Part shown: in pieces, positions 1-32,000 of the stretch | Numbering within the stretch: position 1 is the first letter of the stretch | Layout of the letters: each line of letters opens with the position of its first letter | Origin: Mycolicibacterium smegmatis | GTDB lineage: Bacteria > Actinomycetota > Actinomycetes > Mycobacteriales > Mycobacteriaceae | Direction of reading: 5' to 3' | Assembly: GCF_001457595.1 (NCBI RefSeq) | Contig: NZ_LN831039.1 | Location: forward strand, 4,440,001 to 4,472,000 | DNA: 32,000 nt | Position numbers and translations under genes: made by a program | The notes under the pieces: model-generated | The model's database searches: none | What the model was told of the DNA's origin: nothing | The model's input: only the letters and a program-made list of their open reading frames with translations

Positions 1-1
1 T

Positions 2-484
2 GTGCTGGTGAACAACGCCGGTGTGGCGCACGTGGCCCCGGCCGAAGAGTTCACCCGCGAACAGTTCGACCGTCTCGTGAACGTCAACATCGGCGGCGTG
101 TTCTGGGCGATCCACGCCGCCATCCCGCATTTCGGCGAAGGTTCGCGGATCATCAACATCGGCAGCATCAACGCCGACCGGGTGCCCGCCCCCAACCTGG
201 GGGTCTACGCGATGACCAAGGGCGCCGTGCAGGCGCTGACCATCGGCCTTGCGCGTGAACTGGGCCCGCGGGGCATCACGATCACCAACGTGCAACCGGG
301 TCCCATCGACACCGACATGAACCCCGCCGACGGCGGTCTCGCCGAGGTCATGACCTCGGTGACGGCGTTGGGGCGCTACGGCCACGCCGGCGACATCGCG
401 GCCGTGGTGAGCTTCCTCGCAGGCCCGGAGTCCGGGTATGTCACGGGCGCGAGCTGGAACGTCGACGGCGGGTACACCGCCTGA
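2..484 (+). CDS. SDR-family oxidoreductase (3-oxoacyl-ACP reductase-like), 5' end cut by window edge
   Basis: The ORF is open to the window start. The translation carries NNAG, the active-site YAMTK (YxxxK) and PGPIDT. Stop TGA at 482-484. Confidence 0.85.
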   Translation: MLVNNAGVAHVAPAEEFTREQFDRLVNVNIGGVFWAIHAAIPHFGEGSRIINIGSINADRVPAPNLGVYAMTKGAVQALTIGLARELGPRGITITNVQPGPIDTDMNPADGGLAEVMTSVTALGRYGHAGDIAAVVSFLAGPESGYVTGASWNVDGGYTA

Positions 485-1546
485 TCACAGCACGCTGGGC
501 GGCGCGGTGGCGGTGTCCTTCAGCCGCGCCTTGAATTGCATTGCGCGGTAGGGCCATCCCGAGTCGGTGTGCCACTGCGACACCACAAGCCCGATTCCGC
601 CCGTGCGGTCCAGGCGCGATCCCGGCAGCACGTAACCGCCGTACAACTGGGCCACGCGGGAGCCCTCGTGGTGCTCGTCGTGCCAGGCGCACCCGAGCAC
701 CGGGGTCTGCACTTGCGTGGTGTGCATGTTGGCCACCGGCGAGTCGACCACGCGATATCCCAGCGCGTACCGCGACGCGAAGAACCCGCCGAGGATCCAC
801 CGGCCGGGTCCCAGGCGGCGGAAACTCAGTTCGCCCCAACGTTCTTCGGCGGGCGTGATGGGGGTGGCGCGTTCGCCCCACTCCCATCGGCGCCCGGTGT
901 ACCCCCAGCTCACGTAACGCGTGCGGTCACCGATGTGGGCGGGACGCACCCGCATGAGGATGATGCCCTGTTTGCGCTGGAAACCCGTCGCGGCCACGTA
1001 CACCCAACCGTCGTCGGGGTCGTGATCCCACGACCAGCACTGGGCGTGCCCGCCGTGCCACCCGGCCGGGAACTTCGCGCGCTCCCCCAGGTGTTCCCAG
1101 CTCACGCCGCAGTCGTCGGACCGCCAGATCTCGGTCCAGATCACGTTGCCGAAGCCGCGGTTGACGATGGCGTGCAGGTACAGCGAATCCCCCACGCGCA
1201 GCAGATCTGACGGGATGACGGTGCTGATCCCGCCCCGGCGCCAGCCCGAGGCCGCGTCGTCGTGGATGTAGTGCCACAGTTGACGCGCGTACCCGGGATC
1301 GGGGCCGCCCGCGCGTTCGTAGACGATTTCGTGGTCGGCGTCCCCGGTGCCGATCAGCACCACCGGCGAACGCCAATCCCCCTGCCCGACACGGTGGCCC
1401 GCGAAGGTGTCGCCGAACACCGAGACGAGCTTGCCGTCCGGTGCGAGCACCGAGGCGCCCAGGTCGGTGCAGGTGACGCCGAACCTGTCGGTGCGGCCCG
1501 GCCCCGTGATGTCGGCGGCCTTGCCGTTGAGCAGCGGGAGCGTCAC
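485..1546 (-). CDS. DUF4185 (GH183-type) protein, bare catalytic domain without signal peptide, predicted cytoplasmic
   Basis: 353 aa. It shares VFGDTFAG, STVIPSD and a Trp-rich beta-propeller-like sequence style with the two other DUF4185 ORFs in this window. An in-frame stop just upstream leaves no room for a signal peptide. GTG start at 1546, 11 nt after the upstream gene's stop. Confidence 0.85.
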   Translation of the reverse strand: MTLPLLNGKAADITGPGRTDRFGVTCTDLGASVLAPDGKLVSVFGDTFAGHRVGQGDWRSPVVLIGTGDADHEIVYERAGGPDPGYARQLWHYIHDDAASGWRRGGISTVIPSDLLRVGDSLYLHAIVNRGFGNVIWTEIWRSDDCGVSWEHLGERAKFPAGWHGGHAQCWSWDHDPDDGWVYVAATGFQRKQGIILMRVRPAHIGDRTRYVSWGYTGRRWEWGERATPITPAEERWGELSFRRLGPGRWILGGFFASRYALGYRVVDSPVANMHTTQVQTPVLGCAWHDEHHEGSRVAQLYGGYVLPGSRLDRTGGIGLVVSQWHTDSGWPYRAMQFKARLKDTATAPPSVL

Positions 1547-1556
1547 CCCGCGCCCA

Positions 1557-2102
1557 CTACGTGCACAGACGCAGGCCCCAGGGCTCGCAGTCGAGCGGAT
1601 AGGTCTTCACCGGCATGGGCAGCGGCTCCTTGAAGGTCAGCGTGAACGGGAACCGGTGGATGGCCGGCGCCAGCCCGCACACCGCGGTGTTGGACACCTC
1701 GCGGGTTCCGGTCAGCGCGACGTCGTCGAAACGATAGGTCTCCACGATCGGCGCCCAGCTGCCGTCGGAGCACTTGATGCCCTCTTTGATGTTCGTGGAG
1801 AACTGCCACATGCCGCCCGCCATCTTGGCGTCGCCGCCGCTGACCCCGGGCGAGCCCTGCACGTGCAGCACGCACGCCACCGGCAGGTACAGCGGTTCAC
1901 GCAGATCCCCGACCACCGGGACGCACGACGGGTAGATGGTCCACGTCGCGGCGCCCAGACCCTCCTGGTTGTAGTTGAAGACGCCCTGGATCACCGGGTC
2001 GGCCTGCGCGGGACCGGCAAACCCGACTCCCACTCCCATCCACAGTCCCATCACGAGTGCGGGCACCGAGGCGATCACTGCAGCCATGCGCTTGAAGGTC
2101 AC
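1557..2102 (-). CDS. Secreted six-cysteine hypothetical protein
   Basis: N-terminus MTFKRMAAVIASVPALVMGLWMGVGVGFAGPAQA-DP is a Sec-type signal with an AXA site. The mature part contains 6 Cys. I recognise no family. No SD precedes the GTG at 2102, so the mRNA may be leaderless; ATG at 2087 is an alternative start. Confidence 0.7.
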   Translation of the reverse strand: MTFKRMAAVIASVPALVMGLWMGVGVGFAGPAQADPVIQGVFNYNQEGLGAATWTIYPSCVPVVGDLREPLYLPVACVLHVQGSPGVSGGDAKMAGGMWQFSTNIKEGIKCSDGSWAPIVETYRFDDVALTGTREVSNTAVCGLAPAIHRFPFTLTFKEPLPMPVKTYPLDCEPWGLRLCT

Positions 2103-2107
2103 AAACG

Positions 2108-3739
2108 GTGAGTATCGCAGCCCCGGTGACGACCGTCACCGGTATGGTCGCCTACGTGTCACCCCGGCGCGCCCGTCGGCGGGGTGATGCAGGGGGGATC
2201 GTGACGACGCGACGTATGGCCGGGATGGCCACAGCGTGGCTCGCCGCTCTCGTGCTGGTGTTCACGGCCTGTTCCACGGGTGAACGGGTCGATCTTGGTG
2301 ACGAGGCGTCGGGCAATCTCATCGCGGCGATCGCAGGTGAGCCCGACCAGCTCGACCCGCAGAAGACCAGCGCGTACTTCTCGTTCGAGGTGCTGGAGAA
2401 CGTGTTCGACACTCTTGTCGAACCCGACGAGAACCTGCAGATGCAACCCGCGCTGGCCGAGTCGTGGGAGGTCAGTCCCGATCAGCTGACGTGGACGTTC
2501 CATCTGCGCGACGGCGTGCGCTGGCACGACGGCACCCCGCTGACCGCCGACGACGTCGTCTACTCCTACCGGCGCATCATCGACGAACAGCTCACCAACG
2601 TCGACAAGTTCAGCGCGGTCACCGACGTCAGCGCGCCCGACCCGGCGACCGTGCGCATCGTGGTGTCCCATCCCACGCCCAACCTGCTGACCAATCTCGG
2701 CGGATTCAAGGGCATGGCGATCGTGCAGCGCGGCAACGTCGAAAGCGGGCAGATCGCCACACATCCCGTCGGGACCGGACCGTTCGCGTTCGCCGGGCGC
2801 AAGAGCGGGGACTCCATCACGCTCAAGGCCAACCCCCACTACTGGGGACCCGAGCCACGGGTGTCCGGGGTGACGTTCCGGTTCATCTCCGAGCCCGCGA
2901 CGGCGCTCTCGGCGCTGCAGGCCGGTGAGATCGACTGGACCGACTCGGTGCCGCCGCAGCGCGTCGCGCAGTTGCGCGACGACGACTCGCTGACGCTCGC
3001 GGTGACACCGAGCAACGACTACTGGTATCTCGCGCTCAACGAGGCCCGTGCACCGTGGAACGACGTGCGCGTGCGCCAGGCGATCGCCTACGGCATCGAC
3101 CGCGATGCGATCGCCACGGCCACCAGTTACCGCACCGCGGCGATCAACCAATTGGCCATCCCCGAGGGCAACCCCTGGTTCACGAGTTACGACCGCTACC
3201 GCTTCGACCTCGACGAGTCCAAGAGGCTCCTCGACGAGGCCGGTGCTCATCCCGAGAACCTCGACATGCTGGTCACCAGCGAGTACCCCGAGACCGTCAC
3301 GGCCGCGCAGATCATCGCCGACAACCTTGCACCGCTTGGCATATCGGTGAACATCCGCACCGTCGACTTCGCGACATGGCTGGACGAACAGAACACCGGC
3401 AACTTCGACATGCTGATGATGGGGTGGCTCGGCAACATCGACCCCGACGACTTCTACTACGCACAGCACCATTCCGACGGAACGAGCAACGCGCAGAAGT
3501 TCTCCGATCCCGAGGTCGACAGGCTGCTCGACGCGGGCCGCGTCGAAACCGACACCGCCGAACGGAAAGACGTCTACGCCAGGGCCGCGACCCGCATCGC
3601 CGACGAGGTCAGCTACATCTACCTGTACAACCCGTCGGTGATCCAGGCGTGGTCCAACGATCTGTCCGGCTACGTCGCACGCCGCGACGGCGCCATCCGG
3701 TTCCGCACGGCCGATCTGGGCCGGGGTGGTCCTGAGTGA
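2108..3739 (+). CDS. ABC transporter substrate-binding lipoprotein, family 5 (peptide/nickel/oligosaccharide type)
   Basis: DppA/OppA-like sequence throughout. Lipobox LVFTAC follows TTRRMAGMATAWLAAL. The maximal ORF starts at GTG 2108, but ATG 2144 or ATG 2216 are more plausible, because 2108 lies only 5 nt from the divergent gene's start and upstream of a 9+9 palindrome. Confidence 0.9.
   Translation: MSIAAPVTTVTGMVAYVSPRRARRRGDAGGIVTTRRMAGMATAWLAALVLVFTACSTGERVDLGDEASGNLIAAIAGEPDQLDPQKTSAYFSFEVLENVFDTLVEPDENLQMQPALAESWEVSPDQLTWTFHLRDGVRWHDGTPLTADDVVYSYRRIIDEQLTNVDKFSAVTDVSAPDPATVRIVVSHPTPNLLTNLGGFKGMAIVQRGNVESGQIATHPVGTGPFAFAGRKSGDSITLKANPHYWGPEPRVSGVTFRFISEPATALSALQAGEIDWTDSVPPQRVAQLRDDDSLTLAVTPSNDYWYLALNEARAPWNDVRVRQAIAYGIDRDAIATATSYRTAAINQLAIPEGNPWFTSYDRYRFDLDESKRLLDEAGAHPENLDMLVTSEYPETVTAAQIIADNLAPLGISVNIRTVDFATWLDEQNTGNFDMLMMGWLGNIDPDDFYYAQHHSDGTSNAQKFSDPEVDRLLDAGRVETDTAERKDVYARAATRIADEVSYIYLYNPSVIQAWSNDLSGYVARRDGAIRFRTADLGRGGPE
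2123..2142. promoter_or_regulatory. Near-perfect 20-bp palindrome CCGGTGACG-ac-CGTCACCGG between divergent operons
   Basis: I read 9-bp perfect arms directly from the sequence. The element sits between the divergent start at 2102 and ATG 2144. It is a candidate operator or 5'-leader hairpin. Confidence 0.45.
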
Positions 3740-4713
3740 CTTCGACGCGACTTCTGGGTAACCACCCGATCGTGCGATTCCTGGCGCAGCGGCTGCTGTA
3801 TTCGGCGGTGGTGCTCGTCGGCGTGCTGATCGTGGTGTTCACGCTGGTGCACCTGGTGCCCGGCGACCCGGTCCGCATCGCGCTGGGCACCCGGTACACC
3901 CCAGAGGCCTACGAGGCGCTGCGCACGGCCAGCGGGATGGACCGGCCCATCGTCGAACAGTTCTTCGGCTACATCGGCTCGGCGTTGACCGGCGACCTGG
4001 GTGTGAGTTTCCGCAACGGCGACCCGGTCACCGTGACGCTGCTGGAACGCTTGCCCGCGACACTGTCGCTGGGGCTGGTGGGCATCCTCATCGCGCTGGT
4101 CATCGCGATCCCGGCCGGCATCTGGTCGGCACTGCGCGAGGGACGTGTCAGCGACGCGATCGTGCGCGTGGCGAGCCAGTTCGGCGTGTCGATCCCCGAC
4201 TTCTGGCTCGGCATCCTCTTGATCGGGCTGTTCGCGTCGGTGCTGGGCTGGTTGCCCACGTCGGGGTACCGTCCGCTGTTCGACGATCCGGGCGGCTGGC
4301 TGCGCCACATCATCCTGCCCGGTCTCACGGTGGGTCTGGTGGCCGGCGCGATCCTGACCCGGTACGTGCGCTCGGCGGTGCTCGAGGTGGCCGCGATGGG
4401 CTACGTGCGCACCGCGCGGTCGAAAGGCCTTCCGCCGCCAGTGGTCACGTTCCGTCACATCGTGCGCAACGCGCTGCTGCCGGTGTTGACGATCACGGGC
4501 ATCCAGCTGGCGACGATCCTCGGTGGGGTGATCGTGGTCGAGGTGGTGTTCGCGTGGCCCGGGCTGGGCCGGCTGGTGTTCAATTCGGTTGCCGCACGCG
4601 ACTATCCGGTGATCCAGGGGGCGGTGCTGCTCATCGCGGTGCTGTTCTTGCTGATCAACCTGCTGGTGGACGTGCTCTACGCGGTCGTCGACCCGAGGAT
4701 CCGGCTGTCATGA
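3736..4713 (+). CDS. ABC transporter permease (DppB/OppB-like)
   Basis: N-terminus IVRFLAQRLLYSAVVLVGVLIVVFTLVHLVPGDP is typical of the family, and the protein has multiple TM segments. Its GTG start overlaps the upstream stop (GTGA). Confidence 0.9.
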   Translation: MTSTRLLGNHPIVRFLAQRLLYSAVVLVGVLIVVFTLVHLVPGDPVRIALGTRYTPEAYEALRTASGMDRPIVEQFFGYIGSALTGDLGVSFRNGDPVTVTLLERLPATLSLGLVGILIALVIAIPAGIWSALREGRVSDAIVRVASQFGVSIPDFWLGILLIGLFASVLGWLPTSGYRPLFDDPGGWLRHIILPGLTVGLVAGAILTRYVRSAVLEVAAMGYVRTARSKGLPPPVVTFRHIVRNALLPVLTITGIQLATILGGVIVVEVVFAWPGLGRLVFNSVAARDYPVIQGAVLLIAVLFLLINLLVDVLYAVVDPRIRLS

Positions 4714-5588
4714 CCGTCACCGAGCAGACCCGCGTCGCGTCGTGGCGGCTGCTGCTGTCGAATCCGGTCACCGCGGTCAGCGCCGCGGTGCTGGTCGTGG
4801 TGGCGGTCGTCGCGCTCACCGCGCAGTGGATCGCGCCGTTCGGCGTCAACGACATCGACGTGCCCAGCGCGCTTCAGGGCCCCGGCGGCACGCACTGGTT
4901 CGGCACCGATGAACTGGGCCGAGACGTGTTCTCCCGCATCCTCGTCGCCATCCAGGCCTCTCTTCGCGTCGCGGTGGTCAGCGTGGCGCTCGCGGCCGTG
5001 GTCGGTGTGACGATCGGCGTCGTCGCGGGGTACCGCGGCGGTTGGCTCGACACCATCGTCATGCGGGTCGTGGACGTCATGTTCGCGTTCCCCGTGCTGC
5101 TCCTGGCGCTGGCCATCGTCGCGATCCTCGGCCCCGGCGTCACCACCACGATGCTCGCGATCGGCATCGTCTACATCCCGATCTTCGCGCGCGTCGCACG
5201 GGCCAGCACGCTGGGCGTGCGGGTGGAACCCTATGTCGCGGTGTCGCGCACCATGGGTACACCCAGCGGCTACATCCTGCGACGGCACATCCTGCCGAAC
5301 ATCGCCGGTCCGTTGATCGTCCAGTTGTCGCTGTCGCTGGCGTTCGCGATCCTCGCCGAGGCGTCGCTGTCGTTCCTGGGCCTGGGAATCCAGCCGCCGC
5401 AGCCGTCGCTGGGCCGGATGATCTACGACGCACAGGGTTTCGTGACGCTCGCGTGGTGGATGGCGGTGTTCCCCGGCGCTGCCATCTTCGTCACGGTGCT
5501 GGCGTTCAACCTGTTCGGCGACGGCCTGCGCGATGTGCTCGATCCCAAGCAGCGCACGCTGATGGAGGCCAAGAGGACCCGGCAATGA
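4710..5588 (+). CDS. ABC transporter permease (DppC/OppC-like)
   Basis: ATG 4710 overlaps the upstream stop (ATGA). Motifs include GTDELGRDVFSR and the EAA-loop region EASLSFLGLG. The track ORF start at 4554 is an Arg/Gly-rich extension overlapping the previous gene. Confidence 0.9.
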   Translation: MTVTEQTRVASWRLLLSNPVTAVSAAVLVVVAVVALTAQWIAPFGVNDIDVPSALQGPGGTHWFGTDELGRDVFSRILVAIQASLRVAVVSVALAAVVGVTIGVVAGYRGGWLDTIVMRVVDVMFAFPVLLLALAIVAILGPGVTTTMLAIGIVYIPIFARVARASTLGVRVEPYVAVSRTMGTPSGYILRRHILPNIAGPLIVQLSLSLAFAILAEASLSFLGLGIQPPQPSLGRMIYDAQGFVTLAWWMAVFPGAAIFVTVLAFNLFGDGLRDVLDPKQRTLMEAKRTRQ

Positions 5589-7165
5589 CGGATCAGAAGA
5601 CGAACGCCCCGGTACTCAGTGTCCGTGACCTCACGGTCGGCATCGGACGACGCGAGATCGTGCATGGGGTGTCGTTCGACGTGCACCGCGAACAGACCGT
5701 GGGCATCGTCGGTGAATCCGGATCCGGGAAGTCGCTGACGGTGCTCGCGGCCACCGGCCTGCTCGACGCGCCAGGTGCGGTGGTCAGGGGCACCAGCACC
5801 CTGGCCGACGGCTCCCAACTCGTCGGCGCATCGGCGCGGTTGCTGCGTTCGGTGCACGGCGGGCGCATCGGGTTCGTGTTCCAGGACCCGGGCACGTCGC
5901 TGAATCCGCTGCTGACGCTCGAGCGTCAGATCACCGAATCGCTTGAGACGCACCGCAAGATGTCGCGCCGGCAGGCCCGCACCCGCGCCGGTGAGCTGCT
6001 GGAGGCCGTCGGGTTGCCACCTCAGCGACTCGATGCCTACCCGCACCAGTTGTCCGGCGGGCAGCGGCAGCGCGTCATGATCGCGATCGCCCTCGCGTGC
6101 GACCCGGAACTGCTCATCGCCGACGAACCCACCACCGCACTGGATGTCACGACACAGGCCCAGATCGTCGACCTGGTGGCCGATTTGCAGCGCGACTTCG
6201 GCGCGGCCGTGGTGTGGATCAGCCACGATCTCGGCGTCATCGGCCAGGTCGCCGACGAGGTGACGGTGCTGCGCGACGGTGACGCGGTCGAACAGGCCCC
6301 CGTTATGGACGTGTTCGACCGGCCCCGCCACGAGTACACCAGGGAACTGCTGGCCGCGCGTCCCCGCGTCGACGACGCCGGTCCCCCGGCGCCGCCCGAT
6401 GATGCCGGGATCCTGTTGGACGTCGCCGATCTGGAGGTCCGGTACGCCGATGTCGCAGCGGTGAAGGACGTGTCGTTCACGATCCGGCGCGGCACCACGC
6501 TGGGCCTGGTCGGCGAGTCCGGTTCGGGCAAGTCGACCGTGGCGGCCGCGCTGACCGGTCTGTCCGAACCGTCCGCGGGCACGGCCACACTCGACGGCGC
6601 CGACGTGTTCGGCGGTGGACGCGAGCTGCGCAGGCGGATCAGCCTGGTGTTCCAGGACCCGTTCAGTTCACTGAACCCGCGGGCGCGGGTCGGTACGACG
6701 ATCGGTGAGCCATTGCAGGTGCACGGCCTGGCCAAGGGCAGGCGGGCACGCGCCGAGCGGGTCGCCGAGCTGCTCGAACTGGTCGGGCTGCCCGCCGATT
6801 TCGCGTCCCGGTACCCGCACGAGCTGTCCGGTGGCCAGCGTCAGCGGGTCAGCATCGCACGAGCACTGGCCACCGAGCCGGAGCTGCTCATCCTCGACGA
6901 ATCGACGGCCTCGCTGGATGTGTCGGTGCAGTCCCGCGTCCTGGACCTGCTGGCCGATCTGCAACGCGAGCTCGGCCTGGCCTACCTGTTCATCGCGCAT
7001 GACCTGGCGGTCGTGCACCGCATGAGCCACGACGTACTCGTGCTGCGCGACGGTGAGGTGGTCGAGTACCGGCCCGCGGCGGAGTTGTTCGCCGCACCGC
7101 AGCACGAGTACACCCGCACGCTGCTGGCCGCGGTTCCGCCGCTGCGGCCGCATGAGAAGGTCTAG
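5585..7165 (+). CDS. Fused double-NBD ABC ATPase (DppD-DppF type in one polypeptide)
   Basis: ATG 5585 overlaps the upstream stop (ATGA). Two copies each of Walker A GESGSGKS, signature LSGGQRQR and Walker B (LLIADEPTTALD, LLILDESTASLD). The track start at 5042 is an out-of-context extension. Confidence 0.9.
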   Translation: MTDQKTNAPVLSVRDLTVGIGRREIVHGVSFDVHREQTVGIVGESGSGKSLTVLAATGLLDAPGAVVRGTSTLADGSQLVGASARLLRSVHGGRIGFVFQDPGTSLNPLLTLERQITESLETHRKMSRRQARTRAGELLEAVGLPPQRLDAYPHQLSGGQRQRVMIAIALACDPELLIADEPTTALDVTTQAQIVDLVADLQRDFGAAVVWISHDLGVIGQVADEVTVLRDGDAVEQAPVMDVFDRPRHEYTRELLAARPRVDDAGPPAPPDDAGILLDVADLEVRYADVAAVKDVSFTIRRGTTLGLVGESGSGKSTVAAALTGLSEPSAGTATLDGADVFGGGRELRRRISLVFQDPFSSLNPRARVGTTIGEPLQVHGLAKGRRARAERVAELLELVGLPADFASRYPHELSGGQRQRVSIARALATEPELLILDESTASLDVSVQSRVLDLLADLQRELGLAYLFIAHDLAVVHRMSHDVLVLRDGEVVEYRPAAELFAAPQHEYTRTLLAAVPPLRPHEKV

Positions 7166-7167
7166 GG

Positions 7168-7908
7168 ATGACCGACTTTCATGGGAAGACCGCGTTGGTG
7201 ACGGGTGCCTCGGCAGGCCTCGGGGCGGCGGTGGCGAAATTGCTGGCGGCGCGCGGGGCCTCGGTGTTCGGGATCGCCCGCGACGCCGACCGGATGGCCG
7301 AGGTGTTCACCGAGGTGCCCGGCGGCAGGTATGCCTCCGTGGACGTCTCGTCGTCGCAGGCGTGCGACGAGGCGGTCGGACAGTGCGTCGAGCAGTTCGG
7401 TCAGCTGGACATCCTGATCAACGTCGCGGGCTTTCATCAGATGCGCCATACGGTTTCGGTGACCGACGAGGACTGGGCCAAGGACCTCGCGGTCAACCTC
7501 AATGGCCCGTTCTTCCTGAGCCGTGCGGCGCTGCCGCACCTGTTGCAGGCCGGTGGCAACATCGTCAATGTCGCCTCCATCGCCGGCGTCGAGGGCGAGG
7601 TGTACTCGGCCGGCTACTGCGCGGCCAAACACGGGCTGGTGGGGTTGACCCGCGCCTTGGCGGTCGAGTTCACCAAGGAGCGGCTGCGGGTCAACGCGGT
7701 GTGCCCTGGCGGCATGCTGACCGCGCAGACCACCGAGTTCGCCGCGCCCGAGAACGCCGACTGGGATCTGATCATGCGGATCGCGGCCCCGCGGGGCTTC
7801 ATGGACGTCGCCGATGTCGCGAAGACCATCGCGTTCCTGGCGAGCGACGATGCGGCGGCCGTGCACGGCGCGGTGTACATCGTCGATGCCGGCAAGACCG
7901 CCGGCTGA
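7168..7908 (+). CDS. SDR-family oxidoreductase, last gene of the ABC importer operon
   Basis: TGASAGLG glycine motif, NVAG, catalytic YCAAK. It starts 2 nt after the ATPase stop, with GAGAAGG upstream. Confidence 0.85.
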   Translation: MTDFHGKTALVTGASAGLGAAVAKLLAARGASVFGIARDADRMAEVFTEVPGGRYASVDVSSSQACDEAVGQCVEQFGQLDILINVAGFHQMRHTVSVTDEDWAKDLAVNLNGPFFLSRAALPHLLQAGGNIVNVASIAGVEGEVYSAGYCAAKHGLVGLTRALAVEFTKERLRVNAVCPGGMLTAQTTEFAAPENADWDLIMRIAAPRGFMDVADVAKTIAFLASDDAAAVHGAVYIVDAGKTAG

Positions 7909-8015
7909 GCACACACATCCGTCCGATCTCTTCACCTTGCGTTCCTGCGCGCGCACGATAGAAACGGAAGTGCAAGGACGTTTCCGACCATTAAGTCCGA
8001 GGAAGGGAGCGAACG

Positions 8016-8258
8016 ATGAAGGCCAAGGTCGGCGATTTCCTGGTCGTCAAGGGCGCGACCACCGACCGGCACGATCAGCATGCCGAGATCATCGGAGTGC
8101 GCAGTGACGACGGGTCTCCCCCGTTCGTCGTGCGCTGGCTGTCCGACGGGCACGAGGCCACGGTGTATCCCGGCCCCGATGCGCTGATCATGTCCCCCGA
8201 GGAGCACCAGCGCGCCACTGAACGCGCCGCTGCCCACGCGGGTGCGTCAGCGCACTAG
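8016..8258 (+). CDS. DUF1918-like small protein
   Basis: 80 aa starting MKAKVGDFLVVKG...AEIIGV, the sequence style I associate with DUF1918. Strong SD GGAAGGGAG lies 6 nt upstream of the ATG. Confidence 0.65.
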   Translation: MKAKVGDFLVVKGATTDRHDQHAEIIGVRSDDGSPPFVVRWLSDGHEATVYPGPDALIMSPEEHQRATERAAAHAGASAH

Positions 8259-9605
8259 CTAGCCGGTCGAAAGGGACGTGCGCATCAGCATCACGCTGTA
8301 GTCCGACCAACGTGACAGCGTGAAGTACAGGTCCTTGCCCTCCGACCACGGATGGATGTAGGGCGCATAGATGCCACCGGGGACGGCCGTGGAGCTGACG
8401 ATCGTCTTCGCGCGGCTCCACGGCCCCTCCGGTTTGTCGGCCGTGCGCATCACCACCGAGCTGGTGGTGTTGGTGTAGAGCATGACGAATTTCTTGAGGT
8501 GGTCGTTCCACGCCACCGACATCTCGCTGCCGGGTGCCCACACCACCTGGAGGGCGAGGAACGGGAAACCCTTGATCCACCCGAACGGCGTGAAGTACTC
8601 GTAGGCCGACTTGTCGGCCACGGCCGTCTCCACGACGCGGTACAAGAATGGCATGCCGCCGCGCCCGGCGCCGGTGCTGTAGGCGTAGACGTAGCCGTTG
8701 TGGCGCAGGTACGCCGCCATCTGGAAGTTCTGGTCACCCCACACGAACGGCACACCCGGCACGGTGTTGAACCAACTGGGCCGGATGCTCGTCGCGGGCA
8801 CGGTCCACGTCTCGCCGTTGTCGCCTGAGACCGCCACCGCGGAGAAGTTGGTCGACCACTGCCCGGGGGCGCCCCACCTGCTCACGGACATGAAGTTGAC
8901 GTATTGCGTTGTGCCGACCGCGATTCCCGCGGTGGGGATCACCGTGACCTCGGTGCCGGCCAGGCCAAGGCTCTTGATCACCTGCCGGGAGAAGTTGGGC
9001 CGCGCCGCGTCCACCGGGGATCCGGCGTAGATGTTGCCGGGTACCGGGTTGGGGATGCTCATGCCGTCGGCGAGGTTGCGGTCGGCGCTGCGGAACAGCG
9101 TGTTCTTGCGCCACTCCTGTGCTGCGACATTGCAATTGCCGAAGGTGTCGCCGAACGCGATGAGTACCTGACGGTTGGCTCCGGTCTGGCCGTTGTCCCA
9201 CATGATGCCCAGGTCGGCACCGGAGATCCCGAAGCGCGAATAGCTGTCCGAGTTGGGTCCGGTGACCCAGCCGACCGTGGTGGCCGTCGACGCCGCCGGT
9301 TCTGCGGCCGCGCGGGCGGCGGTGTTGAGTGCGACCGCGGTGTCCTTGGCCTCTTCGGGTGTGCTGGCCGTCTGCACGGGTTTGCGGCCGATCGGCAGAT
9401 GCAGGACCGGCAGTTTCGAGATGATGTCGGGCATCGACGGGGTCAGACCCCGCGCCGAGGCGTTCGGCGTCGGCACCGAGCAGGGATCGGCTGCGGCGGG
9501 CGGGGCGCCGACGAGCCCGGCAACCAACCCGCCCACCAGCGTGGTTGCCACCGCGGAGACGACGCACGCACGCGACGTCGATGCCAGTCGACGAAATGCC
9601 GGCAT
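8259..9605 (-). CDS. Secreted DUF4185 (GH183-type) protein
   Basis: 448 aa. Signal peptide MPAFRRLASTSRACVVSAVATTLVGGLVAGLVGAPPAAA-DP. Motifs GADLGIMWD, AFGDTFGN, VTVIPTAG, YAPYIHPWS and SRWSDYSVMLMRT are shared with ORF 11593-13764. Confidence 0.85.
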   Translation of the reverse strand: MPAFRRLASTSRACVVSAVATTLVGGLVAGLVGAPPAAADPCSVPTPNASARGLTPSMPDIISKLPVLHLPIGRKPVQTASTPEEAKDTAVALNTAARAAAEPAASTATTVGWVTGPNSDSYSRFGISGADLGIMWDNGQTGANRQVLIAFGDTFGNCNVAAQEWRKNTLFRSADRNLADGMSIPNPVPGNIYAGSPVDAARPNFSRQVIKSLGLAGTEVTVIPTAGIAVGTTQYVNFMSVSRWGAPGQWSTNFSAVAVSGDNGETWTVPATSIRPSWFNTVPGVPFVWGDQNFQMAAYLRHNGYVYAYSTGAGRGGMPFLYRVVETAVADKSAYEYFTPFGWIKGFPFLALQVVWAPGSEMSVAWNDHLKKFVMLYTNTTSSVVMRTADKPEGPWSRAKTIVSSTAVPGGIYAPYIHPWSEGKDLYFTLSRWSDYSVMLMRTSLSTG

Positions 9606-9663
9606 GACACACCTTTCGAGCTGACGTAGCGGGTGCAGCCACGCTGCCGCCCCGACACGCGAC

Positions 9664-9698
9664 CAGGTGTGACAATAGTTGCTACAGAGACAGGTGTG
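9664..9698 (-). repeat. Two direct copies of CAGGTGTG (CACACCTG in gene sense), 27 bp apart, upstream of the secreted DUF4185 gene
   Basis: The copies are at 9664-9671 and 9691-9698. In mRNA sense they are complementary to AGGTGTG at 9614-9608, which overlaps the SD (GAAAGGTGTGTCATG). The AT-richer spacer between them contains TATTGT (gene sense). Confidence 0.4.
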
Positions 9699-9703
9699 GT
9701 TTG

Positions 9704-9735
9704 CCGGTCACGATCCGGTACGGATCCGTGATCGG
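9704..9735 (-). terminator. Stem-loop downstream of the USP gene (candidate factor-independent terminator without U-tract)
   Basis: TCACGATCCG-gta-CGGAT(c)CGTGA gives 10 bp with one bulge. Flanking CCGG/TCGG pairs (3 pairs plus one G-T/C-A position) extend the stem. It begins 20 nt after the stop at 9755. Confidence 0.35.
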
Positions 9736-9754
9736 TCCGAGACGTGCCCGGCGA

Positions 9755-10573
9755 TCAGCCTCCCGGCACCACCAGCACGGGCCGGAATGTGCGCTGCAGT
9801 GTGGCTCCCGCGACGCTGCCGAGCAGGACCTTCTTGAGCGCCGACCGGCCCCGCGACCCGACCACGATTGCCGCGGCGCGCTGTTCGTCGGCGAACGCGA
9901 CCAGTGCGTCGGCCGTGGCGCCCGCACCGGACCCGCGGAACCGCTTCACGTGGTGCGTGGCGTCTACGCCCTCGGCGTCGCCGTCGTCCACCGCGGCCGA
10001 AACCACGGTGCGCGTGGGGAACAACTGCTCGGCGGCCTTGATCGCGCGGTCGGCGCCGGCCGACCCGTCGACGCCCACCACCACTGGGCCGTCCACCACG
10101 GCCTGGTGTTCGGCCGAGAGCATGTGCTGGGAGACCACGAGCACCGGACGCGGCGCGTGGTGCACGACGAGATCGGACACGCTGCCGATCTTCGACTCGG
10201 ATGCGCCGATACCGCGGGCACCCACGACCATCACGTCGGGTTGCAGTTCCTCGCCGACCTGCGCCAGCCCGAGACCCTCCCCGGCCCAGGTCCGTTTGAC
10301 CAGAGGCTCGGCGGTCCACCCGGCCGCGCGCGCCAACGTCACCCCCAGGTCGACCAGGCGCGCCGACTCCCCTTCGCTCTCCCGGTCCACGAGGTCGATC
10401 AACTCGTCGACGTTGCGCGCCGAATGGCGCAACCGGGCGCGCAACCCCCTGCTGCCGAACGGCGGTGTGGACAGGTACACGATCACCGCCTCCGCGGCGG
10501 GGAACAACTCGCTGGAAGTCCTGATCGCGCTGTTGGCTGACAGGGACCCGTCGTAGCCGACCACAATCTTCAT
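9755..10573 (-). CDS. Universal stress protein, tandem USP domains
   Basis: Two USP-like halves, MKIVVGYDGS... and PVVVGVDGSAGADRA.... The second half has the ATP-binding-type motif GSRGRSALKKVLLGSV. Confidence 0.85.
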   Translation of the reverse strand: MKIVVGYDGSLSANSAIRTSSELFPAAEAVIVYLSTPPFGSRGLRARLRHSARNVDELIDLVDRESEGESARLVDLGVTLARAAGWTAEPLVKRTWAGEGLGLAQVGEELQPDVMVVGARGIGASESKIGSVSDLVVHHAPRPVLVVSQHMLSAEHQAVVDGPVVVGVDGSAGADRAIKAAEQLFPTRTVVSAAVDDGDAEGVDATHHVKRFRGSGAGATADALVAFADEQRAAAIVVGSRGRSALKKVLLGSVAGATLQRTFRPVLVVPGG

Positions 10574-10757
10574 GCGCGTCCTCTTCCGTCGATCCGTTGC
10601 GTCCAGCCTAAATCGTCGGCAACTTCGCCTGTGGGGTTATGCCCGCCCGCAGCAAAAGCGAACGGATGCTCACAACATCAGACCCGACCATCCGCGGGAC
10701 CGCCGAATCTCTCGGGGCGACAACATGTCGAGCCGATCAGGCCGCGATCAGGCACCA

Positions 10758-11333
10758 TCAGACGAAGAGCCCGGCCATCTTCGCGGTGTCGTAATAGCCG
10801 ATGACGTCCACGATCTGGTCTCCGGCGACGCGCATGACCCAGCAATACTGCATGCTGGCGTCGGAGCCGTTGGTGCCGTGGACTCCCTCGGTATGGAAAC
10901 GCACCGCCGCCCAGTCGCCGTCGACGATCATCTGATCGAGTTGGGGACGCATGGGCGTCGCGAGGTGATCATGGAGCCGGCTCAACACCTTCTCGCGGTA
11001 CTCGGTTTTGCCGTGGTACTGCCCGGCCACCGGCGAGGTACCGGTCGCGGTGAAGGTGACGTCATCGGACAGTCGGTCCAGGAAGGTCTCGCCGAACCCG
11101 GTCTGTGAAGTCGTCGCGAACACGTCCTCCAGGACGGCCCTGGTATGGGCGCCAGGCTGCTCCGGCGGCGTCTCGTTTGCGCAACCTGAGAGAGCGAGGG
11201 CGCCCGCCGCCAGCACAGCGACAGCTGGCGGGACCCTGCCGGCGGTTGCACGAACCAGTCCGGCGTTGATCCTCCGGGCATCCCGGCTCGATGGGTTGCC
11301 CCGTGAAAATCTTTGTAGGCCCGGCACTCTCAT
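10758..11333 (-). CDS. NTF2/SnoaL-like fold lipoprotein
   Basis: Lipobox LALSGC, followed by a SnoaL-like domain of about 130 aa (DDVTFTATG...DGDWAAVRFH...YCWVMRVAGDQIVDVIGYYD). The maximal ORF reaches 11384. I prefer the internal Met at 11333 because the extension is not signal-like. Confidence 0.7.
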   Translation of the reverse strand: MRVPGLQRFSRGNPSSRDARRINAGLVRATAGRVPPAVAVLAAGALALSGCANETPPEQPGAHTRAVLEDVFATTSQTGFGETFLDRLSDDVTFTATGTSPVAGQYHGKTEYREKVLSRLHDHLATPMRPQLDQMIVDGDWAAVRFHTEGVHGTNGSDASMQYCWVMRVAGDQIVDVIGYYDTAKMAGLFV

Positions 11334-11356
11334 CACCACTCCTGGACTCGACAATT

Positions 11357-11412
11357 CCAACCGACAAGTTGGAGTGTGGCACACGTCTCACCAAACAACA
11401 ACTGGCCAGTTG
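11357..11412. promoter_or_regulatory. Two inverted-repeat sites of form CAAC-N6-GTTG in a divergent promoter region
   Basis: CCAAC-cgacaa-GTTGG is at 11357-11372. The perfect 14-bp palindrome CAACTGGCCAGTTG is at 11399-11412. Their centres are 41 bp apart, and a T6 run follows. Confidence 0.45.
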
Positions 11413-11536
11413 GAATTTTTTCGATCGCCCACGGTTCCCAGACTGACGAGCGGGCAGGGCCTCGGCCGTCGCCGAGGGTTCGCCTGTTCCGGCCGGGTTC
11501 AGCAACTCATGACACTTTGTCGCGGCAATCGCAAAA

Positions 11537-11582
11537 CCTTTGCCGTCGGCCTGCGATACTTCTCGTCGGCCGACGACAAAGG
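11537..11582 (+). promoter_or_regulatory. 5'-leader stem able to sequester the Shine-Dalgarno of the 723-aa DUF4185 gene
   Basis: CCTTTGCCGTCGGC (11537-11550) pairs with GCCGACGACAAAGG (11569-11582) at 13 of 14 positions, with an 18-nt loop. The 3' arm contains the AAAGG of the SD, 8 nt upstream of ATG 11593. The competing local palindrome TCGTCGGCCGACGA lies at 11563-11576. Confidence 0.4.
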
Positions 11583-11592
11583 GGTTGCGTGA

Positions 11593-13764
11593 ATGGGATC
11601 GACGACAGGCGGCGCCGCGTACGTGGGGCGCATCGGAGCACTGGCTGTGGCACTGGGCATCGGCGCAGCACTGACCACCGGAACCGGTGTGGCATGGGCC
11701 GACGATTCGGGCGCGTCCGGGGGCTCGACGTCCTCGTCGTCTTCGGCTTCTGATTCCTCTTCGTCGTCTGCCGGCGGCAGCTCCGGCTCCGCATCGGGAG
11801 GCGCCGACGCGGCGAAGCCCCGCAAACCCGGAGTGACCAAGCCGCGGATCCAACCGACGGGCAAGATCGCCGAATCTCTCAAGAAGACCGCCAAGGCCGT
11901 CGAGGGCGCGGTCGCCGACGCGCACAAACGCGCCCAGCAGTCGGCCGCGCAGCAGGCCGAGAAGCGGGCCGAACGGCGCGCCAAGCTGCGGGCGCAGATC
12001 CGTCCAGGCAAGGACACCGACAAGCAGGCCCCCGAGAAACAGGCCGGGAACGAGGCGAAGAACGCCGCCCAACCCGCCACCAAGACGCAGCGGCAGCTCC
12101 CGGCGGCGCCGGCCGTGAAGGTGCCCGACGTGATCACCTCGGTGCGGGCACGGTCCGACGAGGTGGCCAGGGAGATCACCACCGGCGTCACCGGTATCCG
12201 GACCGCCATCGAGAACGCGGCCCCGAGGATCGCACTGCCGGACCTGCGGCCCACGACCAACCTCGCACGCCCGGTGACACCCGTGGCGCTCAAAGCCGCC
12301 CAGCCCGTCCAGGTTTCGCCGCCGCGGCCGACAATCACCGGTCTGGTGCGTGGATTGCTCACCGCCGCAGCAGGTTTCTCGCCGCGGGCTGCCACCGCAC
12401 CGGTGGCTCCGGCCCCCTCGCCTGCCGCATGGGCGTTGCTTGCGTTCGCGCGCCGCGAGTTCGAGCGGGCGTTCACCCCGGGAGCCGCCACCGCGCTCGC
12501 CGCGCCCGCGATCACCACGTCGGCCGTCACATCGGCAGCCGTGGTGAATCCGCTTCCGGGCCGGTTGGACTCGGTGCCGGTGGGTTGGGTGACAGGGGTG
12601 TCCAACCCGAGCGGCAACTGGCCGCAGACCAACAACACCGCGGGCTTCGACATCTGGGGCACCGATCTGGGCATCATGTGGGACGGCGGTGAGTGGAACG
12701 GGCAGCGGTTCGTCCACACGGCGTTCGGCGACACGTTCAGCGGACCCAACATGAGCGGGTGGTGGCGCTCCAACGTCCTGCTGATCAGCACCGACAACGT
12801 CCTGAGCGACGGACTGGGCCTGGTGCAGACCGGAACGGCATACCAGTTCATCCCGGCGTCGGGCCGAAACCTGTTCGGGCTCTTCGGCGGTTCGGAGGTC
12901 ACCGTCATCCCGACCGCGGGAGTGCAGATCGACGGCACGCAGTACGTCAACTACATGTCGGTGCGCTCGTGGGACACCCCGGGCCGCTGGACCACCAACT
13001 TCTCGGCGATCTCGGTGTACGACCCGAGCACCGACACGTGGGTGCTCGCGCCGTCGACCATCCGCTCGGCGGGGTGGTTCCGCTCCAGCACGCTGTATGT
13101 GCCCGGCAGCCAGAACTTCCAGCAGGCCGCCTATGTCCTGCAGCCCGAGGATCAGGTGGGTGAGGACGGTATCCGCTACCTGTATGCGTTCGGAACCCCC
13201 TCGGGCCGTGCCGGATCGGCGTATCTGTCACGCGTGCCCGAGGACGCGGTGACCGACCTGTCGAAGTACGAGTACTGGGACGGCAACCGGTGGGTCACCG
13301 GCAACGCCGCGGTGGCCGCGCCGGTCATCGGCGACTCGACGCGCTCGACGGGCCTGTTCGGCTTCATCGTCGACTGGGCCAACGACCCGAACGTGCTGGG
13401 CGGTTATCTGGGCGGCCTGGTGGGCGCCAAGACCGGCGGCAATGTCAGTGAGTTGTCGGTGCAGTACAACGAATACCTCGGCAAGTACGTGGTGCTCTAC
13501 GGTGACGGCAACAACAACATCCAGATGCGCATCGCCGACCGGCCCGAGGGCCCGTGGTCGGATCCGATCGAGCTCGCCAGTTCGGCCGACTACCCGGGCC
13601 TGTATGCGCCGATGATCCATCCGTGGTCGGGCACCGGGATGCTCGAAGACGACAACGGCGACCCGGATGTGAACAACCTGTACTGGAACATGTCGCTGTG
13701 GGGCGACTACAACGTGGTGCTCATGCAGACCGACCTGTCGGGCCTGAAAACCGTTGCGGTGTGA
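11593..13764 (+). CDS. Large secreted DUF4185 (GH183-type) protein with Ser-rich, Lys/Ala-rich and Pro/Ala-rich N-terminal extension
   Basis: 723 aa. Signal-like N-terminus ending GTGVAWA-DD, then about 290 aa of low complexity, then the domain from VPVGWVTG (about nt 12570) with GTDLGIMWD, AFGDTFSG, VTVIPTAG, YAPMIHPWS and SLWGDYNVVLMQT. Confidence 0.85.
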   Translation: MGSTTGGAAYVGRIGALAVALGIGAALTTGTGVAWADDSGASGGSTSSSSSASDSSSSSAGGSSGSASGGADAAKPRKPGVTKPRIQPTGKIAESLKKTAKAVEGAVADAHKRAQQSAAQQAEKRAERRAKLRAQIRPGKDTDKQAPEKQAGNEAKNAAQPATKTQRQLPAAPAVKVPDVITSVRARSDEVAREITTGVTGIRTAIENAAPRIALPDLRPTTNLARPVTPVALKAAQPVQVSPPRPTITGLVRGLLTAAAGFSPRAATAPVAPAPSPAAWALLAFARREFERAFTPGAATALAAPAITTSAVTSAAVVNPLPGRLDSVPVGWVTGVSNPSGNWPQTNNTAGFDIWGTDLGIMWDGGEWNGQRFVHTAFGDTFSGPNMSGWWRSNVLLISTDNVLSDGLGLVQTGTAYQFIPASGRNLFGLFGGSEVTVIPTAGVQIDGTQYVNYMSVRSWDTPGRWTTNFSAISVYDPSTDTWVLAPSTIRSAGWFRSSTLYVPGSQNFQQAAYVLQPEDQVGEDGIRYLYAFGTPSGRAGSAYLSRVPEDAVTDLSKYEYWDGNRWVTGNAAVAAPVIGDSTRSTGLFGFIVDWANDPNVLGGYLGGLVGAKTGGNVSELSVQYNEYLGKYVVLYGDGNNNIQMRIADRPEGPWSDPIELASSADYPGLYAPMIHPWSGTGMLEDDNGDPDVNNLYWNMSLWGDYNVVLMQTDLSGLKTVAV

Positions 13765-13765
13765 A

Positions 13766-15343
13766 CTATTTCGAGCCGTACTCCTCGGGCGGCTCGGACG
13801 AGTCGACGTGGCCGTTGCTCATGATGGTCAACCCCTCGGGTGATACCTCGTAGCGCGCCCCGTCGGCGGGGTTGACCGCGACGTAGCCGTCGCCCGAACG
13901 CTGGGCGTCGTCGATCTTGAGGTTGGCGCCGTCGCGCAGGCGCTCGCCGCGGTAGTAGTAGCCGCCGGAGTCACGCTCGCAGATGATCGCCAGCGAGGTC
14001 GCCGTGCGGATCAGCGCGGCGGGCGTCGCGTCCGAGTCGCACCGCGCGGTATGCCCGACGAAACCCTGCTCGTCGGTGCCGCTGACGTTCGCGGTGGCCG
14101 ACCGGTTGGACGTCGTGGTGGTCGTCGATTCCGAAGTCGAGGTCGCGCCCTCGGGCGGCGTGATTCCCGTGTTGCCGGTGGAGGCGTTGTCATCACCGCC
14201 CACGAGCATCGTCGCGAGCACCGCGGCGACGCCGAACAGCACCACCGTCGCCACGACGAGCATCATCTGCGTGCGGGTGAACCGTTTCTTGCCCGGCGTC
14301 CGCACGGCGGGAGCCGCAACAGCGGCCGGGGCCGGCGGCGTCGGGGTTCTGCGTGGCGGCGCGGGCACCGACGGGTAGGCCGGCGGGTACGGCGTGAACC
14401 CGGTGTGTTCGGGGTTGGGGTACAACTCGGAGAACTGCCGCGTCGGAGTCGGCGGGCGTCCCGGTGCCTGCGGCGGGGCGGGCTTCGACGGCGGAGCCTC
14501 GCCGGCCGCGGCAGCCGACACCGCGCGCGCCAGTTCCCCGGCCGTGGCGTAGCGCGCGGCCGGGTCCTTGGCCATCGCCGTCGCGATCACCTCGTCGAAC
14601 GCACGCGGGACGCCGCGGCGCATGATGCTGGGCCGCGGCGGCGCGGAGAACATGTGCGCGCTCATCAACTGCCGCAGATCGCCCGCCTCGTACGGCGGCC
14701 TGCCGATCAGTGACTCGTAGACCAGGCAGGCCAGCGCGTAGATGTCGGCGGGCGGGCCGACGGTCTCGCCGGAGAACCGCTCGGGTGCCATGTAGGCGCT
14801 GGAGCCGATCAGCATGCCGGTCATCGTGACGCTGGCCTCACCGCCCACATGGGCGATGCCGAAGTCGACGAGGTAGGCGAAGTCGTCGCCCGTGAGCAGC
14901 ACGTTCTCGGGTTTGATGTCGCGGTGCACCAGGCCGTCGGCGTGCGCGGCGTCCAGCGCCGAGGCCACCTGCGCCACGATCGACGCCGTGCGGCGCGGAT
15001 CGAGCGGGCCGTCGGTGCGCAGGATGTCCTTGAGGCTCGCGCCCTCGACCAGCCGCATGTCGATGTAGAGCACACCGTCGATGTCGCCGAAGTCGTGCAC
15101 CGGGATGACGTGCGGTTCCTGCAGGCGCGCGGCCACCCGGGATTCGCGGCGGAACCGCTCCTGGAAGCGCGGGTCGGCCGCGAACTCGGCCCGAAGGAGT
15201 TTGACCGCGACCTCACGCCCCTTCACCGTGTCGTAGGCGCGGTAGACCTCCCCCATGCCGCCGACACCGATCAGCGACCGCAGTTCGTACGGCCCGAACC
15301 GGGTGCCGAGGCGGGAGGCGCCGTTGGAGGCCATCGGGGTCAT
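13766..15343 (-). CDS. Receptor-type Ser/Thr protein kinase (Hanks type) with single TM helix and small unassigned ectodomain
   Basis: GVGGMGEVY glycine loop, VAVKLL lysine, HRDIKPENVLL, DFGIA, YMAPE. Pro-rich juxtamembrane linker and TM MMLVVATVVLFGVAAVLATMLVGG (aa 360-382). The 143-aa extracellular part contains 2 Cys. SD AAGGA lies 6 nt before ATG 15343. Confidence 0.9.
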   Translation of the reverse strand: MTPMASNGASRLGTRFGPYELRSLIGVGGMGEVYRAYDTVKGREVAVKLLRAEFAADPRFQERFRRESRVAARLQEPHVIPVHDFGDIDGVLYIDMRLVEGASLKDILRTDGPLDPRRTASIVAQVASALDAAHADGLVHRDIKPENVLLTGDDFAYLVDFGIAHVGGEASVTMTGMLIGSSAYMAPERFSGETVGPPADIYALACLVYESLIGRPPYEAGDLRQLMSAHMFSAPPRPSIMRRGVPRAFDEVIATAMAKDPAARYATAGELARAVSAAAAGEAPPSKPAPPQAPGRPPTPTRQFSELYPNPEHTGFTPYPPAYPSVPAPPRRTPTPPAPAAVAAPAVRTPGKKRFTRTQMMLVVATVVLFGVAAVLATMLVGGDDNASTGNTGITPPEGATSTSESTTTTTSNRSATANVSGTDEQGFVGHTARCDSDATPAALIRTATSLAIICERDSGGYYYRGERLRDGANLKIDDAQRSGDGYVAVNPADGARYEVSPEGLTIMSNGHVDSSEPPEEYGSK

Positions 15344-15469
15344 TCACGTCCTTTCGGCCGCCCGGACCGCACGGGACCACCATCCAGGCGGGCACGGCGA
15401 GCGGCGCAGTGGTCCCGGTGACGAGGATAGAGAAGACCCGTCCCCGGCCCCGGGACCACGTCGCGGACG

Positions 15470-16726
15470 TCAGTTGAACGACGAGTGCGGCGCGCCCATG
15501 CCCGGGTCGATCTTCACCGGCCCGGCTGCGGTGGGGGTCACCGGGAAGTCGAAGATCGCCGTCGGGATGTAGACCGTCGCGCACGCGTTCGGGATGTCCA
15601 CCACGCCCGAAAGCCTGCCCTCGATGGGAGCCGCGCCCAGCAACAGGTACGCCTGCTCGGGGCTGTACCCGAACTTGGTCAGGTAGTCGATGGCGTGCAG
15701 GCAGGCCCGCTGGTACGACAGGTGCGAGTCCAGGTAGCGCTGCTCGCCGTCGAGGGTCACCGAGGTGCCCGAGAACGCCAGCCACTCCGAGTACTGCGGA
15801 TCGGTGTTGCCCGGCATGAAGATCGCGTTCTCGCCGACGCCGTAGGTCTCCATGCCGCCGGGGATCACGTCGACACGCAGGTCGATGAAGCCGCCCATCT
15901 CGATGGCGCCGCAGAACGTGATCTCGCCGTCGCCCTGCGAGAAGTGCAGGTCACCGACCGACAGGTTCGCGCCGTCGACGAACACCGGATAGAACACCCG
16001 GCTGCCCTTGGTGAGGTTCTTGATGTCCTGGTTGCCGCCGTTCTCCCGCGGCGGTGCGGTGCGCGCGGCCTCGGCCGCGGCCTTGGTGAACGCGTCGCCG
16101 GTCAGCCCGCCGAGGATCGCGTCCTGCGGTTCGGGCGGCAGTGCCAGCGGCGGCACCCGCTCGGGGTCCGTGGCGATCAGCGCGGCCTCGCGGGCGTTCC
16201 ACTTGGCCAGCAGGCCCGCCGACGGCGCGGTGCCCATCAGACCCGGGTGCACGATGCCGGTGAACTCGACACCCGGGATGTGCCGCGACGTGGCCTTCTG
16301 ACCCGAGAAGTCCCAGATCGCCTTGTAGGCGTCGGGGAACTGTTCGGTGAGGAAACCGCCGCCGTTCTGCGTCGGGAAGATGCCCGTGTAACCCCAGCCC
16401 TGGCCCGCGAGCGGTCCGGAATCCTCCTGCGGGATCGGGCCGACGTCGAGGATGTCGACGATCAGCAGGTCGCCGGGCTTGGCGCCCTCGACCGCGATCG
16501 GGCCGGACAGCACGTGCACGGTGGTCAACGGCGCGTTGAGGATGTCGTCGGCGGAATCGTCGTTGTGAATCGCGCCGTCGAACCACTCGCGGCAGTGCAC
16601 GCGGAACGAGTCACCTTTCTTGACCGTCACGGCCGGCGGGATGTCGGGATGCCACCGGTTGTGGCCCAGTTTCTCCTGCTCGGTGAACTTCTTGGTGGAG
16701 TCCAGGGGAAATACGACGTCAGGCAT
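15470..16726 (-). CDS. fmdA: Formamidase (FmdA/AmdA acetamidase-formamidase family, long FmdA-like form)
   Basis: 418 aa. The N-terminal region (GHNRWHPDIPP...GDSFRVHCREWFDG...NDDSADD...VHVLSGPIAVEGAKPGDLLIVDILDVG) closely follows the FmdA formamidase pattern as I recall it. Strong SD AAGGAG lies 6 nt upstream. Confidence 0.9.
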   Translation of the reverse strand: MPDVVFPLDSTKKFTEQEKLGHNRWHPDIPPAVTVKKGDSFRVHCREWFDGAIHNDDSADDILNAPLTTVHVLSGPIAVEGAKPGDLLIVDILDVGPIPQEDSGPLAGQGWGYTGIFPTQNGGGFLTEQFPDAYKAIWDFSGQKATSRHIPGVEFTGIVHPGLMGTAPSAGLLAKWNAREAALIATDPERVPPLALPPEPQDAILGGLTGDAFTKAAAEAARTAPPRENGGNQDIKNLTKGSRVFYPVFVDGANLSVGDLHFSQGDGEITFCGAIEMGGFIDLRVDVIPGGMETYGVGENAIFMPGNTDPQYSEWLAFSGTSVTLDGEQRYLDSHLSYQRACLHAIDYLTKFGYSPEQAYLLLGAAPIEGRLSGVVDIPNACATVYIPTAIFDFPVTPTAAGPVKIDPGMGAPHSSFN

Positions 16727-16747
16727 GTGTTCTCCTTGTCGGGACTG

Positions 16748-17035
16748 CTAGGGGCGGGGCAGCTTCTGGTGAAGCGGGTTGGTGGTGACCTTCTGTTTCT
16801 GTCGCCGCGTCCCCGGCGAGGGAGACGAGACGACGGCCGGGCGGTCCGCGGTGGCTCGGGTGGCGTCCTGCAACGCCATGCCGACCCCACCGCGCCCGAT
16901 GTTGGGGGCCGAGATCAGTCGCCGCGCCGCACCGTTGCAGCTTGGGCACTCGATCACGTCGGGACGAGAACTCATCGAATACAGCTGCTTGGTGGTGCCG
17001 CAGCCGGACTCACACCGAAATACGTAGAGAACCAA
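16748..17035 (-). CDS. FmdB-family zinc-ribbon putative regulatory protein
   Basis: N-terminus LYVFRCESGCG...VIECPSCNG gives CxxC...CxxC in the FmdB arrangement. TTG start is preceded by GAGGAA at 5-nt spacing. The stop lies 21 nt upstream of the formamidase ATG. Confidence 0.7.
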   Translation of the reverse strand: MVLYVFRCESGCGTTKQLYSMSSRPDVIECPSCNGAARRLISAPNIGRGGVGMALQDATRATADRPAVVSSPSPGTRRQKQKVTTNPLHQKLPRP

Positions 17036-17180
17036 CAGGTTTCCTCGCTGTCCGATTGGGGTGAAGACACGGCCAACCTTACCGAGGAGTGCGGGTTCAG
17101 GCGCGGTAGTTGGATAACAAAACAGCCTCTACGGATCACGGTGTAGCGCCGCACAGGCTGTACACGGGGTGGCGGCGCGC

Positions 17181-18458
17181 TCAGCGCGACCGGCGCGTAC
17201 CGCTGGTCTGCCGAATCCCGTTGTGCCGCACCGCGTTGGGACCCGGACCGGGACCCGGGGTGGCCAGATCCCCTGCGACTCCGGCGGGTTTCGCGGCCTC
17301 GCCGCCTTGTTCGCGCATGCCCATGTTGCGCGCGGCCCACAGTGCGATGCGGAAGTTGACGCGGTCGGATTCGTCGAGCGGATTGGCGCCGGTGAGTTCG
17401 GCGATCTTTGCCAGCCGGTTCCGCAGCGTGTTGACATGCACGTAAAGCTGGGTCGCGGCGGCGTTGATGTCGTTGCGGGGCGCCAGGAACGCTTCCAGCG
17501 AGGACACCAGATAGGAGTTGTTGACCTTGTCGTGCTCGACCAGCGGCGCGATGAGGCGGTGTACGAACGGCACCAACCGCACCTTCGGGACGGCAGCCAG
17601 CAGACCGTCGAGGGTGGCGATCTCGTCGATGTGCACCGCGCGGCGCCACCGGGTGGCCTCGTGCAGGGCTTCGAGGGCCTCGGGGATGGCGTAGACCATC
17701 GCCGAGGCGTCGGGAGCGATCGCGACACCGCATGACAGCGGCGACGCGGCCAGCTCGGCGCGGAAGTTCTCGGTGTGCGCACACAGCGAGACGATGCGGT
17801 CGTCGTCGAGCAGCGCAACGGCGCCGCCGTGCTTGTCGACCAGGTCGTGGACGGCGGTGTGGGCGTCGGAGTTGAACGCGCACACCGCAACCGGTGCGCC
17901 GGCCAGTCCGCGTTCGGCCAGTGCGTTCTCCACCGGGCCGACGCCCAGGGTGCCCGCGACGAACCATCGCAGGATGGACCCGAGGTCACCCTCCCGCTTG
18001 CCGGCCTCGCGTTCGGCGGCGCGGTGGGCCTCGGCCCAGTCGACGATCCGCCGGAACGGGACGTCGGGCGGCAGGGTGAGCAGCGGGAGGTCGCGGTCCA
18101 GGCACGCCTGCACCAACGCGGCGGGCGGTTCGTCGAACAGGTCACCCAGACCCACCATCAGCGCGGTGACGCCGCGGTCGCTCAACGTCGCGACGTAGCG
18201 GCGGATGACGTCGTCGGGCTCCTGGGCCACGGGCACGCCGACGCTGAGGATCAACTCGCCGCCCGACAGGTACTGCGACGGATCGGCGAGTTCGGTCGGG
18301 TAGACATACCGGATCGGCCGGTCGCCATCACCGATCGGCGTGAGCGCCTCGACCTGCAGGCCGGACTGTGTCAGCAAAGCGTGCAGCCGGACGGTGCCGT
18401 CGTGGGGAGCAACGTCGATCCCCGCGGCGCCACCGTCGCTCGATGTCTCGCGCGACAT
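17181..18458 (-). CDS. PucR/CdaR-family transcriptional regulator
   Basis: C-terminal PucR-type HTH (LYVHVNTLRNRLAKIAELTGANPLDESDRVNFRIALW) and an N-terminal purine-catabolism-regulator-like domain. ATG 18458 is preferred over TTG 18461. Confidence 0.85.
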   Translation of the reverse strand: MSRETSSDGGAAGIDVAPHDGTVRLHALLTQSGLQVEALTPIGDGDRPIRYVYPTELADPSQYLSGGELILSVGVPVAQEPDDVIRRYVATLSDRGVTALMVGLGDLFDEPPAALVQACLDRDLPLLTLPPDVPFRRIVDWAEAHRAAEREAGKREGDLGSILRWFVAGTLGVGPVENALAERGLAGAPVAVCAFNSDAHTAVHDLVDKHGGAVALLDDDRIVSLCAHTENFRAELAASPLSCGVAIAPDASAMVYAIPEALEALHEATRWRRAVHIDEIATLDGLLAAVPKVRLVPFVHRLIAPLVEHDKVNNSYLVSSLEAFLAPRNDINAAATQLYVHVNTLRNRLAKIAELTGANPLDESDRVNFRIALWAARNMGMREQGGEAAKPAGVAGDLATPGPGPGPNAVRHNGIRQTSGTRRSR

Positions 18459-18518
18459 CAACGACTCGCGACCATAACTGCACTCATGGCTGCGTAGTCT
18501 AGGACCACACCCCGTTCG

Positions 18519-19466
18519 CTATAGATCGAGTGTTAATTTCGCGTTTCCTAGAGCCCGCGAGACGCAAATCATCATCGTCGTGTTGGCCTGTCGTTCCTCA
18601 TCGGTCAGCAAATCATCGCGGTGATCAACCTCACCTGCGAGCACCTTGGTCTCGCACGTGCCGCAGAACCCCGCGGTGCACGAGTAGGGCGTCTCGGGCG
18701 CGACCGCGAGCACGGCGTCGAGCACGCTCGTGTCCTCCGGCACGGTCACCGTCACCCCGGTGCGGGCGAGTTCCACGTCGAACGCGCTGTCGTCGGCGGC
18801 GCCCTCGGCGGCCTCGCGGGCGCCCGCGCTGAACCGCTCGGTGTGCAGGAACACGTCGGGGTGCTCGGCGGCCAGGGACTGCACCGCGTCGAGCATCGGC
18901 GCGGGCCCGCAGCAGTACACGCGGGTGCCTGGTGCGCTTGCGGCGAAGGCCGTGGCAAGGTCGGGGATGCCGTGGGTGTCCTGCGGGAGCACCTCGACCT
19001 CGCCGAACCCCGCGAGCCGGTCCAAGAACGCCATCGACGCCCGTGTGCGACCGCCGTAGACGAGCCGGAACGGCACCTCCTCACCCGCGGCGCGCAGCGA
19101 CTCCATCATCGCGAGGATCGGCGTGATGCCGATGCCGCCCGCGATGAACAGGTACCGAGGCGCCTCGACGAGCTCGAAGTTGTTCTTCGGCTCCCCCACT
19201 TCGAGGATCTGCCCGATGCGCAACTGCTCGTGGATCTCTCGCGATCCGCCGCGGCCGTCGGCGACCAGCAGGACCGCGACGGTGTAGGAGTACGGATCGT
19301 CGAGCGCACCGCACAGCGAGTACTGCCGCACCCGCCCCGACGGCAGCGTGATCGGCAGGTGCGCACCGGCTGCCCACGCGGGCAGCCGGTGGCCGTCAGG
19401 GTCACGCAGTGTCACCGAGATGACACCCGCGGCCTCCAGGCGCAGTTGTGTGACCTGGAGTTTCAT
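18519..19466 (-). CDS. PDR/VanB-type oxidoreductase (FMN + NAD(P)H + C-terminal plant-type 2Fe-2S)
   Basis: RQYSL flavin motif, GGIGITP NAD motif, C-terminal CTAGFCGTC...C cluster motif. Its ATG overlaps the Rieske gene stop (ATGA at 19463-19466). Confidence 0.9.
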   Translation of the reverse strand: MKLQVTQLRLEAAGVISVTLRDPDGHRLPAWAAGAHLPITLPSGRVRQYSLCGALDDPYSYTVAVLLVADGRGGSREIHEQLRIGQILEVGEPKNNFELVEAPRYLFIAGGIGITPILAMMESLRAAGEEVPFRLVYGGRTRASMAFLDRLAGFGEVEVLPQDTHGIPDLATAFAASAPGTRVYCCGPAPMLDAVQSLAAEHPDVFLHTERFSAGAREAAEGAADDSAFDVELARTGVTVTVPEDTSVLDAVLAVAPETPYSCTAGFCGTCETKVLAGEVDHRDDLLTDEERQANTTMMICVSRALGNAKLTLDL

Positions 19467-20557
19467 TGTGCCGGTGCGGCCGTCGCGGCCCGCGCATGAC
19501 CGTTGGTCTGCGCGTTCGCCGCATCGGCCTCGGTGTCGGTCCCGGCGTCGAGACCGCGTTCCTGCCGGATGGTCTGCACCGCGAACTGCGTGGCGCGCCG
19601 GTAGTTCAGCGTGTAGATGTCGGCGGGTGCCGACACCTCGAACGCCTGACCGGCCAGCGGAACCTCCTTGGGCTCAAGGCCTTCCAGGACCGGCGTGTCC
19701 TCGTTGAACACCTTGGTCTCGATCTCGAGGATCTCGTCGACGGTCCCGCCGCGGAAGTCCTTGTCGGTGGCGACGCCCCAGAAGATGATGCACTTGTCGT
19801 AGCTCACCGGCGACGGGAAGTCCACCAGGTAGCGCTTGCCGATCTCCGGGCCGAAGTCGTAGAGGATCGTCGCGATACCGGGCGCATACGAGTGGTAGTG
19901 CATCCAGGCGTCGCCGACGCCGGAGAAGTCCGACTCCTCGACCTGCGCGTAGAAGTAGGACGCCCACACCTCACGGCCCTCGCGCTTGACCTCGAGATCG
20001 GGGACGACGGGGTTGACGTCGCCCATCGACGGCTCGTGCACGAACGGGAAGTGCGCCATGTCGCGGAAGTTCTCGGTGGCCGCCATGAACCCGCAGTCGG
20101 CGTGGATCGGATCCGCCGGACGCCATTCCAGCTCCAGATCCGCGATCTCCGGCGGATTGGGCAGGTCGAACACCGGGTCGCCCAGGCAGGTCCACACGTG
20201 CTCGAACCGCTCGATGACGGGATAGGACTTGATGGCGGCCTTCGGCGGGATCCGTCCGCCTTCCTTGAGCGACGGGATGGCCGAGCACTGGCCGGTCTGC
20301 CCGTCGAACTGCCAGCCGTGGTACGGGCAGGCGATGGAGTCGCCGACCACCTTGCCGTCGGCGAGGTTGGCGCCGCGGTGGATACAGCGCCGGTCGGTGA
20401 CGCGGGCCGCGCCGGTGGAGTCGCGGAACACCACCAGGTTGTGGTCGAGCAGCGTCGCCGACTGCGGAGTGTCGATGTCACACGAGCGTGCGACGACGAA
20501 CCACACGTGCTGGTAGGCCTCGCGCAGTTTCTCGGGGGTCAATACGTCCTGCTTCAT
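19463..20557 (-). CDS. Rieske 2Fe-2S non-haem iron oxygenase, catalytic subunit (VanA/PaO-like, no beta subunit)
   Basis: Rieske motif CIHRG...CPYHGWQF and mononuclear iron motif ENFRDMAHFPFVH. SD AGGAGA follows the upstream stop, with a 12-nt gap between the genes. Confidence 0.9.
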   Translation of the reverse strand: MKQDVLTPEKLREAYQHVWFVVARSCDIDTPQSATLLDHNLVVFRDSTGAARVTDRRCIHRGANLADGKVVGDSIACPYHGWQFDGQTGQCSAIPSLKEGGRIPPKAAIKSYPVIERFEHVWTCLGDPVFDLPNPPEIADLELEWRPADPIHADCGFMAATENFRDMAHFPFVHEPSMGDVNPVVPDLEVKREGREVWASYFYAQVEESDFSGVGDAWMHYHSYAPGIATILYDFGPEIGKRYLVDFPSPVSYDKCIIFWGVATDKDFRGGTVDEILEIETKVFNEDTPVLEGLEPKEVPLAGQAFEVSAPADIYTLNYRRATQFAVQTIRQERGLDAGTDTEADAANAQTNGHARAATAAPAQ

Positions 20558-20569
20558 GGTGTCTCCTAA

Positions 20570-21463
20570 CTACTCCGCGACAGGGGTCAGTTCGGGCCGG
20601 GTCAACGTGCGCGGCGTGAGCTTTTGCGCGCGAACGTGTTCGGCGATCTGGGACATGCCCGCCACCCACACGTCGTCCATCGCGCACACCTCGGCGATGA
20701 ACTCGCGCAGCGCGGCCGCGCGGCCGGGCCGTCCGCTGAGGAACGGGTGGTTGGTGAGCACCCAGGCGCCGCCGATGTCGCGCATCGCGTTCAGTTCGGC
20801 CCGCCACAGTTCGATGGCCTTGGCCGGGGTCTCGATCAGGCCGGTGCCGGAGAAGTCCGGCACGAAGCAGTACTGCTGCCAGTCGTCCAGCGCCCAGCTG
20901 ACCGGCAACTCGACCAGCGATCCGTCCCCCACCGCGAGTTCGTAGGGGTGATCGGAGTCCATCAGCGTCGAGTCATAGAGGAATCCGAACTCGGCGAGCA
21001 GTTTCGGTGTGTGCCAGTTCATCTCCCACATCGGCGCGCGGTAGCCGACCGGGTGTACGCCAGCGACCTCCTCCAGCGCCTCGATGCCGCGGGTGAGGAT
21101 CTTGCGCTCGGTGTCCTCGTCGGCGCCCACGAGCGACTCGTGCAGGTACCCGTGGTGGGCGATCTCGTGCCCGGCACGCGCGATCGAGCGGATCGGCTCG
21201 GGGTGACGGTGCGCGGTGTAGCCAGGGACGAAAAATGTTCCGGGAACGTTGAACTCGTCGAGGATCCCGAGCAGCCTCGGCACACCCACCAGCGGGCCGT
21301 AGGCCTGGTGGCTCATGGTTCCCATCCGGTCGGCGAACGCCGGGTCGGTGGTCAGCAGCGGCGATTCGGCGTCCACGTCGAAGGTGAACGCGACGGCGCA
21401 GGTCTTGCCGTCCGGCCAGGAAACCGGGGCGGCGGGCGTCAATTCCGTCGTCGAGTCGGTCAT
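20570..21463 (-). CDS. Polysaccharide deacetylase (CE4) family hydrolase
   Basis: CE4 motifs FTFDVD, HHGYLHE and YRAPMWE. Its ATG overlaps the upstream stop by 1 nt (TGATG). Confidence 0.85.
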   Translation of the reverse strand: MTDSTTELTPAAPVSWPDGKTCAVAFTFDVDAESPLLTTDPAFADRMGTMSHQAYGPLVGVPRLLGILDEFNVPGTFFVPGYTAHRHPEPIRSIARAGHEIAHHGYLHESLVGADEDTERKILTRGIEALEEVAGVHPVGYRAPMWEMNWHTPKLLAEFGFLYDSTLMDSDHPYELAVGDGSLVELPVSWALDDWQQYCFVPDFSGTGLIETPAKAIELWRAELNAMRDIGGAWVLTNHPFLSGRPGRAAALREFIAEVCAMDDVWVAGMSQIAEHVRAQKLTPRTLTRPELTPVAE

Positions 21464-22422
21464 CAGCGGGCCTTCCTTCCGAACACACTCAACAGTTCCC
21501 AGGTCACGTTGGCCGCGGCCACGGCGGTGATCTCGGCGTGGTCGTAGGCCGGGGACACCTCGACGACGTCGGCGCCGATCAGGTTCACCTGATCGAGACC
21601 ACGTACCACTTCGAGCAGTTCGCGGCTCGACATGCCGCCGGCCTCAGGCGTTCCCGTGCCGGGGGCATGAGCGGGATCGAGGACGTCGATGTCCACCGAC
21701 ACGTACACCGGTGCGTCGCCCACACGTTCGCGGATGCGCTCGATCACGCCGTCGGAACCGAGCTTGGTGATGTCGCGGCAGGTGATCACCGAGAAACCGA
21801 ACTTGGCGTCCTCGACCAGATCCTGCTTGTCGTAGATGGACCCGCGCACGCCGACGTGCATGTTGGTCTCCTGCAGCAGGCCCTCCTCGAAGGCCCGGCG
21901 GAACGGCGAGCCGTGCGTGAGGTCGGCCCCGTAGTAGGAATCCCAGGTGTCGAGGTGGGCGTCGAAGTGCACCAATGCCACCGGGCCGTGCACGGCGTGG
22001 GCGGCACGCAGCGACGGCAGCGCCACCGAGTGGTCACCACCGAGGACCACCGCGCGGGTGCCCTCGGACAGCAGCGCGGTCAGTTCCGCGGTCACCTGGT
22101 CGACGGCCTGGGCGATGTCGAACGGGTTGCACGCGATGTCACCGGCATCGGCGAACTGGCACACCTGGAACGGGGCGATGTCGAGTTCGGGGTTGTAGCC
22201 GCGGACCAGCCGCGACGCCTGACGAATCGCGTTGGGGCCGAACCGCGCACCGGGCCGGTAGGTGACGGCGCTGTCGAACGGCACGCCCACCACCGCCACG
22301 TCGGCGTGGGAGACATCCTCCAGCCGGGGCAGACGGGCGTAGGTCGTCCAGCCGGCGTACCGCGGCTGCACCTGCGGATCCACCGGCACCACGATCGCGT
22401 CGCGGCTCTTGTCGTTGGTCAT
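21463..22422 (-). CDS. Agmatinase/guanidinobutyrase-type ureohydrolase (arginase family)
   Basis: 319 aa with the full Mn-ligand set: GGDHS, HFDAHLDTWD, SVDIDVLDP, GTGTPEAGG. Size and layout resemble guanidino-acid hydrolases. Confidence 0.9.
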   Translation of the reverse strand: MTNDKSRDAIVVPVDPQVQPRYAGWTTYARLPRLEDVSHADVAVVGVPFDSAVTYRPGARFGPNAIRQASRLVRGYNPELDIAPFQVCQFADAGDIACNPFDIAQAVDQVTAELTALLSEGTRAVVLGGDHSVALPSLRAAHAVHGPVALVHFDAHLDTWDSYYGADLTHGSPFRRAFEEGLLQETNMHVGVRGSIYDKQDLVEDAKFGFSVITCRDITKLGSDGVIERIRERVGDAPVYVSVDIDVLDPAHAPGTGTPEAGGMSSRELLEVVRGLDQVNLIGADVVEVSPAYDHAEITAVAAANVTWELLSVFGRKAR

Positions 22423-22433
22423 GAATGCCTTTC

Positions 22434-23087
22434 CTAGACGCGGTTACGGGACTGACCACCGTCGGCGTTGACGATCTGTCCCACAGCTGCTTTCAGTTCC
22501 GGTCGGCTCAACAGCCCGATGACGCCTGCGACCTGGTCGACGCTGCCGATCCGGTCCAGCGGCGGTGTGGCGCCCTCGAGGTCGCACACCGACCACTCCG
22601 AGTCGACGTTCCCGATCGCGACAGCGTTGACGCCGATGCCGAACGCGCCGAAGTCGCGGGTCAGGGTCTTGGTGAGCGCGACGATGCCGCCTGCCGCGGT
22701 CGCCACCGCCGACAGTTTCGCCCCGCCGACGTGCCACCGCGAGGTGGTGAGCACGATGCGCCCGCCGGTTCCGTTGTCCCGCATGTGTTCTGCGGCGGCC
22801 TGCGCGTAGAGGAAGCTTCCGGTGAGGGTGGTGTCGACGTGCTTCCAGAACTCGGCCATCGACTGCTCGGTGAACGCCGCGACGTGCGGCAGCCCGTGTG
22901 CGACCACCAGGACGTCGATGCCGCCCATGCGCTCGACGGCCCGGCGTACCGCGTCGCGCACCGCGGCGCGGTCGGCGTGGTCGGTGTCGGCCGGCGGCGC
23001 GGCGGTGACCGCGCCGCGTGCGGTGAAGTGATCGTTGACGGCCACACCGAGTTTGGTGTCGGCGCCGGTGATGAGTACGCGTGTCAT
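22434..23087 (-). CDS. SDR-like protein lacking the catalytic Tyr and Lys (probable non-catalytic partner subunit)
   Basis: Rossmann-like N-terminus VLITGADTKLG. When aligned on the shared VNAVA(P/I)G segment, YAAAK of the neighbouring SDR corresponds to VATAA here. The start lies 1 nt after the upstream stop (TGAcATG). Confidence 0.75.
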   Translation of the reverse strand: MTRVLITGADTKLGVAVNDHFTARGAVTAAPPADTDHADRAAVRDAVRRAVERMGGIDVLVVAHGLPHVAAFTEQSMAEFWKHVDTTLTGSFLYAQAAAEHMRDNGTGGRIVLTTSRWHVGGAKLSAVATAAGGIVALTKTLTRDFGAFGIGVNAVAIGNVDSEWSVCDLEGATPPLDRIGSVDQVAGVIGLLSRPELKAAVGQIVNADGGQSRNRV

Positions 23088-23088
23088 G

Positions 23089-23796
23089 TCAGATCACCGT
23101 TCCGCTGTTGACCGACAACACTTCTCCGCACAGGTTCATGTCCTCCTCCAGCAGCGCCCGGACCATCTCGGCCACCTCGGTGGGCAGCGCGATGCGTCCG
23201 GCCGGCAGTGTCTGCACGAACTCCTCGGCCCGCTCCCATGAGTCCGGGGGCAGCAGTGGGGTGTCGCAGGGCCCCGGTGCGACGGCGTTGACGATGATCC
23301 CGTCGGGGGCCACCTCGACGGCGATGCTGCGCAGCAGGCTCAGCGCGGCCGCCTTGGCGGCCGCGTAGTGCGCGTCGTTGCTGCCGCCGCCGATGGCGCG
23401 CTCGGAGGCGATGCCGACGATGCGGCCCCGGCCCTGTTCACGCATGTCGGGCAGAACCGCCCGGCACACGTGGGCCAGGCCGCCGACGTGCACGCGCAGC
23501 ATCCGCTCCCACGACGGTTGGTCGATGTCGAGGGCGGGCGTCTCCTGATAATGCCCGGCGCAGACCACCGCGGCGTCGATGCGGCCGAGCGTGTCGCGCA
23601 CGGTGGCCACCGCGTCGGTGACCTCCCGCTCGTCGGCGACGTCGGCGATCAGCCACAGGTCGTTGTCCGGTGCGGGTTCCCGCGAGATGGACGCCACGGC
23701 CCATCCCCGCTCGCGCAGCAGCGCGGCGATGGCGGCGCCGATGCCGCTGCCTGCACCCGTGATGACGACGACAGGCTTGTCGGTGAGGGTGCTCAT
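23089..23796 (-). CDS. SDR-family oxidoreductase (canonical)
   Basis: TGAGSGIG, catalytic S...YAAAK, and VNAVAPGP. Its ATG overlaps the permease stop (ATGA at 23793-23796). Confidence 0.85.
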   Translation of the reverse strand: MSTLTDKPVVVITGAGSGIGAAIAALLRERGWAVASISREPAPDNDLWLIADVADEREVTDAVATVRDTLGRIDAAVVCAGHYQETPALDIDQPSWERMLRVHVGGLAHVCRAVLPDMREQGRGRIVGIASERAIGGGSNDAHYAAAKAAALSLLRSIAVEVAPDGIIVNAVAPGPCDTPLLPPDSWERAEEFVQTLPAGRIALPTEVAEMVRALLEEDMNLCGEVLSVNSGTVI

Positions 23797-25271
23797 GCCG
23801 GTTGCACCACCGCGTCGTCATCGTCATTGGACGGGGCATCGGTGTCCGGATCGACCGCCGCGGGCCGGTCCGCCACGTTCCTGACCTTCACGATCACCGC
23901 GCCCAGCGCCAGGATCGCGCCCATGGCGACGAAGAAGCCCCAGTTCAGATACCACGCGTCGGACACCGTGCGGGGCCAGACGATGTTGACGAACTCGAAG
24001 CCGGCCCACAGCACCGCCAGCACGGCCACCGGGGTGCTGAACTTGCCCAGGTTCCACGGTCCGGGGACCCACTTGCCGCGCAGACGCGCGACCAGACCGG
24101 TCACCAGCGGGAACAGGAACGCCAGGTAGTAGCCACCCGCGGTGAACGTCACGAGCACCGAGTACACGTCGGTGGCCGAGATCAGGTAGACGAACGCGCC
24201 GATGACGGTGGTGACGATGATCGCCGTGATCGGCTGCGCCTCGGCCTTGGACAGCTTGACCAGGAACTTCGACGCGGGCAGCACCTCGTCACGGGCGAAG
24301 GACCAGATGACGCGCGATGCGGACGCCTGCAGCGCCAAAAAGCTTGCCAGGAACCCGATCACGAAAGCGAACAGGATGGGCTTGACCGCGGACTCCCCCA
24401 GCGCGCTGCTGAGCACGTAGGCCACCGGGTCGGCTTCCTCACCGGAGATGATCTTGTCGAAATCGGGCACCGCCAGCGTCACCGCGAGCGACGCGTAGGC
24501 GATCACGATCGCGATGAACGCGACCGAGAACAGCATCGCCTTCGGCACGTTGCGGCGAGGTTCCTTGACCTCTTCGGCGATGGCGCCCGCGCTCTCGAAG
24601 CCGAGGATCGACCATCCGGTGAACGCGAGGGCGGCCAGGAACGGCCCCGAGACGTAGGCCCACGACCATCCGCTGGTCAGGTCGATGCCGTGGAAGATCG
24701 CGTCGAACCCGTGGTGGCGGTGGAAGATCAGCAGGTAGGTGCCCAGGCCGATCGACGCGACGATCTCGGCGCCGATACTCGCGGCCATCAGGGCCTTGAG
24801 GAACCCGCGGCCCAGGATGTTGGCACCGGTACCCGCGAGCAGGACGAAGAGGGCCACGATGCTCTGCTGAACCGCCGTCGGGCTCTCGATGCCGACCAGT
24901 TGCGCCAGGAAGCCGGCACCCGCGTAGGCAACCGTGGCCATGATGATCACCAGCGCCCACATGTACACCCAGCCGGCGAACCACCCGGCGACGTTGCCCG
25001 CAAGGCGTTTGGTCCACTGGTAGATCGAGCCTTCGAAGGGCCAGCGCGACACCAGGTCCGCGAATGCGAGCGCGACGATGCACTGGCCGATCCCCACGAT
25101 GACGAATGTCCACCAGAAGCCGGGTCCGGCCGTCGAGAGGGACAGGCCGTAGATGCCGTACATCGCCACGATCGGCGAGATGAACGCGAATGCAAACGCA
25201 AACGCCGACCAGAGCGAGAATTCTCGCTTCAATTCCGCTGGTGCGGAACCATTTTGACGATCCGACGTCAC
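23793..25271 (-). CDS. APC-superfamily amino acid/polyamine/organocation permease
   Basis: 492 aa, about 12 hydrophobic segments, with N-terminal FSLWSAFAFAFAFISPIV...GPGFWW typical of APC permeases. GTG start is preceded by AAGGTGG. Confidence 0.9.
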   Translation of the reverse strand: MTSDRQNGSAPAELKREFSLWSAFAFAFAFISPIVAMYGIYGLSLSTAGPGFWWTFVIVGIGQCIVALAFADLVSRWPFEGSIYQWTKRLAGNVAGWFAGWVYMWALVIIMATVAYAGAGFLAQLVGIESPTAVQQSIVALFVLLAGTGANILGRGFLKALMAASIGAEIVASIGLGTYLLIFHRHHGFDAIFHGIDLTSGWSWAYVSGPFLAALAFTGWSILGFESAGAIAEEVKEPRRNVPKAMLFSVAFIAIVIAYASLAVTLAVPDFDKIISGEEADPVAYVLSSALGESAVKPILFAFVIGFLASFLALQASASRVIWSFARDEVLPASKFLVKLSKAEAQPITAIIVTTVIGAFVYLISATDVYSVLVTFTAGGYYLAFLFPLVTGLVARLRGKWVPGPWNLGKFSTPVAVLAVLWAGFEFVNIVWPRTVSDAWYLNWGFFVAMGAILALGAVIVKVRNVADRPAAVDPDTDAPSNDDDDAVVQPA

Positions 25272-25385
25272 CTATCCCACCTTTCGCTGCCTCGATGACA
25301 CGGGGGAAGTATGGCCATCTGAGGAGGCGCTCGTCGCGGTGAACCGGCCAAACCGGGTGAGGCGTACAGTCGGGCCGTGCGCCGT

Positions 25386-25399
25386 TGTAGAGCTCTACA
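25386..25399. promoter_or_regulatory. Perfect 14-bp palindrome TGTAGAGCTCTACA in the divergent region between the APC-permease operon and the response regulator
   Basis: Read directly from the sequence. It is relatively AT-rich for this DNA and lies 115 bp upstream of the permease GTG and 182 bp upstream of the regulator GTG. Confidence 0.45.
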
Positions 25400-25580
25400 T
25401 CGCGGCTCGCGACCGCCGATGGCGCGATCTGTGGGAAATCTGGCCCACCGTAGGTTTCGCGCGCCCCGGATCCGGTCGCACACTGGCCCAAGAGGGGTCG
25501 GCGCAGGCCGACATGCTGAACCTGAAATCTCCGAGGAACCGTTTTTTTCAACAGGTTTGGAGGAAAAGGGGTGAGATCCG

Positions 25581-26225
25581 GTGCGAGTGGTCATCGCCGA
25601 CGACGACGTCTTGCTGCGAGAAGGCCTGGCGAGCCTGCTCGACCGGGCGGGCATCGACGTCGTGGGTCAGGCCGGTGACGCCCGGCAGGTGCTGCATCTG
25701 GTCCGCGAAAAGAACCCCGACCTGGCCATCGTCGACATCCGGATGCCGCCCACCTTCACCGACGAAGGCCTGGGTGCCGCACACGCGATCCGCAGCGATT
25801 CGCCCGGCACCGGAATCCTGGTGCTCTCCGCGCACGTCGAGGTCGAGGACGCCATGGAGCTGCTGGCCGACGAACGCGGTGTGGGCTACCTGTTGAAAAC
25901 CCGGGTGACCGCTGTGGCCGACCTGATCGACGCGATGCACCGCATCGCCGACGGCGGTTCGGTGGTGGACCCCGTTGTGGTGACCGAATTGATTGCCGCC
26001 CATCGGCGCAACGACCCCCTGACCTGCCTCACCGCCCGTGAACGCGACGTGCTGAAACTGATGGCGGAAGGCCGGTCGAACACCGGGATCGCGCGACGCC
26101 TCTGGGTGGCCGAGGGCACGGTGGAAAAGCACATCCAGCGCATCCTGACCAAGCTGGGCCTCCCCGAGGCCGCAGACGACCACCGCAGAGTCCGCGCGGT
26201 CATCGCATTCCTGAACACGCGGTGA
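25581..26225 (+). CDS. NarL/FixJ (LuxR-type) response regulator, no adjacent histidine kinase
   Basis: The receiver domain has ADDD, the phospho-acceptor context IVDIRMP, and a conserved Lys (YLLK). The C-terminal LuxR HTH is LTARERDVLKLMAEGRSNTGIARRLWVAEGTVEKHIQ. Confidence 0.9.
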   Translation: MRVVIADDDVLLREGLASLLDRAGIDVVGQAGDARQVLHLVREKNPDLAIVDIRMPPTFTDEGLGAAHAIRSDSPGTGILVLSAHVEVEDAMELLADERGVGYLLKTRVTAVADLIDAMHRIADGGSVVDPVVVTELIAAHRRNDPLTCLTARERDVLKLMAEGRSNTGIARRLWVAEGTVEKHIQRILTKLGLPEAADDHRRVRAVIAFLNTR

Positions 26226-26329
26226 CACCCCCGCGCCGGTCCGCCAGGAGCCCATATCGATTAGGTGACAAGGGCGCAACACCCATGGCGCTGCTCATCT
26301 GAGCACTTACTCTCGGATGAGGAGAGCAA

Positions 26330-26974
26330 ATGGTCACAGATCAGAGTGCCGCAATGTCGTTCACCGCCGGGACAACCGGCCTGGTGGTGATAGACCCGTA
26401 CAACGACTTCATCTCAGAGGGTGGCAAGGTGTGGGACCGGTTGCGCGGGGTCGCCGAGGCGATCGGCTGTGTGCCGCACATGATCGAGATGACCGAGGCC
26501 GCACGCGCGTCGGGCATTCCGGTGTTCTATGCGCTGCACCGGCGTTACCGCCCCGGCGACTATGAGTCGTGGCGGTATGTCGCGCCGATCCAGCGGGCCG
26601 CCTGGTCACGCCGGACCTTCGAGTACGGCTCGTGGGGCGGTGAGATCCACCCCGACCTGGCGCCGCGCCCCGGTGACATTGTGGCCCAGGAACATTGGTG
26701 CTCCAGCGGGTTCGCCAACACCGACCTGGACATGCTGCTCAAACGCCACGGCATCCACCAGATCATCGTCGTCGGCCTCATCGCCCACACGTGCGTCGAG
26801 GCCACCGTGCGCTACGGCGCCGAACTGGGTTACCAGGTGACGCTCGTGCGCGACGCCACGGCCGATTATTCGGTCGAGGAGATGCGCGCCGCCCTCGAGG
26901 TGACCCTGCCCAACTACGCCAGTGCGATCGCGTCGACCGACGAGGTGATCCACGCCATCGCGGGAATGCGCTGA
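26330..26974 (+). CDS. Isochorismatase-family cysteine hydrolase
   Basis: LVVIDPYNDF (catalytic Asp region) and IAHTCVEAT (nucleophile Cys). SD GAGGAG lies 6 nt upstream of the ATG. Confidence 0.85.
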   Translation: MVTDQSAAMSFTAGTTGLVVIDPYNDFISEGGKVWDRLRGVAEAIGCVPHMIEMTEAARASGIPVFYALHRRYRPGDYESWRYVAPIQRAAWSRRTFEYGSWGGEIHPDLAPRPGDIVAQEHWCSSGFANTDLDMLLKRHGIHQIIVVGLIAHTCVEATVRYGAELGYQVTLVRDATADYSVEEMRAALEVTLPNYASAIASTDEVIHAIAGMR

Positions 26975-27009
26975 GACACCCACCCGGCACCAACACCGGC
27001 AATGATCCT

Positions 27010-27069
27010 GCCGAGATTGCACTGAGGGACAAGAAACCGGCGTTTCTTGTCCCTGGCTTCAATCTCGGC
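27010..27069 (+). terminator. 60-nt composite hairpin between the isochorismatase-family gene and the bacA-like gene
   Basis: Outer stem GCCGAGATTG/CAATCTCGGC (10 bp). Inner stem GGGACAAGAAAC-cggc-GTTTCTTGTCCC (12 bp, 27026-27053). It starts 36 nt after the stop at 26974. There is no clear U-tract. Confidence 0.5.
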
Positions 27070-27126
27070 GATCTCCGCTGAGGTAGCTTCACGCGAGATG
27101 CGTCGGCAAACTCAGGAGTCGGTCTG

Positions 27127-29052
27127 GTGAACGATCTCGAGCCGTTCTCGCCCTCGATCGACTGGAGCGACGAACTGGTGCACTCACTGTGGTGGCTGGC
27201 GCAGGCCTGGACCATCGCGGCGCTGTGCACGCTGGCGGTATTGGTGCTGCTCGCGCGGTACACGACATGGGGCAGGCAGTTCTGGACCGTCACGGGTGCC
27301 TACTTCACCGGGCGGCGCAGCGTGCGGGTGTGGTTCGTGCTCGGCGCGATGCTGCTGTCGGTCATCGTCGGCGTACGCCTGTCGGTGCTGTTCAGCTACC
27401 AGAGCAACGACCTGTACTCGGCCGCACAGATCGCCGTGCAGGGCTACGCGACCGGCGACGACGTGGTGAAGGACTCCGGCGTGCGGGGCTTCTGGATCTC
27501 ACTGCTGACGTTCTCGCTGCTCGCGGCGATTCTGGTGACCCGTGTGCTCGTCGACCTGTTCATGACGCAGCGGTTCATGCTGGCCTGGCGGACCTGGCTC
27601 ACCGACCGGCTCACGGGCGACTGGCTCGACGGCCGCGCGTACTACCGCAGCCGGTTCATCGACCAGACCATCGACAACCCGGACCAGCGCATCCAGTCCG
27701 ACATCGACATCTTCACCGCGCTGTCGGGCCCACAGCCCAACACCCCGCACCAGACCAGCAACGGCACGCTGCCGTTCGGGGCCATCTCGTCGATCGTGTC
27801 GGTGGTGTCGTTCACGTCGATCCTGTGGAACCTGTCGGGTGAGCTGGACGTGTTCGGTGTGCAAATCCCGCGCGCGATGTTCTGGTCGGTGTTCGTCTAC
27901 GTCGCGTTCGCGACCGTGATCGCGTTCTGGCTCGGCAGGCCGCTGATCCGGCTGTCGTTCAACAACGAAAAATTCAACGCCGCGTTCCGCTATGCCCTGG
28001 TACGCCTGCGGGACGCCGCCGAATCGGTCGCGCTGTACCGCGGCGAGAAGGCCGAGCGACGGCAACTGCGGGCGTTCTTCGCGCCCGTGGTCGACAACTA
28101 CAAGCGCTTCGTCAACCGCACCATCGTGTTCACCGGCTGGAACCTGTCGATGAACCACATCATCATCCCGTTGCCGTGGCTGCTGCAGGCGCCGCGGCTG
28201 TTCGCCGGCCAGATCCAACTGGGCGCGGTCACACAGTCGGTGACCGCGTTCGGCGCGATCCAGGACGCGTTGTCGTTCTTCCGCAACTCCTACGACACGT
28301 TCGCGGGCTACCGCGCGTCGATCATGCGTCTGCACGGGCTGGTCACCGCCGACGAGCAGGGCCGCGCGCTGCCGATGGTCCACGTCGAGAACGCCCGGAC
28401 AGCCGTCGTCGAACTCGACGACGTCGAGGTGCGCAACCCGGCCGGCGAGGAACTGGTGACCGGCCTGAGCCTGCGGTTGCATCCGGGCGCGGCGATGATC
28501 ATCACCGGCAAGTCGGGTACCGGGAAGACCACCCTGCTGCGCAGTTTGGCGCAGTTGTGGCCCTACGCCTCAGGCACCATGCGCTGCCCGCGGGGCCGCA
28601 ACGAGACGCTGTTCCTGTCGCAGCTGCCCTATGTCCCGCTCGGGGATCTGCGCACCGTGGTGTCCTATCCGCACGAGCCCGGCGACCTTCCCGACGGCGC
28701 GCTGCGCGACGCGCTGCTGGCGGTCGCGCTACCCCGCCACGCCGACCGACTCTCGGAGGTCAACGACTGGGCCAAGGTGCTCTCCCCCGGCGAGCAGCAG
28801 CGCATCGCGTTCGCCAGGGTGTTGCTCACCAGACCCAAGGTTGTGTTCCTCGACGAGGCCACCTCGGCATTGGACGAACCTTTGGAGTTCATGATCTACG
28901 GCCTGGTGCGGCGCGAACTGCCCGACACGGTGTTCGTCAGCGTCACCCACCGCACCACGGTGAACCGCCACCACGAGCAGCGCCTCGAACTCCTCGGCGG
29001 CGGGCGGTGGCGCCTGGGCCCCGTCGACGAGGCCGCGCCGGTTCCCGTGTGA
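27127..29052 (+). CDS. bacA: SbmA/BacA-like ABC transporter (TMD-NBD half transporter, Rv1819c type)
   Basis: 641 aa. The N-terminus PSIDWS...AWTIAALC...WGRQFW, then [14 protein letters not shown] and [22 protein letters not shown], match my recollection of mycobacterial Rv1819c. The NBD has [16 protein letters not shown] and [19 protein letters not shown] lies 8 nt before GTG 27127. Confidence 0.85.
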
Positions 29053-29109
29053 GCAGCGGACTTTCGCATCCAGGCAGCGCGAAGGCGGCGGGCATACCAG
29101 GATGTGATC

Positions 29110-30123
29110 ATGGACCACATCACCTTCGTGCCCACCGTCGATCAGATGAACTACACCTTCGGCGGGGCCGACCCCGTCATGCGGATCAAGCCGGGCACGG
29201 TGCTGACGTTGTGGACCGAGGACGCCTACGGCGGACGCATCACCAGCGTGGACTCGGTGGCCGGCACGGCACTCGACACCGAGGACCTCAACCCGCAGAC
29301 GGGTCCGTTCTTCATCGAGGGCGCTGAGCCCGGTGACACCCTGGCGGTGCACCTGGTCGACCTCACCCCGGCCCGCACCTGGGGCGCGTCCACGCTGATC
29401 CCGTTCTTCGGCGGGCTCACCAGCATCCCGGTGAGCCCCACGCTGCAGGAACCGCTGCCCGAGCGCACCTGGATCTACGAGTACGACCCGGCCACCCACA
29501 CCGTCGGGTTCGCCGCGCGCGGCAGCGATTTCGAGGTGGCGCTGCCCGCCAACCCCATGCTCGGCACGGTCGGGGTGGCCCCGGCGCGCCGCGAGGTGCG
29601 CACGTCGCTGGTGCCCGACGCGTTCGGCGGCAACATGGACACTCCGGAGATGACCGCGGGCGCCACGTGTTATCTGCGGGTCAACGTCGAGGGCGCGCTG
29701 TTCTCCCTGGGCGACGGACACTACCGCCAGGGCGAGGGCGAGGCGTGCGGCACCGCGGTCGAGGGCGCCATGAACGTCACCGCGATCGTCGAACTCATCA
29801 AGGGCGGCGGCCCGGCCTGGCCGCGGCTGGAGACCGACACGCACCTGATGGCCATCGGCTCGGGCCGCCCGCTGGAGGAGGCGTGGCGCGCGAGCCAGGT
29901 CGAGATGATCACGTGGCTCGGTGAGCTGTACGGACTGGACAAATACGACGCCTATCAGCTGCTCACGCAGATCGCGCTGAACCCGATCGCCAATGTCGTC
30001 GACGCGAACTACAGCACGCTGACCAAGATCGACAAGCGCCTGCTGCCCCCGGCCCCGGCCTACGGCGGCATCCACGCCGAACTGCGCAGCGCAGGACGGG
30101 CACTCGGCACCATCTCCTACTGA
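29110..30123 (+). CDS. Acetamidase/formamidase-family amidohydrolase (short form)
   Basis: FmdA/AmdA-family sequence style (GPFFIEGAEPGDTLAVHLVDL...GGNMD...GDGHYRQGEGEACGTAVEGA). ATG 29110 is preferred over GTG 29104. Confidence 0.85.
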   Translation: MDHITFVPTVDQMNYTFGGADPVMRIKPGTVLTLWTEDAYGGRITSVDSVAGTALDTEDLNPQTGPFFIEGAEPGDTLAVHLVDLTPARTWGASTLIPFFGGLTSIPVSPTLQEPLPERTWIYEYDPATHTVGFAARGSDFEVALPANPMLGTVGVAPARREVRTSLVPDAFGGNMDTPEMTAGATCYLRVNVEGALFSLGDGHYRQGEGEACGTAVEGAMNVTAIVELIKGGGPAWPRLETDTHLMAIGSGRPLEEAWRASQVEMITWLGELYGLDKYDAYQLLTQIALNPIANVVDANYSTLTKIDKRLLPPAPAYGGIHAELRSAGRALGTISY

Positions 30124-30135
30124 AAAGGACCAGCC

Positions 30136-30897
30136 ATGGATCTTGGACTGACCGGTAAACGCTTCGTGGTCACGGGCGGCACGCGCGGTATCGGACGCGC
30201 GGTCGTCGAGGGACTGCTTGCCGAGGGCGCCGCGGTCGCGTTCTGTGCCCGCACTCCCGAGGCGGTCACCGCGACGCAGCAGGAACTCGCCGCCGACGGC
30301 GTCACCGTCGTCGGCACCCCGGTCGACGTCGGTGACGGCGCCGCGGTCGCCGACTGGGTCGCGCAGAGCGCCGAGACGCTCGGCGGCCTCGACGGCGTGG
30401 TGGCCAACGTGAGTGCGCTGGCCATCCCCGAGAGCCCCGAGAACTGGCGCACCAGTTTCGAGGTGGACATGATGGGCACCGTCGGGCTGGTCGACGCGGC
30501 CCTGCCGCACCTTCTGAAAAGTGACGCGGGATCCATCGTGACGATCTCGAGCGTGTCGGGCCGCGAGATCGACTTCGCGGCCGGGCCGTACGGCACGTTC
30601 AAGGCCGCGATCATCCACTACACCCAGGGCCTGGCGTACCAGCTCGCGGCGAAGGGCGTCCGCGCCAACTCGGTCAGCCCGGGCAACACCTACTTCGAGG
30701 GCGGCGTGTGGCCCACCATCGAGAAGGACGACCCCGAGTTGTTTGCTTCTGCCCTCGCGCTCAACCCCACCGGGCGGATGGGGACGCCACGTGAGGTTGC
30801 CAACGCCGTCGTGTTCCTCAGCAGCCCGGTCGCGAGCTTCATCACCGGAACGAACCTGGTGGTCGACGGTGCACTGACCCGGGGCGTGCAGTTCTGA
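30136..30897 (+). CDS. SDR-family oxidoreductase
   Basis: TGGTRGIG, the NVSA region and catalytic YGTFK. It starts 12 nt after the amidase stop. Confidence 0.85.
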   Translation: MDLGLTGKRFVVTGGTRGIGRAVVEGLLAEGAAVAFCARTPEAVTATQQELAADGVTVVGTPVDVGDGAAVADWVAQSAETLGGLDGVVANVSALAIPESPENWRTSFEVDMMGTVGLVDAALPHLLKSDAGSIVTISSVSGREIDFAAGPYGTFKAAIIHYTQGLAYQLAAKGVRANSVSPGNTYFEGGVWPTIEKDDPELFASALALNPTGRMGTPREVANAVVFLSSPVASFITGTNLVVDGALTRGVQF

Positions 30898-30921
30898 CGC
30901 GCTCCTGACGACTGTGTGCGG

Positions 30922-30938
30922 CGAGGGGAGCCCCCTCG
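30922..30938 (+). terminator. GC-rich hairpin downstream of the SDR gene
   Basis: CGAGGGG-agc-CCCCTCG has a 7-bp stem and starts 24 nt after the stop at 30897. There is no U-tract. Confidence 0.3.
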
Positions 30939-31027
30939 GAAACCCTGGCATCTGGTAAGACAGTGGGACGATAGCGGACCTAAGCACTGCCGCGTCGTGA
31001 CTTCCAGACCGAGCATCAAGGGTTTTC

Positions 31028-32000
31028 ATGGCCGTATCGACCGACCGTCCCGCCGCGCGCGAAAGCGAGCACACCGGGATCGCTCGATGGATCCGTCGAC
31101 TCGCCATCCCGATCATCCTCGGCTGGATCGCGTTGCTCGGTGTCCTGGGCGCGACCGTGCCGTCGCTGGAAGAAGTCGGCCAGATGCGGTCGGTGTCGAT
31201 GAGCCCGGACTACGCGCCGTCGGTGATCGCGATGAAGCGTGTCGGCGAGGTCTTCGAGGAGTTCAAGTCCGACAGCTCGGCCATGATCGTGCTGGAGGGC
31301 GACGAGCCGCTCGGCGACGACGCGCACATCTTCTACAACGACATGGTCGACCGGCTCGAGGCCGACACCTTGCACGTGGAGCACGTCCAGGACTTCTGGG
31401 GTGACCCGCTGACCGAGGCCGGCGCGCAGAGCAACGACGGCAGGGCTGCGTACGTCCAGGTGTTCCTCGCGGGCAACATGGGTGAGGCGCTGGCCAACGA
31501 GTCGGTGCAGGCCGTGCAGGAGCTGGTCGAGGGACTCCAGCCGCCGCCCGGGGTAAAGGTGTACGTCACGGGCGGTTCGGCGCTGGCCAACGATCAGCAG
31601 ATCTCCGGTGACCGCAGCGTGCGCATCATCGAGGCGGTGACCTTCCTGGTCATCATCACGATGCTGCTCCTCGTGTACCGCTCGATCGTCACGGTGCTCA
31701 TCACGCTGTTCCTGGTGGTGATCTGCCTGCAGTCGGCGCGCGGCGTCGTGGCGTTCCTCGGCTATCACGAGCTCATCGGCCTCTCGACGTTCGCCACGCA
31801 GCTTCTCGTGACGCTGGCCATCGCGGCGTCGACCGACTACGCGATCTTCCTCATCGGCCGCTACCAGGAGGCCCGCACCCTCGGCGAGTCCAAGGAACAG
31901 GCCTACTACACGATGTTCCGCGGCACCGCCCACGTGGTGCTGGGGTCGGGCATGACCATCGCGGGCGCCACGCTGTGCCTGCACTTCACGCGGCTACCCT
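31028..32000 (+). CDS. MmpL-family RND transporter, 3' end cut by window edge
   Basis: This gene is not in the ORF track because there is no stop in the window. My own translation from ATG 31028 reads [79 protein letters not shown]...[18 protein letters not shown]..., a typical MmpL N-terminus and TM region. The frame stays open to position 32000. Confidence 0.9.

Follow-up and report, generated by a model that had tools for sequence, protein, structure and literature searches.

Three GH183 genes at one Mycolicibacterium smegmatis locus and the conserved block that joins one of them to an ABC importer operon

Do the three DUF4185 (GH183) genes that lie within 13.3 kb of one another in Mycolicibacterium smegmatis, together with a neighboring ABC importer operon, form a system that remodels arabinan and recycles its fragments? 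This was proposed in a sequence-only reading of the window, by which we mean the whole 32,000-nt stretch of DNA analyzed here (NZ_LN831039.1, positions 4,440,001 to 4,472,000). The region corresponds to MSMEG_4352-4365, and its gene order agrees with the MSMEG numbering used by PMC10115798, PMC6985099, and PMC4694148. The remainder of the window contains nitrogen and amine catabolism genes. The features discussed below are as follows, in window coordinates.

485..1546, minus strand: GH183_1 (MSMEG_4352), a 353-aa protein made up of a bare DUF4185/GH183 domain of the AraH2/EatA/phage-endolysin type
1557..2102, minus strand: sec176 (MSMEG_4353), coding for an orphan secreted protein of 176-181 aa; the gene shares the strand of GH183_1 and lies 10 nt upstream of it
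2111..2139, minus strand: candidate sigma-A-like promoter of the sec176-GH183_1 operon (-35 GTGACG at 2139-2134, 17-nt spacer, -10 GATACT at 2116-2111)
2201..3739, plus strand: SBP5 (MSMEG_4354), which opens the divergent ABC operon and encodes a solute-binding lipoprotein of family 5 (lipobox LVFTA-C)
3736..7165, plus strand: ABC importer core (MSMEG_4355-4357), with permeases at 3736-4713 and 4710-5588 and a fused double ATPase at 5585-7165
7168..7908, plus strand: SDRb (MSMEG_4358), a short-chain dehydrogenase of the classical type, whose gene closes the ABC operon and starts 3 nt past the ATPase stop
8259..9605, minus strand: GH183_2 (MSMEG_4360), 448 aa, with a signal peptide, a linker of ~65 aa, and an EndoMA1-like GH183 domain
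11593..13764, plus strand: GH183_3 (MSMEG_4365), 723 aa, with a signal peptide, ~300 aa of low-complexity sequence, and an EndoMA1-like GH183 domain with an internal insertion

All three GH183 reading frames were confirmed at these positions and on these strands, and the HMM search suggested earlier placed each of them in DUF4185/GH183 (PF13810; E = 4.8e-70, 2.9e-110, and 3.4e-88, or 236.7, 368.8, and 296.3 bits, for GH183_1, GH183_2, and GH183_3), above the Pfam gathering score of 39.5 bits. The motifs by which they had been recognized can be read in the translations: VFGDTF and STVIPS in GH183_1, AFGDTF and VTVIPT in both of the others, and GADLGIMWD/GTDLGIMWD, YAPYIHPWS/YAPMIHPWS, and WSDYSVMLM/WGDYNVVLM in the two larger proteins (GH183_2/GH183_3). 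Both catalytic Asp motifs are kept in all three. As genes they are not new, a point that the sequence-only reading missed: they have been listed as uncharacterized DUF4185 genes, of which M. smegmatis has five (Al-Jourani et al. 2023; PMC10115798). By our own rough estimate, three of five such genes would come to share 13.3 kb in a genome of ~7 Mb with a probability of ~4e-5, and their clustering is not due to chance. They are, however, neither recent nor close paralogues: GH183_1 and GH183_2 share 23% identity over a partial alignment, and GH183_3 and GH183_2 share 37%, with gaps around residues 582-640. The three endo-α-D-arabinofuranase genes represent two deep GH183 subfamilies accreted at one locus, not a tandem family.

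The three architectures are also as originally described, with two exported copies and one that lacks a signal peptide. The signal peptide of GH183_2 (RR in the n-region, a hydrophobic core, and AAA/D) precedes a domain that carries GADLG and FGDTF and matches EndoMA1 (8hhv_A) at E = 1.8e-62 over residues 106-445; its nearest phage matches are at most 31% identical. In GH183_3, a signal peptide with a hydrophobic core and AWA/D is followed by Ser-rich, then Lys/Ala/Gln/Arg-rich, then Ala/Pro/Thr-rich sequence, and the domain begins at ~residue 346. We take this long N-terminal region to be real coding sequence because its GC3 is 0.70-0.92 throughout. The PF13810 match in GH183_3 is split into two stretches, and its match to EndoMA1 has E = 1.8e-38.

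GH183_1 starts 14 residues ahead of its domain, with no start codon further upstream before an in-frame stop, and a search of its N-terminus for a hydrophobic stretch found none. At 80 orthologous loci, the frame upstream is either closed or overlaps sec176 out of frame, and where database models of orthologues are longer, the extra part consists only of non-hydrophobic residues or of an HTH domain. A signal peptide is absent from every orthologue, and there is no room for one. The catalytic motifs TDLG and FGDTF are present, the best PDB sequence matches are EatA (9mz5_B, E = 1.4e-22) and M. tuberculosis AraH2 (8an0, E = 6.5e-21), and the AF2 model (pTM 0.82) has EndoMA1 and AraH2 as its top Foldseek matches. 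Outside mycobacteria, GH183_1 is closest to the arabinanase domains that actinophage endolysins carry: it matches the phrog_28089 "endolysin" family at E = 1.7e-125 and shares 53% identity with residues 699-1029 of the Gordonia phage GMA6 endolysin and 57-59% with the C-terminal domains of other Gordonia phage LysA proteins. The GMA6 domain is an endo-D-arabinanase active on arabinogalactan (PMC10115798), and the 53% identity to it makes the same activity likely for GH183_1. This phage kinship, overlooked in the sequence-only reading, is an alternative reason for the missing signal peptide.

The neighboring gene, sec176, starts at GTG 2102 or ATG 2087 and encodes a signal peptide ending in AQA/D. 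Every named homologue in its set of 165 matches is mycobacterial, and none has a Pfam domain; the protein itself had no match in Pfam, NCBIfam, or PHROG. Six Cys and a PSCVPVVGDLREPL motif are invariant. Its AF2 model (pLDDT 76) has eight β strands, for which Foldseek returned nothing below E 0.06 in the PDB or BFVD, and its sequence profile matched no PDB chain at E ≤ 10, the EatA-complex entries included. Upstream, the block at 2111-2139 is the best-conserved part of an alignment of 45 orthologous intergenic regions, and we infer from its sequence that it acts as a promoter; a generic promoter scan of positions 1-14000 returned no promoter-like site. Only 8 nt separate the end of the putative promoter from GTG 2102, pointing to an mRNA with no leader or a very short one.

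The divergent operon begins with SBP5, whose start at 2201 was set by a 512-aa, 100% identical cluster representative. Family-5 solute-binding proteins carry mostly peptides, nickel, and opines. SBP5 matches PF00496 (E = 1.2e-102), with 5u4o, AgaA (6hlx), and AapF (7kz8) as its top PDB matches, and reached no peptide, nickel, or glutathione cut-off among the NCBIfam equivalogs. Whereas Asp408 of DppA binds the N-terminus of the peptide (PMC3295651), the SBP5 family has a gap at this position and S, T, N, or G at that of DppA R355 (13 of 13 family members aligned). SBP5 thus lacks the peptide-anchoring residues of DppA, and we offer as a proposal only that it may bind arabinan fragments. The importer core genes all overlap by 4 nt at their starts and stops and encode BPD_transp_1, OppC_N, two ABC_tran, and oligo_HPY domains. 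SDRb matches adh_short (E = 4.6e-52); searches gave it no specific equivalog or structural assignment. The ABC operon is SigF-dependent in M. smegmatis: in a sigF mutant, MSMEG_4355-4358 were ~8- to 11-fold lower in the second of two listed conditions, taken as stationary phase (PMC4694148). A text search of that regulon paper did not find MSMEG_4352-4354. GTTT-N17-GGGTA motifs are present in the orthologous intergenic regions, and the promoters of the two divergent units differ in type; no shared conserved operator between them was found in the intergenic alignment.

To what extent is this arrangement conserved? Among GH183_1 orthologues of at least 72% identity, sec176 lies directly upstream in 49 of 52 species, the solute-binding protein and both permeases are divergent from GH183_1 in 39 of 45, and SDRb is retained upstream in 41 of 45, standing directly beside sec176 in two loci where the ABC genes are missing (L038 and L066). 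GH183_2 is within 10 kb in 5/45 species, and GH183_3 adjoins the block in M. smegmatis loci only. The triple cluster is therefore specific to M. smegmatis; what the neighborhood check upheld is the block of GH183_1, sec176, ABC, and SDR genes, beyond which the flanks vary (Usp, DUF1918, GH183_2, kinase). Orthologues below 72% identity mostly stand alone, with ABC genes in 2/22 and sec176 in 3/27. Five close orthologues have sec176-GH183_1 without the importer (L011, L012, L036, L038, and L042), an absence that is uncertain in L012 and L036, where only ~1 kb of upstream sequence is available, and one lineage (L087 and L088) keeps the importer and sec176 but has no GH183_1. These exceptions make the coupling a loose one. 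The three GH183 genes form three separate transcription units on both strands, with Usp, SnoaL-like, DUF1918, and SDR genes between them.

The proposal of an arabinan remodeling and recycling system is thus partly supported: GH183_1 is tied to a family-5 ABC operon, but conservation does not extend to the three genes as a single system. Since only GH183_1 consistently adjoins the uptake pump, salvage of wall sugars is a possibility rather than an established route, and we hold the recycling reading tentatively, at somewhat less than an even chance. In the mechanism we propose, GH183_2 and GH183_3 would be accessory envelope enzymes, cutting the arabinan of arabinogalactan or lipoarabinomannan beside the two housekeeping enzymes AraH1 and AraH2. 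SBP5 would bind the freed oligosaccharides and the ABC transporter would take them up, under SigF and for the most part in stationary phase. Cytoplasmic GH183_1 would then shorten the imported fragments, one or more SDRs may act on freed D-arabinose, and sec176 may assist in uptake as a periplasmic accessory protein. Arabinan polymerization takes place outside the membrane, and we know of no cytoplasmic substrate for a signal-less arabinanase unless such a substrate enters by import. As the sequence-only reading had also held, no mycobacterial arabinan-recycling route was found in the literature searched. A Microbacterium D-arabinan locus does combine secreted GH183 enzymes, an ABC importer, and intracellular glycosidases (PMC10509167), but its importer uses an SBP_bac_8 protein rather than a family-5 one. 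The known D-arabinan utilization locus also has an exo-arabinofuranosidase and a D-arabinose isomerase/kinase, whereas the window lacks an exo-arabinofuranosidase (GH172 or GH116) as well as any D-arabinose isomerase or kinase. Two further points count against recycling: an endo-acting GH183 enzyme alone would not yield monosaccharide, and shared descent could account for part of the synteny, which is seen inside a single genus.

The recycling idea is testable, and its main rival is a latent autolysin role. GH183_1 would be the cell-encoded counterpart of a phage endolysin module, harmless in the cytoplasm and acting on arabinogalactan after non-classical release (e.g. via subpopulation lysis, a holin-like pore, or vesicles), as an autolysin or as a weapon against kin or competitors; the adjacency of the importer would be incidental. 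We consider this unlikely, though worth weighing. The phage matches described above, to endolysins of ~1,060-1,090 aa that adjoin holins, cover 95% of GH183_1, and its nearest non-mycobacterial cluster representatives are multidomain proteins of 1,066-1,151 aa. The M. agri orthologue has a signal-less M23 endolysin-like gene (phrog_880, E = 1e-83) on one side and a LysM-esterase gene on the other, a set that resembles a lysis cassette for the three wall layers, and the stand-alone orthologues in the group below 72% identity, to which slow growers such as M. celatum belong, have no need of an importer. However, the conserved block has no holin-like or phage structural gene, and GH183_1 occupies a fixed chromosomal locus in >50 species at 70-83% identity, which has a housekeeping-type look; its predicted promoter appears constitutive. 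It is also hard to dismiss as incidental that the importer and SDR adjoin GH183_1 in 39-41 of 45 species.

Alternatively, there may be no joint system, and the locus may be a variable region that gathers accessory wall hydrolase genes, with arabinanases independent of an ABC-SDR operon that takes up some unrelated solute (opine-like, peptide-like, or a metal chelate). The separate transcription units with unrelated intervening genes, the absence of GH183_2 and GH183_3 from most orthologous loci, the opine, peptide, and nickel binders among the best SBP5 matches, and the catabolic character of the remaining window genes all fit this view, as does the finding of every pairwise combination of block members somewhere. 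We nevertheless doubt it, because the block is kept while its flanks reshuffle, SDRb still adjoins sec176 at loci without the ABC genes, three of the five GH183 genes in the genome are unlikely to share 13 kb by chance, and a signal-less arabinanase would be left without a known substrate.

Finally, sec176 and GH183_1 could be an inhibitor-enzyme pair like EatI/EatA, in which sec176 would shield the producer's arabinogalactan from GH183_1-type enzymes (its own, phage, or competitor). Proteinaceous GH183 inhibition has precedent (PMC13444075), EatA is the best PDB sequence match of GH183_1, the two genes are co-transcribed with a gap of 2-16 nt in most species, and sec176 is small, exported, disulfide-rich, and all-β, with the invariant motif VVGDLREPL in a low-confidence loop of its model (residues 61-70, pLDDT 56). 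This is nonetheless highly improbable. EatI has a lipobox and sec176 does not, the sec176 profile did not match the EatA-complex entries, GH183_1 lacks a secretion domain, and tapA-like genes are absent. In such a pair the enzyme should not occur apart from its immunity partner, and yet adjacent sec176 is missing in 24/27 of the more distant orthologues; sec176 also stays with the importer in the lineage that has lost GH183_1.

The three open reading frames that the sequence-only reading had singled out as DUF4185 (GH183) genes were all present, with translations of 353, 448 and 723 amino acids, and every shared motif it had quoted could be read in them. These genes, called GH183_1, GH183_2 and GH183_3 here, lie among the following features.

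485-1546, minus strand: GH183_1, DUF4185 gene (MSMEG_4352)
1557-2102, minus strand: sec176, small exported protein (MSMEG_4353)
2201-3739, plus strand: SBP, family-5 solute-binding protein (MSMEG_4354)
3736-5588, plus strand: two permeases (MSMEG_4355, 4356)
5585-7165, plus strand: fused ATPase (MSMEG_4357)
7168-7908, plus strand: SDRb, an SDR gene ending the ABC operon (MSMEG_4358)
8016-8258, plus strand: DUF1918 gene (MSMEG_4359, number inferred)
8259-9605, minus strand: GH183_2, DUF4185 gene (MSMEG_4360)
9755-11384, minus strand: Usp and SnoaL-like genes (no MSMEG number given)
11593-13764, plus strand: GH183_3, DUF4185 gene (MSMEG_4365)

This order agrees with the MSMEG numbering of PMC10115798, PMC6985099 and PMC4694148, and the 448-residue GH183_2 is encoded residue for residue on the 6.94-Mb chromosome CP082846.1, where the genes are arranged as in the window. 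MSMEG_4352, 4360 and 4365 were given as DUF4185 genes by Al-Jourani et al. (2023, PMC10115798), who counted five such genes in M. smegmatis and put these three aside as accessory, uncharacterised copies "showing greater diversity." Their existence is therefore already published, and their architectures, neighbourhood and function are not. The importer genes have also been catalogued, MSMEG_4354-4356 as a COG0747/0601/1173 ABC system (PMC6985099) and MSMEG_4355-4358 as permeases, ATPase and "hydroxybutyrate dehydrogenase" (PMC4694148). A further paper (PMC11659603) gives MSMEG_4357/4358 as an encapsulin shell protein and a cysteine desulfurase; we rejected this identity because the window has the ATPase and the SDR there and the SigF regulon paper (PMC4694148) disagrees too, and the conflict is probably a locus-tag mix-up.

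Family membership was clear, with PF13810 scores of 236.7, 368.8 and 296.3 bits (E 4.8e-70, 2.9e-110 and 3.4e-88 for GH183_1, GH183_2 and GH183_3, respectively) against a curated gathering score of 39.5 bits; NCBIfam had no model for any of the three proteins. Both catalytic Asp motifs, (T/A)DLG and FGDTF, are present in all of them. They read GADLG...FGDTF in GH183_2 and GTDLG...FGDTF in GH183_3, and in GH183_1 they contain D28 (TDLG) and D45 (FGDTF), whose aligned counterparts are in ADLG and FGDSF of the GH183 toxin EatA and in TDLG and FGDT of the lysin from phage GMA6. The corresponding nucleophile and acid/base residues are D39/D56 in Rv3707c (PMC10115798) and D206/D228 in EatA (PMC13444075). 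On this sequence evidence, we predict with high confidence that all three are GH183 endo-D-arabinofuranases. They are not close paralogues, since GH183_2 and GH183_3 are 37% identical and GH183_1 and GH183_2 only 23%, over a partial alignment.

The closest solved relative of both GH183_2 (E 1.8e-62) and GH183_3 (E 1.8e-38) is EndoMA1 from Microbacterium arabinogalactanolyticum, and these matches suggest that the two would hydrolyse α-1,5-D-arabinofuranan in arabinogalactan or lipoarabinomannan in endo fashion. By phmmer, GH183_1 is closest to EatA (9mz5_B, E 1.4e-22) and to 8an0 (E 6.5e-21), identified in the fold library as M. tuberculosis AraH2. Its AlphaFold2 model (pTM 0.82, mean pLDDT 77; the only one of the three compared in this way) matches the five-bladed β-propeller type of EndoMA1 and AraH2, with 8hhv (E 3.9e-14) and 8an0 (E 1.8e-13, TM 0.78 on target) as the top Foldseek matches; the segments holding the catalytic motifs, residues 9-29 and 47-59, have pLDDT below 50. 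AraH1 and AraH2 are names of the housekeeping mycobacterial GH183 endo-D-arabinofuranases (PMC13444075), and we infer that they denote the conserved M. tuberculosis/M. smegmatis pairs Rv1754c/MSMEG_2107 and Rv3707c/MSMEG_6255 (PMC10115798). The window genes share PF13810 and both catalytic Asp motifs with these enzymes.

The three genes do have the three different architectures described earlier, as judged by sequence reading and a hydropathy scan for signal peptides. GH183_2 has an n-region with RR, a hydrophobic core and AAA/D, and then a linker of ~65 residues. In GH183_3, the signal peptide ends with AWA/D and is followed by ~300 residues that are first Ser-rich, then Lys/Ala/Gln/Arg-rich and then Ala/Pro/Thr-rich; GC3 in this region is 0.70-0.92, so it is translated sequence. 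Long Pro/Ala-rich N-terminal regions of this kind have been reported both for DUF4185 proteins that have a second N-terminal domain and for the extended Rv3707c (PMC10115798). Relative to GH183_2, the GH183_3 domain also carries a Gly- and Leu-rich insertion of ~55 residues (residues ~582-640, window ~13336-13510), which breaks its alignments to Pfam and the PDB in two. We regard GH183_2 and GH183_3 with high confidence as exported accessory enzymes.

GH183_1 is the bare copy, starting 14 residues before its domain without a hydrophobic N-terminus, unlike AraH1 and AraH2, for which Sec export is predicted (PMC13444075). Its GTG start at 1546 is the first after an upstream in-frame stop, so the protein cannot be longer, and the preceding gene ends 10 nt away. 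Among the orthologous loci, none had room for a signal peptide on GH183_1. A hidden signal peptide was rejected, as the upstream frame is closed in M. smegmatis and elsewhere consists of an Arg-rich out-of-frame overlap with sec176; a read-through or frameshift fusion of sec176 and GH183_1 was rejected as well, as the two genes are read in different frames and are separated by anything from 2 to 95 nt depending on the species. In a single locus from a metagenome bin (L014, ~9390-11041), the signal peptide of sec176 shares a frame with GH183_1 across ~200 out-of-frame residues, and sec176 is disrupted there; this apparent fusion is probably a frameshift or an assembly error. At the other end of the protein, most orthologues share a tail beyond the Pfam domain with the consensus ...DT(x)5-7 P-x-D-P-(I/V)-N-L, in place of which the M. 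smegmatis protein has APPSVL (window 485-526).

The nearest relatives of GH183_1 outside mycobacteria are phage endolysins. A tblastn search of 50,697 phage records gave 36 records with a match of at least 80% coverage, at identities of up to 59%, and the best of these were C-terminal modules of Gordonia phage "lysin A" proteins, 57-59% identical (e.g. DalanDe gp55, 1,064 aa). In Gordonia phage GMA6, the endolysin (Orf45, 1,087 aa) is encoded ahead of a holin; its residues 699-1029 are 53% identical to GH183_1, and this domain, "PhageGH4185," was shown by Al-Jourani et al. to be an endo-D-arabinanase on mycobacterial arabinogalactan (PMC10115798). From this identity, GH183_1 would have the same endo-arabinofuranan activity as that predicted for the other two enzymes. 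In PHROGs, GH183_1 fell in phrog_28089 "endolysin" with E 1.7e-125, whereas GH183_2 reached only 6e-12, and the phage records contained no relative of GH183_2 above 31% identity. An exhaustive HMMER search of 1.84 billion cluster representatives returned 424 clusters for GH183_1 at E <= 0.001. After its own mycobacterial cluster (P0361, 68% identity), the nearest were proteins of 1,066, 1,117 and 1,151 aa with the domain at or near the C-terminus; farther clusters in the clade mixed Tat- or Sec-signal forms with bare signal-less ones. GH183_1 thus resembles the phage modules across its whole domain (53-59% identity), in keeping the catalytic motifs and in having no signal peptide. It differs in context, since the phage module is the C-terminal part of a multidomain lysin of ~1,060-1,090 aa encoded beside a holin, whereas GH183_1 is a stand-alone chromosomal gene with neither fused peptidoglycan-hydrolase modules nor an adjoining holin, whose conserved, non-phage neighbours are the importer, SDRs and an exported protein.

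One orthologue has lysin-like neighbours. In Mycolicibacterium agri (L052, 3050-6992), a 424-aa open reading frame 71% identical to GH183_1 carries an N-terminal HTH_23 domain, with a signal-less M23 endolysin-like gene (phrog_880, E 1e-83) on one side and a gene for an esterase (PF00756) with three LysM domains on the other. This trio resembles a phage lysis cassette, with hydrolases for all three wall layers, and such neighbours were seen at this orthologue only. HTH-fused GH183 versions form sizeable database clusters (P0233, P0240, P0361); as a general trait the fusion was rejected, being confined to an M. agri-type subclade.

The sequence-only reading had proposed a single remodelling and recycling system of three enzymes. 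One genome per species was scanned, giving 132 relatives of GH183_1, and 80 loci with 67-83% identity were kept, all from Mycobacteriaceae or unclassified bins. Window proteins were mapped on these loci by tblastn, and the loci were split at 72% identity to GH183_1 into a Mycolicibacterium-type group and a more distant one that takes in M. celatum, M. kyorinense and M. shimoidei. In the closer group, sec176 lies directly upstream of GH183_1 in 49 of 52 loci (3/27 in the distant group), SBP and both permeases are present and divergent in 39 of 45 (2/22), SDRb is found upstream in 41 of 45 (3/22), and SDRa, the SDR gene convergent with GH183_1, lies downstream in 38 of 53 (1/27). The neighbours of the M. 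celatum orthologue are TetR, DUF427, SDR and GNAT genes. By contrast with this conserved GH183_1 block, GH183_2 was within 10 kb of GH183_1 in only 5 of 45 loci of the closer group, and GH183_3 adjoined the block in M. smegmatis loci only. Mycobacterium sp. NS-7484 and GA-1841 have the order formamidase-kinase-Usp-SDRb-ABC, so that GH183_3 (with the SnoaL-like gene) and GH183_2 (with the DUF1918 gene) are extra genes in M. smegmatis. The proposed system accordingly has partial support: its conserved unit is the GH183_1 block, and the other two enzymes are lineage-specific additions.

The block members are loosely coupled. At five loci with close orthologues, sec176-GH183_1 occurs with no importer beside it, although two of these loci (L012, L036) have just ~1 kb of upstream sequence and may have the importer beyond it. 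In two loci (L038, L066), SDRb lies directly beside sec176 with no ABC genes. Two independent assemblies show the reverse, keeping the importer, sec176 and SDRa with GH183_1 precisely absent between the latter two (L087, 8001-8855; L088, 4246-5104).

SBP is a family-5 lipoprotein with the lipobox LVFTA-C, and it reached none of the NCBI equivalog cut-offs for nickel, oligopeptide, dipeptide, glutathione or staphylopine binders. Its closest solved relatives are an unnamed solute-binding protein (5u4o), AgaA (6hlx) and AapF (7kz8), where the names, as for 6tfq among the top structures, are those of the depositors; a protein search returned only orthologues at least 80% identical, with no ligand clue. 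When SBP and 12 orthologues were aligned with E. coli DppA, the position of Arg355, which we take to be a residue anchoring a peptide terminus, was S/T/N/G, and that of Asp408 was a one-residue gap (GWLG-NIDPD vs GWTGDNGDPD). Asp408 forms the salt bridge to the peptide amino terminus (PMC3295651). With these anchor residues missing, SBP is unlikely to be a classical peptide binder, which says nothing positive on arabinan. SDRb is a generic classical SDR.

An alignment of 45 orthologous intergenic regions contained one strongly conserved block, GTGACG-N17-GATACT, which ends 7-12 nt before the GTG start of sec176 and which we read as a putative sigma-A-like promoter of a leaderless or short-leader mRNA; no shared conserved operator was seen in this alignment. 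On the importer side, the SigF consensus GTTT-N17-GGGTA points at the SBP gene in many species, including those of L022 and L041. No good copy was found in M. smegmatis itself (window 2140-2200), although MSMEG_4355-4358 are SigF-dependent: the SigF regulon paper (PMC4694148) gives them as 2.9-3.5 log2 units lower in the sigF mutant in the second of two listed conditions, taken here to be stationary phase, and a text search of the same paper did not find MSMEG_4352-4354. A perfect 9-2-9 palindrome, CCGGTGACG-AC-CGTCACCGG, lies at window 2123-2142, overlapping the -35 element proposed for sec176. The palindrome occurs in M. smegmatis and is absent from the intergenic regions inspected in other species, and it could be a lineage-specific operator or due to chance.

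A similar locus already described is the D-arabinan locus of Microbacterium arabinogalactanolyticum, which encodes EndoMA1/2, ExoMA1 (GH172), ExoMA2 (GH116) and an ABC importer together with pentose isomerase and kinase genes (PMC10509167). Likewise, the window has exported EndoMA1-like enzymes (GH183_2 and GH183_3) and a four-gene ABC importer within 13 kb, as well as a glycosidase without a signal peptide, whose presumed substrates are oligosaccharides brought in by the importer. The differences are that the solute-binding protein belongs to family 5 (PF00496) rather than SBP_bac_8 (PF13416), that the intracellular enzyme is an endo-type GH183 rather than GH172 and GH116 exo-enzymes, and that the substrate would be the cell's own wall rather than prey. 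No GH172, GH116, D-arabinose isomerase or kinase was found among the Pfam-scanned open reading frames of the 32-kb window; such genes may be encoded elsewhere in the genome. The trehalose-recycling mycobacterial importer LpqY-SugABC (cited in PMC10115798 and PMC8035080) offers a second parallel, with a lipoprotein SBP and an ABC importer as the means by which wall-derived sugar would be recaptured; the window SBP is of another family.

Arabinan is assembled outside the membrane, and this is why GH183_1 needs explaining, since an arabinanase in the cytoplasm would meet its substrate only when fragments enter or when the enzyme itself leaves. Four points favour the entry of arabinan fragments, i.e. 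salvage: an importer is conserved next to the gene, SBP does not look like a peptide binder, the importer genes depend on SigF, and Microbacterium provides a precedent. We judge salvage to be somewhat short of an even chance. If instead GH183_1 gets out, it would act as a latent autolysin; its kinship with phage endolysins, the orthologues that stand alone and the lysis-cassette-like trio in M. agri speak for this, and we consider it possible but unlikely. The importer may also be unrelated to GH183_1, which again strikes us as rather improbable. Should the block import an unrelated solute, the finding would shrink to three uncharacterised, already catalogued accessory GH183 genes.

The exported partner, sec176, has a signal peptide ending in AQA/D, no lipobox, six invariant Cys and the invariant motif PSCVPVVGDLREPL. 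Its family comprises 165 detectable homologues, of which the named ones are all mycobacterial and none has a Pfam domain, and sec176 itself matched nothing in Pfam, NCBIfam, PHROG or the phage records. The AlphaFold2 model (pLDDT 76) has eight β strands, with PSCVPVVGDLREPL in a low-confidence loop. Foldseek searches of the PDB and BFVD gave nothing below E 0.06, the weak matches being lipocalin- and avidin-like barrels; the PDB copy ends 2026-04-08 and probably lacks the Eat structures, since EatA, the best sequence match of GH183_1, was absent from the GH183_1 fold search, so this result says nothing on EatI. A profile of the family found no PDB chain at E <= 10, entries of the EatA complex included.

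In the Eat system, the ESX-4-secreted GH183 toxin EatA is accompanied by TapA1/TapA2 and a lipoprotein inhibitor, EatI (PMC13444075). The block is like it in that EatA is the top PDB sequence match of GH183_1 and in that a GH183 gene without a Sec signal has a gene for a small, exported β protein as its neighbour. Proteins of the EatA type have an N-terminal helical T7SS-targeting domain of ~180-210 aa, whereas GH183_1 has its 14 residues there and GH183_2 and GH183_3 carry Sec-type signal peptides instead. The arrangement differs too, with two small tapA genes 5' and the inhibitor gene 3' in Eat, and in the window no tapA genes, one exported non-lipoprotein gene (sec176) upstream of GH183_1 and a convergent SDR gene abutting its 3' end. 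EatI is a 10-strand β-sandwich lipoprotein, whereas sec176 has no lipobox and no sequence similarity to any PDB chain. That sec176 is an EatI-like inhibitor is very improbable, because most of the distant GH183_1 orthologues lack it.

Applied to the whole block, the salvage reading would have wall arabinan fragments enter through the SigF-dependent ABC importer with its lipoprotein SBP and be cut in the cytoplasm by GH183_1, an enzyme of the lineage that phages use to lyse these same cells, with sec176 as a new kind of periplasmic glycan-handling protein. The block could then be the first D-arabinan salvage pathway endogenous to mycobacteria, a combined claim that we hold to be doubtful. Already published are the GH183 family, its activity, the three genes in M. 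smegmatis and phage GH183 lysins, as is the logic of a secreted endo-enzyme plus ABC importer. Our literature search found no report of a signal-less endolysin-type GH183 clade conserved in >130 mycobacterial species, of a GH183_1 operon with an orphan exported protein, of its conserved pairing with a SigF-dependent importer, or of a mycobacterial route for arabinan uptake or salvage. Ethambutol targets arabinan, which mycobacteria cannot do without and whose turnover is poorly understood. M. smegmatis has been known since 1999 to have an arabinanase activity of its own. The locus supplies candidates that are easily deleted in this model organism, namely the importer, an arabinanase that is probably cytoplasmic and an exported partner, and it opens arabinan salvage, without demonstrating it, to direct testing in a tractable species. 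An enzyme that lacks a signal peptide, shares 53-59% identity with phage endolysin modules and is kept so widely in mycobacteria would interest the phage-lysin and cell-wall fields whether it is a salvage enzyme or a latent autolysin.

The remaining open reading frames encode, by Pfam scan, a formamidase, a PucR regulator, a Rieske/VanA-type oxygenase with its reductase, a polysaccharide-deacetylase-family protein, an arginase-family protein, two SDRs, an amino-acid permease, an isochorismatase and an SbmA/BacA-type ABC protein. The rest of the window (15470-31116) looks like a nitrogen/amine catabolism region with no evident tie to the GH183 genes. Rfam gave 0 matches in the window. A generic scan for promoters and terminators detected no promoter-like site in 1-14000, and terminator-like sites were fewer than in shuffled controls. 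Each GH183 stop lies 0-1 nt from the stop of a convergent gene, namely SDRa (484/485), the DUF1918 gene (8258/8259) and a Ser/Thr kinase gene (13764/13766). No terminator-like site was found at these three junctions, and the convergent transcripts must overlap at the GH183 3' ends. At the SDRa junction in other species, the two genes are separated by a gap of ~25-30 nt.

Follow-up and report, generated by a model that had tools for sequence, protein, structure and literature searches.

A putative operon for the catabolism of a guanidine-bearing small molecule in Mycolicibacterium smegmatis

Gene content, junctions and regulatory sites

The 32 kb stretch of M. smegmatis DNA analysed here (the window) contains a block of seven minus-strand open reading frames, MSMEG_4371-4377, with a GC3 of 0.81-0.91 throughout (Table 1). 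A preliminary description had reported seven tightly arrayed genes, the coordinates of their six junctions, a family for each protein and a set of intact catalytic motifs. The ORF listing returns exactly these seven genes, recomputation gives the same six junctions, Pfam and NCBIfam profiles agree with every family assignment, and all quoted motifs were located in the translations, including ENFRDMAHFPFVH of the Rieske oxygenase. The permease and active SDR genes overlap by 4 nt (ATGA, 23793-23796), the two SDR genes are 1 nt apart (TGAcATG, 23085-23091), and an 11-nt gap containing GGAAAGG (22423-22433) precedes the ureohydrolase gene, which overlaps the CE4 gene by 1 nt (TGATG, 21461-21465). 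The CE4 and Rieske genes are separated by 12 nt containing AGGAGA (20558-20569), and the Rieske and reductase genes overlap by 4 nt (ATGA, 19463-19466). Such packing is ordinary in this genome, where the plus-strand neighbours at 27127-30897 abut at 0-nt gaps; the block stands above chance because the same gene order recurs in roughly 11 Mycolicibacterium species, in two Streptomyces and on numerous metagenome contigs.

Table 1. Genes and putative regulatory sites of the block (positions in the window)
Feature	Position	Strand	Basis
APC-superfamily permease MSMEG_4377, 492 aa	23793..25271	-	Pfam AA_permease_2, 1.7e-46
Classical SDR dehydrogenase MSMEG_4376, 235 aa	23089..23796	-	Pfam adh_short, 9e-41
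SDR paralogue without catalytic Tyr/Lys MSMEG_4375, 217 aa	22434..23087	-	Motif comparison
Arginase-family ureohydrolase MSMEG_4374, 319 aa	21463..22422	-	Pfam Arginase, 1.5e-98
CE4/NodB-fold metallo-amidohydrolase MSMEG_4373 (PDB 3RXZ), 297 aa	20570..21463	-	End-to-end 3RXZ match, E = 4e-207
Rieske non-heme-iron oxygenase, alpha-only VanA_C type, MSMEG_4372, 364 aa	19463..20557	-	Pfam Rieske + VanA_C
Phthalate-dioxygenase-reductase-type reductase MSMEG_4371, 315 aa	18519..19466	-	Pfam NAD_binding_1 + Fer2
PucR-family transcription regulator	17181..18461	-	Pfam PucR + HTH_30
Palindromic operator TGTAGAGCTCTACA (TGTAG-N4-CTACA)	25386..25399	.	Conservation; candidate PucR-family binding site
Second conserved element, CTGTA half-site, between operator and promoter	25365..25369	-	Invariant alignment columns
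-10-like hexamer CATACT in invariant CCATACTT block	25308..25313	-	Invariant in 11 species
Shine-Dalgarno GCGAAAGG of permease gene	25280..25287	-	Invariant in Mycolicibacterium alignment

In agreement with the operon-like arrangement proposed earlier, the minus strand yielded no terminator-like site, and a single conserved promoter and operator precede the permease gene. The seven genes stand, but the unit is probably larger than described: the PucR gene lies 57 nt past the reductase stop on the same strand, no terminator was found between them, and this position is kept in Mycolicibacterium and Streptomyces. Judged from sequence, MSMEG_4371-4377 plus PucR make up a tightly packed operon, with PucR as its probable eighth gene and pathway-specific regulator.

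The exact operator palindrome occurs once in the window and is kept in the aligned upstream regions of 11 Mycolicibacterium species, with one mismatch in M. septicum. In Jatrophihabitans and four metagenome modules it is found 118-162 nt ahead of the permease gene, and in Flexivirga between the divergently oriented PucR and ureohydrolase genes; of 30 five-gene modules, at least 13 come with a divergent PucR gene. We infer that the palindrome is probably bound by the PucR-family regulator. The putative -10 hexamer, called on conservation and on its location some 36 nt upstream of the start codon, is missed by a simple sigma-70 consensus scan, and the Shine-Dalgarno sequence lies 8 nt before the permease GTG at 25271. 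In published data, the list of GlnR sites has none between MSMEG_4294 and MSMEG_4501, and the list of genes differentially expressed under nitrogen limitation jumps from MSMEG_4368 to MSMEG_4381, the operon genes not being found there. The operon falls outside the general response to nitrogen limitation.

The enzymes and their solved relatives

The ureohydrolase MSMEG_4374 carries the motifs GGDH, DAHLD and SVDIDVLDP and the metal ligands H131, D154, H156, D158, D244 and D246, together with H170 and E288. Its closest solved relatives are proclavaminate amidinohydrolase (PAH), which is the top PDB match, guanidinopropionase (GpuA) and guanidinobutyrase (GbuA). Arg74 aligns with GbuA R72 and human GDAH R105, a proposed carboxylate contact, whereas E. 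coli SpeB agmatinase has Trp at this position, where 56 of 57 cluster copies carry R or K. With this carboxylate-capping Arg, MSMEG_4374 resembles a guanidino-acid hydrolase rather than a plain agmatinase, and it is predicted to be a guanidino-acid amidinohydrolase.

The CE4 enzyme MSMEG_4373 corresponds to 3RXZ, termed functionally uncharacterised in the literature; the next-closest structures are H. pylori PgdA and PuuE allantoinase. It contains FDVD, HHGYLH and YRAP, and residues D29, D31, H99, H103, H104, H108, R142 and H239 are invariant in the alignment of variants. It is predicted to hydrolyse an amide or a lactam.

The Rieske oxygenase MSMEG_4372, which a published microarray table names 'capreomycidine hydroxylase', has the cluster motif CIH...CPYH and invariant aligned residues C58, H60, C77, H80, H169, H174, E280 and D287. 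Its nearest structures, matched over the full length (E = 3e-32), are GxtA and SxtT, saxitoxin hydroxylases that act on cyclic guanidinium rings and for which C-H hydroxylation beside a guanidine nitrogen is known chemistry. Where SxtT contacts the guanidinium through Gln226 and Asp239, MSMEG_4372 has Thr230 and Tyr243, and the binding mode is therefore not conserved. One 60%-identical orthologue adjoins a 412-aa arginase-family gene with a HupE/UreJ nickel transporter. The reductase MSMEG_4371, with RQYSL, GGIGITP and Cx4Cx2C (CTAGFCGTC), is encoded after the Rieske gene in all variants examined except loci L081 and L084, and is predicted to feed electrons to the oxygenase.

The top NCBIfam matches of the permease MSMEG_4377, a urea-carboxylase-system permease and an amino acid/choline class, both fall far under cutoff; it is predicted to take up the pathway substrate. 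MSMEG_4376 retains the SDR motifs TGAGSGIG and Ser...YAAAK and passes no NCBIfam equivalog cutoff. In MSMEG_4375, AVATAAGG replaces YxxxK and TGADTKLG replaces TGxxxGxG, and both altered motifs are also kept in aligned Streptomyces and Pseudomonas orthologues; the protein is probably a non-catalytic subunit that would act as a partner. A literature search found no published function for MSMEG_4371-4377 or for this enzyme combination and no homologous operon with an assigned function, and the sole NCBIfam equivalog passed among the block proteins is the generic 'agmatinase', in line with the earlier view that the set matches no characterised pathway.

A five-gene core and its variants

The preliminary description had raised the question whether the seven-family block is conserved across Actinobacteria. 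Five of its genes, for the permease, both SDRs, the ureohydrolase and the CE4 enzyme, form a widespread module of the same order in 24 of 40 informative metagenome loci and in Jatrophihabitans, the permease gene coming first in 25 of the 40. The Rieske/reductase pair is a rare accessory, present in only 1 of 45 loci and seen as an add-on in Mycolicibacterium, two Streptomyces and one Pseudomonas variant; the eight-gene block is kept in about 11 Mycolicibacterium species and the two Streptomyces. The order and overlap of the ureohydrolase and CE4 genes are fixed across genera, and CE4 genes of lower identity also occur beside an NCS1 transporter alone or beside this transporter plus a ureohydrolase.

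In the Pseudomonas version, a DUF1989 protein, from the same family as carboxyguanidine deiminase, and an allantoate-amidohydrolase-type M20 enzyme take the place of the ureohydrolase. Metagenome locus L093 carries a ureohydrolase and DUF1989 together, so DUF1989 does not simply substitute for the ureohydrolase in function. In 8 of 30 loci the module has next to it an omega-aminotransferase, a CoA-acylating (methyl)malonate-semialdehyde dehydrogenase (TIGR01722, 695 bits) or both, which points to a putative beta-alanine-type end product; neither is found beside the M. smegmatis operon.

A possible pathway and competing readings

On family membership and gene neighbourhood, the minus-strand region 17181-25399 may be a substrate-inducible catabolic operon in which a guanidine-bearing small molecule would undergo oxidation, amide cleavage and then urea release, a reading that we favour tentatively, at somewhat less than even confidence. 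The compound would enter through the APC permease, and the Rieske oxygenase, with electrons from the reductase, would hydroxylate a C-H beside the guanidine nitrogen. The active SDR, probably paired with its Tyr/Lys-less paralogue, would oxidise the alcohol or hemiaminal to the carbonyl level; the product would be an acyl-guanidine, in lactam form if the compound is cyclic. The CE4 enzyme would cut the amide bond to yield a free carboxylate, a linear omega-guanidino acid, on which the ureohydrolase, probably acting last, would release urea, leaving an omega-amino acid (beta-alanine or 3-aminoisobutyrate type) for a transaminase and semialdehyde dehydrogenase encoded elsewhere. PucR, acting at the TGTAG-N4-CTACA operator, would switch the operon on. 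The guanidino-compound interpretation of the preliminary description is backed by the PAH/GpuA/GbuA relatives, the GbuA-R72-type Arg, the Pseudomonas replacement enzymes and the kinship with SxtT/GxtA. Counted against our best model are the agmatinase models passed, the transaminase or dehydrogenase in only 8 of 30 loci, the SxtT contacts that are not kept, the co-occurrence in L093, and an adjacent formamidase that would fit the release of formamide, not urea.

The same core could instead be fed by demethylation, the Rieske enzyme being an NdmA/B- or VanA-like N- or O-demethylase that funnels a methylated analogue (e.g. of creatine or methylguanidine type) into the five-gene module, with the SDR's alcohol not Rieske-made. 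The relatives of MSMEG_4372 do include NdmA, NdmB and dicamba demethylase, it has a VanA_C domain, the Rieske/reductase pair is optional, and some orthologues (60-72% identity) are not accompanied by an SDR or CE4 gene. However, its top structure matches are C-H hydroxylases (115 bits vs 80 bits for demethylases), and all three multi-gene clusters with this oxygenase (actinobacterial, Pseudomonas sediminis-type and Paraburkholderia-type) also hold SDR and CE4 genes, making demethylation rather unlikely. Less likely still is an amidine substrate, from which a HutG-like enzyme would release formamide or a short amide for hydrolysis by FmdA. HutG belongs to the arginase family, and a true formamidase FmdA (equivalog, 700 bits) lies with FmdB directly downstream of the operon in nine Mycolicibacterium loci, the TGTAG-N4-CTACA palindrome recurring upstream of fmdB in several species and in degenerate form here (17142-17155). 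Yet MSMEG_4374 reaches only 159 bits against the HutG cutoff of 229 while passing the agmatinase models, no formamidase adjoins the Streptomyces, Jatrophihabitans or metagenome modules, and formamidase is induced under nitrogen limitation, whereas the list of induced genes does not include those of the operon.

Salvage of oxidised purine or ureide rings, such as 5-guanidinohydantoin (the guanidino analogue of allantoin), would cast the CE4 enzyme as allantoinase-like and the ureohydrolase as allantoicase-like. Kinship with PuuE, a regulator of the PucR (purine catabolism) family, the M20 enzyme in Pseudomonas and the NCS1 transporters beside lower-identity CE4 genes are consistent with this, and a guanidinohydantoin-type route has been proposed from chemical reasoning (PMC12623156). 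It is improbable, given a PuuE score of 91 bits against a cutoff of 425, an APC-type transporter in M. smegmatis, neighbouring (methyl)malonate-semialdehyde dehydrogenases that point to a C3 amino acid rather than glyoxylate, and an SDR pair left without a role. That MSMEG_4374 passes the NCBIfam agmatinase models and that every database copy is named agmatinase would suit ordinary agmatine or polyamine catabolism, with the other genes serving unrelated substrates; the guanidino-acid-type Arg74, the constant ureohydrolase-CE4 arrangement, the absence of putrescine-pathway genes and a separate agmatinase in M. smegmatis (MSMEG_4459) make this very improbable. Hardly credible is a role of the cassette in the biosynthesis of a guanidine-containing natural product, with a PAH-like hydrolase and an oxygenase like VioQ, which hydroxylates a C-H next to a guanidine nitrogen. 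The PAH match and the name of the Rieske gene would fit it, but the first gene encodes an uptake permease, the regulator is of catabolic type, a transaminase and semialdehyde dehydrogenase adjoin some versions, and the 32 kb window contains no NRPS, PKS or other synthase.

For the favoured catabolic guanidine pathway, the rarity of the Rieske/reductase pair makes the oxygenase an upstream, optional step, and the substrate of five-gene modules without it must already bear the hydroxyl; no abundant natural compound of this kind was identified, which counts against the model. The substrate of the M. smegmatis operon is probably cyclic or hydroxylated, and the five-gene core that would process it is common in environmental Actinobacteria.

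Gene order, probable transcription unit and proposed regulation of the locus

All seven minus-strand open reading frames claimed for the operon were recovered, with the high third-position GC of real genes. Recomputing the junctions returned the overlaps and gaps described earlier, namely -4 (ATGA), +1 (TGAcATG), +11 (where GGAAAGG precedes the ATG), -1 (TGATG), +12 (AGGAGA) and -4 (ATGA). Pfam and NCBIfam searches bore out the gene order, which runs from an APC permease through a classical SDR, an SDR-like protein (SDR'), an arginase-family ureohydrolase and a CE4 protein to a Rieske oxygenase (Rieske plus VanA_C) and a reductase (FNR-like with a 2Fe-2S ferredoxin domain), and every catalytic motif listed in the preliminary description is present in the translations. 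According to the coordinates in the supplement of Petridis 2015, adding 4,439,250 to a window position gives the mc2155 position, which identifies MSMEG_4367 as the formamidase, MSMEG_4368 as FmdB and MSMEG_4381 as an amidase. With MSMEG_4372 ('capreomycidine hydroxylase') and MSMEG_4378 (a LuxR regulator) as anchors, the operon corresponds to MSMEG_4371-4377. The ureohydrolase shares 99% identity with its cluster representative and differs from the exact mc2155 sequence, so the window belongs to a sister strain. Base composition gave no signal of horizontal transfer, with GC of 0.64-0.73 throughout.

Close packing is normal in this genome and is therefore not evidence of an operon by itself; the evidence lies in the conservation of the block. 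The packed block is indeed kept across genomes, but the seven-gene extent first proposed is probably one gene short. A regulator gene with an N-terminal PucR domain (72 bits) and a C-terminal HTH_30 domain (61 bits) starts 57 nt past the reductase stop on the same strand, and a simple terminator scan of minus-strand positions 15000-26500 found no terminator-like site, suggesting that the transcription unit probably comprises eight genes.

Features of the locus and its flanks (window positions)
Feature	Position	Strand	Remarks
DUF4185 protein (MSMEG_4365) and Ser/Thr protein kinase	11593-15343		flank formamidase
FmdA formamidase and FmdB	15470-17035	minus	directly downstream of PucR gene; FmdA 700 bits
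MSMEG_4367 (formamidase)	15470-16726		Petridis 2015 supplement coordinates
Degenerate palindrome TGTGCGGCGCTACA	17142-17155		upstream of fmdB; two mismatches in window
PucR-family regulator gene	17181-18461	minus
Operon MSMEG_4371-4377	18519-25271	minus
SDR' gene	22434-23087	minus
Classical SDR gene	23089-23796	minus
Shine-Dalgarno GCGAAAGG of permease gene	25280-25287		conserved block in alignment
CCATACTT with -10-like CATACT	25308-25313		conserved block in alignment
CTGTA element	25365-25369		conserved block in alignment
Palindrome TGTAG-N4-CTACA, TGTAGAGCTCTACA	25386-25399		conserved in alignment; one mismatch in M. septicum
LuxR-type response regulator (MSMEG_4378) and isochorismatase-like hydrolase	25581-26974	plus	between permease and ABC transporter genes
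SbmA/BacA-like ABC transporter, FmdA_AmdA-family amidase (MSMEG_4381) and SDR (MSMEG_4382)	27127-30897	plus	0-nt gaps
MSMEG_4381 (amidase)	~29108-30121		Petridis 2015 supplement coordinates

A simple sigma-70 scan gave nothing useful, and the promoter was instead placed by conservation: in an alignment of the permease upstream regions (250 nt each) of 11 Mycolicibacterium species, four conserved blocks stand out in otherwise diverged sequence. The palindrome TGTAG-N4-CTACA occurs once in the window. Counted at no more than one mismatch, it recurs elsewhere: Jatrophihabitans and four metagenome modules have it 118-162 nt before the permease gene, Flexivirga has it within the PucR/ureohydrolase divergent region, and several Mycolicibacterium species have it just past the PucR gene and ahead of fmdB. 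It is present in 5 of 29 non-Mycolicibacterium permease upstream regions, compared with a background of about 0.008 per 380 nt, and we infer that it is a putative operator of the PucR-type regulator. A riboswitch was rejected, as no Rfam family matched the whole window or the 5' region.

The operon genes are absent from the tables of nitrogen-limitation-regulated genes, in which the differentially expressed list passes from MSMEG_4368 directly to MSMEG_4381, and no GlnR ChIP peak lies between MSMEG_4294 and MSMEG_4501. Membership in the general nitrogen-stress regulon was thus rejected, as only the two flanks (MSMEG_4367/4368 and MSMEG_4381/4382) are induced; these absences fit substrate-specific induction. 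In the supplements covered here, an M. smegmatis start-site map does not list the operon genes. MSMEG_4365 is repressed under nitrogen limitation, and no link between the DUF4185/kinase region and the operon was seen. On the other side, the ABC transporter gene abuts the permease promoter region in the six other Mycolicibacterium species where it was detected, so that the LuxR-type regulator and the isochorismatase-like hydrolase, which is weakly RutB/biuret-hydrolase-like, appear to be an M. smegmatis-specific insertion. The ABC-amidase-SDR operon is divergent from the permease operon in other species and would share its operator region; at a metagenome locus (L116), an amidase 60% identical to MSMEG_4381 adjoins CE4 and ureohydrolase genes.

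Distribution of the five-gene module and its variants

The preliminary description had asked whether the block is conserved across Actinobacteria. A genome search with the Rieske protein as query found all eight genes, from the permease to PucR, at 63-90% protein identity in about 11 Mycolicibacterium genomes, where formamidase then follows PucR, and at 49-79% in two Streptomyces species; the core of the block is a five-gene module of permease, two SDRs, ureohydrolase and CE4. Scanning metagenomes with aligned CE4 orthologues yielded at least 80 loci. Among the matches listed, the five-gene module stands in the window's order at 24 of the 40 loci whose sequence extends 4.2 kb or more upstream of CE4, and the Rieske and reductase genes are found at only one of the 45 with at least 2.2 kb downstream, a Mycolicibacterium-like contig. 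Jatrophihabitans telluris has the five genes without an oxygenase, Flexivirga has PucR, ureohydrolase and NCS1 only, Pseudonocardia has the Rieske gene alone (72% identity), and, among the matches listed, CE4 genes at 53-57% identity occur with an NCS1 transporter, with or without ureohydrolase and without SDRs. These contents point to a layered organization in which CE4 and ureohydrolase form the innermost layer, the SDR pair the next and the Rieske system the outermost.

Among the matches listed, a divergent PucR gene is present at no fewer than 13 of 30 five-gene loci, and at 8 of the 30 the module is bordered by a gene for a class-III aminotransferase, for a CoA-acylating (methyl)malonate-semialdehyde dehydrogenase (TIGR01722, 695 bits; cutoff 448), or for both. 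At locus L097 (7113-10873 and 12753-17016), a creatininase-family gene precedes SDR-SDR-CE4, and a second, inverted permease-SDR-SDR-ureohydrolase copy lies beyond a transposase gene. The eight-gene block of both Streptomyces loci (L082 and L085, 1-4400) adjoins KduI/IolB-like and TPP-enzyme/IolD-like genes and a GntR regulator; these inositol-catabolism-like neighbours may be coincidental.

Pseudomonas sediminis and one metagenome genome (Rieske identity 61-68%) carry a variant composed of SDR, SDR', CE4, Rieske, in part reductase, DUF1989 and M20 genes, together with a LacI regulator and a LivJ/UrtA-like ABC transporter. Its M20 enzyme passes the 'allantoate amidohydrolase' subfamily model, and its DUF1989 protein resembles urea-amidolyase-associated proteins, which are known as carboxyguanidine deiminase subunits. 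As in CgdAB of the guanidine carboxylase pathway, a DUF1989 protein is involved, here with an M20 ureido-hydrolase in the place of the ureohydrolase, and the two would be an alternative way of removing the guanidino group; however, the DUF1989 protein is a single subunit and scores 83-88 bits against cutoffs of 206-285. A clean replacement is weakened by locus L093 (5294-8796), an otherwise standard five-gene module with a DUF1989 gene between the ureohydrolase and CE4 genes.

Two further arrangements were found. Paraburkholderia, Pseudomonas resinovorans, Streptomyces LHD-70 and others (Rieske about 50%) have a cluster of permease, CE4, C45 Ntn-hydrolase, VOC, SDR, Rieske and reductase genes, in which a C45 hydrolase and a VOC/glyoxalase protein are found instead of the ureohydrolase, and which may be regarded as a related but probably different pathway. 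This seven-gene cluster is well conserved at loci L012-L022 (e.g. L014, 5295-11943) from Paraburkholderia, Pseudomonas, Vogesella and Streptomyces. In an Ancylobacter MAG (60%), the Rieske and reductase genes have as neighbours genes for a 412-aa arginase-family protein and for HupE/UreJ nickel and NCS1 transporters. This locus (L083, 4944-7764 and 9145-12856) also encodes a 278-aa protein without any family match, and its layout resembles nickel-dependent guanidine or metformin hydrolase loci.

Features of the encoded enzymes

The ureohydrolase MSMEG_4374 (Pfam Arginase, 330 bits) carries the ligands H131, D154, H156, D158, D244 and D246 and the catalytic residues H170 and E288 of the arginase/ureohydrolase superfamily. 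Among solved structures, the enzyme is closest to proclavaminate amidinohydrolase (263 bits), GpuA (250) and GbuA (249), with E. coli SpeB behind at 199. R72 of GbuA, equivalent to R105 of human GDAH, is proposed to reach into the neighbouring active site and bind the acid group of the substrate (Sinn et al. 2022, PMC9772407). In HMMER alignments, this position is Arg74 in MSMEG_4374 and R69 in GpuA, whereas PAH has His there, 4DZ4 Ala and SpeB Trp; of 57 copies associated with clusters, 51 have R and 5 have K, the sole exception being the long nickel-type Ancylobacter protein. This pattern favours a guanidino acid over agmatine and argues for the former as the predicted substrate. MSMEG_4374 passes the curated agmatinase models TIGR01230 (247 bits, cutoff 174) and NF002564 (321 bits, cutoff 302), which leaves specificity unsettled, since GbuA and GpuA are nearer than E. 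coli SpeB among PDB structures. The SpeB-type specificity region is lacking, with Arg74 where SpeB has Trp, and the score against the HutG formiminoglutamase model (TIGR01227, 159 bits) falls below the cutoff of 229. The family, the metal ligands and the active-site-capping Arg, the proposed carboxylate binder, are common to MSMEG_4374, GbuA and GpuA of Pseudomonas aeruginosa and human AGMAT/GDAH (full-length alignment, E = 1e-73), but those enzymes use free guanidino acids from arginine pathways. Here, the gene overlaps that of CE4 and follows two SDR genes, suggesting that the guanidino acid is probably made within the pathway.

The CE4 protein MSMEG_4373 matches PDB entry 3RXZ end to end (E = 4e-207). 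Its FDVD, HHGYLH, YRAP and NHP motifs are those of a CE4/NodB fold and are invariant in the alignment of CE4 variants, as are all catalytic and metal-binding residues. 3RXZ retains all five MT1-MT5 Asp/His residues and is described as uncharacterised (PMC10967932). PuuE allantoinase and H. pylori PgdA belong to the same fold subgroup (NodB1.2), with the five catalytic/metal residues kept; the CE4 gene here has no polysaccharide context, and whereas PuuE is metal-independent, the CE4 protein keeps its metal ligands.

The first SDR is classical (TGAGSGIG and S...YAAAK), whereas the second has TGADTKLG and AVATAAGG, with neither Tyr nor Lys. The loss of Tyr/Lys and the degenerate glycine motif recur in all orthologues, the Streptomyces and Pseudomonas ones among them, indicating a conserved non-canonical partner rather than a decaying gene. 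Judged by these motifs, the second protein has the SDR fold but is not a canonical catalyst, and we infer that the two SDRs form a heteromer.

The Rieske oxygenase and the adjacent reductase form a two-component Rieske/PDR-type system, in which the residues of the CxH...CxxH cluster and the 2-His-1-carboxylate iron site (C58, H60, C77, H80, H169, H174 and E280/D287) are invariant and the reductase has FNR-like and plant-type ferredoxin domains with their motifs. The nearest solved structures, aligned over residues 18-322, are GxtA and SxtT, which hydroxylate sp3 carbons of cyclic guanidinium rings. Like MSMEG_4372, SxtT, GxtA and VioQ are alpha-only oxygenases with a VanA_C-type catalytic domain, but they are biosynthetic enzymes (saxitoxin for SxtT/GxtA, viomycin for VioQ), the matches to SxtT and GxtA are distant (115 and 113 bits over about 80% of the length), and the link to VioQ, a capreomycidine hydroxylase, is an inherited annotation name only. 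Gln226, Asp239 and Thr276, through which SxtT contacts its substrate, are not retained in MSMEG_4372, and substrate inference from these residues was dropped.

A proposed route for guanidino compounds

The operon, interpreted as a catabolic one for a nitrogen-rich compound, could encode a route in which the substrate would be hydroxylated by the Rieske oxygenase and oxidized by the SDRs, after which CE4 would hydrolyze an amide or lactam and the resulting guanidino acid would be hydrolyzed to urea and an omega-amino acid. Such an order, in which every reaction is predicted, would explain why the oxygenase is optional, why ureohydrolase and CE4 are so constantly paired, why the carboxylate-binding Arg is present and why transaminase and dehydrogenase genes occur as neighbours. 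Candidate substrates include 2-iminohexahydropyrimidine-type cyclic guanidines, cyclised guanidino-aldehydes and creatinine-like acyl-guanidines, and the end product is probably beta-alanine or 3-aminoisobutyrate. Parallel orders occur elsewhere, as in lactol dehydrogenase followed by lactonase or hydantoinase followed by carbamoylase, and the reductive pyrimidine route ends in beta-alanine or 3-aminoisobutyrate, which pass to a transaminase and (methyl)malonate-semialdehyde dehydrogenase. The dihydropyrimidinase/beta-ureidopropionase, hydantoinase/carbamoylase and HutI/HutG pairs, the last including an arginase-family member (HutG), follow the same logic of cyclic amide hydrolysis and subsequent removal of a one-carbon nitrogen group. 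The opener here would, however, be a CE4 protein rather than an amidohydrolase-superfamily enzyme, a guanidino instead of a ureido group would be removed, and entry would be oxidative (SDR, Rieske) instead of reductive; the likeness is read purely as resemblance, with no membership claimed.

Three main rival readings bear on different parts of this scheme. The Rieske oxygenase could be a demethylase instead of the hydroxylase of the proposed opening step. Alternatively, the substrate could be an amidine from which formamide is released, as suggested by the neighbouring formamidase; this true FmdA, encoded with FmdB and induced 3.1- to 3.7-fold by nitrogen limitation, may be co-regulated with the operon. 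Formamidase was rejected as an obligate member because its adjacency is confined to Mycolicibacterium, while the shared operator leaves it a possible member of the regulon. The operon could also serve oxidised-purine salvage; the CE4 protein scores 91 bits against the PuuE allantoinase equivalog (TIGR03212), far below its cutoff of 425.

That the pathway is unassigned agrees with the published record, in which no publication or curated model for the operon or the five-gene module was found. Literature searches on the enzyme combinations, the MSMEG locus tags, 3RXZ, VioQ and DUF1989 with Rieske yielded no functional studies, and this cluster goes unmentioned in the survey of ureohydrolases given in the metformin hydrolase paper. 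All parts are from known families; the novelty lies in their combination and in the predicted chemistry. In its most specific and speculative form, which we regard as unlikely, the five-gene module would encode an undescribed actinobacterial pathway of wide distribution, converting cyclic guanidines or cyclic guanidino-aldehyde hemiaminals (2-iminohexahydropyrimidine type) to beta-alanine and urea via a cyclic acyl-guanidine lactam, with the CE4 'polysaccharide deacetylase' as lactamase, an obligate active/inactive SDR pair, and a Rieske add-on in Mycolicibacterium and Streptomyces mirroring biosynthetic VioQ in catabolism.

If true, this pathway would be a guanidino counterpart of pyrimidine and hydantoin catabolism. 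Guanidine hydrolase, metformin hydrolase and carboxyguanidine deiminase are recent additions to the bacterial guanidine enzymes, yet what becomes of most natural guanidine compounds in soil is, to our knowledge, not understood. The locus offers a test bed in the tractable host M. smegmatis, with a solved structure (3RXZ), a conserved putative operator and a modular pattern that predicts the order of steps. Its solution would give a function to hundreds of proteins labelled 'agmatinase', 'polysaccharide deacetylase' or 'SDR' in genomes and metagenomes, and could reveal both a new route for using a nitrogen source and an activity new to the CE4 fold.
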